From Flavobacteriales bacterium (GTDB taxonomy: Bacteria; Bacteroidota; Bacteroidia; Flavobacteriales_D; Sanyastnellaceae), in the NCBI GenBank assembly GCA_027488055.1, contig JAIYCK010000287.1, positions 1-42,611 on the forward strand: a stretch of 42,611 nucleotides of DNA, given 5' to 3'. Each line of letters begins with the position of its first letter. Positions within the stretch are counted from its first letter, which is position 1. Shown here in pieces: positions 1 through 42,611 of the stretch. The translations under genes were made by a program, and so were the position numbers. The notes under the pieces are model-generated. The model did not search any database. It saw only the letters and a program-made list of their open reading frames with translations, and was not told the origin of the DNA.

Positions 1-69
1 CATGCAGGTTCTGACTAGTTCAAAAAAAAACGAACGGACATTTCACAACCTCTAGAAATGCTTCTGGGA

Positions 70-1527
70 TTAGTCTTTGAGCATTTTTTCCCATTTGCTA
101 ACCGCCACGGTGGCAATGGCATTGCCCACCACATTTGTAGCACTTCGGCCCATGTCCAGCACATGATCCACGCCCAATAACAAAAGCAGACCGGCTTCAG
201 GTATACCGAATGTTGCGAGGGTGCCAGCGATTACGACCAACGAAGCGCGCGGCACACCAGCTATGCCCTTGCTAGTGACCATCAAGGTCAATAACATCAG
301 CATTTGTTCTCCGATGGGCATATCGATGCCGTAACTCTGTGCGATGAAAAGACTGGCAAAGGTCATATACATCATGCTGCCATCGAGGTTGAAGCTATAG
401 CCCAAAGGCAGAGTAAAGCTGACAATTTTATTGTTGCAACCAAATCGTTCCAACTCTTCCATGAGCTTCGGATAGGCTGATTCGCTTGAAGCCGTTGAGA
501 ATGCCAGAAGAAGCGGTTCTTTGATCCGAGAAAACAAGGTTTTGATTCGTCTTTTAATCAATAAATAACCAACTAGAAACAAGAAAACCCAAAGCAGCAA
601 TAGGCCCAAATAAAATTCTCCAATGAATAGAGCGTAAGTGCCGAGCACAGCTAGCCCTTTTTTGGCAACTACCGATGCCATTGCTGCGAATACTGCGAAT
701 GGAGCCAGGTACATGACCATACCAGTTATTTTGAGCATCACATGGCCTACAGCATCCAGTGCCTTAATGAGGACTTCTCCTGGCTTGCCTATGGCCGCTG
801 TTGCAATACCGAATAACAATGAAAATACGACAATTTGCAGTATTTCATTTTTGGCCATCGACTCGAATGCGTTATGCGGCACGATATGGGTAATGAAACC
901 TTTGAGAGTCATGGCGCCTTTATCTATACCGGATTCCATCAATGCGGAAGGCTTTTCCACATTCATCATCAGTCCGGGCTGAAATAGGTTGACCAAGACA
1001 CAACCTAAAAGCAAAGAAATAAAAGAGGCCGAAATAAACCAAAGCATGGTCTTGCCACCGATTCGACCCACAGCGTTGAGATCTCCGAGTTTCGCCACAC
1101 CAACTACCAAAGTAGAGAAAACCAAAGGTGCAATAATCATCTTGATCAGGCTGAGAAATATTTCTGTGAAAATGGAGATGTATTCCAAAACTTTTTTCAA
1201 CGTTCCGTGCATGACCTCATCTTTCTCAGCCGCTTTAGCTAAACGCTCGTTGATAGGCTTCTGTTTTTTTTCGGCCATGATGTGCCCCGCTGCCTGCTCC
1301 CATTTGGACTTGGCAGATAAGGTACTGTCGGCCAGCGTGCGTTCTATCTTGGTTTTGAGTACAAGGTCTTGCGACATCGCAACCATTTCGGCCTCGATCC
1401 CGGTCAAGGCTTCCTCATAACTTTTGGCCTTTTGAGGCGGATACATTTGATTGAGAGCAGCACCAACCACAACACCTATTATCAAGGCGATGAAGATCCA
1501 AAGGGTAAGTTTATTTGATTTGGTCAT
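70..1527 (-). CDS. Dicarboxylate/amino acid:cation symporter (DAACS/SDF family), 485 aa, with an atypical ~85-aa insertion between TM1 and TM2
   Basis: Taken from ORF 70..1569. Family-type motifs are present: IIAPLVFSTLVVGVAKLG, FSTASSESAYP (HP1 serine motif), NLDGSMMY, and VDHVLDMGRSATNVVGNA. I moved the start to ATG 1525-1527 (MTKSNKLTLWIFIALIIGVV), which opens directly into TM1. Confidence 0.85.
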   Translation of the reverse strand: MTKSNKLTLWIFIALIIGVVVGAALNQMYPPQKAKSYEEALTGIEAEMVAMSQDLVLKTKIERTLADSTLSAKSKWEQAAGHIMAEKKQKPINERLAKAAEKDEVMHGTLKKVLEYISIFTEIFLSLIKMIIAPLVFSTLVVGVAKLGDLNAVGRIGGKTMLWFISASFISLLLGCVLVNLFQPGLMMNVEKPSALMESGIDKGAMTLKGFITHIVPHNAFESMAKNEILQIVVFSLLFGIATAAIGKPGEVLIKALDAVGHVMLKITGMVMYLAPFAVFAAMASVVAKKGLAVLGTYALFIGEFYLGLLLLWVFLFLVGYLLIKRRIKTLFSRIKEPLLLAFSTASSESAYPKLMEELERFGCNNKIVSFTLPLGYSFNLDGSMMYMTFASLFIAQSYGIDMPIGEQMLMLLTLMVTSKGIAGVPRASLVVIAGTLATFGIPEAGLLLLLGVDHVLDMGRSATNVVGNAIATVAVSKWEKMLKD

Positions 1528-1623
1528 AGGTCGTATTTGAGCGAGCAAGTTAGGCAAAATGGAGCACATTCAAATCCAACCTTGAAGGAACAAGGATTGC
1601 AGTACCTTTAGAAAAAATGAATC

Positions 1624-3420
1624 ATGAGGGGCAGATGGACGAGCAGTGCACATATTCAATGGTCGCTGTGGAGTGTCATCGTTTGTTGGGTCATATTGTT
1701 TTTCTTCCGATTTCATCCCATTCACGATAAACCAATTTCTTGGGATGCCTTGGGTTACTACCTACCTCTTGCCTTCACCTGCATACATCATGATCCGCTG
1801 CTCACTGACAAGGCTTGGCTTGAAGAAAGAAATGCCCGAGATGATCTCACGGGCACACTCTACCAAATCACCATTTCCCCTGAGGGCAAAGACATGTATT
1901 TCTTTTTGTTCGGATGGAGTTATTGTTATGCCCCATTCTTTGGTATTGGTCACCTCGCGGCAATCGCGTTCGCCTATCCTGCCGATGGATTTAGCTGGCC
2001 CTACCAATTGGCGCTCACGGCTGGTGGGCTCATATACTTGGCCATAGGGCTGTTTTTTTGGCGAAAAATACTGCGTACCTATTTTGACGATCGAACTACA
2101 GCGATCACCATTTTTTGTATAGTTATAGGGACCAATTTTGTCAATCATCTTAGTATTGATAATCTATCCACCGTCAATTTGCTTTTCATGTGGATGGCAG
2201 TATTGATTTGGAATACCTCTGCATGGTACCGCACGGGCAAGGGGAAACACCTAGTTGGAATCCTATTTTCGTGGGGTATTATGACCTTGATCAAGCCAAG
2301 TGAAACCTTGGTATGTCTGATTCCTTTGTTGTGGAAAGCAGAATGGAATATGCCTGTTACGTGGCTTTCCGCTTTTCGACTCGCCTTTCGTACCCCCAAA
2401 TACTTGGTCATTGGAATAGGGTGTGTGCTTTTGCTTCTGACTCCGCAAGTGACGTATTGGTATACCATGACGGGACAATTACTCTTTGATAGTTATCAGA
2501 ACGCTGGAGTGGGGCTTGATTGGTTGCATCCACACTTTATGGATGTGCTTTTTAGCTATCGCAAAGGATGGTTTGTCTATACACCGATTATGATGTTCGC
2601 ATGTATAGGATGGGTGTGGTTTCGGCGCAGCAATCCGATGGAGGGCAGTGCACTCATGTGGAGTTTTTTGGTATTTTTCTATGTGGTTGCCTCTTGGACC
2701 GAATGGTGGTATGGAGGTGGTTTTTCGCAGCGCACGTTGATCCCCAGCTATGTTATCTTGTCGCTGGGCTTCGCTGCTTTCGTGCGATTTGTATTCAATC
2801 GTGCCACATGGATACGTATAGCATTGGCATTCGTTTGTGTGTTGCTAATAGGACTCAACCAATTCCAGTGGTGGCAATTCAAAAAAGGGATCCTTGATCC
2901 GTATCGCACGACAGAACGTTATTTCAAAGCCGTTTGGCTAAAGACGGCAGCACCGCCCAATGGTGATCTACTCAAATTGGTTCAACGCAATTTCAATGAC
3001 GAGTTGACATTTGATTCAGCTCATTATCGTTTGAAAACGATCCTCTACCCCACTCCACAGATGCAAATAGATACAGCGCTCTCGCAAGAGGAGTGGGCCT
3101 ATGACATGAATATTCCTTTCAATGAACTCACGGATTCGGATCATCTTTGGTTGATGATCGATGCGGAGTTGGAGTGGGGTAGCTTCGCTACCGATTTGCC
3201 GCTTTTGGTGTTTTACGTCAAGCACAATGGAGTATATGGATACCGAGCAATGCCATTTCAACGCAACGATTCAAGTTCTTTCTCCACGAAAAGTTTTATC
3301 TATCTCACGCCAGAATTACGCGATCATAGAGATGTCATTGGTACCCATATCTGGAATCGTAGCAAAGTGCCTTTTAGGGTCAAGCAATGGCAATTGAAAG
3401 TATATGAGCCCATTGAATAG
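1624..3420 (+). CDS. Polytopic membrane protein, possibly a GT-C-type (PMT/ArnT-like) glycosyltransferase, with a ~190-aa C-terminal soluble domain
   Basis: 598-aa ORF with many hydrophobic, aromatic-rich segments. The first loop after TM1 carries an Asp motif (PISWDALGYYLPL), as in GT-C enzymes. No exact family was recognised. The coding call is firmer than the functional call. Confidence 0.55.
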   Translation: MRGRWTSSAHIQWSLWSVIVCWVILFFFRFHPIHDKPISWDALGYYLPLAFTCIHHDPLLTDKAWLEERNARDDLTGTLYQITISPEGKDMYFFLFGWSYCYAPFFGIGHLAAIAFAYPADGFSWPYQLALTAGGLIYLAIGLFFWRKILRTYFDDRTTAITIFCIVIGTNFVNHLSIDNLSTVNLLFMWMAVLIWNTSAWYRTGKGKHLVGILFSWGIMTLIKPSETLVCLIPLLWKAEWNMPVTWLSAFRLAFRTPKYLVIGIGCVLLLLTPQVTYWYTMTGQLLFDSYQNAGVGLDWLHPHFMDVLFSYRKGWFVYTPIMMFACIGWVWFRRSNPMEGSALMWSFLVFFYVVASWTEWWYGGGFSQRTLIPSYVILSLGFAAFVRFVFNRATWIRIALAFVCVLLIGLNQFQWWQFKKGILDPYRTTERYFKAVWLKTAAPPNGDLLKLVQRNFNDELTFDSAHYRLKTILYPTPQMQIDTALSQEEWAYDMNIPFNELTDSDHLWLMIDAELEWGSFATDLPLLVFYVKHNGVYGYRAMPFQRNDSSSFSTKSFIYLTPELRDHRDVIGTHIWNRSKVPFRVKQWQLKVYEPIE

Positions 3421-3503
3421 TTGAGAATATAAAATTTTGAAGAATCCAAGGGTTGGAAGTCACGCCGTTTTCAGTTACTTTTCACCACAGAACGAATGGC
3501 CCT

Positions 3504-4277
3504 ATGACAATCAAAAAAATCAAAGCACTCATTATTGATGATGAAGAGTTTGCGCGAGAAAACCTGCGCATGATCATTGAGGACTACTGTCCAGATGTGG
3601 AGCTGATAGGTTGCGCTGCATCTGCAGAGCAGGCCAGAGCGCTGCTGCAGACCGAAACCCCCCATTTGATTTTTTTGGATATCATGATGCCTGGGGAAGA
3701 TGGTTTTATGTTTCTCCAATCGCTTTCTGTTCGTAATTTTCATGTGGTATTTACCACGGCGTTCCGCGATTATGCGCTCAAGGCCATCAAGGAAAATGCC
3801 TTGGACTACTTGGAAAAACCGATCGACATTGAGGAACTGCAAAAGGTGGTGGTCCGAGTGCGTGAATTGGAGGAAAAAAAAACACCTCTCCTCACGGAAG
3901 ATAGAGTGACACGCGTGCTAGAAAGTATTGCACTCAACAACACCGTAGAAAAAACTGTGGTGCCTACCAAAGATGGATTGGCGGTCCTAAAAAATACGGA
4001 AATTATCTATTTGGAGGCGGATGAGAACTATACCACCCTGTATGTATTAGGCGGCAAGAAATATGTGAGCAGCAAAGGAATCAAGGCATTTGAAGAAAAA
4101 TTGGATTCTCAAATGTTCTTCAGGCTGCACAAATCATTTATCATCAATATTGCCCACCATCTCAAGGAGTTCAATCGCACCGAAGGCAATATGGCTATAT
4201 TGAGCAACGGCGCGCAAGTACCAGTGAGTCGGCGCAAGTTGCAAGAATTTTTGGATCGATTAATTTCAGATCATTGA
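3504..4277 (+). CDS. LytTR-family response regulator (REC + LytTR DNA-binding domain), 257 aa
   Basis: REC motifs are KALIIDDEE, the phospho-acceptor context LIFLDIMMPGEDG, and the conserved K in LDYLEKP. The C-terminal LytTR-like region includes IIYLEADENYTTLY and FFRLHKSFIINI. Start set at ATG 3504 (MTIKKIKALIIDD). Confidence 0.9.
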   Translation: MTIKKIKALIIDDEEFARENLRMIIEDYCPDVELIGCAASAEQARALLQTETPHLIFLDIMMPGEDGFMFLQSLSVRNFHVVFTTAFRDYALKAIKENALDYLEKPIDIEELQKVVVRVRELEEKKTPLLTEDRVTRVLESIALNNTVEKTVVPTKDGLAVLKNTEIIYLEADENYTTLYVLGGKKYVSSKGIKAFEEKLDSQMFFRLHKSFIINIAHHLKEFNRTEGNMAILSNGAQVPVSRRKLQEFLDRLISDH

Positions 4278-4303
4278 ATAGATTAGGACAAATACGTGTG
4301 AGT

Positions 4304-7291
4304 ATGAAAAACCGAATGAACATTCGGTTCATTTTGCTGATAGCCTTTTTGCGATGTGTACCAGCGTGCGCTCAACAATACAACTATTTGCATTATGGCC
4401 TCAAAGAAGGCTTGGTTCAATCACAAGTGAAAACGCTTTTTCAAGACAGCCAAGGGTTTTTATGGGCTGGAACGGTAGGTGGTGTATCCCGTTTTGATGG
4501 CAAGCAATTTAGAAACTATACGCGCCAAGAGGGTTTGCTAAGCAATCAGGTCAATGTCATTGTTGAAGATAAAATGGGCACCGTCATCATTGGTGGAAGT
4601 GGATGTATTTCTTTCATCGATGGATTGGGAGTGCGCAATGTAATTTTGCCTGCGCCATTGGAGGAGGCCACGGTCAATGCGTTGTTCAAACAGGGTGATA
4701 CTTTATGGGTAGGCACAGAACGTGGCCTATGCTACATTCAAGGAGGGGTAGCCACCTTGTCCGAAACGTTGCTGCGTGAGGCACACATCAAGGCGATCGT
4801 TCCGGGTTCTACAGACCAAGCAATGCTGGTATTGACCAAGGAGAGTTTGTACAAATTGCAAAACAAGGACTTGGTCCTTCATTATGCACCCATGCTCAGT
4901 ACCACTCAGTTTTTTGATATGGTGGAAGCACAGGACGGTGGGGTATGGCTTGCCACTAAGGGTGAGGGGTTGATCAAGCTGTCCAGTGATGGCACCAAAG
5001 CACAAAATTTTTTATCTCACTCGTCGCTTTTTACGACAAATATTACGTCGGTGGTGACCGAGGTAAATGGCAGTTTGTGGTTGTCCAGTCGCAATGGTTT
5101 TTTTCGATTCGATGGCGAACGATTTGAAGGGTATGATCAATCCAACGGTCTTGAGGTCACCGATGTCAGAGATCTCTTAGTAGACCGTGAGGGCAATTTG
5201 TGGATTGCAACCTATGGTGGGGGACTTTTGCGGTTGGCTTCTCGCGAGATGGTCAGTTATACCAAGAAGGACGGGCTTTTGGGCAATGCTGTCATGTCAG
5301 TTTTGGATGATGAGCAAGGAGGCTACTGGCTTAGCACCTTTGATGCGGGCCTGCATCGTTTGAGTGGCGATACCATTGTTTCGGTCGAGACAGGAGCTCG
5401 CAACTCGCGCACATGGTGTTCACTGAAAGATAGCAATGGACGATTTTGGTTTGGTACGAGCGATGGTTTGTTAATGAAATCAAGTGGTTGGAAGCTTTTC
5501 ACAGAGGAACAGGGCCTCAATGATAATTTGGTGTTGTCCCTGCTGGAGGATCTTCAAGGACGTATTTGGATTGGCACATCCAAAGGAGTGTGTTGGATGA
5601 GCGATGGCATTGCAAAACAACTTGACTTACCGGGTGCGCCTGCCAAGCGTATACGCGGAATGGCCTTGGACAAAGCAGGCGACATTTGGATTGCGGCATT
5701 GGATGGGGTTTTCAAATTTTCGAACGGCACATTTACCCACTATGACATGCAGTCAGGATTGCCGGAATTGTCTACCTATTGCATCGCGATTGATCCCCAC
5801 AACAGAGCGTGGGTAGGCACTGCTTTCGGTTTGTGCATGTGGACGGGCGATCGGTTCGAATCCCGATTGGTGTCAGAGGTCAATGGTGGCAATGTGATCA
5901 ACTTTATACAATTTAATCGAGGCAAGGTGTGGCTTGGCACCAATGAGGGATTATTTATGACCAAGGTGCGCGATGCATTATCCATTGGATCATATGATTT
6001 TGACCATTTCGATTTGGATGATGGTTTGATCAGCAACGAGACGAATTTGAATAGCGCTTACACCGATCAAATGGGGAGACTTTGGTTTGGGACATCTGAA
6101 GGACTCATGCTCATGCCGTCGGATCTATTGGAACGACCAGCTAGCATGGCTCCAGGTTTGCACTTGTATGATTTGCAGATCAACTTGACCGCACAACAAT
6201 GGGACGGATTCGGTCTAGAGCGCGACGATGTAACTGGACTGCCTATAGGGCTCCAATTGCAGCATTGGCAGAATGATCTTACTTTTTATTTTACAGGTGT
6301 TTCAATCACTTATCCAGCATCGGTCGAGTATCAATATATGCTGGAAGGATTGGATGAGGATTGGAAGCCAGTAACTCCCAATGCATTTGCAACCTACAGT
6401 GCATTGCCTCATCGCGACTACACTTTCGTGGTCAGGGCGAGGCACAAGGGAGGCGTATGGAGTGATCCTGTGCGCTACTCCTTTGGTGTAGCTGCGCCAT
6501 TTTGGTTACGTGGATGGTTTATATGCCTTGAGATTGTGTTGATTGGAGGAGCGCTGACTTGGTTGATTTGGAATCGCAATCGATCGATTCGAGAGCGCCG
6601 AGAGCGCGAGCTATTTGAAATGAAAAATAGAATGTTGGCGTTGGAGCAACAATCGCTCAATAGCAGTATGAATAGACATTTCATTTTCAATGCACTTAAT
6701 TCCATTCAGTATTATATCAATCGACAGGACCGACTGGCAGCCAATAAGTACCTCAGCGATTTTGCGCGGCTCATTCGTAAGAATTTGGACAGCAGTGAGG
6801 ATAATCTTACAAGTCTAGGCGACGAAATTGAGCGTTTGGAAATTTATTTGCGTTTGGAACACATGCGGTTCAAAGATAAATTCGAGTATACGGTAGAGGT
6901 AGATCCAGCATTGTCGCGCGATCGCATCAAGGTACCCGCCATGTTGATCCAACCGTTTTTGGAGAATAGTATTTGGCACGGACTGTTACCCAAAGAAGAT
7001 GGCGAAGTGGGTCGTCTAACGGTACATTTTTACCTCGAGCAGGGACATGTGGAACTTGAAATCATTGACAACGGAATAGGAATAGAAAGGAGTCTGCAGC
7101 GAAAAACGAGTGCTGACAATCACATCTCCAAAGGCATGGAGATCACTCAGAACCGCATAGACTTGATAAAAAAGACGACCGGAAAGACAATTGAACTTAT
7201 TGGGCCTCAGGATATTATGGATAAAAACGGAAAGTCGAAAGGCACAATCGTGAAAATAAAATTATCTGAAGATTTTCACGAACTTTTTTGA
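4304..7291 (+). CDS. Sensor histidine kinase: signal/TM segment, two-component-regulator beta-propeller repeats, Y_Y_Y domain, TM, LytS/YehU-type His_kinase + HATPase
   Basis: Propeller-type repeats recur (WAGTVGGVSRFDG, LWVGTERGLCYI, LWIATYGGGLLRL, IWIGTSKGVCWM, LWFGTSEGLMLM). The Y_Y_Y-like region reads VEYQYMLEGLDEDWKP...YTFVVRAR. A TM segment (FICLEIVLIGGALTWLIW) follows, then the H-box NRHFIFNALNSIQYYI and the N-box IQPFLENSIWHG. The ORF track opens at TTG 4274, overlapping the regulator stop. I prefer ATG 4304 (MKNRMNIRFILLIAFL). Confidence 0.9.
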   Translation: MKNRMNIRFILLIAFLRCVPACAQQYNYLHYGLKEGLVQSQVKTLFQDSQGFLWAGTVGGVSRFDGKQFRNYTRQEGLLSNQVNVIVEDKMGTVIIGGSGCISFIDGLGVRNVILPAPLEEATVNALFKQGDTLWVGTERGLCYIQGGVATLSETLLREAHIKAIVPGSTDQAMLVLTKESLYKLQNKDLVLHYAPMLSTTQFFDMVEAQDGGVWLATKGEGLIKLSSDGTKAQNFLSHSSLFTTNITSVVTEVNGSLWLSSRNGFFRFDGERFEGYDQSNGLEVTDVRDLLVDREGNLWIATYGGGLLRLASREMVSYTKKDGLLGNAVMSVLDDEQGGYWLSTFDAGLHRLSGDTIVSVETGARNSRTWCSLKDSNGRFWFGTSDGLLMKSSGWKLFTEEQGLNDNLVLSLLEDLQGRIWIGTSKGVCWMSDGIAKQLDLPGAPAKRIRGMALDKAGDIWIAALDGVFKFSNGTFTHYDMQSGLPELSTYCIAIDPHNRAWVGTAFGLCMWTGDRFESRLVSEVNGGNVINFIQFNRGKVWLGTNEGLFMTKVRDALSIGSYDFDHFDLDDGLISNETNLNSAYTDQMGRLWFGTSEGLMLMPSDLLERPASMAPGLHLYDLQINLTAQQWDGFGLERDDVTGLPIGLQLQHWQNDLTFYFTGVSITYPASVEYQYMLEGLDEDWKPVTPNAFATYSALPHRDYTFVVRARHKGGVWSDPVRYSFGVAAPFWLRGWFICLEIVLIGGALTWLIWNRNRSIRERRERELFEMKNRMLALEQQSLNSSMNRHFIFNALNSIQYYINRQDRLAANKYLSDFARLIRKNLDSSEDNLTSLGDEIERLEIYLRLEHMRFKDKFEYTVEVDPALSRDRIKVPAMLIQPFLENSIWHGLLPKEDGEVGRLTVHFYLEQGHVELEIIDNGIGIERSLQRKTSADNHISKGMEITQNRIDLIKKTTGKTIELIGPQDIMDKNGKSKGTIVKIKLSEDFHELF

Positions 7292-7321
7292 CCGAAGTGT
7301 TGTATAAATCAATAGATTACC

Positions 7322-7329
7322 TATATTTG
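7322..7329 (+). promoter_or_regulatory. Candidate Bacteroidota -7 promoter box (TATATTTG = TAnnTTTG) upstream of the acidic lipoprotein gene
   Basis: Exact TAnnTTTG match 22 nt upstream of ATG 7351. Confidence 0.3.
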
Positions 7330-7350
7330 TTAGACCATTATTGGATTTCA

Positions 7351-7650
7351 ATGACCACTTGGATAAAAAACATATCTTGTTTCTTGGTACTCATCCTCGC
7401 TTTGGCTTCTTGCTCAAAGGAGGCGATGTGGACTGAATGCGACGATGAGTTGAAAATCCAACGCACCTTGGAATCAGAAGAGGAGGTGGGTATCCCTAGT
7501 TTAGTGGGATCTGGAGAGGGTGATACGGAAATAGAAGAAGATATTTCTGACGACGACGATGAAGAGGATGACGATGATTTAGAAGATATTTCTGACGATG
7601 ACGATGAAGAAGATGACGATGAGGCGGAGTCGATCAAAGGAAAAAGATAG
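7351..7650 (+). CDS. Small hyper-acidic lipoprotein, 99 aa
   Basis: Signal peptide plus lipobox (FLVLILALASC). The mature part is dominated by D/E and contains a duplicated EDISDDDDEEDDD block. It lies 60 nt downstream of the kinase stop and is followed by a terminator. The longer ORF from 7288 uses a TTG and lacks a signal peptide at its N-terminus. Confidence 0.65.
   Translation: MTTWIKNISCFLVLILALASCSKEAMWTECDDELKIQRTLESEEEVGIPSLVGSGEGDTEIEEDISDDDDEEDDDDLEDISDDDDEEDDDEAESIKGKR
7537..7626 (+). repeat. 45-bp tandem duplication (2 copies) inside the acidic lipoprotein gene
   Basis: Copy 1 is 7537-7581 and copy 2 is 7582-7626. By direct alignment, 38 of the first 40 nt are identical and 39/45 overall. 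The repeat encodes EDISDDDDEEDDD twice. Confidence 0.9.
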
Positions 7651-7668
7651 TTTTTCGAAACGATATTA

Positions 7669-7693
7669 AAAGGAGCAAAAAGCTCCTTTTTTT
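7669..7693 (+). terminator. Rho-independent terminator after the kinase/lipoprotein genes
   Basis: aaaaGGAGC-aaaaa-GCTCCttttttt: a hairpin followed by a T-run, about 20 nt after stop 7650. Confidence 0.6.
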
Positions 7694-7890
7694 GTGCCCA
7701 TTTGCGGGCTCATTACATTGTTTAGTTGGGGTCTTATCATACTATGCAAAGCAACGAAACGATGCCAATGCAAGGCATATGCAGGCATAATTTGCGTTCA
7801 TTGGTATTGTCAAGGCGATGTGTCTTGACCATCTGGTCATCAGGCTAATTAGAGACAAGTAAAACAGCATGTCGGGATCGAATAAGCTCA

Positions 7891-7915
7891 AAAAAAAAGC
7901 CCCGCATAGCGGGGC
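7891..7915 (-). terminator. Rho-independent terminator of the 1246-aa cargo gene
   Basis: GCCCCGC-ata-GCGGGGC hairpin (7899-7915). The 8-A run at 7891-7898 becomes a U-run on the minus strand. It sits 55 nt downstream of stop 7971. Confidence 0.75.
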
Positions 7916-7970
7916 TTTTAAAATTATTTAAATCGATGCACTCAAGGTCTTTGTAGTGCGTCTGGATAAT

Positions 7971-10900
7971 CTATTTCTGAACGATGACCTGGTGGTATTC
8001 TACACCAGTCACAGCAGTCAAACGAACAATGTACTTACCAGCCGCAAGCGCCGAGATATCGATGTTGCGTGCAATGCCATTTTCGAAATTCAATTGCTTG
8101 CTCAATACCACACGGCCAATGTTGTCCAACAAGTCCATATTCACAACACCATTTGCGGCTTCATTGCTGATGTGGATGAATTCGCGTGCTGGGTTTGGAT
8201 ACACACTGAAAGCCAAGCTTTGTAGCTCGTCTACACCAGGATATACACAAGAACCGTCATCGATCGTGGCAGCTGCATTGTAGTTGATAGCCAATGGATC
8301 AGTACATCCATAGATACCACCAGCTGAACAATCATCAGACAATACGCTAGAGGTGAGGAAACAATCAAGGCTGTTTGAATTTACTGCAATCACAACTTGT
8401 GAATCATTGGAGAATGGACCCATGGTGAATGATCCTGGCAATGTCATCACCTGCTGTTGATTGTTCAGGTTGTTGGTGATCGTATAAGGAGCACCGTTAC
8501 CCAAAGCAGCTACTTCTACATCTACATAGAAATTATCTAGGTCACCTTGTTGGCAGTGCACTTGATAGAACATGTTTGGATAGATGCAAGTATACACGCA
8601 TGATCCATCATTGATGGTAGCAAGCGGGTTGAAGTTAAGAGCGTTTGCGTCGGTGCAACCTTCAATTTCTTCGTAAGAGCATGATCCATCATTGATGGTG
8701 GCCGAGCTGTCATAGTTAGTTGCGTTTGGATCCGTGCAGCCAGCGCAAGTGATGTATTCACATGAGCCATCATCAACTACAGCTGCCGCGCTATAGTTAC
8801 AAGCATCTTGGTCCATGCAGCCTTCTGCTAGATTGTAGATACAAGAACCGTCATTGATTGTTGCCAACGGGTTGTAATTCAGAGCTGTGTTATCAGTGCA
8901 ACCCAATACTTCCACAAGCTGGATACAGCCGTTGAAAGGAGGAAGTCCACCACCACAAACGTCGTATGGATCTACTGAAGGCGTGCCAGCGATATCACCA
9001 CAATCATAGCCCCAAGTGCTGCAATTGAAGTTCACATATTGTCCAGCCCACTGATAAAAACCATTGTCTGCAAAATTGTCTCCCAACCAATCCGTTACAC
9101 CGATACTGTGTTGAGTGCCATCACAATCGCAGATTTGAATTTCGTTGTTGCAATTACCAGAGTTGAATGCATAAAGGAATGAGGCTGCACCATCATTGGT
9201 GGTATAGTACATGACGTACTCCGTGTTAGGAGTCAGATTGAAAAGATCGCCCTGATCACCACTTCCGTAGCCATAGATTGACAAATCCAATGGTTCGAAA
9301 GCACCGCCATTGGTTGATAGATACAATGTTTCAACAGTGCAAGGTCCATCGAAATCAAATGTGTAACTCACATGTGGAGTCAAGACATTATTGTAAGAGG
9401 CGCAATCTTCCATCATCACAGTCATGGCAAGATTTTGACAAACGGTTTGCGGACCAGCGCAGAATTCAGCACTGTAACTATAGGTGAAATCAGCACCATT
9501 CGCAAAAATCACATATTGTCCACTTGTCCAATCCCATACTCCGAAAGTTCCATCGCTGAGGCAATCCAATGAGCTCATGCCATCACCAAATGAATCAGCT
9601 ATTTCAAATGTGTAGCATCCTGCTGGCAAGCAAATACTTGTGGTATAGAATGTGTCATCTGTAGTGAAACTACCGGCTGGCAATGTCATTACGAGCGAAT
9701 TGTTGGCATTGTAAACGTTCACAGAAGTTTCGAGAGGGAAACAGTCAGTGGTGACATCGATATCGATGTTGTAGCAAAGTTCATCCACACAACCATTTGC
9801 TGGAGGCAAGAAACCAGAGCAAACACCATATGGGTCGTAGAAAACATCACCCGCTAGTGCACCGTCACCGCAGTCAAAGCCCCATGTAGCACAATAGAAG
9901 TTGACAGGCAATGACAAGTCGCCATTCCAGTAATAAGTGCCATCGTCTTGCGCACCGTCACCGAGCCAAGCAGTGGCCTCAATTGGCAATTGAGTTCCTG
10001 CGCAGTCGCAAATGGTTTCACCGCTCAAACAAGCGTCCGTGATAAAGTTTGTGACCGGTGATTCTGTGCCGTCATCCAACACATAGAACACACTGTAAAC
10101 CGCATCTTGTACGTTGAAATAAAGATCGATCATATCACCTGCACCAAAGCCATACGCAGTCAAGTCAAGGTAAGTATACGTGCCGCCATTGACGGAAGTA
10201 TACACTCCTGCAACAGAGCAAGGACCGTTGTAATTGGCAATGATGGTTCCTGATGGTGTGAAGCTTCCACCTACGGTTTCGATACAACCGGTGTCGATAT
10301 AGTTAATCGTTAAGTTGGTGCAGCTCACTGTTTGGCAGTTTCCAGAAACAAAAGCATAGCTGATAGATTCTGTACCGTCATTCAATACGTAGTAGTAGGT
10401 GTGAACGGTGTTGTCCTCATAGATCATCAATGGAATGGCATCACCGCTGAAGAACAAACCATCGAGTATGATTTCTGTCCAACCTGTAAGTGCAGTGTTG
10501 ATCCAGATCGAGTATACGTTACAATCACCCGTATAGGTTGGGTAGAAGTCTACAAACTGAGCATCACCGCTGCAGCCCATGTCGAATGCATTGGACCCCG
10601 TGAAGGCACATGTATTGATGCAAGCGCCCGTGTTGTAGAACTGCACTGGAGCAACTGATCCGTCTGACAACACAATTTCAAATTGATATTGTGTATTCAA
10701 CTCATAGAGGTAAAGGTTCATCATATCACCTGATGTGTAGCCCAATAAGCTTAGGTCGACATAATTCCAACCTGAATTGATGGTATACACCCATACGCCC
10801 TCTACAGAGCATGCACCTAAATAATCCACGTAAAGAGAAACCTCTTCGGCATCTGTCCAACATGTATAGAAATAGGCGTTTGTGTTGAATATCGAACAAG

Positions 10901-11711
10901 TCGCAGCACATGCCGTGTTTTGAGTAACGGTCAATACGCCATTGATTTGATTGGAAGCACATGGGTATGCATCGATCACAAGATCCAACGTTCCATCAAA
11001 GTTCGCAGTGAAATCCAAAGAGGATGCACCAGCAAAACTGCCGCATCCATCGTCGTCATACAATAAGAATGCGTTAGTCGCATTATCATAAATAGTAAGC
11101 TGAGAATCCCAAGTGGTACCGCACATGCTGACAGTGTAGTTTGCTCCGTTGCATACATCCATGGTGTATGAATCTCCTCCCCACACATTGGTCAAGGTAT
11201 TGAAATCACCAACGAATGCCGTAGAAAGATCACCATAGTAGGTGTTGTCGTTCAAACAGCCGTCTGGGCAATCGCTCAATTGATAGATGGTCAAAATGCC
11301 ATCGATAGAATTGCTTGCGCAATTGTATAGATCCACCAAAACGCGCACTGTTCCTGAGAATGTGGCTGTCCACTGCAATTCAGAGGCACTTTCTGTCAGT
11401 CCATCATCGCAGCCATCGTCGTCGTAACCTAGGTAGGTTCCAACGCCGTCGAATAGGGTAATTTGTGAATCCCAGTTGGTACCACATGTCGAGAAGAGAT
11501 AGGTAGCGCCGCTGCATACCTCGAAATTGACATATTCGCCACCCCAAATGGAGGTTGTTTGAGCGAAATCTCCAGCTTGGCTGGTGACCATTGAGATGTT
11601 GTAAAGTGTATTGTTGTTGGTGCACTGTGCCTGCGCAATCTGAGGCAATAACCAACTCATACACATTACGAAACAGCCCAATAAGATTCCTTTAGTAGAA
11701 TTAATTCTCAT
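7971..11711 (-). CDS. Cysteine-rich mosaic secreted protein with a type-A T9SS C-terminal sorting domain, 1246 aa
   Basis: Signal peptide MRINSTKGILLGCFVMCMSWLLPQIAQAQ. Two PPC-like domains follow (..WDSQITLFD..YDDDGC.. and ..WDSQLTIYD..YDDDGC..). There are four ~95-100-aa modules, two LNR-like Cys modules and five GCTDxxAxNYxxxAxxDDGSCxY repeats. The C-terminal tail is VYPNPAREFIHISNE...GKYIVRLTAVTGVEYHQVIVQK. No catalytic motif was recognised. Confidence 0.9.
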   Translation of the reverse strand: MRINSTKGILLGCFVMCMSWLLPQIAQAQCTNNNTLYNISMVTSQAGDFAQTTSIWGGEYVNFEVCSGATYLFSTCGTNWDSQITLFDGVGTYLGYDDDGCDDGLTESASELQWTATFSGTVRVLVDLYNCASNSIDGILTIYQLSDCPDGCLNDNTYYGDLSTAFVGDFNTLTNVWGGDSYTMDVCNGANYTVSMCGTTWDSQLTIYDNATNAFLLYDDDGCGSFAGASSLDFTANFDGTLDLVIDAYPCASNQINGVLTVTQNTACAATCSIFNTNAYFYTCWTDAEEVSLYVDYLGACSVEGVWVYTINSGWNYVDLSLLGYTSGDMMNLYLYELNTQYQFEIVLSDGSVAPVQFYNTGACINTCAFTGSNAFDMGCSGDAQFVDFYPTYTGDCNVYSIWINTALTGWTEIILDGLFFSGDAIPLMIYEDNTVHTYYYVLNDGTESISYAFVSGNCQTVSCTNLTINYIDTGCIETVGGSFTPSGTIIANYNGPCSVAGVYTSVNGGTYTYLDLTAYGFGAGDMIDLYFNVQDAVYSVFYVLDDGTESPVTNFITDACLSGETICDCAGTQLPIEATAWLGDGAQDDGTYYWNGDLSLPVNFYCATWGFDCGDGALAGDVFYDPYGVCSGFLPPANGCVDELCYNIDIDVTTDCFPLETSVNVYNANNSLVMTLPAGSFTTDDTFYTTSICLPAGCYTFEIADSFGDGMSSLDCLSDGTFGVWDWTSGQYVIFANGADFTYSYSAEFCAGPQTVCQNLAMTVMMEDCASYNNVLTPHVSYTFDFDGPCTVETLYLSTNGGAFEPLDLSIYGYGSGDQGDLFNLTPNTEYVMYYTTNDGAASFLYAFNSGNCNNEIQICDCDGTQHSIGVTDWLGDNFADNGFYQWAGQYVNFNCSTWGYDCGDIAGTPSVDPYDVCGGGLPPFNGCIQLVEVLGCTDNTALNYNPLATINDGSCIYNLAEGCMDQDACNYSAAAVVDDGSCEYITCAGCTDPNATNYDSSATINDGSCSYEEIEGCTDANALNFNPLATINDGSCVYTCIYPNMFYQVHCQQGDLDNFYVDVEVAALGNGAPYTITNNLNNQQQVMTLPGSFTMGPFSNDSQVVIAVNSNSLDCFLTSSVLSDDCSAGGIYGCTDPLAINYNAAATIDDGSCVYPGVDELQSLAFSVYPNPAREFIHISNEAANGVVNMDLLDNIGRVVLSKQLNFENGIARNIDISALAAGKYIVRLTAVTGVEYHQVIVQK
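8592..8903 (-). repeat. Four tandem 81-bp (27-aa) coding repeats (GC[TM]DxxAxNYxxxAxxxDGSCxY). A fifth isolated copy lies at 8241-8309.
   Basis: Residues 937-1040 read GCTDNTALNYNPLATINDGSCIY / GCMDQDACNYSAAAVVDDGSCEY / GCTDPNATNYDSSATINDGSCSY / GCTDANALNFNPLATINDGSCVY, each followed by a 4-aa linker. Residues 1135-1157 read GCTDPLAINYNAAATIDDGSCVY. Confidence 0.9.
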
Positions 11712-11750
11712 GGTTTAGTGTTTAATTGTTTGTGTTTCGAAAAAAGCACG

Positions 11751-11758
11751 CAAAACTA
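11751..11758 (-). promoter_or_regulatory. Candidate -7 box (TAGTTTTG on the minus strand) for the 1246-aa cargo gene
   Basis: CAAAACTA on the plus strand is TAnnTTTG on the minus strand, 40 nt upstream of start 11711. Confidence 0.35.
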
Positions 11759-11902
11759 GGAGATATTCGCTTAAATTGCAATTTTGTGTGACCAAACTCA
11801 GTCATTTTGACTACCTAAAGTGTTAAATGCTCGATACATACGCAGTTTGGAAAATACACTTATGAATGCTCTTACGATTTGTGAATCATCGTTTTAGCGT
11901 GT

Positions 11903-11910
11903 TATTTTTG
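11903..11910 (+). promoter_or_regulatory. Candidate -7 box (TATTTTTG) for the C25 peptidase gene
   Basis: TAnnTTTG match 25 nt upstream of ATG 11935. A TTTG at 11878-11881 could serve as the -33 element. Confidence 0.35.
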
Positions 11911-11934
11911 TGCGACCGTGAGGTGAATTAAACC

Positions 11935-14900
11935 ATGAGATTATTTTTAATTATAATTGGAACACTTTGGTTATCAGCCCGCTGTTTGGGTCAACTTGGC
12001 CATGAATGGATCGATTATAATACTACCTATTGGCATTTTCCTGTCGTTCAGAAAGGATTGCATCGCATTTCATATGATGACTTGCTGCAAGCCGGAATGC
12101 CCGTCAGCAACATACATCCTGCACAGCTGAGACTCTATGCGAAAGGCAAGATGGTTTCATTGCATTTTATTGGGGATTCAGACGAGGTGTTGGAGCAGGG
12201 CGAATACTATTGTGCTTACCTCGATCGTCACAGGGGAGAAATGGAAACCGGCGCATATGGGCTTGAAGCTTATAGGCCTGATAATGAGTATAGCCTCTTC
12301 AATGATACGCTTCACCACTATTTGACCGTCACTCCTGATAACGGGATGCTCATGGCAGAAATAGCCATGCCTTTGGACACAAACCTTCCCATTCATACAT
12401 CTGTGGGATATACGGTTCGCCATGCATTGCATGCTCGATATTATGCGGGACGTGCCGATAACAATGGCGTCTCATTGCCCACGTATGATGAAGGCGAGGG
12501 ATGGTTTGACGAAGCCTTTGGAACTACAACCTACGAGGTAGACTTGCCTTTGACTCACCGCAGCAGTGCATTTAGCTCCGTCCATCTGCAATGGAAAGTA
12601 GCGGGGGTGAATTCTGCATTGGGGATTCCCAATCATCATTTACAAATGGGAGTGGGCACTGATTTTGAGCCTCTTTTTGACACGACGTTCACAGGACATA
12701 AGCTAATTCAGAAGCACCTTGAAGTGCTAATGGATTCGGAAGCAACCACGTTGAATGTGGGCTTCAAAGCAATCAACGATCTCGGGGTGAGTTCGGATTT
12801 GATGGCTCTTGGATCCATGCAATGTACTTACCAGCGATTGCCCATATTCAGTAACACAGCCCCGCATGAATTTATCGTACAAGCGATTGAAGGAACCTCT
12901 TGGACCAAATTACCTCTGTCGCTCCAAGGCTATGTCCAGCCCACCGTTTATCGCATATTGGGTGACCTTGTGCAGCATTTGCCTTTGGTGTTCAACGGAA
13001 CGAATTGGGACGTTTATATTCCGTGGAGTGGCGAATTGCAGCAGCAACTGATCCTGGTAGACCAGAATGCACCATTGTCCATTGTACCGCCTACGCCATA
13101 TACGATGATCGACTATGTCAGCTCAATGGAGGACAATCAATTGATTATTGTGACCCATCGCTCTTTGTGGAATGCTGCGCAGAACTATGCAGTGTTCAAA
13201 CAAGCGAATGGTCATTCGGTTTTGGTATTGGATGCAGAGCAGCTTTATCATCAATACGGAGGAGGAGTCATGAAAAATCCTCTGGCCATTCGACGGTGCA
13301 TGGAGCATGCCTTTTCTTCAGGCATTGCGCCAGGTCATTTGTTCATCATTGGAAAAAGCATTCATGAGTCGCCAGTGAGTGGTGAGGCGGGCGCTCGGAA
13401 TACACCGACACTTTATGAGCGGAATTTGGTTCCCACGTGGGGCAATCCAGGAAGTGATGCATTGTATACTGCAGGACTCAATGGGACACTCTATGAGCCC
13501 GCGATTCCCACAGGCAGACTTGCAGCGGCCAATTCCGATGATGTATTGAATTATTTGAATAAGGTGGTGGAGCATTCCCTCCAACCACCTGCCATGTGGA
13601 AAAAGAATGTGATGCATTTTGGGGGAGGCAGTATTGCTTACGAACAAGAAATATTTCGGTCCTATCTCAATGCTTATAAATCAACTGCGGAGGGGCTGCA
13701 GTGGGGTGCAGAAGTACATGGTTTTTTTAAGAATACTTCGGAACCCATTCAACTTGATGTAAGCGACTCGATTCAGTTGTTGATCAACCAAGGTGTTTCT
13801 GTCATGACTTTTTTTGGCCATGCCAGCAGCACGGGATTTGACCAAAACATCGATGCACCAGAGAATTATAGCAATCAAGGCAAGTATCCTTTGTTGATAG
13901 GAAACTCATGTTATACTGGGAACATTCATTTGGCAGCAGCACAGAGCACGAGTGAACGTTTTGTCTTGGCTCCCAATCGAGGGGTCATTGGTTTTTTGGC
14001 CAAAGGCGATTTAGGTATTCCGACCTACTTGGACATCTACACAGCCAACTTTTATCGCCATTTATTTCAGGTGAGTTATGGCGCCAGCATTGGCACGTGT
14101 ATGCAAAGGTCCATTGCTGACTTCCAAAGTGTTGGCGACTTTTATGAACAGAATGTGGCACAAACCTTCATGTTTCATGGCGATCCGAGCATCATACTTT
14201 TTCCCCATGCACTGCCCGATTTATCCATTGATATCGCCGACGTGATCCTGCCCAACAGCCCACTAGCGGCTTCGAATGAAACAGTTTTGGTGCGTGCTGT
14301 AGTGCATAATATTGGCAAGGCCACAAGTGAGAGCATCGAGGTCGTATTGCGACAACAAACCCCACTGGGCGTGGACACAGCCTATGTGGCTACATTGAAT
14401 GGATTATTGCACAGCGACACCGTGCAATGGATCGTTGCTGGATTGGATGAAGTGGGAACACATCAATTCTCCGTTGAGGTAGATTATCCGGGCAATGCCA
14501 TAGAGGAATTAGAGGAAGCGGCCAACAATGTGGCAAGTGGTATCCAACTCCAAGTGACTGACGGCGATATCCGACCAGTTTATCCATATCCTTTTGCAGT
14601 GATCGATGAGTCACAGCCCATTTTGCGGGCGAGCACTGGCTTTCCGTTAGAGCCTATGCGCAATTATCGTCTGCAAGTAGATACAACGGCGTCATTCGAT
14701 TCACCACTCATGGCAGAACACGACATCGCCTCCGTTGGCGGAGTCATTGAGTGGCCATTGCCATTTGTATTGCAAGATAGCATGGTCGTCTTTTGGCGCT
14801 GCTCATCGATTGGCGGAGATTGGCGCTGGCGCACCGCATCTTTTCAGTATGTGAGCAACCAACGTGGCTGGGGTATGCAACACCGCGATCAATTCAAGTC

Positions 14901-16908
14901 TATCGCAGCCAATGGCGTGAACTACGATGCTCAAAGCATGAATTGGTCATTTGAAACCAGTTCCGTCAATTTGAAGTGCGAAGTATATGGCGCTGCGAAT
15001 TCGTATTATGAGAATTTGGCAACGCGCTATCAATTGAATTTGGATGTCCAAGAGTATGGAGGCTATGGTTACTCCAGTCCAGCTCTGATGGTCGCCGTGT
15101 TGGACAGCGCCACGTTGCAACCATGGAAGAGTAATTATGCAGGTTTAGCCCCCGATTTCGATTTTGGTAATACACTGGCCAGTGCCAATGCCCGCTCAAG
15201 GCAAGAGAAGTATTTTATTTTTCAGCAGTCCGATCCTGTCCAAATGATTGGCCTTGCGAACATGCTCAACAATGAAATAGAGGATGGACATCACCTTTTG
15301 TTGTACACGTGGCAATATGCAATTCCTTCTGCTTGGCCAAATGAATTGACAGAGGCTTTCGACCTTTTGGGACTCAGCACGCTCACAGCTATGGCTGATA
15401 GTCTACCTTTTATTCAGTACATGCAAATGGGCCACTCGGAGAATATGGAGGGTGTCATTGGGCAAAATGCAGAGTCGTTTTTGCAGTTAGAAGTAGACTT
15501 AACAGGAGCTCAAGGATTCGGAATACTGACAACACCAATCATTGGCCCTGCAATGGCATGGGAAGAAACTGAATGGTTGTTCGGTCCTGCAGGGTTGGGA
15601 ACCACAGACTCACAAATGATAGAAACCATCGGTTCAATTCCTGCAAATCCGACCACTTTGGATGCACAAATTGATCAATGGATCAATCCCGGAAATGACA
15701 TAGGTGTGATTGATCCTATGGATTATTCTTTCGTTCAAATGCGAACCGTGCTTTCCGACAGTGCGGCAGGAACCGCTGCCCAATTGAAACGAATGCATGT
15801 GTGGTTTGATGAAGCGCCTGAGTTAGCATTGAAAGGTGAAGATGGATTCTATCGTTCTGCGGATACCATTGCTCAAGGCAATACGTGGAGCATGATGATG
15901 CCTGTGGGTAATATTGGACATGTACAAACGGATAGTGTAAGGGTTTTGTATTATGTTGTGGATTCCAAAGGAGGCATACATAAGTTACCATATGATCGGC
16001 AAGCACCAATGGAAGCAGGCGCATTGTTGCGCGACACCCTGCGCATAGCCACAGCGGACTTACCTGGATTGAATCGCTTGGTGATGATAGTGAATCCGCT
16101 TGACAGCAATACCATGCAGCAGGATCAAAAGGAGCAATTTTATTTCAATAATGTGCTGGAGCTGCCATTTTTTGTGCAAGCAGATAAGGTTCCACCCATC
16201 CTGGAAGTGACCGCCGACGGAAGGCATCTGCTGGACGGAGAAATCATTTCATCACGCCCCGAAATATTGATCAGTTTGCGGGATGAAAACCGATATATAT
16301 GGATGAATGAACTATCGGATACTTCCAATTTTCGCATTTATTTGACCAATCCACTGCAAGAGGTCATGGTGCTTCGATTTGATGATCCAACGATAGAGGT
16401 TGCGCTTTCAAGTAACTCGAATGTGCCATTTCACATTTATTATAGGCCAACCTTCCTGAGGGACGGTATGTATGATTTGAGGGTACAGGCGAACGACAAA
16501 AGCGGCAATCAAAGCGGTGAATTGGATTATCGAATTCATTTTAAGGTGATCAATCAAGCCAGCATCAGTGCGATGATGAATTATCCCAATCCATTTAGCA
16601 CGTCGACCCGTTTTGTTTTCACGATCACAGGGTCAGAGGTTCCAGATGATATCAAAATTCAAATCATGTCAATAGGAGGTGAGGTCGTACGTGAAATCAT
16701 GAAAGACGAGCTCGGCCCTTTGCATATAGGTCGCAACATGACGGAATATGCTTGGGATGGTCGTGATGAATTTGGTGATCAATTGGCCAATGGGGTGTAC
16801 TTCTATCGCACGGTTGTGCGTTATCAGAATGAAGATATGAAACACTTAGAAAGCGCTGCAGATGCATATTTCAAAGAAGGATTTGGCAAGATGTACTTGA
16901 TGCGATGA
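11935..16908 (+). CDS. PorU-like peptidase C25 (gingipain-fold) family protein, 1657 aa, with CARDB-like Ig domains and a FlgD-Ig/CTD-like C-terminal domain plus a tail
   Basis: Signal peptide MRLFLIIIGTLWLSARCLG. The N-terminal block EWIDYNTTYWHFPVVQKGLHRISYDDLLQAG is typical of long Bacteroidota C25 homologs. The catalytic-dyad contexts are MTFFGHASSTGF (His629, codon 13819-13821) and LLIGNSCYTGN (Cys659, codon 13909-13911). A CARDB-like segment reads VLVRAVVHNIGKATSESIEV. The C-terminus is NYPNPFSTSTRFVF...EYAWDGRDEFGDQLANGVYFYRTVV, followed by a ~28-aa extension. Confidence 0.85.
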   Translation: MRLFLIIIGTLWLSARCLGQLGHEWIDYNTTYWHFPVVQKGLHRISYDDLLQAGMPVSNIHPAQLRLYAKGKMVSLHFIGDSDEVLEQGEYYCAYLDRHRGEMETGAYGLEAYRPDNEYSLFNDTLHHYLTVTPDNGMLMAEIAMPLDTNLPIHTSVGYTVRHALHARYYAGRADNNGVSLPTYDEGEGWFDEAFGTTTYEVDLPLTHRSSAFSSVHLQWKVAGVNSALGIPNHHLQMGVGTDFEPLFDTTFTGHKLIQKHLEVLMDSEATTLNVGFKAINDLGVSSDLMALGSMQCTYQRLPIFSNTAPHEFIVQAIEGTSWTKLPLSLQGYVQPTVYRILGDLVQHLPLVFNGTNWDVYIPWSGELQQQLILVDQNAPLSIVPPTPYTMIDYVSSMEDNQLIIVTHRSLWNAAQNYAVFKQANGHSVLVLDAEQLYHQYGGGVMKNPLAIRRCMEHAFSSGIAPGHLFIIGKSIHESPVSGEAGARNTPTLYERNLVPTWGNPGSDALYTAGLNGTLYEPAIPTGRLAAANSDDVLNYLNKVVEHSLQPPAMWKKNVMHFGGGSIAYEQEIFRSYLNAYKSTAEGLQWGAEVHGFFKNTSEPIQLDVSDSIQLLINQGVSVMTFFGHASSTGFDQNIDAPENYSNQGKYPLLIGNSCYTGNIHLAAAQSTSERFVLAPNRGVIGFLAKGDLGIPTYLDIYTANFYRHLFQVSYGASIGTCMQRSIADFQSVGDFYEQNVAQTFMFHGDPSIILFPHALPDLSIDIADVILPNSPLAASNETVLVRAVVHNIGKATSESIEVVLRQQTPLGVDTAYVATLNGLLHSDTVQWIVAGLDEVGTHQFSVEVDYPGNAIEELEEAANNVASGIQLQVTDGDIRPVYPYPFAVIDESQPILRASTGFPLEPMRNYRLQVDTTASFDSPLMAEHDIASVGGVIEWPLPFVLQDSMVVFWRCSSIGGDWRWRTASFQYVSNQRGWGMQHRDQFKSIAANGVNYDAQSMNWSFETSSVNLKCEVYGAANSYYENLATRYQLNLDVQEYGGYGYSSPALMVAVLDSATLQPWKSNYAGLAPDFDFGNTLASANARSRQEKYFIFQQSDPVQMIGLANMLNNEIEDGHHLLLYTWQYAIPSAWPNELTEAFDLLGLSTLTAMADSLPFIQYMQMGHSENMEGVIGQNAESFLQLEVDLTGAQGFGILTTPIIGPAMAWEETEWLFGPAGLGTTDSQMIETIGSIPANPTTLDAQIDQWINPGNDIGVIDPMDYSFVQMRTVLSDSAAGTAAQLKRMHVWFDEAPELALKGEDGFYRSADTIAQGNTWSMMMPVGNIGHVQTDSVRVLYYVVDSKGGIHKLPYDRQAPMEAGALLRDTLRIATADLPGLNRLVMIVNPLDSNTMQQDQKEQFYFNNVLELPFFVQADKVPPILEVTADGRHLLDGEIISSRPEILISLRDENRYIWMNELSDTSNFRIYLTNPLQEVMVLRFDDPTIEVALSSNSNVPFHIYYRPTFLRDGMYDLRVQANDKSGNQSGELDYRIHFKVINQASISAMMNYPNPFSTSTRFVFTITGSEVPDDIKIQIMSIGGEVVREIMKDELGPLHIGRNMTEYAWDGRDEFGDQLANGVYFYRTVVRYQNEDMKHLESAADAYFKEGFGKMYLMR

Positions 16909-16913
16909 AGGCA

Positions 16914-16945
16914 TAAAAAAAGGATGGCTTTTGCCATCCTTTTTT
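16914..16945. terminator. Bidirectional rho-independent terminator shared by the convergent C25 gene and cargo 2 gene
   Basis: aaaaaaaa-GGATGGC-tttt-GCCATCC-tttttt: a 7-bp GC-rich stem with an A-run on one side and a T-run on the other. It lies between stops 16908 and 16966. Confidence 0.8.
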
Positions 16946-16965
16946 ATTATTTATGAATAGGAAAT

Positions 16966-19900
16966 TTATTCCACAATCATCTTGATCGTCTGAATATTAG
17001 CACCATCCTTGACTTGGATGCAGTAAATACCTGCCTGCAAATCTTGATTTGGATGGATCATAGTTGACAATGAACCATCTACTTGATACGTCTGGTTCAG
17101 AACAATTTTTCCGAGAGCATCGATCATACACACATCAATTGCATTGCTTTTGACGTCGGATGCATTGAGAATAAATCCTTGACCGTTATTTGGGTTGGGA
17201 TACACAGCTATGTGCTGATCATTGCCTTCCTCCATGCGGTGCTTAGCGGGATTAGATTGCGTGATGGCTTCTGTTGCTTCCAACACCGATCCCCCCACGA
17301 AAATGGTTTGAGCGGTTCCGAATACACCTTGGTTGACACCTCCGACACCGAAATTGGGACGAATACGCACGCTGTAATATGATTGCGGCTGAATACTTTG
17401 TCCGGCTGGTGATGTTGTGCCAGGCAATGTGAGCGAAATGATACGAGATGTATTGGTATATGTAAACGGAATACCAGCTGGTGTTGCATCGTTGCAGCCC
17501 ACTATGGGAGTGAACTCGAAGGTATAGTTGGTGACACCGCAAACAAATGGATCAGTGCGCAAAAAAGAAGTAGGCAATAGTGTGGCAGGAGCGGAGCATC
17601 GCTGACCTGAACGCACTTGCAGATCACTGTGAGGAGCGATTTGAACAATGCAACCTGGATTTGAACCATAAACGATAATATCTACATCATCCCCAGCTGC
17701 ATTTTGTAAGGTGTTGTAATTCGCATCGACGATTACATAATAGGAATTTCCCGGAACAAGTCCGAAAGCGTTGTTTCCAAGGCTCACGCTGCCAGTTGTG
17801 GTTAAAGTACCACCACCAATTGATCCAGGCGTTGGCGTGAATGTCACCGTATAAGAATTGGCACCCGTCCATTTTGGCTTGAAAGTGGAACAAATACTTA
17901 ACGGCTGGCTCACGTTGGTTGGGCAGCCTGATCGTAGGAGTTGTTTGATGCAAACAGAAAATCCGCCACCCAGACCACTTGCAGCGCCGACAGAGACATA
18001 ATATGTTTGGCCAGGCGTAAGACCATTGAAATTGAGTGTTTCAGTACCTTCGGTCGCAGAGCTTGCGTTTTCGGTGCCGCCAATAACTGGGCTGAATGTG
18101 GCATCAAGCAATTGGATCGCTCCATCCATATTGGTGTGGCTAAGTTGGATACTAACACTGGGTAAATCTGCCACAAAGCTATACCATACATCGGGTCCGA
18201 TATAGGCATTGCTTTCGTTTGAGTTAGTCGCATTCGAACAGTTACCACTGTAGGTAGCACATTGTGGGTACCACGCATTGCCGCCAGGAACAAATGCTGC
18301 ATTGGATGGTCCATCATTGGCTGGTGGACAAATACTACAAGAAGCATAACATACTACATTCAAGGTCATGTTTGCTGCAGCTAAAGTGAATGAACGATTG
18401 CCACTTGTGTTGCATCCGCCGGGTACAGTTTCATCTTGTCCCCATGCATTACCATTCACAAATTTGTAATAATATGTGGTGTTTTCAGGCATACTCAAAG
18501 TCACCGTATAAATACCATCGGCATTTCCATCCGACATGGCCGTTGTAGCCGGATTCCAATCTTGGAAGGAACCAGCTATGTGCACTCCTTGGGGAGAAAC
18601 GGTTTGTCCAGACATATCTACTTGGAAGGTCACATCGTAATTCCCATTGGGACAGTCTGCGCACAGTCCAAAGCAGACTGTTGACAGAGAGACGTTCGAT
18701 GTAGCCACAGCTCCTGAGCGGTTGGTGGAAGTAGCACATGCGCCAGGCACGGACTCAGCATTCGGCCAGTTATTTCCGTTGATGAATTTGTATTGGAAAG
18801 AAGTGTTTTCCGGGATACTTACCGTGACGGTATAGACACCATCGAGGTCAGGATCGGTCATAAGTGTAGTCGCAGGAAGCCATCCTTGGAAGCTGCCTGC
18901 TACGTGCACGCCATTTGGACTGACCGTTTGTTGACTCATATTGACGGCAAAAGTGACATCGTAATTGGCAGCTGGGCAAACAGTACAAAGTGCGTAACAA
19001 ACCACAGGGATGGTCATATCGCTATTGCCCACTGTCACCGAACGATTGCCGCCAGAATTGCAGGCACCGGGCACAGTCTCAGCATTCGGCCATCCATTGC
19101 CGTTGATGTATTTGAACGGATAAGTTACTCCTTCGGCAAGAGGCAAGGTGATCGTATAAATACCATCGGCGTCAAGGTCGGTCATCTCCGTGGTGGCTGG
19201 ATTCCAACCTTGGAAGGGACCGGCCAAATGCACCCCATTGCCGCTCACTGTGGAGCTGCTCATGTTGACTTGGAAGGTTACATTGCGGGTAGGAGGGCAT
19301 GCGGCACATGCATTCCAACAAACCAAACCTACAGAGGCGTCTGCATTTCCAACCGAATAAACACGGTTGTTGCCATCACCACATGGAGCGCCAATGTTGC
19401 CTTCGTACGTAGCGCCATTCAAGAATTTGTAGGAGATGTTGGTGTTTTGAGCCACCGATGTAGTGTATGTATAAATGCCACCACCTGAATTGGTCATGGC
19501 GACGGGTGTGAAGCCATTGAAAGATCCGGCGATTTTTACAGTTCCTCCAACGAATTCTTGGCTCATATTTACTTCAAAGGTGATATTCACAGGAGGCAAC
19601 GGGGTATTTACACTATAGGTGTAATTTCCACCTCCATTGCGGTGCTGATGGATGGCTACCTTATCCGCATCAGCAATGGTGGGATTGCTGACAGTTGTTG
19701 TAAACAGATAATATGACACTACAGCTCCCGCGCTTTGCGGAGGAATAGCCGCTGTACCTGTGGAGCCCACGAAACTTACTGGAACTAAAGAAGAGGACGA
19801 AAATCCATCGGTGGAATAACGGATGTATGCTAGTTCTTCTGGACTTGGAGCTGCGCTAGCTGTTACGGTCAACGTAACTGCGTCGGAACTTGTAATATTC

Positions 19901-20400
19901 CCATTGGTAGGAGAGCTGGAAATACCGCTAACCGTAATGGGTTGGGCCGATGTTTCCATGAAAATTAGCTGCGTATTGGTATAACCAATGTCTACCCAGT
20001 TCATTGTATACCATTTATTGTTGGCTATGGTTATTGTATGGTTGCCTCCGCCAAAAGAGCTCGTTTGCAATCCATTGAAGGCAATTGTTGCTCCTCCCCA
20101 TCCATTGGCCCAATAGTTTGATGTAGGACCGCTAGAGAGTTTGAATTGGTAGGTGCCTCCAACCAAATTGCCGCCTGAGGCTGCTACACTGAACTGTGTT
20201 TGCCATTTGCGCGTGCCAAAGCCAGTTACGGCCAAAGTGCCACCAGCGCCTTGGTTGGGATTGCGCAATACAGGATTGGTTGGTGCATTGGTCCAGCTAT
20301 CCCAGGCACCGGGCATATTCAATCCTTCGGGCTCATAAATTTGAGCGAAATACAGCGAGCTGATGGCCAATAGCCACGCCATGATCAAAAACTTTTTCAT
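16966..20400 (-). CDS. Secreted multi-domain protein with four tandem CBM20/48-like (starch-binding/E-set type) modules and a type-A T9SS C-terminal sorting domain, 1144 aa
   Basis: Start set at ATG 20400 (MKKFLIMAWLLAISSLYFAQ, a signal peptide). Four ~105-aa repeats have the form VTFxVNMS..V..GVHxAGSFQGWxPATTxMxD.D.DGIYTVT....YxYKFxNGNxW...ExVPG.C..S.NR....C...C..CP. A PPC-like segment follows. The tail is VYPNPNNGQGFILNASD...AGIYCIQVKDGANIQTIKMIVE. Confidence 0.88.
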   Translation of the reverse strand: MKKFLIMAWLLAISSLYFAQIYEPEGLNMPGAWDSWTNAPTNPVLRNPNQGAGGTLAVTGFGTRKWQTQFSVAASGGNLVGGTYQFKLSSGPTSNYWANGWGGATIAFNGLQTSSFGGGNHTITIANNKWYTMNWVDIGYTNTQLIFMETSAQPITVSGISSSPTNGNITSSDAVTLTVTASAAPSPEELAYIRYSTDGFSSSSLVPVSFVGSTGTAAIPPQSAGAVVSYYLFTTTVSNPTIADADKVAIHQHRNGGGNYTYSVNTPLPPVNITFEVNMSQEFVGGTVKIAGSFNGFTPVAMTNSGGGIYTYTTSVAQNTNISYKFLNGATYEGNIGAPCGDGNNRVYSVGNADASVGLVCWNACAACPPTRNVTFQVNMSSSTVSGNGVHLAGPFQGWNPATTEMTDLDADGIYTITLPLAEGVTYPFKYINGNGWPNAETVPGACNSGGNRSVTVGNSDMTIPVVCYALCTVCPAANYDVTFAVNMSQQTVSPNGVHVAGSFQGWLPATTLMTDPDLDGVYTVTVSIPENTSFQYKFINGNNWPNAESVPGACATSTNRSGAVATSNVSLSTVCFGLCADCPNGNYDVTFQVDMSGQTVSPQGVHIAGSFQDWNPATTAMSDGNADGIYTVTLSMPENTTYYYKFVNGNAWGQDETVPGGCNTSGNRSFTLAAANMTLNVVCYASCSICPPANDGPSNAAFVPGGNAWYPQCATYSGNCSNATNSNESNAYIGPDVWYSFVADLPSVSIQLSHTNMDGAIQLLDATFSPVIGGTENASSATEGTETLNFNGLTPGQTYYVSVGAASGLGGGFSVCIKQLLRSGCPTNVSQPLSICSTFKPKWTGANSYTVTFTPTPGSIGGGTLTTTGSVSLGNNAFGLVPGNSYYVIVDANYNTLQNAAGDDVDIIVYGSNPGCIVQIAPHSDLQVRSGQRCSAPATLLPTSFLRTDPFVCGVTNYTFEFTPIVGCNDATPAGIPFTYTNTSRIISLTLPGTTSPAGQSIQPQSYYSVRIRPNFGVGGVNQGVFGTAQTIFVGGSVLEATEAITQSNPAKHRMEEGNDQHIAVYPNPNNGQGFILNASDVKSNAIDVCMIDALGKIVLNQTYQVDGSLSTMIHPNQDLQAGIYCIQVKDGANIQTIKMIVE
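18328..19590 (-). repeat. Four tandem ~300-315-bp coding repeats (CBM-like modules), diverged to roughly 50-60 percent amino acid identity by eye
   Basis: In ORF-track numbering, the repeats span residues 302-400, 403-507, 511-615 and 619-722 of ORF 16966..20493. Confidence 0.85.
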
Positions 20401-20547
20401 TGGTTTGTTTAGATTAAGGATAATTAAGGTTTGCCAAATCGATGACCTGCATACAATTAGGCACACGAATTTAACTAAGTGTATTATTGACACCTATCAA
20501 AGACGGCCTAATTTATGTATAATTATTGTAAGGCTAAGGTTATGGAA

Positions 20548-21900
20548 TCAACCAAATAAGTGTGCCACCATTTCCTCGACCTTGCACACTTGGATGATTT
20601 GTATTTGACCACCAAGGTCTTCCAGTCCTTTGCTGTATCCAGAGACAAATATTTTGTGGAATCCGAGTTTCTTGGCTTCCTGAATGCGGCCATCTGTGCG
20701 GTGGACGGGCCTGATTTCTCCGCTTAATCCAACTTCCCCGGCGAAGGCTGTGAGCGGCGGTAAAGCAATGTCTTCATTGGAACTGAGAATGGCGGCAATC
20801 ACGGCGAGATCCATGGCGGGGTCCTCAATGCGCATGCCTCCTGCTACATTCAAGAACACATCTTTGGATCCCAATCTGAAACCGCATCTTTTTTCTAGCA
20901 CTGCCAAAAGCATATTGAGTCGGCGGATGTCGAATCCGGTGGTACTGCGTTGTGGGGTTCCATATACGGCGGTGCTGACCAAACTTTGGATTTCTAGTAA
21001 GATGGGTCGGACCCCTTCCATGCAAGCTCCAATGGCAGATCCACTGAGCTGTTCGTCGTGCTGATGGATGAAGAGATCGCTCGGATTATTGACCTCTTGC
21101 AGTCCAGCGTGCCGCATTTCGTAAATACCCAATTCATTGGTACTACCGAATCGGTTTTTTGGTGTCCTCAGCAAGCGGTAGATATGTTGACGATCTCCCT
21201 CAAAATGGAGAACCGTATCTACCATATGCTCCAATACTTTAGGTCCAGCGAGTGTCCCTTCCTTTGTGATATGCCCAATTAAAATCACAACGGTATTGGT
21301 CTCTTTGGCAAACTTCAACAATTGGCTAGCACATTCGCGAACCTGTCCTACGCTGCCAGGCGGGCTTTCGATGGTATCGGTGCTCAATGTTTGGATGGAG
21401 TCAATGATGACCAGAGAAGGTTGATGCTCGTGCAAGTGGAGCAAAATTGTTTCGAGCGATGTTTCCATGAGGACCAAGCATCGTGGGTTGGAATATCCGA
21501 CGCGGTCTGCGCGCATTTTGATTTGCTCTGCGCTTTCTTCGCCGCTCACATACAGCACTGACATATTGAGTTGGCGTAAAGCCAATTGAATCATGAGCGT
21601 GGATTTCCCAATTCCAGGTTCGCCGCCGAACAGCAGTAAACTTCCTGGCACCAGTCCGCCACCAAGCACGCGATGTAATTCTTGATCGAGCACTTCCATC
21701 CGCGGTAGCATTTGAGACTCGAGGTCATGGATAGCTTTGGGAGTCGACTTTTTGCGTGCACCGCCAGAGGAGGTGGTTGGTTTTTGGATCACCTCTTCCA
21801 CAAAACTATTCCATTCGCCACATGAGGGGCATTTTCCCAGATACTTTGCTGCCTGTGTTCCGCAGTTTTGGCAGAAGAATGCGGTTTTGATTTTGCTCAT
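20548..21900 (-). CDS. radA: DNA repair protein RadA/Sms
   Basis: N-terminal zinc finger FFCQNCGTQAAKYLGKCPSCGEWNSF, Walker A GGEPGIGKST, the KNRFG motif, and a Lon-like C-terminal domain. Confidence 0.95.
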   Translation of the reverse strand: MSKIKTAFFCQNCGTQAAKYLGKCPSCGEWNSFVEEVIQKPTTSSGGARKKSTPKAIHDLESQMLPRMEVLDQELHRVLGGGLVPGSLLLFGGEPGIGKSTLMIQLALRQLNMSVLYVSGEESAEQIKMRADRVGYSNPRCLVLMETSLETILLHLHEHQPSLVIIDSIQTLSTDTIESPPGSVGQVRECASQLLKFAKETNTVVILIGHITKEGTLAGPKVLEHMVDTVLHFEGDRQHIYRLLRTPKNRFGSTNELGIYEMRHAGLQEVNNPSDLFIHQHDEQLSGSAIGACMEGVRPILLEIQSLVSTAVYGTPQRSTTGFDIRRLNMLLAVLEKRCGFRLGSKDVFLNVAGGMRIEDPAMDLAVIAAILSSNEDIALPPLTAFAGEVGLSGEIRPVHRTDGRIQEAKKLGFHKIFVSGYSKGLEDLGGQIQIIQVCKVEEMVAHLFG

Positions 21901-22007
21901 ACTACTATCGGGTTGCTACTTACATCCGATGCAAACTTCTGCAATTCCTGAAAAAAAATGAGATCTATCTGCTAAGTGTTGACATTTTTATTCCGAACAT
22001 TGCGCCT

Positions 22008-23282
22008 ATGAATTCATTTGAGCAATTGAAAGAGGAAGCCGTCCGATTGGATGCAGCTGATACTTTGGCGCCCATGCGTGGGGAGTATTTGTTCCCACAG
22101 CACGATGGAAAGGATGTGTTGTACTTCACTGGCAATTCGCTCGGGCTGCAGCCGAAGGGGGTGAAACAGGCATTGCTTCAAGAATGCGATGACTGGGCGC
22201 GCTTTGGTGTCGAGGGCCATATGCTTGCGGAGCGTCCTTGGCTGAGTTACCACGAACAATTTGCAGCTCCATCAGCTAGGTTGGTGGGTGCATTGCCACA
22301 TGAAGTGGTGGTAATGAATCAATTGACTGTCAATTTACATTTGTTACTCACTACTTTTTATCGTCCTGCAGGAAAACGCAATAAGATTCTCTTTGAACAA
22401 AAGCCATTTCCATCTGACCAATATGCTTTTGAGTCTCATGCACAGTTGCATGGCTTGGATCCAGCTGAAGTCTTAGTGGAGTTACCCTATTCAGAAGGAC
22501 GTACCTATCATACCACGGAAGATATTGAGCGCGCTATCGAGGGCATGGGCGATGAATTGGCGCTGGTTTGTTTCGGTGGCGTCAATTATTTTACAGGTCA
22601 GTTGTTTGATATGCAACGTATCACAGCCGCCGCTCATGCAGTGGGTGCTTACGCGGGCTTTGATTTGGCTCATGCAGCAGGGAATGCCTTGCTTCATTTG
22701 CATGATTGGAAAGTAGATTTCGCTTGCTGGTGTAGCTATAAATATCTCAATAGTGGACCTGGTGGAGTGTCAGGCATTTATATTTACGAGGAGCATACCC
22801 GCAATGCAAGTCTACCGCGACTAGCAGGTTGGTGGGGTCACGACAAGGCCAGTCGTTTTCAAATGAAAAATGGCTTTGTGCCTATTCCAACCGCAGAATC
22901 ATGGCAATTGAGCAATGCCCCCATCATGAGTATGGCGGTGCATCGCGTGGCTTTGGATCTGTTCGATCGCGTCGGTATGGCTGCACTTCGAGCAAAAAGC
23001 GAGCAACTCACGGACTTCCTCCAACGCGTCTTAATGACCGTAAGGACGGAGACCGGTTGGGCATTGGAGGTGCTGACTCCAAGCGATCCTGCCGCACGTG
23101 GATGTCAATTGAGTGTTGTCTTACCGGGCAAAGACCGGAGTTTTGTCAAAGTGCTGGCAGAGGCAGGCGTGGTAGTGGATTGGAGAGAACCCAATGTGAT
23201 CCGCTTGGCTCCAGTGCCAATGTACAATCGCTTCATGGATGTTCTTGAGCTTGGACAGCTGTTGGCGAGGTTTGCCGAATAG
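22008..23282 (+). CDS. kynU: Kynureninase
   Basis: PLP-lysine context CWCSYKYLNSGPGGVSG, the N-terminal YFTGNSLGLQP motif, and a length of 424 aa. Confidence 0.9.
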   Translation: MNSFEQLKEEAVRLDAADTLAPMRGEYLFPQHDGKDVLYFTGNSLGLQPKGVKQALLQECDDWARFGVEGHMLAERPWLSYHEQFAAPSARLVGALPHEVVVMNQLTVNLHLLLTTFYRPAGKRNKILFEQKPFPSDQYAFESHAQLHGLDPAEVLVELPYSEGRTYHTTEDIERAIEGMGDELALVCFGGVNYFTGQLFDMQRITAAAHAVGAYAGFDLAHAAGNALLHLHDWKVDFACWCSYKYLNSGPGGVSGIYIYEEHTRNASLPRLAGWWGHDKASRFQMKNGFVPIPTAESWQLSNAPIMSMAVHRVALDLFDRVGMAALRAKSEQLTDFLQRVLMTVRTETGWALEVLTPSDPAARGCQLSVVLPGKDRSFVKVLAEAGVVVDWREPNVIRLAPVPMYNRFMDVLELGQLLARFAE

Positions 23283-23290
23283 CTTCTAGT

Positions 23291-23668
23291 TCAATCAACA
23301 GAAACACGGTACACATCGGTTGAATTGCGAGGGATATTCCTCACTTCAAAACCACCTTCCTGAGGAATATCTTCGATCAAATCGAATTGACGCACGCTTT
23401 TGGGCAGTGGAGTAAAAATGAGCGTAAAAACATGTTTTGTATTGGGCGGAATCATGAGCCATTGCGGGTACATGGAAATTCCTTCGGCATGCACCAAGGT
23501 GGCCTTCTGTGAGGTGCCCGCTGCTTTGAGATAGGTCGTTTTCCAAATACGAATGAGGCCACCTTCACTGTTTGAGCGATAGCTGCAGTGCACGATGATC
23601 TGTCCTTCTTGCGCTGGTTCAAGGCGCACATCAATGATGGGTTTATGAAGTATTTCCGTTGCAGACAT
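23291..23668 (-). CDS. Hypothetical cytoplasmic protein, 125 aa
   Basis: ORF 23291..23737 trimmed to ATG 23668 (MSATEILHKP...), because the longer form runs through the upstream terminator hairpin. No family was recognised. Confidence 0.5.
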   Translation of the reverse strand: MSATEILHKPIIDVRLEPAQEGQIIVHCSYRSNSEGGLIRIWKTTYLKAAGTSQKATLVHAEGISMYPQWLMIPPNTKHVFTLIFTPLPKSVRQFDLIEDIPQEGGFEVRNIPRNSTDVYRVSVD

Positions 23669-23726
23669 AGAAGTTAATGGGCGACAATAAATGGTATTAT
23701 GTGCTTCTTGACTCGAACATGCGAAT

Positions 23727-23756
23727 AAAAAGGCCATCCCGAGGGATGGCCTTTTT
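23727..23756 (-). terminator. Rho-independent (bidirectional-looking) terminator of the M43 protease gene
   Basis: aaaaa-GGCCATCCC-ga-GGGATGGCC-ttttt, 22 nt downstream of stop 23779. Confidence 0.75.
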
Positions 23757-23778
23757 CATTTACCAAATGGTTATTTGG

Positions 23779-25971
23779 TTATTGTTTTGCTACCATGGTT
23801 GTGGAGCGATTCGTGCCGTCAGTTAATACTACAGTGTAGTATCCATTCGCCAATGGAGCGAAATCAAGCACAACAGTGTTGCTGCCTTCGATGGCGGCAT
23901 AGTTGTGGCTCATGATCAAGCGTCCAGTTACATCCATGATTTGGATGGTGGTGTTAGCGTTTTCTGCAGTGTTGAATTTCACATTCAGTTTGTCAGAAGT
24001 TGGATTCGGATAAGCTGAAGTAATTGCAATCGCCTGCACCTCTTCGATGGCCATTGGCTCAACGATTGCTTCTTCGCTTTCACGGAATGCGATTGAGCTG
24101 ATACTTGCGCGGAAAGTGTAACACAAAGAGGCATTGAATGCACCGTTGTAACCATACACTTGGATTTTGTATGTACCAACGGTTGTTGTGTTGAAGATGA
24201 TCACTTCACTAGTGGTGCCTGAATTTTGAGAAATTCCAATTTGGGTGCCACTTGGGTTATACAATCTCACATCATAATCAGCGGGCAAACCGGTGATATC
24301 GATGCGGATATTGCGATTTGCAGTTGTATTGGCAAACTTGAACCAATCTTTGTCTGTCGAGGAACTGATTCGTGCAGTGAGATTCGTATTTACCGCAATT
24401 GTTTTTGCAGTACCAGTGGTATTGTTGTTCTCGTAATTATCCGTGCAAGTAGTTGAACTGGTTGTAGAGAAGGTTGTCACTGCAGTGTTAGCGCTAGTGC
24501 CCGCGCTGCAAACCGTTTGAACACGTGTGTTGTAAGATGTACCTGCTGTCAAGCCAGTCAATACGAAGGAAGTGCTTGTAGTGCTAACCGTTGTGTAAGT
24601 CGCAGCAGAAGCTAATTTGTATTGGAAGTTGTAGCTGATCGCGCCGCTAGCTGCAGTCCATGACACAGTTGCACCGGTCTGAGTAATTGCAGATACGCTT
24701 GGAGTTCCAGGTGCATTGCAAGTCACTGCGCTTGTAGTGCTGAAAGTACCGGTAGCAGAGAACACGCTTGTGCCAGAGCTACACACTGTTTGAACTTGCA
24801 CATTGTATGATGTGCCAGCAGTTAGACCAGTTAATCCAAACGACGTAGAAGTGGTGTTAACAGAAGTCCAAGTGGTTGCAGTCGACAACTTATATTCGAA
24901 GTTGTAGCTCAAAGCGTTTGCAGCTGCAGTCCAGCTGATAGTCGCTGAGTTTTGTGTAATAGCAGAAGCTGCAGGTGTACCAGGAGCATTGCAAAGATTA
25001 GGATTTGGTGCTCCGCAACCGTTGCTAGTCAAGAGACCTGCACGGAATCCACCAGAAGCAAACAAAGCTTGCATGCGGGAAGCTTGGCCTGTAGAGAACA
25101 TGTACATACATGCATCGTCTGTGTAGTCCATGTAGTTCATGAACATATCACCATTCGGGCCATTAGAGCAACTCACTTGAGGGAAAACAGGGCAGCCATA
25201 GTTTTCGTCAGCTTGGTTAGGCGTGTCGCTAACGCTATCCGTACCTGTGCAGCCGGTGCCATCGTCACCCCAAATGTGGTAAAGATTCAACCAGTGACCC
25301 ACTTCGTGCGTAGCAGTGCGACCTTTGTTGAAAGGAGCAGTGGCAGTGCCAGTCGTACCGTAGTATTGATAGTCAATTACAACGCCATCTGTGCTTGCGC
25401 TGCCGCCAGGAAACTGAGCGTAGCCCAAGATTCCGCCAGAGATATCACAAACCCAAATATTGAGATACTTGGTTGCATCCCAAGCATTTTTACCACCTGA
25501 TGTGCTGAACTTTACACCGTCATTGGTGCTGAAAGAAGTGGCTGTGGTAGAGGTACGAGTGATACCAGTAGTAGTCGCTCCATTTGGATCTGTAGAGGCC
25601 AAGCAAAACTCGATGTTTGCATCTGCAGCTAGTCCTGAGAAAGCAGCAGGTACGTTCGCCGCATCGCTGTTGAGCTTGCGGAAGTCAGCATTCAAGACAT
25701 TAATTTGAGATAGGACTTGAGCATCGCTGATGTTTTCAGCGGTAGTGTTGTACACCACGTGAACGACAACTGGGATGGTCACCAACGCACGGTCTCCACC
25801 GTTGTTGCGTGTCCATTCTTCTGTAAAAGCTTCGATTTGCTGACGCTTTTCGATCACTTGTGGGTCTGTTGACATCTGCTGAAGATGTTCCATCGAACCA
25901 CAATTTCTTTGCGCATTGGCAAAAGTCACAGCCATTGCAATGGCAGCTACCATTGTAAAAATTTTCTTCAT
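23779..25971 (-). CDS. Secreted zinc metalloprotease, M43 (cytophagalysin/pappalysin-like) + 2 FN3 domains + PPC-like domain + type-A T9SS C-terminal sorting domain, 730 aa
   Basis: Signal peptide [21 protein letters not shown]. Zinc site [11 protein letters not shown] (codons 25276-25308), then [13 protein letters not shown] (Met-turn region). Two 91-aa FN3-like repeats are present. The tail is [16 protein letters not shown]...[21 protein letters not shown]. Confidence 0.9.
24448..24993 (-). repeat. Two tandem 273-bp coding repeats (FN3-like modules)
   Basis: The two copies are [36 protein letters not shown]...[17 protein letters not shown] and [36 protein letters not shown]...[17 protein letters not shown]. 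Confidence 0.85.
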
Positions 25972-26009
25972 TCGTAAAATTTGTTGTTGGTTACTCTCTG
26001 ATTAGAAAA

Positions 26010-26017
26010 CAAAAGTA
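26010..26017 (-). promoter_or_regulatory. Candidate -7 box (TACTTTTG on the minus strand) for the M43 protease gene
   Basis: CAAAAGTA on the plus strand, about 38 nt upstream of start 25971. Confidence 0.3.
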
Positions 26018-26298
26018 AGGATGAAATGCAATTTTGGGCTATTGTGTTGTAAAACAAATGATTTGCTCCAAAAATTGGAATTCACCACGAGATTAAAAAG
26101 TTCAAAATCAAAATAGTGTGTTTTTCTCCCTTTTGAAAGTTTTTCAACTTTTATTCCAAGCGAGTGGATTTTAAGGCCTTTTTTTGGTTTTCGGATACCA
26201 TCGCACAAAAAGTCTCAGGATTGAGCCGCTTATCCGACGTGCTCAAAAGGCTTGGATACTTCGATAAGGAATGCTGCTGTAATAAGAAACTTTGGCGC

Positions 26299-26568
26299 TT
26301 AGAATCGTCGAGGCGGTGTGCCATCGTTTTTTTTAAGCCTTTTGTAAAGAGCAAGGCCCGCAAATAGTGCGAATGGAAAGATCAACACGATCCATATTCC
26401 CAGTAAACGAAGTGACATGTAAGAGAGTCCAATGAAACCTACGAGTGCCGCAATGATCAGTACAGACTTATTGAGCCCCACATTTTTTTTCGATTCGAAA
26501 AATAGGATGGCCACCGGCACGATGGCCAATATTCCAAAAATGGTGAGGAATATATCAGAGGCGCTCAT
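26299..26568 (-). CDS. Small integral membrane protein, 89 aa, about 3 TM segments
   Basis: Three hydrophobic segments and a basic C-terminal tail (KRLKKNDGTPPRRF). It lies 51 nt downstream of frr on the same strand. No family was recognised. Confidence 0.55.
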   Translation of the reverse strand: MSASDIFLTIFGILAIVPVAILFFESKKNVGLNKSVLIIAALVGFIGLSYMSLRLLGIWIVLIFPFALFAGLALYKRLKKNDGTPPRRF

Positions 26569-26619
26569 GCAGTTGGTGTATTTATTACATCAATCCATCC
26601 CTCATGGGAAAAGAAAGGA

Positions 26620-27183
26620 TTAAATAGTCATAATGTCTTTGTCCTTGATTGCTACCACTTCATCCACGCGCTTATTGAATCGATCGGTCAATTCTTGGAT
26701 TTTGGTTTCTCCCATTTTGGCTTCATCCTCTGGAAGACCATCTTTCTGTGATTGCTTCACAAATTCCATGGCGTCTTTGCGTGCGTTGCGGATACCAACT
26801 TTGGCGTGTTCGCCTTCGCTGTGAGCCTTTTTGCTCAGGTCGCGGCGGCGTTCTTCTGTCAGCATGGGCACGGAAATGATAATCAGGTCCCCATTGTTTT
26901 GGGGATTTAATCCCAGATTGGCTTCCATGATGGCTTTGGAAATGGGCTCGAGCATGTTCTTCTCCCATGCTTGAACGGTAATCGTGCGCGCATCAGGGGT
27001 GCTCACATTGGCCACATTTTTCATGGGAGTCATGGTGCCGTAGTAATCAACTTTCACAGCATCTAGCATGGATGGCGTGGCCTTACCAGCTCTGATTTTT
27101 GTCAATTCAAATTCCAAGTGTTCAATGGTTTTTTCCATTGCTTCTGAGGCTTCTGATAGCGCCATTTGTATTTCTTCTGACAT
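26620..27183 (-). CDS. frr: Ribosome recycling factor
   Basis: 187 aa, with typical RRF sequence (KIRAGKATPSMLD, PMLTEERRRDLSK). It shows the conserved pyrH-frr synteny. Confidence 0.95.
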   Translation of the reverse strand: MSEEIQMALSEASEAMEKTIEHLEFELTKIRAGKATPSMLDAVKVDYYGTMTPMKNVANVSTPDARTITVQAWEKNMLEPISKAIMEANLGLNPQNNGDLIIISVPMLTEERRRDLSKKAHSEGEHAKVGIRNARKDAMEFVKQSQKDGLPEDEAKMGETKIQELTDRFNKRVDEVVAIKDKDIMTI

Positions 27184-27207
27184 ACGCTTATTTCGTAATT
27201 AATGCGA

Positions 27208-27215
27208 CAAATATA
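27208..27215 (-). promoter_or_regulatory. Candidate -7 box (TATATTTG on the minus strand) upstream of frr
   Basis: CAAATATA on the plus strand, 24 nt upstream of start 27183. Confidence 0.3.
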
Positions 27216-27223
27216 GATTGTAG

Positions 27224-27931
27224 TTAGAAAGTCACCAAAGTGCCGACTTCCTCGCCTTTCACAAGTTTCATGAGATTGCCTTCCTTGTTCATATCGAAAA
27301 CGATGATAGGTAGTTTGTTTTCGTTGCAAAGAGTGAAAGCGGTCATATCCATGACGTTCAAGCCCTTTTCATATACTTCGTTGAAAGTGACTTTGTCGTA
27401 TTTGGTGGCCGTAGGATCTTTTTCAGGGTCGGCTGTATAAATTCCATCCACCCTCGTTCCTTTGAGGATCACGTCAGCGTCAATTTCGATGGCACGCAAG
27501 GAAGCAGCTGTATCTGTGGTAAAGAAAGGATTGCCTGTACCAGCTCCAAAGATTACTACACGTCCTTTTTCCAAGTGACGCACTGCTCTGCGTTTTATAA
27601 AAGGCTCGGCAATGCTTTTCATTTCGATGGCTGACTGCAAACGCGTTTGGATACCGATGCTTTCGAGAGCGGACTGCAAAGCCATGCTGTTGATCATGGT
27701 AGCTAGCATTCCCATGTAGTCACCTTGTGTGCGCTCCATTCCGCCTTGTTCGGCCTGAACACCTCTGAAAATATTGCCACCGCCGACTACAATCGCAATT
27801 TGAACACCCGACGCCAAGGCTTCTTGGATTTGTTGGGCATATTGCATCAACCGGTTGTTGTCGATACCAAATTGTTTGTCGCCCATGAGCGATTCACCGC
27901 TAAGTTTAAGGAGGATTCTATTGTACTTCAT
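27224..27931 (-). CDS. pyrH: UMP kinase
   Basis: [23 protein letters not shown], and the [16 protein letters not shown] motif. Start set at ATG 27931 ([13 protein letters not shown]). Confidence 0.95.
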
Positions 27932-27940
27932 ATTGGGGGC

Positions 27941-27948
27941 CAAAGGTA
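27941..27948 (-). promoter_or_regulatory. Candidate -7 box (TACCTTTG on the minus strand) only about 10 nt from the pyrH start
   Basis: CAAAGGTA on the plus strand. If real, it implies a very short or absent leader. Confidence 0.25.
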
Positions 27949-28124
27949 GTCGGTGGAGTTGAAAAATGAGAGGAGCGACTTAAATTCTGGCGTAAAACTT
28001 TTTCCTGTCTCATTTCATCTGCGTGCGCAGGCCAAAAGTCAGGCAATGGCGCAAAGGAGGCAAATGAAGGCCCTATTCGGTATTACTTTCGCAGACTTAT
28101 TGAAGATAATATAAAATAGAAGAA

Positions 28125-29681
28125 ATGAGTTTGAGAAGAGTACGCGTGCGTTTTGCGCCAAGTCCGACAGGTCCATTGCATATGGGTGGGGTGCGCACCG
28201 CCTTGTATAGTTATTTATTTGCGAAGAAACATGGAGGTGATTTTTTGCTGAGAATTGAGGATACGGACCAAACACGTTTTGTGCCTGGTGCCGAACAATA
28301 TATTATTGATAGTTTGAAGTGGTGTGGCATCGCACCCAACGAAGGAGTGGGTTTCGGAGACGGTCCTCATGCGCCTTACCGTCAGAGCGAGCGCAAACCA
28401 ATGTACAGGCAATATGCCGAGCAGTTGGTGCGCGATGGATACGCTTATTTGGCTTTTGATACCGCAGAGGAAATGGATGCGCTGCGCAAAGTGGCAGAGG
28501 CCAACAAGCAAACCTTTGCTTACGATTCATCCTCTCGACTGCATCTTCGCAATTCACTCACCATGACACAGGAGGCTGTGGAGGCTGCGATTGCGGCGGG
28601 TGAGAACTATGTTATTCGACTCAAAGTACCTCGCGATGAAGAAATTCGCTTTACGGACTTGATTCGAGGTGAAGTGAAGTTCAATTCGAATGTGGTAGAC
28701 GACAAAGTCCTTTTGAAAGGAGATGGCATGCCAACATACCATTTGGCGCATATCGTAGATGATTATCTGATGGAAATCACTCATGCGATCCGTGGCGAGG
28801 AATGGTTGCCCAGCGCGCCTGGCCATATACTCACCTATCGCTATTTGGGTTGGGAAGATCAAATGCCGGCCTACGCCCATTTGCCCTTGTTACTCAAGCC
28901 TGATGGAAATGGCAAACTCAGTAAGCGTGATGGCGATCGTCTGGGTTTCCCAGTGTTTCCGATGGATTGGAGCGATCCTTCCAGCGGTGAATTAAGCAGT
29001 GGATACAAGGAGCGGGGCTATTTGCCAGAAGCATTTGTGAATATGCTTGCATTTTTGGGATGGAATCCAGGCACAGAGCAAGAAATATTCAGCTTAGAAG
29101 AATTGGCAGCAGCGTTTCACATTGAGCAAGTGCAACACGCGGGTGCCAAATTTGATCCTGAAAAAGCCAAGTGGTTCAATGAACAGCATCTTCGTCAGCT
29201 TGATGCCGGGATCATTGCCCATTCATTGCGGGCGCAAGTTGCTGAGCAATTTGGATTGTCTGCTGATGATGCCAAATTAAGCGATGCATATTTGACCAAA
29301 GCGGTTGAATTGTTGAAACCTCGTGTTCAATTTGAAAATGAGATGCCCCGTGTCGGCTCATATTTATTTGAGGCTCCCAAGGAGTTCGATCAGGCTGTGA
29401 TAGACAAAAAATGGAAGCCTGACTATATTCCTTTTTTTGAAGCCTTGAAAGACACATTTGCTGCGGCAAGCGCGCAAGACGAAGCAAGTATCAAATTGCA
29501 GTTTGAAGAAACATGCGCCGCCCACCATTTGAAGCCTGGAGAGGTATTGCAGTTATTGCGCATCTTTGTAAGCGGTCAATCAGGAGGTGTAGATTTATTT
29601 GGGATGTTGGCCTTATTGGGCGCAAGCGAATGCGCAAATCGCCTGACTGCAGCGATGGAACATGCAGTCAAAAAAGCATAA
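28125..29681 (+). CDS. gltX: Glutamate--tRNA ligase
   Basis: RFAPSPTGPLHMGGVRTALY (HIGH region), the KLSKR motif (KMSKS), and a length of 518 aa. Confidence 0.95.
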   Translation: MSLRRVRVRFAPSPTGPLHMGGVRTALYSYLFAKKHGGDFLLRIEDTDQTRFVPGAEQYIIDSLKWCGIAPNEGVGFGDGPHAPYRQSERKPMYRQYAEQLVRDGYAYLAFDTAEEMDALRKVAEANKQTFAYDSSSRLHLRNSLTMTQEAVEAAIAAGENYVIRLKVPRDEEIRFTDLIRGEVKFNSNVVDDKVLLKGDGMPTYHLAHIVDDYLMEITHAIRGEEWLPSAPGHILTYRYLGWEDQMPAYAHLPLLLKPDGNGKLSKRDGDRLGFPVFPMDWSDPSSGELSSGYKERGYLPEAFVNMLAFLGWNPGTEQEIFSLEELAAAFHIEQVQHAGAKFDPEKAKWFNEQHLRQLDAGIIAHSLRAQVAEQFGLSADDAKLSDAYLTKAVELLKPRVQFENEMPRVGSYLFEAPKEFDQAVIDKKWKPDYIPFFEALKDTFAAASAQDEASIKLQFEETCAAHHLKPGEVLQLLRIFVSGQSGGVDLFGMLALLGASECANRLTAAMEHAVKKA

Positions 29682-29693
29682 CGAACGACGAAA

Positions 29694-31361
29694 ATGAGCA
29701 TAGAAAAAGCCCCTAATTTTTTAGAAGATATTATTGCAGAGGACGTGCGACTCGGCAAGAACGATGGACGCGTATTGACACGCTTTCCACCGGAGCCCAA
29801 TGGCTATTTACATTTGGGACATGCCACAAGTATTTGTCTCAACTTTGGATTGGGTCAAAAATTCAATGGACAAACCAATTTGCGCTTTGACGATACCAAC
29901 CCCGTGACCGAGGACACAGAGTATGTAGAAAGTATACAGCGCGACATCCAGTGGTTGGGATTTCAATGGGGGAATTTATTTTATGCATCTGATTATTTCG
30001 AACAGATGTATGCATTCGCAGTGACCTTGATCAAAAAAGGGTTGGCTTATGTGGAGGATTGCAGTGCCGAGGAAATTGCGGCGATGAAAGGAACCCCCAC
30101 AGAGCCCGGTAAGGCCTCGCCTAGCCGCAATCGCTCAGTGGAAGAGAATTTGGAACTTTTCGAGGCGATGCGTGCCGGGAAGTTCAAAGAGGGAGAAAAG
30201 ACATTGCGCGCCAAGATTGACTTGGCATCGCCCAATATGCACTTGCGAGATCCGTTGATGTATCGCATCAAGTTTGCACATCATCATCGCACAGGAGACA
30301 AATGGTGCATTTATCCGATGTATGATTTTGCACATGGTCAAAGCGATTCGATCGAGCAAATCACTCATTCGATTTGCACTTTGGAATTTGAGGTCCACAA
30401 ACCGTTGTACAATTGGTTTATCGAGCAATTGGGGATCTTCCCTAGTCAGCAATATGAATTTGCGCGACGCAACATCAACTATACAGTGATGAGCAAGCGC
30501 AAGCTCATGCAATTGGTGAATGAAGGTCATGTCAACGGGTGGGATGATCCGCGCATGCCGACAATCAGTGGTATTCGTCGACGTGGCTATACTGCTGCGA
30601 GTATTCGTCATTTTTGTGAACTCACAGGCATCTCAAGGCGCGAAAATGTCATCGATGTGAGCTTGCTCGAATATTGCATCCGCGAGGAGTTGAATAAAAC
30701 AGCCACGCGGCGCATGGCGGTGATCAATCCGGTGAAGCTCATTATTGACAACTACGAAGAAGGGAAAGTAGAAATGTTGACGGGCGAGAACAATCCTGAA
30801 GTGGAAGGCGGTGGTGGCACACGTGAGATACCATTTTCACGCGAACTTTGGATTGAGCGCGAAGATTTCATGGAAGAACCACCTAAGAAATTTTTCCGAC
30901 TTGGCCCTGGCTTGACAGTGCGCCTGAAACACGCCTACATTATAAAATGCGAATCATTTGTGAAGAATGAGGCGGGCGAGGTGTCCGAGATCCATTGCAC
31001 CTATTTTCCAGAAAGCCGCAGCGGACAAGATACCAGTGGCATTCAGGTCAAAGGAACCATGCATTTCGTGAGTGCATTGCATGCATTGCCTGTGCAGGTT
31101 AATCTTTATGATCGATTGTTCAAGGTAGAAAATCCATCAGCAGAGGAAGGAGATTTCAAGTCATATATCAACGAGCAAAGTTTGACAGTCGTTCAAAATG
31201 CGTATGTGGAGCCTGCTTTGCGTGATGCCGATCCAGAGGAGAAGTTTCAGTTCATTCGTTTGGGCTATTTCTGCTTTGATCAGGATAGTAAGCGCGATCA
31301 AATGATCTTCAACCGCACCGTAACTTTGAAAGATACTTGGGCGAAGGAGGCAGGGAAATGA
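29694..31361 (+). CDS. glnS: Glutamine--tRNA ligase
   Basis: RFPPEPNGYLHLGHATSI (HIGH), VMSKRKL (KMSKS), and the typical GlnRS C-terminal beta-barrel length (555 aa). Confidence 0.95.
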   Translation: MSIEKAPNFLEDIIAEDVRLGKNDGRVLTRFPPEPNGYLHLGHATSICLNFGLGQKFNGQTNLRFDDTNPVTEDTEYVESIQRDIQWLGFQWGNLFYASDYFEQMYAFAVTLIKKGLAYVEDCSAEEIAAMKGTPTEPGKASPSRNRSVEENLELFEAMRAGKFKEGEKTLRAKIDLASPNMHLRDPLMYRIKFAHHHRTGDKWCIYPMYDFAHGQSDSIEQITHSICTLEFEVHKPLYNWFIEQLGIFPSQQYEFARRNINYTVMSKRKLMQLVNEGHVNGWDDPRMPTISGIRRRGYTAASIRHFCELTGISRRENVIDVSLLEYCIREELNKTATRRMAVINPVKLIIDNYEEGKVEMLTGENNPEVEGGGGTREIPFSRELWIEREDFMEEPPKKFFRLGPGLTVRLKHAYIIKCESFVKNEAGEVSEIHCTYFPESRSGQDTSGIQVKGTMHFVSALHALPVQVNLYDRLFKVENPSAEEGDFKSYINEQSLTVVQNAYVEPALRDADPEEKFQFIRLGYFCFDQDSKRDQMIFNRTVTLKDTWAKEAGK

Positions 31362-31624
31362 GTGATGTTCGTTCATAAGTTGTCTCGCTGTTTAAGTGCA
31401 GATTTGGATTTGCTTGACCATTCACCTCTTTGCATTTGACTTGGAGGGTATTGCCAAAAGCACCAAAGGGTGACTTGTTTCAAAGTTGAGTATTGGGCAC
31501 TTAAGTTGGTAGGTTTGGAATGTGTTCAAGGTTGTTGTGGATTGAAAAAATGGGTATTTATTTATCTCATTTCCATTGAAATAATTCAATTGAGGGGGCA
31601 TTAGTAATATCAAGTTGGAGGCCG

Positions 31625-31632
31625 TACATTTG
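31625..31632 (+). promoter_or_regulatory. Candidate -7 box (TACATTTG) 4 nt from the fbp start codon
   Basis: Exact TAnnTTTG match. If functional, the fbp mRNA would be essentially leaderless. Confidence 0.25.
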
Positions 31633-31636
31633 CACC

Positions 31637-32656
31637 ATGAGAAGCATTGTCACATTGAGTGAGTTCATCATGGAGCGCCAAGCGGATTTTCCTTATGCTT
31701 CAGGCGATCTGTCGCGCTTGTTAGCGGACATTGGTGTCGCGGCCAAAATCATCAACCATCAGGTCAACAAGGCTGGATTGCAAGATATTTTGGGAGCGGA
31801 AGGCACAAGCAATGTCCAAGGAGAAGAACAAATGAAGTTGGATGTGATCAGCGACAAAGCCCTTTTCAATGCGGTACGCTGGGGCGGTCAGGTGTGTGGA
31901 GCAGCCAGCGAAGAAAACGAGCGCTATCATGCCTTTGACAATGAGATATCTCGCAAATCGAAATATGTCATCTTGTTTGACCCTCTCGATGGTTCAAGCA
32001 ACATCGATGTCAATGTAAGTATCGGCACCATATTCAGTATTTTTCGTCGCAAAAGCAGTGTAGGCGACCTAGCCAACGTCAATGATTTTTTGCAAAAGGG
32101 AAGCGAGCAAGTAGCAGCGGGTTATGTAATCTACGGCTCAAGCACCATGCTGGTTTATACCACAGGTCATGGTGTCAATGGTTTCACATTGGAACCGAGC
32201 ATCGGAGAATTTTGTCTCTCGCATGAGGACATGAAAATTCCAGAAGAAGGTACGATCTATTCAATCAATGAAGGAAATATTCGCACTTGCAGTGAGGCGG
32301 TCCAGGAATATGTAGCTTGGTGCCAAGCGAGTGATAAGAAAACAAAAAGACCCTACACGGCCAGGTATATTGGCTCACTTGTGGCCGATGTTCATCGCAA
32401 TTTGATCAAGGGTGGTATCTATATGTATCCAGGCACTACTAAAAATCCAGAAGGCAAATTGCGCATGCAATATGAGTGCAATCCTCTGGCGTTTATTGTA
32501 GAGCAAGCTGGCGGCAAGGCGAGCGATGGTGCACAGCGCATTATGGACATTCAACCGCGCGAATTGCACATGCGTTCTCCTCTTTTCATCGGCAGCAAGC
32601 ACATGGTAGAGCGCATAGAATCATTGTTGGCTAAAGAACAAATCAAAGTACAATAA
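31637..32656 (+). CDS. fbp: Fructose-1,6-bisphosphatase, class I
   Basis: The N-terminus [24 protein letters not shown] parallels the enterobacterial Fbp N-terminus. The [13 protein letters not shown] metal-site motif and the GGIYMYP motif are also present. Confidence 0.93.
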
Positions 32657-32662
32657 ATAGGC

Positions 32663-33397
32663 GTGTCGGACAGCATCGTAATCATACCTACCTACAACGA
32701 AATCGAGAACATCGAACGCATGCTTCGCAAAGTGTTTTCGTTGCCGAAGTCATTTCATGTGTTAATCGTGGATGATGGCTCACCAGATGGTACAGCGGAT
32801 AAGGTCAAAGAACTTCAGAAGGAATTTGGTGACGCATTGCATTTGCATCAGCGCTCAGGTAAATTGGGTTTGGGGACCGCTTACATAGCCGGTTTCAAAT
32901 GGGCCTTGGCACGTTCCTATGCGTATGTGTTTGAAATGGATTGTGATTTCTCTCACAATCCCGATGATTTGGTGCGCCTATATGATGGCTGCGCAGTTAG
33001 TGGCGGTGATATGAGTGTGGGATCTCGATATGTGAAAGGAGGCGGAGTGAAGAATTGGCCAATGAAACGACTGGCCATGAGTTTTGGTGCGAGCTTGTAC
33101 GTGAATACTTTATTGTGGTTGGGCGTGCGAGATAGCACGGCAGGATTTGTGTGTTATACCCGTAAAGTCTTACAGACTATCGATTTGGACAGTATTCAGT
33201 TTATTGGATATGCCTTCCAGATCGAGATGAAATACAACGCGAAGCAACTAGGTTTTCGTATCGTGGAGGTTCCTATCACTTTCATTGATCGGGAGCTTGG
33301 CACAAGTAAGATGAGCATGAACATTTTCAATGAAGCGGTCATTGGGGTGTTGCGTATGCGCTTCACTCGTGTGAGTCGCAGAAATCAATCTAAATAG
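32663..33397 (+). CDS. GT2 polyprenol/dolichol-phosphate mannose synthase-like glycosyltransferase
   Basis: IVIIPTYNEIENI, VLIVDDGSPDGT, and a DCDFSH (DXD-type) motif. It uses a GTG start. Confidence 0.85.
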   Translation: MSDSIVIIPTYNEIENIERMLRKVFSLPKSFHVLIVDDGSPDGTADKVKELQKEFGDALHLHQRSGKLGLGTAYIAGFKWALARSYAYVFEMDCDFSHNPDDLVRLYDGCAVSGGDMSVGSRYVKGGGVKNWPMKRLAMSFGASLYVNTLLWLGVRDSTAGFVCYTRKVLQTIDLDSIQFIGYAFQIEMKYNAKQLGFRIVEVPITFIDRELGTSKMSMNIFNEAVIGVLRMRFTRVSRRNQSK

Positions 33398-33407
33398 TAC
33401 AGCTGCA

Positions 33408-34754
33408 ATGAGCAATAGTTATCAGATTCTTCATGGACAAATCGTAAATGAAGGCCAGATCGTGTACCGTGATCTTTTGATTGTGGATGGTTTTATCGAT
33501 CGAATCGCTTTGCCAGGAGAGCTTGGCAACTTGCCGGATTTTCCGATCATCGATGCAACAGGCTTACACATCCTTCCTGGTCTTATCGATGATCAAGTTC
33601 ATTTTAGGGAACCAGGCCTCACGCACAAAGGCGAGATAGCCACGGAAGCGGCCGCGGCAGTGGCTGGAGGTATTACCTCTTATATGGAAATGCCGAACAC
33701 GTCACCACCTGCAACGACCATCGAATTGTTGGAAGCGAAGTATCAACGTGCGTCGGAGGTATCGCTTGCGAACTATAGTTTTTTCATGGGAACTACCAAC
33801 GGCAATGTATCGGAATTGCTCAAGGTGAATCCGCTCGAAGTCTGCGGAATAAAAATATTTTTGGGCAGTAGCACGGGCGACATGCTTGTGGACGAAGAAG
33901 CGGCGCTAGATGAGATATTCAGCAAGGTGAAAATGCTCATCGCACTGCACTGCGAGGATGATCCAATGATCAAACAAAATTTACTAGCAGCACAAGCAAC
34001 TTATGGGGATGATATACCAGTGACGGAACATGGACGAATACGCAGTGCAGAGGCTTGTTATAGCTCCTCATCCAAAGCTGTAGCGAGGGCCAAGAAATTT
34101 GGGACGAGGCTTCATATTCTCCATATCAGCACAGCCATTGAGTTGGAATTGTTTGATGCCAATACACCATTGGAAGAGAAGCAGATCACCTCTGAGGCAT
34201 GTACCCATCATCTGTGGTTTACGGATGCCGATTATGCCACCAAGGGGAACTTGATCAAGTGGAATCCTGCAGTCAAAACCGAGCACGACCGAATGAATAT
34301 TCGGCAGGCAGTGATTGATGGTCGAATTGATGTGTTGGCCACCGACCATGCGCCCCATACATTGGAAGAAAAATCTCAGCCCTATAGTAAGGCCCCAAGC
34401 GGCGGGCCATTGGTTCAGCATAATTTGCTAGCTTTATTGGATCTATTCCACCAAGGGGTATTCAGTTTGGAATTGATCGTTCAGAAAGCCTGTCACAATG
34501 TGGCGGTACTCTTCCAGATCGACCGCAGAGGCTATATACGTAAAGGCTACCATGCCGACTTGGTATTGGTCAATCTACAGCAGCCATATCAAGTCACCAA
34601 AGAGTCCATTTTGTCTAAATGTGGTTGGTCTCCTTTCGAGGGTCACACCTTCCAGTCAAGTGTGTCATATACATTGGTCAATGGCGTCCTTGTGTACAAT
34701 CAAGGCGTATTGAATACCGGCATCAAAGGCCAGCGATTGCAATTCAACAGATGA
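33408..34754 (+). CDS. pyrC: Dihydroorotase (long, amidohydrolase-type)
   Basis: DDQVHFREPG metal-binding motif, ATDHAPH, and a length of 448 aa. Confidence 0.88.
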   Translation: MSNSYQILHGQIVNEGQIVYRDLLIVDGFIDRIALPGELGNLPDFPIIDATGLHILPGLIDDQVHFREPGLTHKGEIATEAAAAVAGGITSYMEMPNTSPPATTIELLEAKYQRASEVSLANYSFFMGTTNGNVSELLKVNPLEVCGIKIFLGSSTGDMLVDEEAALDEIFSKVKMLIALHCEDDPMIKQNLLAAQATYGDDIPVTEHGRIRSAEACYSSSSKAVARAKKFGTRLHILHISTAIELELFDANTPLEEKQITSEACTHHLWFTDADYATKGNLIKWNPAVKTEHDRMNIRQAVIDGRIDVLATDHAPHTLEEKSQPYSKAPSGGPLVQHNLLALLDLFHQGVFSLELIVQKACHNVAVLFQIDRRGYIRKGYHADLVLVNLQQPYQVTKESILSKCGWSPFEGHTFQSSVSYTLVNGVLVYNQGVLNTGIKGQRLQFNR

Positions 34755-35092
34755 GGAGAGCGTTCACATATGGATGGATCTGCCTCTTGTTCATCGTTGC
34801 ATGCCAAGAGGCAGCAGCTCCGCAAGTTTTAGAAAGTCAGAAAATGATCGATATTTTGACCGAAATCCGCATTCTAGAGGGCTCATATTCTGCAGTTGTA
34901 GGCAAGCCGGATACCCTGAAATCGTATATGTCAAAATATTATCAGTTGATTTTTGATCAATATCAAGTAAGTCCCGATTTTTATTACCAATCATACGATT
35001 ATTACATGGCGCATCCCGAGCAGATGGAGTGGATTGAAGACAGCGTGATCAATCGAATTTCGGATCGTTTGAATCGCTTACAACACCCTTGA
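34751..35092 (+). CDS. Small lipoprotein, DUF4296-like, 113 aa
   Basis: Its ATG overlaps the pyrC stop (ATGA at 34751-34754). Lipobox LLFIVAC. The pattern MIDILTEIRILEG...SYDYYMAHPEQMEWIEDSV resembles the DUF4296 family, which by my recollection often follows pyrC in Bacteroidota. Confidence 0.7.
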   Translation: MRRAFTYGWICLLFIVACQEAAAPQVLESQKMIDILTEIRILEGSYSAVVGKPDTLKSYMSKYYQLIFDQYQVSPDFYYQSYDYYMAHPEQMEWIEDSVINRISDRLNRLQHP

Positions 35093-36097
35093 AGGCTGGC
35101 GGCTATCAAAGTATTTTGCGGCAAACAAGATTTCTGGTTCCAAATCCCACGTGCGATTTGGCATAGCAGACATTAATTTTTGATTGTCGTAATAGAATTG
35201 AATCGATGCATTTTTCACCGTTTCGCGGGTAATGAGTGCTTTTTTTCCGGAAAGTAGTTCTTTCAGCCATTCGGCTATTCGGGCGATCTGCATGAGCATT
35301 GGACTTGCTAGTTTATTAGGGGCTGGACAGCCCAGTGCAGCCGCTACGTGTTGAAAAAGCCATTGCATACTTTCGCTTCGAGTCACTAAAATAAAGGCCT
35401 CGTTCTGTGCTTTGGAATGTGCGAGTTCTACCATGGCGAAGGCACAATCTTTGGCAGATATAAAACCCGTTCCACCGGGAGGATAATAGGCCAAACCTTC
35501 TTTGATTTTTTTGAAAACACTTGGACTACTTCGTTCAAATGAGCCGGCACCAATGATGAATCCGGGGTGGACGATCAAGGCTTCAATACCTTCTTGCACT
35601 CCTCTCCAAATTTCGAGATCAGAAAGGTGTTTGGTGATTCCATAATGGGTATTGAATGCAGAGTTCTTCCATTCGGCATTTTCGTTGAGTGTTTGCCCGG
35701 GGTTACTTTTTCCAAGCGATGCAATGCTGCTCACATGAATGATTTTGATTCCCCCCAGGGACAATGCCGCATTCACCACATTGGCGGTTCCTTGCACATT
35801 GGTTTCATACATGATTGCACGATCCGTGGAGTGATATGATACAATTGCTGCGGTATGATATACCGTGGAGCAGCCATCAAAGGCGCGGATCAAAGCATCG
35901 GTGTCTAACACGTCGCAGATTCGCCATTGAATGGATTGGATCTGTTCTTCGCTGAAACCCATAAATCGAAGCAGAGTCAAGCTTTCCTCTGTGCTTTCCA
36001 TGGATCTGCAACCAGCCACTACGGGCATCGCACGCTTTAGCAATTCACCAATGAGATGAGCACCTAACATGCCCGTGGCACCCGTGATAAAATTCAT
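35078..36097 (-). CDS. NAD-dependent epimerase/dehydratase family (extended SDR) protein
   Basis: Rossmann motif ITGATGMLGAHL and catalytic YxxxK (YGITKHL). Its 3' end overlaps the convergent lipoprotein gene by 15 bp. Confidence 0.85.
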   Translation of the reverse strand: MNFITGATGMLGAHLIGELLKRAMPVVAGCRSMESTEESLTLLRFMGFSEEQIQSIQWRICDVLDTDALIRAFDGCSTVYHTAAIVSYHSTDRAIMYETNVQGTANVVNAALSLGGIKIIHVSSIASLGKSNPGQTLNENAEWKNSAFNTHYGITKHLSDLEIWRGVQEGIEALIVHPGFIIGAGSFERSSPSVFKKIKEGLAYYPPGGTGFISAKDCAFAMVELAHSKAQNEAFILVTRSESMQWLFQHVAAALGCPAPNKLASPMLMQIARIAEWLKELLSGKKALITRETVKNASIQFYYDNQKLMSAMPNRTWDLEPEILFAAKYFDSRQPSRVL

Positions 36098-36150
36098 TGT
36101 GCTAAATTAGTGGAAGTCCTACCTCTTTTGTGTCAGGATGGGAAATCAAA

Positions 36151-38580
36151 TTATTTTGTGATGCAATTGCCATTGCGCACCACGGTGAACAATACATATG
36201 GTCTTGTTTTATTGAGGTCAGGAAATTCTTTGAGTCTTACACCTTTGCCAAGGATCACGTCGTCGTCGCTGCGCTGAATGATTTGAAGTGTGTAAGGGTC
36301 GTAGTAGGTAATTTCATAGCTATTGCATTGGCCCATGTTGGCAATGGTAGGAGCGATGCTATAGCGATATGGAATGTCGATCCACGGCATAAATGAGATG
36401 CCATCTATTCCATCCTTGAATTTGCTTTCCCATTGCGTGAGTATGGATTTTGAATCCAAGGCATGAAATTCCTTTACGGGCAAATTGGCGGGGTTCCAGG
36501 TACGGTTCATAAGGATTCCGAAAGCACAATATTTACCTGATGTATTATTTTTCATATACACCACTTCCATTCGCCGTGAATTGGGTGCGCTGCTTCCACC
36601 CTCATTCCAATCCACTGACCATGTGGTGTCTTGGGCGAGATCGGTCATGGGGAAAATGATTTCGTGCATGAATCGATTGACCTGACCAAACATTTTCCAT
36701 CGCGGATGCTCATACATCATACCCCAAGCCATACCCGAGGTTGCATATCCACCAAAGGCATTGCACCAAAGGTCTTTTTCAAACCAGGCATCATCCGTAT
36801 TCTGGGCGATATCGTTGCCATTTTCACTATGCACTACAGGCTTAGTTACACCGGGATATCCAAGATACTTGCGTTTGCCATTTGTGGAGGCTAGCGGACA
36901 TTGCAGCCGGTACCATTCGCTCGAGAAGGCCTCATCGTGATTGGTCCATTTTTTCCATCGATCGAATGCCGTGTCATAAGAGCTGTGTGCAATAATGTCG
37001 ATGTGAGGTGAAATCTGCGCGATGTCGAAATAGGGATCATCGCAAGGAGGGATCTTGCCATACATCTCGTTCATCATAGCTGTGCCGGTATAGGAGCATG
37101 CTACCAAATGTGATTGTTGTAAATCTTCTTTGATGAAACGAGCCATTTGATCTGACCATTGACCCACATGATACCGTGTTTGGGCAGTGTGCATGTAGTC
37201 AAGGCTTTCCGGGAGTTGGTTGATGAGCCAGCCCCACCAATCATCGGGGTTGCTGGGATCTCCTTGGCGATGGCCCACGTTGTTTGCTTCACTGAGAAGT
37301 TCCAAATGTAAAATGGAAGAGGAATACCCGTAACGAGCAAAGAAATACCTCAACTTCTTTTTATAGTAAGATTTGGATTCCTCAGAAGAAAAGAAAGAAG
37401 CGGGTTCAGCGTCGCATTTAGTTTTGCTTCGTTCCGTATAATAGCAATATCCTGAATTGCCTTCGTTCCAACGGTCTAGATCTGTCCAGTCCCAAGCGGC
37501 GCTAAAAGAATGGGTGAACTGTGTGTGAAGGAGCATACACAATTCCACCTTGAGGTCCAGTGTATCGGCTTTGTCCAAGAGTTGATCCAGCTCCCAAGCC
37601 ATGAATTGACGGTCGTGGTAGTTGTTTAATTTTTCAAATTCAAAGTCGTATGAAATGGGCGTGAGGATGGTTCGAAAGGCATTGGCTCCAGCCGCTTTCA
37701 GTGCTTCCATTTCTTCCAGCATTTTGATGAATGAAGCAGGATGCTCTACTTTTTTTCGGACATCAGTTGAAGGAGATCTCCAGAAACCTTGGCGCCATTC
37801 ATTGCGAAGTCCACAACAGGGATCATCGTTTCCGTCGTTGTAACAAGTTGCACAGTCCTTGTTGCTCCAGCCATTCACATCTTCCGAAGTGCGCAACTCA
37901 CAGGTACAGAAATGTGCGGTAAGCAGGTTTTGACCCACAGGAAAAAACAATTTACCATCGCTCCATTGGTAGTATCGATGATTTGGCGATAACTCTAAAG
38001 AACCCTCTGTAGGCGCGTTTGAAGTCGCCAAGAACGCGAAAGCCTTAGACTCGAAACTGCCATATCCTTGTACGTTGGCGAAAAGTTTGACATAATGCCA
38101 ACCCGCTTGTTTGGCTGCATAACGGAACCGAAATGGATGCGGTGTGGCGATGTCTTTCCATGTCCATGCATTCACATCTCCTTGTGTTATTCTTTCCATG
38201 TGCTGATAGAAAAAACCATTGATGCGGATGGACTTGCTTGATTGCGGCGTCCATATTTCAGCCCAAACATCCACTTGGTCGGGATCGTATGGATTGAGTC
38301 CGTTTTTACCGCCACCATTTTTTCGAAAGAAATCGGAGATGGCCATCATTGTTTTTTCATTCAAGCTCATGCTCCATTCGGTTTTCTCGTACATGCGCAC
38401 CTCAAATGTTTGAGGTTCATGCCAATGGCCATCGACAGGCTCCCCTTGAATAGTCCTGATTTGTGCAGGGTGCACTTTATCTGCATCGGGACATGGAGGC
38501 AGACCCAAGGGGTTTTGAGCCGCAGCATGCAGCGTGAGTATAAATTGGAGGAGCGCAAATACAGCTTGTTTGAATCTCAT
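36151..38580 (-). CDS. Secreted glycoside-hydrolase-like protein (DUF5060-type Ig-like N-domain + clan GH-A-like TIM barrel), 809 aa
   Basis: Signal peptide MRFKQAVFALLQFILTLHAAAQ. The DUF5060-like pattern is NPYDPDQVDVWAEIWTP...INGFFY...FRFRYAAKQAGWHYV. Candidate acid/base and nucleophile contexts are LELLSEANN and VVHSENGND. The start at 38580 is supported by a TATTTTTG box at 38603-38610. Confidence 0.6.
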   Translation of the reverse strand: MRFKQAVFALLQFILTLHAAAQNPLGLPPCPDADKVHPAQIRTIQGEPVDGHWHEPQTFEVRMYEKTEWSMSLNEKTMMAISDFFRKNGGGKNGLNPYDPDQVDVWAEIWTPQSSKSIRINGFFYQHMERITQGDVNAWTWKDIATPHPFRFRYAAKQAGWHYVKLFANVQGYGSFESKAFAFLATSNAPTEGSLELSPNHRYYQWSDGKLFFPVGQNLLTAHFCTCELRTSEDVNGWSNKDCATCYNDGNDDPCCGLRNEWRQGFWRSPSTDVRKKVEHPASFIKMLEEMEALKAAGANAFRTILTPISYDFEFEKLNNYHDRQFMAWELDQLLDKADTLDLKVELCMLLHTQFTHSFSAAWDWTDLDRWNEGNSGYCYYTERSKTKCDAEPASFFSSEESKSYYKKKLRYFFARYGYSSSILHLELLSEANNVGHRQGDPSNPDDWWGWLINQLPESLDYMHTAQTRYHVGQWSDQMARFIKEDLQQSHLVACSYTGTAMMNEMYGKIPPCDDPYFDIAQISPHIDIIAHSSYDTAFDRWKKWTNHDEAFSSEWYRLQCPLASTNGKRKYLGYPGVTKPVVHSENGNDIAQNTDDAWFEKDLWCNAFGGYATSGMAWGMMYEHPRWKMFGQVNRFMHEIIFPMTDLAQDTTWSVDWNEGGSSAPNSRRMEVVYMKNNTSGKYCAFGILMNRTWNPANLPVKEFHALDSKSILTQWESKFKDGIDGISFMPWIDIPYRYSIAPTIANMGQCNSYEITYYDPYTLQIIQRSDDDVILGKGVRLKEFPDLNKTRPYVLFTVVRNGNCITK

Positions 38581-38602
38581 GGGTGCAGGGCATTGATGCA
38601 TT

Positions 38603-38610
38603 CAAAAATA
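38603..38610 (-). promoter_or_regulatory. Candidate -7 box (TATTTTTG on the minus strand) for the glycoside-hydrolase-like gene
   Basis: CAAAAATA on the plus strand, 23 nt upstream of ATG 38580. Confidence 0.3.
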
Positions 38611-38654
38611 ATTCAATTGGTTGCGCGAGTTGACGCTTATGCTGTCATTTTTAT

Positions 38655-40484
38655 ATGATTCGGTTTAGTTTTGTGGTCTTGAAGGAACGCTCCGCTCATA
38701 TTGATCAAATTCTCAAGCGACTCGACCATAAACCGGGCGTCTATCAATATTATGACGAGCACGGTCAGATTCTATATATCGGCAAGGCCAAGAGCCTTAA
38801 GAATAGAGTGACCAGCTATTTCAATACCAATTCACATGAAAGTGGAAAGACTCGGATTTTGGTGCGCAAAATTGCCGATATTAAAACCATTGTCGTCGAG
38901 ACCGAATTGGATGCGCTGCTGCTGGAGAATTCACTCATAAAGAAGTATAAACCAAGGTACAATATCAATCTAAAAGATGATAAGACCTATCCGAGCATTG
39001 TGATTGTGAAGGAGCCCTTTCCACGCGTTTTTCCTACTCGCCAGCGAGAACACAAGAACAGCGAGTATTTTGGACCGTATGCTTCAGGCAAAATGATGCA
39101 CGCTGTTTTGGACTTGATCAAAAAGTTGTATCCCATACGGACATGCACCTTGCCGCTGTCGTCCAAAAATATTGAAGCGGGGAAGTTCAAGGTATGTTTG
39201 GAATATCATTTGGGCAATTGTTTGGGCCCTTGCGCTGGCAAACAAACTGAGGAATCATATGCATCAAGTATTCAAGGCATTCGGGATATTCTCAAAGGAA
39301 ATTATTCCGATTTGATTCGAGGGTACAAGAGACTGATGAATGATTGCGCGGCGCGATATGCGTTTGAAGAGGCTCAACAATATAAGACCCGCATCGATAC
39401 CTTGGAGCTCTTTCAAGCGCGCAGTACCATAGTGACTGCTGACATTCATAATGTGGATGTCTTTTCGTTGGTGAGCGATGCCAACGGCGGTTATGTCAAT
39501 TACATGAAGGTCAACAATGGAGTAATTGTGCAGAGCTACAGCACGGAGATCAAAAAGAAAATGGATGAGAGCGAAGAGGAGATGCTGACGTTCGCGGTCA
39601 TTCAAATAAGAGATATTTTTCATAGCACCAGTGATTTCATACTGGTTTCTCACGCATTGGATCTGCAATTAGAAGGTATTGATATTCATCTACCGCAGCG
39701 CGGAGACAAACGCAAGTTGATCGATCTTTCCCTGAAGAATAGCACTCAGTATATGCTTGATGCGCAGAAGCAAATTGAGTTGGTGGATCCAGAGCGGCAC
39801 ACCAATAGGATATTGCAAACGGTACAAAAAGACCTCCGACTTCAAACGCTGCCGGTCCACATCGAGTGTTTTGATAACAGTAACATTCAAGGAGCGCATG
39901 CAGTGAGTGCATGCGTGGTATTCAAGCAGGCGCGCCCCAGCAAGGCGGATTATCGCATCTTCAATCCTAAGACAGTTGAAGGGCCGAATGATTTCGACAC
40001 CATGAAGGAGGTGGTGTACCGCCGATACAAGCGGCTGCAAGAAGAGGGCGAGTCTTTGCCCCAATTGATCATTATTGACGGAGGCAAAGGCCAGTTGAGT
40101 GCGGCGCTTGAGAGTTTGGATGTATTGGGTTTGCGGGGAAAAATTGCCATCATTGGAATTGCCAAGAAGTTGGAAGAAATATATTTTCCAGGCGATTCGT
40201 TGCCCATTTATTTGGACAAGCGCAGCGAGACCCTCAAGCTCATACAGCAGCTGCGCGATGAGGCCCATCGTTTCGGAATCACGCGTCACCGCAATAAACG
40301 CAGCAAAGATGCCTTGCGCTCAGAGCTCACAGAGATCAAAGGCGTTGGAAATCATACTACTCAAACCTTGTTGGTTCATTTTGGGTCAGTGCATGCTATA
40401 AAGGAAGCGAGTTTGGAGGAGCTCGAAAAGGCTGTGAATAATCGCGCTGCGGGTATTGTGTATCGTTATTTTCATGGCCAATAA
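38655..40484 (+). CDS. uvrC: Excinuclease ABC subunit C
   Basis: GIY-YIG domain (KPGVYQYYDEHGQILYIGKAKSLKNRVTSYF), a UvrB-interacting region, an endonuclease V-like domain, and a C-terminal HhH (LTEIKGVGNHTTQTLL). The exact start is uncertain within the first ~10 codons. Confidence 0.93.
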   Translation: MIRFSFVVLKERSAHIDQILKRLDHKPGVYQYYDEHGQILYIGKAKSLKNRVTSYFNTNSHESGKTRILVRKIADIKTIVVETELDALLLENSLIKKYKPRYNINLKDDKTYPSIVIVKEPFPRVFPTRQREHKNSEYFGPYASGKMMHAVLDLIKKLYPIRTCTLPLSSKNIEAGKFKVCLEYHLGNCLGPCAGKQTEESYASSIQGIRDILKGNYSDLIRGYKRLMNDCAARYAFEEAQQYKTRIDTLELFQARSTIVTADIHNVDVFSLVSDANGGYVNYMKVNNGVIVQSYSTEIKKKMDESEEEMLTFAVIQIRDIFHSTSDFILVSHALDLQLEGIDIHLPQRGDKRKLIDLSLKNSTQYMLDAQKQIELVDPERHTNRILQTVQKDLRLQTLPVHIECFDNSNIQGAHAVSACVVFKQARPSKADYRIFNPKTVEGPNDFDTMKEVVYRRYKRLQEEGESLPQLIIIDGGKGQLSAALESLDVLGLRGKIAIIGIAKKLEEIYFPGDSLPIYLDKRSETLKLIQQLRDEAHRFGITRHRNKRSKDALRSELTEIKGVGNHTTQTLLVHFGSVHAIKEASLEELEKAVNNRAAGIVYRYFHGQ

Positions 40485-40553
40485 AAGGGCTTTACGAATG
40501 TGATAAATCTTTGATATTAACCCGCACTCCAATATCTTTACCCGCACAAGCTT

Positions 40554-41651
40554 ATGTCCAACGATTCAACGCAACACCGCTGTAAAGTATACCTTTCGGA
40601 TGAAGGGTTTGGGCATATCGTTCGTCAGCGCGCTGTAGTGGAGGAGCTTATGCGTGTGTTGCCAAGCACACAAGTCACGGTGCAAACAAGCGTGCAGGCG
40701 GAAACAGCGCAACGGTACATCGAGTGCGATCATTTCATCCGTCGTTTTAATAATATTCTATGGGATAAGCAGCCCAATGGTTCCCCCGATTTGCCAGCGA
40801 TCACCAAACGATTTTCAAGCTATCTCGAGACTTCGAATGATTATATCAAATCGGAATTGAGTGAATATGATTACGATTTTACAATCACCGATTTTGTGTA
40901 TGAGGCCTTTGAAGTGGCGGCATTAAAGCGAGTTCCTGCTTTTGGCATAGCACATTTTACGTGGGATTGGTTTTTTTGTAAACTATATCCACCGCCATTG
41001 CATATAGCTGTGGTGCGTCATTTTATGAAATTGGCGGAGCAAGCTACGAGGCTCTATTTTCCGCCATTCACTCCCGAAGAAATTTTACATTATCACAAAG
41101 GTAGAGCCAAGGAAGTACCGTTGATTTTGCGTCAGAGTATGTCGCCCAAAAAGCTATATGATGACAATCGTTTCAAAGTGTTGATCATGGACAGCGGTGC
41201 TGGAGTGCTTGCTGAGTCCATTCGCAAAGCCTTGCACACCGTCAAGGATTTAAGCGATTATACATTTTATGTATCGCAAAAATTGTACACCCAACAAGAC
41301 AATGTAAAAGCCATACCCACCGAAGAATTGATGGTGGACTATGTGGCTGATATGGATTTGGTCATAGGTCGCGCGGGATTCAATACCATCAGTGAATGTG
41401 TAGGGTTGCGCACTCCTATGTTGCTCATTGGTGAAGCAATGAATCCAGAGATGAATGAAAATATTTTGATGCTTAAACGGCAACATTTGGGCTCCTTCAT
41501 TTCTATGGACACCTTTGAGCGAGGATTAGACAAGTATTTACCTGCTTTCATTAAGCATGAGTATGCTTTTATCAAGGCAGAAATGCAACAACACGAGATA
41601 GCGACCAATGGCGCCGAGGTCATTGTGCAAGATATTTTAAATCATCTATGA
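40554..41651 (+). CDS. GT-B fold protein of the MurG/PseG/SpsG type (GT28 C-terminal-like)
   Basis: N-terminal GxGHxxR motif (DEGFGHIVRQRAVVEEL) and C-terminal VIGRAGFNTISECVGLRTPMLLI. Function is not assignable from sequence alone. Confidence 0.6.
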   Translation: MSNDSTQHRCKVYLSDEGFGHIVRQRAVVEELMRVLPSTQVTVQTSVQAETAQRYIECDHFIRRFNNILWDKQPNGSPDLPAITKRFSSYLETSNDYIKSELSEYDYDFTITDFVYEAFEVAALKRVPAFGIAHFTWDWFFCKLYPPPLHIAVVRHFMKLAEQATRLYFPPFTPEEILHYHKGRAKEVPLILRQSMSPKKLYDDNRFKVLIMDSGAGVLAESIRKALHTVKDLSDYTFYVSQKLYTQQDNVKAIPTEELMVDYVADMDLVIGRAGFNTISECVGLRTPMLLIGEAMNPEMNENILMLKRQHLGSFISMDTFERGLDKYLPAFIKHEYAFIKAEMQQHEIATNGAEVIVQDILNHL

Positions 41652-42202
41652 GAACCATTGCGATTATTCCAGCGCGGGGAGGGAGCAAGCGATTGCCCAA
41701 AAAAAATATTTTCCCTTGGCATAACAAGCCATTGATGGCATATACCATCGAAGTCTGCCAAGCGTGCCCTTTTATTGATGCGGTGTATGTAAGCAGCGAC
41801 GATGAGGAGATATTAGCGGTGGCGCAGCAATATGGTGCCATACCATTAGCACGCCCTGCGCATTTGGCAGATGACCATGTGCCTAAAATTGTGGCAGTGC
41901 GTCAGGCTAGTGAAGACCCCGCGGTTGGTATCCTTGATCGAGATGATATCATCATTGTGGCGCAAGCGAACTCGCCAACAATGCAAGCCACACAATTGGA
42001 GCAAGCATGGCAAATGATGCAAGCACACCATCTTTGGGAAGTCATGAGCACAAGTGCTGATGGAGTGCAGAATGCCGCATTTAGACTGGTGCGACAACAT
42101 GCTTTATACAATACATTTTTAAGCGCTCATTGCGGTTTTATAGTAGCGGAGAATCCAGACATTCATACCTTGGAAGACTTAGAAGCATTGGACAAGAAAT
42201 AG
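41648..42202 (+). CDS. Short acylneuraminate cytidylyltransferase-family protein (NeuA/PseF/SpsF-like), 184 aa
   Basis: MRTIAIIPARGGSKRLPKKNI signature. Its ATG overlaps the upstream stop (ATGA at 41648-41651). Confidence 0.8.
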   Translation: MRTIAIIPARGGSKRLPKKNIFPWHNKPLMAYTIEVCQACPFIDAVYVSSDDEEILAVAQQYGAIPLARPAHLADDHVPKIVAVRQASEDPAVGILDRDDIIIVAQANSPTMQATQLEQAWQMMQAHHLWEVMSTSADGVQNAAFRLVRQHALYNTFLSAHCGFIVAENPDIHTLEDLEALDKK

Positions 42203-42205
42203 AAA

Positions 42206-42556
42206 ATGATAAGTAGAATAAAATTAAATGGCGTCCATGCGCATGGTTTCCATGGTTGCTGGCCAGAAGAAGAAGTGGTAGGTGGTGCTTACATTATTGA
42301 CGTTGCAATTGACTACGATTTCACTGCCGCCGCACATGACGATGACTTGACCAAAACCATCGACTACGTCGCTATCAAGGAAATTATTTATAGCGAAATG
42401 GCAGTGCGTGCTAAGTTGATTGAGACGGTAGCTCACCGCACGCGAAATCGCATCATCCAATCGTTTCCAATGCAACGAGGCGTTTGGGTGAAGATCACCA
42501 AAGTAAATGCACCTATGGGAGGACATGTTGAGAATGTCAGCGTCGAAGTAGGTTAA
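42206..42556 (+). CDS. folB: Dihydroneopterin aldolase
   Basis: 116 aa. FHGCWPEEEVVGGAYIIDV and TIDYVAIKEII are typical of the FolB tunnelling fold. Confidence 0.85.
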   Translation: MISRIKLNGVHAHGFHGCWPEEEVVGGAYIIDVAIDYDFTAAAHDDDLTKTIDYVAIKEIIYSEMAVRAKLIETVAHRTRNRIIQSFPMQRGVWVKITKVNAPMGGHVENVSVEVG

Positions 42557-42611
42557 TACATAGATCAATGAACAAACAATTGCAATTGCGTTTTTTGGCT
42601 GAACCTGGCGA

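Follow-up and report, generated by a model that had tools for sequence, protein, structure and literature searches.

Gene content of the locus

The stretch of DNA analysed here (the window) is an entire 42.6-kb contig of 42,611 nucleotides, JAIYCK010000287.1, from a Flavobacteriales bacterium (GCA_027488055.1). Between the gene of a 598-aa membrane protein and radA, it carries six genes (Table 1): a LytTR-type two-component pair, an acidic lipoprotein candidate, two large proteins with T9SS C-terminal domains (CTDs), called cargo 1 and cargo 2 below, and, between these two, the gene of a PorU-like C25 peptidase homologue, porU2. The coordinates and strands of the six genes, as well as the two flanking genes, are those given in an earlier, sequence-only reading of this DNA. 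That reading also called the region an "island"; in the sense of horizontal acquisition this label is without support, since the GC content is flat (0.43-0.48) across the region.

Table 1. Features of the porU2 region (window coordinates)
Feature	Position	Strand	Basis
LytTR-type response regulator, receiver and LytTR DNA-binding domain	3504-4277 (alternative start 3453)	+	Pfam Response_reg 3e-21, LytTR 6.5e-20
Sensor histidine kinase, LytS-type His_kinase and HATPase	4304-7291 (alternative start 4274)	+	Pfam Reg_prop 1e-39, His_kinase 9e-18, Y_Y_Y 6e-10
Acidic lipoprotein candidate, 99 aa	7351-7650 (alternative start 7288)	+	lipobox LILALAS|C; 38 D+E in 99 aa
Symmetric G+C-rich hairpin, bidirectional terminator-like, between converging lipoprotein and cargo 1 genes	7895-7919		11-bp stem, 7 GC pairs, found on both strands
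Cargo 1, 1246-aa Cys-rich secreted protein, signal peptide, type A T9SS CTD	7971-11711	-	Por_Secre_tail/TIGR04183 at aa 1170-1245
Divergent intergenic region cargo 1/porU2, 223 bp	11712-11934		sequence and three-genome alignment
-7 box, cargo 1 side	~11750-11757	-	TAnnTTTG
-7-like element, porU2 side	~11903-11910		TATTTTTG
porU2, 1657-aa PorU-like C25 cysteine peptidase/transpeptidase homologue	11935-16908	+	NCBIfam NF052324
C25 catalytic domain, aa 404-753	13144-14193	+	Pfam PF01364 (Peptidase_C25) 7e-53
Catalytic residues His629, Cys659	13819-13821, 13909-13911	+	invariant in alignments
PorU2-specific extension, aa 867-1540	14533-16554	+	beta-sandwich string, AF2 mean pLDDT 85.9
PorU-type C-terminal domain, type A-like T9SS CTD	16555-16905	+	aligned to 6ZA2 residues 1039-1145
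Bidirectional terminator-like hairpin between porU2 and cargo 2	16916-16945		AAAAAAGGATGGC-TTTT-GCCATCCTTTTTT, 13-bp stem
Cargo 2, 1144-aa secreted protein, type A T9SS CTD	16966-20400 (alternative start 20493)	-	Pfam AMPK1_CBM 1e-16, CBM_20 3e-14, CBM_48 3e-13, Por_Secre_tail 8e-9; TIGR04183
M43 protease, type A CTD cargo	23779-25971		

The periplasmic part of the kinase is a Reg_prop beta-propeller/Y_Y_Y domain, and the N-terminal sequence of the kinase shows a signal/TM segment. The response regulator is 80-84% identical to its counterparts in two related genomes (L081 and L082), both of which have an ORF of 99-100 aa at the position equivalent to that of the lipoprotein candidate. The candidate itself matches no Pfam or NCBIfam family. 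Cargo 1 contains 64 cysteines (5.1%) and five CxDxxAxNY..DGSC repeats; Pfam and NCBIfam searches found no family match in it besides its CTD. Its full-length homologues are limited to L081, L082 and a third genome, L098 (72-80% identity), and its distribution in metagenomes is narrow. Cargo 2, whose signal peptide begins at the ATG at 20400, consists of four CBM20/48-like repeats, an fn3-like region and the CTD, and is 48-71% identical to its counterparts in the same three genomes. A third cargo with a type A CTD, an M43 protease, is encoded just beyond the region, 3 kb from cargo 2, which indicates that CTD cargos are simply common in this genome.

Cargo 1 and porU2 do diverge from one intergenic region, as had been noted. 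An alignment of three genomes shows that its cargo 1-proximal ~100 bp are conserved, including a -7 box and the palindrome AAATTGCAATTT, whereas the porU2-proximal part conserves only a -7-like element. The two sides have no direct repeats in common, LytTR-like ones included. At the sequence level, this shows that cargo 1 and porU2 have separate putative promoters and no common operator. The suggestion that the adjacent two-component system switches them together is thus not borne out, as no LytTR-type repeat links the promoters. At the other end, porU2 and cargo 2 converge on a single terminator-like hairpin, also in agreement with the first description; an A-run on one side of it and a T-run on the other make termination possible both ways.

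PorU2 and its partner barrel

The porU2 product passes the NCBIfam model NF052324, "putative T9SS sortase PorU2" (593 bits over aa 5-865, cutoff 450), and falls far short on the PorU model NF033707 (176 bits, cutoff 420). It is a PorU homologue distinct from canonical PorU, as had been supposed, and begins with the signal peptide MRLFLIIIGTLWLSARCLGQ. His629 and Cys659 are unchanged in alignments of 23 and of 35 sequences, and they align with the catalytic His and Cys of the Porphyromonas gingivalis T9SS C-terminal signal peptidase/sortase PorU (PG0026; 6ZA2) and of the gingipain RgpB (1CVR); Cys659, previously put forward for mutation, is therefore the invariant catalytic cysteine. The likeness to PorU extends over the multi-domain N-terminal half, the C25 domain and the CTD, which is retained in PorU. 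PorU is also the best structural match: with aa 1-866 as modelled by AF2 (pLDDT 88.6), 6ZA2 comes first (E 1e-28, ~960 columns), and the family profile matches 6ZA2 at 4e-21. PorU2 is nevertheless ~500 aa longer than PorU, which lacks its ~700-aa extension. This extension holds a small alpha/beta insert (~aa 1060-1155), has no Pfam domain, gave generic multi-Ig matches only in a fold search, and is present at a constant position in at least 825 representatives (E<=1e-30). Full-length homologues measure 1620-1740 aa and have a fixed architecture; the window protein is like other members in length, extension and CTD.

An HMM iterated from the CTDs of the window's cargos matches all 81 of the 81 PorU2 family members searched. 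No other domain of the family is as well conserved as the CTD, with 81, 60 and 55% identity to close, mid and far relatives, respectively, and this holds in the clade without porV2 linkage too; for ordinary type A CTDs, mutual identity stays below 40% (PMC12618676). Such conservation suits a docking domain that stays on the protein, as reported for PorU/PorV (PMC10202324), better than a signal that is discarded.

PorU2 could itself be a T9SS cargo, a large gingipain-like surface or secreted C25 protease or adhesin acting on external substrates. C25 is the gingipain family, and the secreted proteases RgpB and Kgp (1CVR, 4RBM), which are also T9SS CTD proteins, are significant fold matches with the same catalytic fold and dyad. 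A type A-like CTD together with ~700 aa of Ig-like domains is typical of surface proteins, and porU2 is the fastest-evolving gene of the block (61% identity, versus 86-92% for the housekeeping neighbours); fast evolution is usual for exposed proteins. We consider this reading unlikely. The gingipain matches are much weaker than those to PorU (5e-5 for the profile against RgpB; 1e-17 over ~500 columns for the fold) and are confined to the catalytic and Ig-like domains, with no prodomain homology seen, whereas the PorU likeness takes in the N-terminal domains and the CTD. Gingipains have their own CTDs cleaved off and no barrel partner gene, unlike the PorU2 family, in which pairing in an operon with a PorV/PorQ-family barrel is conserved; the family-wide conservation of the CTD points in the same direction.

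The PorU2 family occurs in more than 531 species-representative genomes of Flavobacteriales, Bacteroidales, Chitinophagales and Saprospiraceae. In 62 of 80 loci from such genomes, porU2 is directly preceded by a co-oriented ORF of ~365 aa. These barrel ORFs score 497-503 bits on NF052325, "PorV2" (cutoff 325); with the PorV and PorQ models they reach no more than 38-46 and 76-78 bits, respectively, well under either cutoff. The porV2-porU2 arrangement is also present on a 5.9-Mb contig, and the other genes conserved around it have housekeeping functions (CDP-alcohol phosphatidyltransferase, Lnt, TyrRS). PorU2 resembles PorU in that the gene usually neighbours that of a PorV-family barrel, but the order is barrel-then-peptidase instead of the classical porU-then-porV of PG0026/PG0027 and Fjoh_1556/1555, and the barrel comes from a separate family. 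PorU2 is a widespread, database-named, experimentally unstudied second family of T9SS sortase-like enzymes. We found no paper reporting experimental work on PorU2 or PorV2, which are known as NCBIfam names; two literature matches to these names proved to be artefacts produced by superscript citation numbers.

It seems improbable that PorU2 has replaced canonical PorU and serves as the only PorU-type enzyme of its lineage, a general housekeeping CTD peptidase/sortase. The intact dyad, the PorU-like N-terminal half, the PorU-type CTD and the housekeeping neighbourhoods of many family members would agree with this. No canonical porU or porV was found in 1.86 Mb of flanks from PorU2-bearing genomes, a weak argument since these reach only 10 kb to either side of each locus. 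However, the curated name PorU2, attached to a model separate from that of PorU, implies an additional copy, if by naming only, and the family has a barrel of its own, distinct from PorV and PorQ.

In the window, the usual upstream porV2 is missing: tblastn and a six-frame PorV2 HMM search detected no PorV-family gene in the whole 42.6 kb, which extends the initial remark that no porV-like barrel gene adjoins the C25 gene. Likewise, porV2 is absent from every porU2 locus of the window's clade, a monophyletic group of Flavobacteriales nested among PorV2-linked lineages. Judging from this placement, porU2 was separated from porV2 once in the clade and the loss of adjacency is derived. The missing barrel is consequently no sign of a cargo-dedicated module.

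Conservation of the gene block

The sequence-only reading proposed porU2 as a cargo-dedicated processing/attachment enzyme, specialised for the flanking CTD proteins and perhaps co-switched with them by the LytTR system. The order response regulator-kinase-lipoprotein-cargo 1-porU2-cargo 2 is indeed intact in four genomes (the window's, L081, L082 and L098), in a clade where porU2 is uncoupled from porV2. These genomes are genus-level relatives, though, which also have the housekeeping flank in common (radA 86% and kynU 92% identical), so that the synteny is expected by descent. The predicted linkage of C25 orthologues to such cargos and a LytTR pair does not extend beyond them: no homologue of cargo 1, cargo 2, the LytTR pair or the acidic lipoprotein was found at 80 PorU2 loci of other species or in seven other contexts of the window's own clade, which also argues against specialisation for these cargos.

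An accepted case of cargo-dedicated T9SS accessory proteins is provided by the type B CTD cargos of F. johnsoniae and their cognate PorP/SprF-like shuttle genes, where the accessory gene stands beside its cargo according to the same logic (PMC12618676). By comparison, the cargos of the window have type A CTDs, as ordinary as that of the nearby M43 protease, the accessory protein would be a peptidase and not a shuttle barrel, and the linkage to the cargo is not conserved. The terminators between the units and the very different conservation of the two promoter sides likewise make a dedicated, co-regulated module highly doubtful.

Role of PorU2

The best explanation, to which we give a probability of about two in three, is that porU2 encodes an ordinary PorU2 family member with a constitutive, general role, and that the 17-kb block is a juxtaposition instead of a dedicated module. 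A two-gene porV2-porU2 unit set among housekeeping genes, the arrangement of most lineages, suggests that the enzyme works generally and constitutively, not on particular cargos. By homology, PorU2 would be exported by Sec and then pass through the T9SS by means of its own type A-like CTD. This domain would not be removed and would dock on the PorV/PorQ-family barrel PorV2, resulting in surface retention. The His629/Cys659 dyad would cleave the CTDs of T9SS cargos, and PorU2 might also transfer them to a surface acceptor. After its single uncoupling from porV2, the gene would have been found in varied neighbourhoods. The block would then represent four independent units, each with its own promoter or terminator (the LytTR operon with the acidic lipoprotein, cargo 1, porU2, and cargo 2 with its starch-binding modules), kept by common descent among the four genomes.

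Some cargo-linked placement of porU2 may exist within the clade. A type A CTD cargo adjoins the gene in three of eight independent contexts, and in a fourth a single gene intervenes. This nominal enrichment (p = 7e-4 at the gene level, 0.007-0.18 at the locus level) would suit a dedicated enzyme but has no equivalent in the 80 other loci (p = 0.2). The porU2 neighbours of other clade members are unrelated, and the adjoining cargos belong to different, non-homologous families.

Identity of the C25 protein

The 1657-aa protein was first taken, from sequence alone, for a paralog of the sortase PorU rather than the housekeeping enzyme, and profile searches bear this out. On NF052324, 'putative type IX secretion system sortase PorU2', its aa 5-865 match model positions 4-879 with 593.4 bits, above the cutoff of 450, whereas the canonical PorU model, NF033707, gives 176.3 bits, below its cutoff of 420, and matches over model positions 6-744 of 1095 only. 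The 120 full-length homologs, 1620-1740 aa long, consist of a PorU-like half, a family-specific extension and a C-terminal domain (CTD), and a genome scan placed relatives in more than 531 species representatives among the Flavobacteriales, Bacteroidales, Chitinophagales and Saprospiraceae; cultivable carriers include Terrimonas ginsenosidimutans NA20, Pseudoflavitalea sp. G-6-1-2 and Flaviaesturariibacter amylovorans JCM 17919. The extension (aa 867-1540), which is absent from canonical PorU, keeps a constant position in the 825 or more representatives (clusters at 50% identity, E<=1e-30) that have it; a permissive Pfam scan gave no match to it. The CTD HMM matches all 81 of 81 family members.

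PorU, a Cys/His cysteine peptidase, cleaves the CTDs off type IX secretion system (T9SS) cargos and transfers the cargos to A-LPS (PMC10202324). The catalytic His and Cys of Porphyromonas gingivalis PorU (6ZA2) and of RgpB (1CVR) are matched in the alignment by His629 and Cys659 of the window protein, and these two residues are invariant in the two PorU2 alignments, A1 and A3. PorU's own CTD aligns with the last ~110 aa of the window protein. By analogy with PorU, the window protein may have a sortase activity. Canonical PorU keeps its own CTD, docked on PorV, and the CTD of the window protein may likewise be retained and docked.

The AlphaFold model of aa 1-866 (pLDDT 88.6, pTM 0.86) has 6ZA2 as its best fold match (E 1e-28, ~960 aligned columns), followed by the gingipains (E 1e-17). 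That PorU2 is a gingipain-like cargo protease, the reading to which these second-ranking matches and the dyad shared with RgpB would belong, appears unlikely beside the closer match to PorU and the PorU-type CTD. The model of aa 761-1657 (pLDDT 85.9) shows a string of beta-sandwiches, a small alpha/beta insert and the CTD; a fold search with this C-terminal half returned generic multi-Ig matches only (TM 0.1-0.17).

Conservation within PorU2 is highest in the CTD, which shares 81, 60 and 55% identity with close, intermediate and distant relatives, and next highest in the C25 domain (76, 58 and 40%). Between the window and L098, the locus of a genus-level relative, PorU2 (61% identity; 2335-7311 in L098) is the fastest-evolving gene of the syntenic block, compared with 71-72% for the cargos, 86% for radA and 92% for kynU. 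Most of the changes fall in aa 1-400, 756-866 and 1161-1540, the C25 core and the CTD being conserved; diversifying pressure on exposed domains may lie behind this pattern.

The window locus is a further member of the PorU2 family, which is named in databases and experimentally uncharacterised. We found no paper on PorU2 or PorV2: text matches to these names in T9SS papers proved to be superscript citation numbers (PorV^23^, PorU^29^), and a comparative T9SS phylogeny paper does not keep the paralogs apart.

The region around porU2 and its transcription signals

ORF calling reproduced exactly the gene layout proposed earlier (see the table), including the 223-bp spacer from which cargo 1 and porU2 diverge.

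Features of the window in the porU2 region and beyond it
Feature	Position	Strand	Description
598-aa membrane protein	1624-3420	plus	no Pfam or NCBIfam match
LytTR regulator	3504-4277		receiver and LytTR domains (Pfam, NCBIfam)
Sensor kinase	4304-7291		Reg_prop, Y_Y_Y and His_kinase domains (Pfam, NCBIfam)
Small acidic ORF (lipoprotein)	7351-7650		lipobox; 38 acidic residues in 99 aa; no known family
Hairpin	7668-7690		terminator-like
Hairpin	7895-7919		symmetric; terminator-like on both strands
Cargo 1, 1246 aa	7971-11711	minus	type A T9SS CTD as sole recognisable domain
Cargo 1-proximal spacer	11712-11810		nearly invariant; L081 ~9869-9960, L082 ~9763-9850
Palindrome in this spacer	~11771-11782		AAATTGCAATTT; perfect, 12 bp
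porU2, 1657 aa	11935-16908	plus	Peptidase_C25 (Pfam/NCBIfam)
Hairpin	16916-16945		symmetric; A-run on one side, T-run on the other
Cargo 2	16966-20400	minus	CBM20/48 repeats and type A CTD
Peptidase_M43 metalloprotease, 730 aa	23779-25971	minus	two fn3 domains, PPC domain, Por_Secre_tail
gltX and glnS	28125-31361	plus	glutamate--tRNA and glutamine--tRNA ligases; tandem neighbours, 12 bp apart
816-aa ORF	36151-38601	minus	no Pfam or NCBIfam match

Both large flanking proteins are T9SS type A CTD cargos, with visible N-terminal signal peptides and sorting domains above cutoff: cargo 1 and cargo 2 score 39.0 and 43.5 bits on TIGR04183 (cutoff 23) and 42.9 and 36.2 bits on PF18962 (cutoff 27). Cargo 1 contains 64 cysteines and five CxDxxAxNY..DGSC repeats, for which Pfam holds no model; a permissive Pfam scan of the protein gave no further match. 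The ~27-aa repeat, found at aa 930-1160 of cargo 1, is shared by unrelated proteins encoded on metagenome contigs of marine and freshwater origin (L091-L094). A type A CTD is carried as well by the M43 protease just outside the region, so that such cargos are simply common here (3 in ~30 genes).

Compositionally the region is no island. Horizontal acquisition was rejected, since GC content and skew are flat across the window and L098 shows synteny of the housekeeping flanks. The window gave no matches in Rfam or tRNA scans. In the genus-level relative L082, the protein at the position of the 598-aa membrane protein is tagged DUF2079, and at another porU2 locus, L097, a DUF2079 gene lies directly 3' of porU2; BLAST did not confirm homology of the L082 protein to that of the window, and detected no similarity for the L097 gene.

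The divergent spacer was aligned across three syntenic genomes, the window, L081 and L082. The sequence hardly varies over the ~100 bp adjoining cargo 1; the coding genes of the same genomes are 56-80% identical. Within this stretch lie the palindrome and, on the minus strand, a -7 box of the Bacteroidota type (TAnnTTTG). It could serve a dimeric regulator as operator, or form a structured 5' leader. On the porU2 side, only that gene's own -7-like box is kept. A sigma-70 promoter scan was set aside, as it found 42 promoters against 35 +- 7 in shuffled sequence and the promoter type is wrong for Bacteroidota.

Terminator-like hairpins lie between the lipoprotein and cargo 1 and between porU2 and cargo 2, the latter having the symmetry expected of the shared bidirectional terminator proposed before. 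Two of these hairpins lie in the 320-bp gap between the lipoprotein gene and the 3' end of cargo 1. The transcription units of the block have separate promoter-like elements, with no common operator seen among them and no direct repeats of the LytTR-bound kind common to their upstream regions. Nothing in the sequence ties the two-component pair to porU2, the gene that it was proposed to switch.

PorV2, the usual partner of porU2

When the flanking ORFs of 80 porU2 loci were clustered, an ORF of ~365 aa was found directly upstream of porU2 on the same strand at 60 of them (62 with an HMM), at a median gap of 55 bp; most of the other loci are simply short of upstream sequence. Its product reaches 497-503 bits, against a cutoff of 325, on NF052325 ('putative type IX sorting system protein PorV2') and lies far under the cutoffs of the PorV and PorQ models. 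An upstream porV2 is thus the typical context of PorU2, outside the NF052324 model itself, and the matches to both models mean that database curators have already recognised a second PorU-like/PorV-like pair. Housekeeping genes (CDP-alcohol phosphatidyltransferase, Lnt, TyrRS) make up the remaining recurrent neighbours. The PorV2 family is very large: at least 7993-8000 candidates, essentially all of those scored, pass E 1e-20 and 1e-30 in protein searches, and it comprises at least 8000 clusters at 90% identity. What the analysis shows is thus membership of the PorU2 family, a PorU-like fold, an intact dyad, a PorU-type CTD and an operon that the family usually forms with this PorV-family barrel gene.

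The window departs from this arrangement. As the sequence-only reading had remarked, porU2 has no porV-like neighbour; indeed, no PorV-family gene occurs anywhere in the window, and PorV, PorQ and PorZ are all absent from its 42.6 kb, which make up a whole contig. A PorZ match on the sensor kinase (73 bits, cutoff 260) was rejected as reflecting beta-propeller repeats in common. Adjacency to porV2 is also missing at 10 of 10 other loci of the window's clade, hereafter the unlinked clade. In a neighbour-joining tree that took in seven of its loci (the window, L081-L084, L086 and L088; L095-L098 were left out), these form one clade nested among PorV2-linked Flavobacteriales, which indicates that the adjacency was lost in a single derived event in the window's clade. 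Loci of four other lineages with at least 9.9 kb of upstream sequence have no porV2 beside porU2 (L051, L078, L040 and L013, from Saprospiraceae, Chitinophagales and two Bacteroidia MAGs), so that the pair has been uncoupled several times independently.

No porV2 elsewhere in the unlinked-clade genomes was found among the PorV2 matches listed, mostly close relatives. The exceptional conservation of the PorU2 CTD, in this clade also, is consistent with a fixed, putative docking partner encoded elsewhere. The 1.86 Mb of flanks from PorU2-bearing genomes contain no canonical PorU, PorV or PorQ and no second C25 or PorV-type gene; these flanks say nothing on whole genomes. PorU2 as the sole housekeeping sortase of its lineage is even less probable than the gingipain-like protease.

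Cargo linkage and a possible second sorting branch

The sequence-only reading held that the C25 protein is dedicated to its two flanking cargos, and expected its orthologs to be linked to such cargos and to a LytTR pair. Outside close relatives this is not so. Among the 80 porU2 loci, the two cargos, the regulator, the kinase and the lipoprotein each have 0-1 weak matches, and there is no enrichment of type A CTD proteins next to porU2 (5/75 at +1 and 1/69 at -1, against a background of 3.8%; p = 0.2), the lone -1 case being the window itself. L081, L082 and L098 have kept the block entire, and in L098 the radA/kynU flank is conserved along with it; since all three are genus-level relatives, synteny by descent explains the conservation. 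In the next tier (40-45% PorU2 identity), the seven contexts examined (L083, L084, L086, L088, L095, L096 and L097) contain neither cargo, nor the two-component pair, nor porV2. From the cargo side, JGI metagenomes yielded only an identical fragment of cargo 1 and partial matches to its Cys repeats. Linkage to one cargo family across lineages, which would mark an accessory module dedicated to its cargo on the pattern of the type B CTD/PorP-SprF pairs, is thus lacking for porU2.

Within the unlinked clade, 3 of 8 independent contexts have a type A CTD cargo as the immediate neighbour of porU2, and a fourth has one at a distance of one gene. The adjoining cargos belong to different families (LTD, LTD/CotH and the window's pair), and the enrichment is nominal: p = 7e-4 when counted by gene and 0.007-0.18 when counted by locus, according to the background that is assumed. 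It is a weak hint that lends no support to dedication to particular cargos. Of the earlier interpretation, then, the PorU paralogy stands, while dedication to cargos or control by the two-component system is not demonstrable; the window does not provide evidence of a sortase of that kind.

The current T9SS model, based on P. gingivalis and F. johnsoniae, has a single PorU sortase and a single PorV shuttle for the type A CTD cargos as a whole (PMC12618676, PMC10202324). Many environmental Bacteroidota encode a second PorU-like/PorV-like pair, and this abundance suggests an unstudied cargo-sorting branch. By analogy with PorU/PorV (PMC10202324), PorU2 would be exported by Sec and pass through the T9SS by means of its CTD, which would be kept and dock on PorV2; at the surface, PorU2 would then cleave cargo CTDs or carry out transpeptidation. 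A more far-reaching reading, to which we give a probability of only about 0.2, is that PorU2 and PorV2 form a second, parallel T9SS sorting and attachment branch, which handles a type A CTD cargo subset of its own or uses another surface acceptor, and that porU2, freed from porV2 in the unlinked clade and repeatedly moved beside CTD cargos, hints at an evolving cargo-linked specialisation of which the window, with its two-component system, would be the most developed example. The one useful addition made by the window is that porU2 can be genetically uncoupled from porV2; otherwise it holds one more member of the family. The PorU2 family itself deserves the attention of T9SS researchers.

LTD and/or CotH proteins are encoded beside porU2 at four loci that are otherwise unlike (L095, 6243-9782; L097, 6908-9145; L084, 8899-9834; L089, 16270-17850), one of them PorV2-linked. 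Three of the proteins carry a type A CTD, and those of L095 and L097 are distant homologs of each other.

Follow-up and report, generated by a model that had tools for sequence, protein, structure and literature searches.

A PorU2-family C25 peptidase gene in a Sanyastnellaceae bacterium and the uniform architecture of its family in Bacteroidota

[quoted passage not shown] Removal of the cargo C-terminal domain and attachment to anionic LPS are known only for the PorU of P. gingivalis (PMC4560394, PMC8545088). Two further families, PorU2 and PorV2, exist only as database labels. Our literature search on 'PorU2' returned a single match, which was false ('PorU' followed by a reference number), and found no experimental study of either family; a search on Sanyastnella turned up neither a genome paper nor one on the T9SS, and the T9SS phylogeny published in PeerJ does not tell PorU and PorU2 apart.

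The window analyzed here is the whole stretch of 42,611 nucleotides from a Flavobacteriales bacterium of the Sanyastnellaceae (contig JAIYCK010000287.1). The gene studied and its putative signals are as follows.

11878..11910, + strand: candidate Bacteroidota-type promoter (TTTG at 11878-11881, TATTTTTG at 11903-11910)
11935..16908, + strand: porU2-family gene (ORF with ATG start, 1657 aa plus stop)
16916..16945, + strand: intrinsic terminator hairpin (stem of 13 bp, flanked by A and T tracts)

The ORF call agrees with the first-pass annotation of this DNA, which had placed a reading frame of the same extent here. The gene is a lone transcription unit, with a divergent neighbor upstream and a convergent neighbor downstream, and the terminator hairpin sits between the convergent genes. 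The Bacteroidota promoter consensus is TTTG / TAnnTTTG; in the candidate promoter, as read from the sequence, TTTG and TATTTTTG are spaced by 21 nt and the ATG lies 25 nt further downstream. A scan for sigma-70 promoters gave chance-level matches only, and neither tRNAs nor Rfam families were detected in the window. The neighboring genes in the window are ordinary type A cargo genes. They were considered as dedicated substrates and rejected, being kept only in the closest relatives (loci L001 and L085) and not family-wide.

The encoded protein is an ordinary member of the PorU2 family, a widespread family named by NCBI. The NCBIfam model NF052324 ('putative type IX secretion system sortase PorU2', PorU_rel_Nterm) matched it with 593.4 bits against a cut-off of 450 (E 7.9e-178), aligning residues 5-865 to positions 4-879 of the 879 in the profile. 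The canonical PorU model NF033707 (T9SS_sortase) scored only 176.3 bits against a cut-off of 420, in two stretches confined to residues 31-770, and an identity as canonical PorU was rejected on this score. The first-pass annotation had suggested that long paralogs of this kind in Bacteroidota are sometimes labelled a second PorU-like sortase type, and NF052324, passed at 593 bits, is exactly such a model; the full-length top match to canonical PorU that would have told against this idea was looked for, and the canonical model gave 176 bits against 420. The N-terminal block, already picked out as characteristic, carries the family signature EWIDYN...W, in which W25 is invariant and N23 and E24 are near-invariant. 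Length class, domain order, catalytic dyad, and N- and C-terminal motifs are those of PorU2. UniRef gives the name PorU2 to a relative from Sanyastnella coralliicola with 41% identity to the window protein, and the closest relative among the homologs listed has 61% identity.

The protein had been described as over-long, which is true only by comparison with canonical PorU (1156 aa in the 6za2 chain; 1095 positions in the NF033707 profile). In an alignment of 44 PorU2 sequences, which reaches down to 25% identity, lengths range from 1640 to 1761 aa with a median of 1675, and that of the window protein is normal. The homologs recovered at full length number more than 120 (1.6-1.76 kaa), and most of those of 1600-1761 aa cover 99-100% of the query. 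The 674-aa insertion that separates the CARDB domain from the C-terminal domain (residues 867-1540) is matched by 825 clusters at 50% identity (E <= 1e-30), and recurs at around 880-1560 in every full-length protein among the best 150 matches. A gene fusion or an assembly artefact was ruled out, because hundreds of independent assemblies carry the same full-length architecture. Relatives are present in at least 525 GTDB species genomes, and the carriers span Flavobacteriales, Bacteroidales, Chitinophagales and Saprospiraceae, including the cultured Sanyastnella coralliicola, Terrimonas ginsenosidimutans and Fluviicola taffensis. The architecture of 1.6-1.8 kaa is uniform across the PorU2 family in four Bacteroidota orders.

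The N-terminal half of the protein is composed of the following parts.

11935..11991, + strand: predicted signal peptide, aa 1-19 (hydrophobic N-terminus MRLFLIIIGTLWLSARCLG followed by Q; residues 2-16 modelled as a helix)
11992..13143, + strand: N-terminal PorU-like beta-rich domains, aa 20-403 (NF052324 coverage, AlphaFold model, Foldseek)
13144..14193, + strand: Peptidase C25 catalytic domain, aa 404-753 (Pfam PF01364, E 6.9e-53)
13819..13821, + strand: catalytic His629 (VMTFFGHASS), aligned with RgpB His211
13909..13911, + strand: catalytic Cys659 (LLIGNSCYTGN), aligned with RgpB Cys244 and the active-site Cys of PorU

Signal peptidase I substrates in Bacteroidota are cut just before Gln (the 'Q-rule'), and the signal peptide is therefore probably cut just before Gln20; 38 of the 44 homologs have Gln in alignment column 19 or 20. 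The C25 domain matched PF01364 with 180.6 bits (cut-off 23). About 600 aa had been thought to precede the catalytic core, a figure that holds if one counts up to the catalytic His, whereas only about 400 aa precede the C25 domain itself. The AlphaFold model of residues 1-870 (pLDDT 90, pTM 0.88) bears out the earlier view of a PorU-like C25 protein: its top Foldseek match is the PorU crystal structure 6za2 (E 8e-31, about 970 columns), with Kgp and RgpB behind at about 1e-18 and about 500 columns. With the lone sequence as query, phmmer found nothing relevant in the PDB and missed 6za2; PorU and RgpB were reached only by the family profile, which aligns His629 and Cys659 with His211 and Cys244 of RgpB (1cvr) and with their equivalents in PorU (6za2).

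The dyad contexts FFGHASS and GNSCYTG had been noted as intact and 30 residues apart, and the positions given for them are exact. Both residues are invariant in 44 of 44 sequences, as is H561, and 38 of the 44 keep the 30-residue spacing. The accompanying comparison with gingipains was mistaken on one point, since the gingipain spacing is 33. RgpB and Kgp have the catalytic fold and the dyad in common with the window protein, but they also carry a pro-domain and haemagglutinin/adhesin modules, their C-terminal domain is of type A and is cleaved off, and their structural likeness is confined to the catalytic and Ig part (about 500 columns). In the model, His629 and Cys659 each lie two positions after a strand (623-627 for His629, 653-657 for Cys659); the two strands are consecutive, and the pLDDT of these blocks is 92-93. 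This arrangement fits the active-site topology of clan CD. Judged from its sequence, the pair would give catalytic activity. A long beta-sandwich stalk, such as the one described below, suggests a structural role, and one might suppose PorU2 to be a catalytically dead scaffold, a pseudo-peptidase in some surface complex. We consider this extremely improbable, because the invariance of His629, Cys659 and the motifs around them in 44 sequences, down to 25% identity, is hard to explain without catalysis.

Around 1000 residues had been estimated to follow the active site, and 998 follow Cys659. They are arranged as follows.

14215..14532, + strand: CARDB-type Ig-like domain, aa 761-866 (Pfam PF07705; all-beta in the model)
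14569..14850, + strand: beta-sandwich domain, aa ~879-972 (strands only in the C-terminal model; boundaries approximate)
14866..15429, + strand: alpha/beta domain, aa ~978-1165 (the sole helix-containing domain in the C-terminal model)
15430..16554, + strand: about four beta-sandwich domains, aa 1166-1540 (C-terminal model, Foldseek)
16555..16905, + strand: PorU-like C-terminal domain, aa 1541-1657 (profile match to the PorU C-terminus)

The CARDB-like Ig segments proposed in the first-pass annotation were recovered as a PF07705 match of 26.7 bits (cut-off 22.7). The large regions that it could not assign are indeed present, but can now be described as conserved beta-sandwiches plus one alpha/beta domain. 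The sandwich at aa ~879-972 opens the family-specific insertion and has Foldseek matches to Ig/FN3/macroglobulin-type arrays, and the last sandwich is Big_13-like, with a weak match at 1482-1529.

FAM3/ILEI-fold domains bind GlcNAc and other sugars (PMC9802357). In five PorU2 homologs that were scanned, the Pfam ILEI domain PF15711, which is that of FAM3, ILEI and the POMGnT1 stem, scored 29.8-37.8 bits (cut-off 27), and in the four that were mapped it aligned to window residues 1086-1167, where the model of the window protein is mixed alpha/beta, a fold in keeping with an ILEI-type domain. In contrast to these homologs, the window protein itself is under detection, with no PF15711 match at E <= 0.1, and the matches of the family profile to the structures of FAM3B and FAM3C were weak and non-significant (E 0.5-0.9). 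The alpha/beta domain of the window protein is a putative glycan-binding module, ILEI/FAM3-like in homologs. We know of no described T9SS role for the FAM3/ILEI fold.

The family profile matched the PorU C-terminus with 22 bits (2e-4), aligning residues from about 1506 onward (the last ~150) to PorU 1003-1144, and FlgD Ig was also matched; Foldseek with the C-terminal model (pLDDT 87) likewise matched the PorU C-terminus. Conservation along the protein peaks in this domain, with a column mean of 0.64-0.81 compared with about 0.6 in the catalytic core. Its best alignment is to the C-terminal domain of PorU itself. Its sorting-domain scores are under the cut-offs for both type A (TIGR04183, 13.6 against 23) and type B (CHU_C, 13.5 against 27), and no match to the type A domain PF18962 was reported in the window protein. 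The window protein has the N-terminal domains, the C25 core, the Ig domain next to it, and the terminal Ig and C-terminal domain of PorU, and presumably its chemistry, but differs in some 500 residues (aa ~870-1500) that PorU lacks, which include the alpha/beta domain.

The intact dyad in a C25 fold, together with the ordinary type A cargo genes that flank the window gene, might also suit a gingipain-like T9SS cargo protease that serves nutrition or adhesion and has no sorting role. However, the N-terminal 400 residues and the architecture are nearer to PorU (8e-31, ~970 columns) than to the gingipains (~1e-18, ~500 columns), the most conserved part is a PorU-like C-terminal domain under the type A and type B cut-offs, and the architecture is uniform over four Bacteroidota orders, whereas cargo proteases vary. 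The tight reciprocal pairing of the gene with one for a PorV/PorQ-family barrel, described next, also speaks against such a protease, and we regard this explanation as quite improbable.

Canonical porV usually adjoins porU. The partner gene of the PorU2 family is instead PorV2 (NF052325), placed upstream: it lies directly upstream on the same strand at 64 of 75 loci (~85%), often with a 4-nt overlap, and a scan anchored on PorV2 found PorU2 directly downstream in 68 of 77 cases. The genes porV2 and porU2 are thus reciprocally coupled. The partners scored 399-556 bits with NF052325 (cut-off 325) and are under the PorV and PorQ cut-offs. To our knowledge, neither PorQ nor PorZ has been linked to PorU2.

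The usual upstream porV2 is, however, missing at the window gene and throughout its clade, and the PorV2 HMM found no PorV2 in a six-frame translation of the window. In neighbor-joining trees, which carry no support values, the PorU2 clade of the window protein (including that of the cultured Sanyastnella coralliicola) is monophyletic and uniformly without porV2 linkage, and orphan PorV2 genes, located beside hemACD, form a clade at the matching position of the PorV2 tree. One PorU2 (MDZ4824616.1) and one PorV2 of the orphan clade (MDZ4823954.1) have accessions only 662 apart and, on this proximity, probably come from one MAG; no Sanyastnella PorV2 was among the best 120 PorV2 matches. It is therefore probable, to judge from the relatives, that porV2 in the window's clade lies elsewhere, beside hemA-hemC-hemD.

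HMM searches of the PorU2 flanks (1.7 Mb, 88 loci, +/-10 kb) detected no additional genes of the C25 or PorV families. The lack of canonical PorU and PorV from these flanks would suit PorU2 and PorV2 being the sole sortase and shuttle-anchor pair, which replaces canonical PorU (and PorQ/PorZ) and is not a parallel system. The PorV and PorQ models give PorV2 about equal scores, as would be expected if it merged the two roles, the extra lectin-like domain of PorU2 could stand in for PorZ, and the family is absent from model organisms among the matches listed. The flanks, however, cover only +/-10 kb of each genome, and the NCBI names PorU2 and PorV2 imply a second copy. The SprA/Sov translocon also requires PorV, and PorV2, which falls under the NF033710 cut-off, is poorly suited to act there. 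A sole pair of this kind seems to us unlikely.

We consider it reasonably likely that PorU2 is a cysteine peptidase of clan CD (C25) exposed at the cell surface, a sortase-like homolog of PorU that removes C-terminal domains of T9SS cargo. The protein would be exported by Sec, with the signal peptide cut before Gln20, and then taken across the outer membrane by the T9SS via its own PorU-like C-terminal domain. That domain would be retained, as in PorU, and would dock PorU2 on PorV2, an outer-membrane beta-barrel of the PorV/PorQ family. There, the His629/Cys659 pair would cut a set of T9SS cargo proteins free of their C-terminal sorting domains and, by analogy with PorU, PorU2 may pass these proteins on to a surface glycolipid that bears an amine. 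The ~500 residues with no counterpart in PorU, beta-sandwich spacers plus the alpha/beta domain, may serve to hold the glycan acceptor or to fix how far the enzyme stands from the membrane. An overlapping two-gene operon is made up by porV2 and porU2 in most lineages, and the two genes are unlinked in the window's clade.

A bolder version would make PorU2 and PorV2 a self-contained attachment machine, in which PorV2 takes the roles of both PorV and PorQ, the ILEI/FAM3-like lectin domain replaces PorZ by keeping hold of the glycan acceptor, and a cargo subset of its own is attached to a surface glycan other than A-LPS. This is a speculation to which we give little credence; if true, a two-protein machine would be at work in environmental Bacteroidota, in hundreds of species for which no model has been studied.

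The window's own gene is an ordinary member of its family, and the significance of the present analysis lies with the family as a whole. PorU2 and PorV2 are a second enzyme-barrel pair, of uniform architecture, in at least 525 species. Our analysis adds that the extra length of PorU2 is a conserved module with an alpha/beta domain that is lectin-like (ILEI/FAM3) in homologs, that porV2 and porU2 are reciprocally coupled, and that cultured species carry the family. The module, the gene coupling and the cultured carriers together offer a testable route into cargo sorting and anchoring beyond the Porphyromonas model.

The open reading frame at 11935–16908 on the forward strand is unbroken and encodes 1657 amino acids, and the catalytic residues His629 and Cys659, 30 residues apart, lie exactly where the first-pass annotation had placed them; 998 residues follow Cys659. 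Features of the product are as follows.

13819–13821, +: His629, in the context FFGHASS
13909–13911, +: Cys659, in the context GNSCYTG
aa 404–753: Peptidase_C25 (Pfam, E 6.9e-53)
aa 761–866: CARDB (Pfam)
aa ~879–972: beta-sandwich (predicted model)
aa ~978–1165: single alpha/beta domain (predicted model)
after the alpha/beta domain: about four further beta-sandwiches, then the C-terminal domain (predicted model)

Close to the C-terminus, Pfam additionally detects FlgD_ig, CHU_C and Por_Secre_tail, each weakly. The non-catalytic N-terminal part comprises about 400 aa, not the 600 or so first estimated, and the spacing of 30, initially likened to that of gingipains, differs from their 33. In a 44-sequence alignment with identity down to 25%, H629, C659 and H561 are invariant. 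The dyad of this PorU-like enzyme is thus intact and invariant, and that the protein is a dead scaffold is barely credible.

The predicted model of aa 1–870 (pLDDT 90, pTM 0.88) has as its top PDB match latent PorU (crystal structure 6za2, E 8e-31, about 970 columns), with the gingipains Kgp and RgpB well behind. A family profile aligns His629/Cys659 with RgpB His211/Cys244 and with the PorU active site, and the final 150 residues or so with PorU 1003–1144, the terminal Ig domain plus C-terminal domain. The protein shares with PorU its N-terminal half, C25 core and terminal Ig and C-terminal domains; with the gingipains it shares the aligned dyad. Conservation within the family peaks in the PorU-like C-terminal domain, which scores under the cut-offs for both type A and type B T9SS sorting domains; that the protein is an ordinary cargo protease is improbable. 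Foldseek searches with the model of aa 860–1657 (pLDDT 87) returned Ig/FN3/macroglobulin arrays and PorU once more. ILEI (PF15711) exceeds the Pfam cut-off in five homologs and is below detection in the window protein itself; in the four homologs that were mapped, the ILEI region aligns to window aa 1086–1167. FAM3/ILEI-fold domains, among them the POMGnT1 stem, bind sugars including GlcNAc (PMC9802357).

Against the NCBI model NF052324 (PorU_rel_Nterm, putative type IX secretion system sortase PorU2) the protein scores 593 bits over aa 5–865 (cut-off 450), whereas the canonical PorU model NF033707 gives 176 bits (cut-off 420). Therefore the second PorU-like sortase type that the first-pass annotation mentioned exists as a curated family, and UniRef gives the name PorU2 to a relative in Sanyastnella coralliicola. 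No paper naming PorU2 was found in the literature, the sole text match being an artefact. A search of 5.8 billion proteins recovered >120 homologs of 1600–1761 aa, mostly with 99–100% query coverage, from Flavobacteriales, Crocinitomicaceae, Cryomorphaceae, Bacteroidia and Chlorobi-labelled MAGs. With each species represented by a single genome, at least 525 species proved to encode relatives, among them the cultured Terrimonas ginsenosidimutans, Pseudoflavitalea, Flaviaesturariibacter amylovorans, Fluviicola taffensis and Lishizhenia. The block at aa 867–1540, searched alone against 1.84 billion representatives, matched 825 clusters at E <= 1e-30; among the best 150 matches it is present at about 880–1560 in every full-length protein (~1600–1815 aa), and the shorter matches look like fragments. 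The length earlier regarded as anomalous is thus the PorU2 norm, unusual only against canonical PorU; apart from this framing, the original interpretation is supported.

In the window porU2 stands alone, between a divergent and a convergent neighbour.

7971–11711, −: type A cargo gene (PF18962/TIGR04183), 1246 aa, upstream, divergent
11878–11910: candidate Bacteroidota-style promoter motifs
16916–16945: terminator with a 13-bp stem
16966–20493, −: CBM20/CBM48 cargo gene, 1175 aa, downstream, convergent

The sorting domain is the sole recognizable feature of the upstream product; the downstream product carries CBM20/CBM48/AMPK1_CBM starch-binding modules, fn3 and a type A sorting domain. Among loci of relatives, the divergent gene recurs in L085, and in L001 its place is occupied by a cut gene of the same orientation; the starch-binding gene is kept in L001 and L085, not family-wide. 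Within 12 kb of porU2 lies one more T9SS cargo gene, the third (23779–25971, −); its 730-aa product is an M43 (pappalysin-type) metallopeptidase that also carries fn3, PPC and a type A sorting domain. At 3453–7291 (+), a LytTR response regulator gene precedes one for a 1005-aa sensor kinase (Reg_prop beta-propeller, Y_Y_Y, His_kinase), and L085 has this pair at the same place upstream; the kinase scores 72.7 bits against the PorZ model (cut-off 260), which probably reflects nothing more than propeller repeats in common. Glutamyl- and glutaminyl-tRNA synthetase-like genes lie side by side, 12 nt apart, at 28125–31361 (+). Two large ORFs, at 36151–38601 (−, 816 aa) and 1624–3420 (+, 598 aa), have no Pfam or NCBIfam matches; the remaining genes are housekeeping, and tRNA and Rfam scans of the window gave no matches.

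Neighbour clustering of 88 PorU2 loci revealed a gene of about 365 aa directly upstream on the same strand, frequently with a 4-nt overlap. It belongs to NF052325 (putative type IX sorting system protein PorV2; 399–556 bits, cut-off 325), and its products score under both the PorV and the PorQ cut-offs. By HMM-based detection the two genes are linked in 64 of the 75 copies with upstream DNA and unlinked in 11; reciprocally, a metagenome scan anchored on PorV2 placed PorU2 directly downstream of 68 of 77 PorV2 genes, leaving nine orphans. A PorV/PorQ-family barrel gene is thus reciprocally coupled to PorU2. None of the flanks of the PorU2 loci holds an additional C25 or PorV-family gene. At locus L004 (10001–19905), two diverged PorU2-family genes, of 1640 and 1656 aa, stand in tandem 11 nt apart with no PorV2 nearby; the glycosyltransferase and sulfotransferase genes around them may tie them to surface polysaccharide synthesis. 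Four PorV2–PorU2 loci (L021, L039, L056 and L065) come from MAG records bearing the names Akkermansia, Competibacteraceae, Chryseobacterium gleum and Verrucomicrobia; wrong binning or labelling of Bacteroidota contigs is the likeliest explanation.

An HMM search found no PorV2 in the window, and the loci of its closest relatives also lack it: L001, L085, L086, L087, L002, the Sanyastnella locus L175 and the MAG locus L177. In a neighbour-joining tree the window and the first five of these group as one clade inside a set of linked clades; L175 and L177, fetched later, are outside the tree, and L175 was assigned to the clade because of synteny common to it and L002. In the PorV2 tree, orphan genes (L111, L134, L153 and L121) group as a clade in the equivalent position, with members downstream of hemA-hemC-hemD. 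In two organisms (L168, 6001–7140, and L169–L174), whose PorV2 proteins share 63% and 71% identity with the L153 query, orphans directly follow these three genes and COX15/CtaA is close by; this neighbourhood is a stable alternative PorV2 location. For one MAG of the window's clade, an unlinked PorU2 (MDZ4824616.1, GCA_034408895.1) and an orphan-clade PorV2 (MDZ4823954.1) are probably from one genome, since the accessions are 662 apart. The simplest reading is that one rearrangement split the pair and both genes were retained, as we infer for the window's organism.

Because the family and its pairing with PorV2 are already known through curated NCBI models, the window gene is a further member of a known, experimentally untouched kind. 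On the model of PorU, a C-terminal signal peptidase/sortase (PMC4560394, PMC8545088), we think it rather likely that the window protein acts as a sortase-like C-terminal signal peptidase whose C-terminal domain would dock on PorV2. That PorU2/PorV2 replaces the canonical pair, rather than forming a second system, seems unlikely. The inserted, putatively lectin-like domain and beta-sandwich stalk may present a glycan acceptor, as a putative counterpart of PorZ, which does so in P. gingivalis, or may set the reach of the active site.
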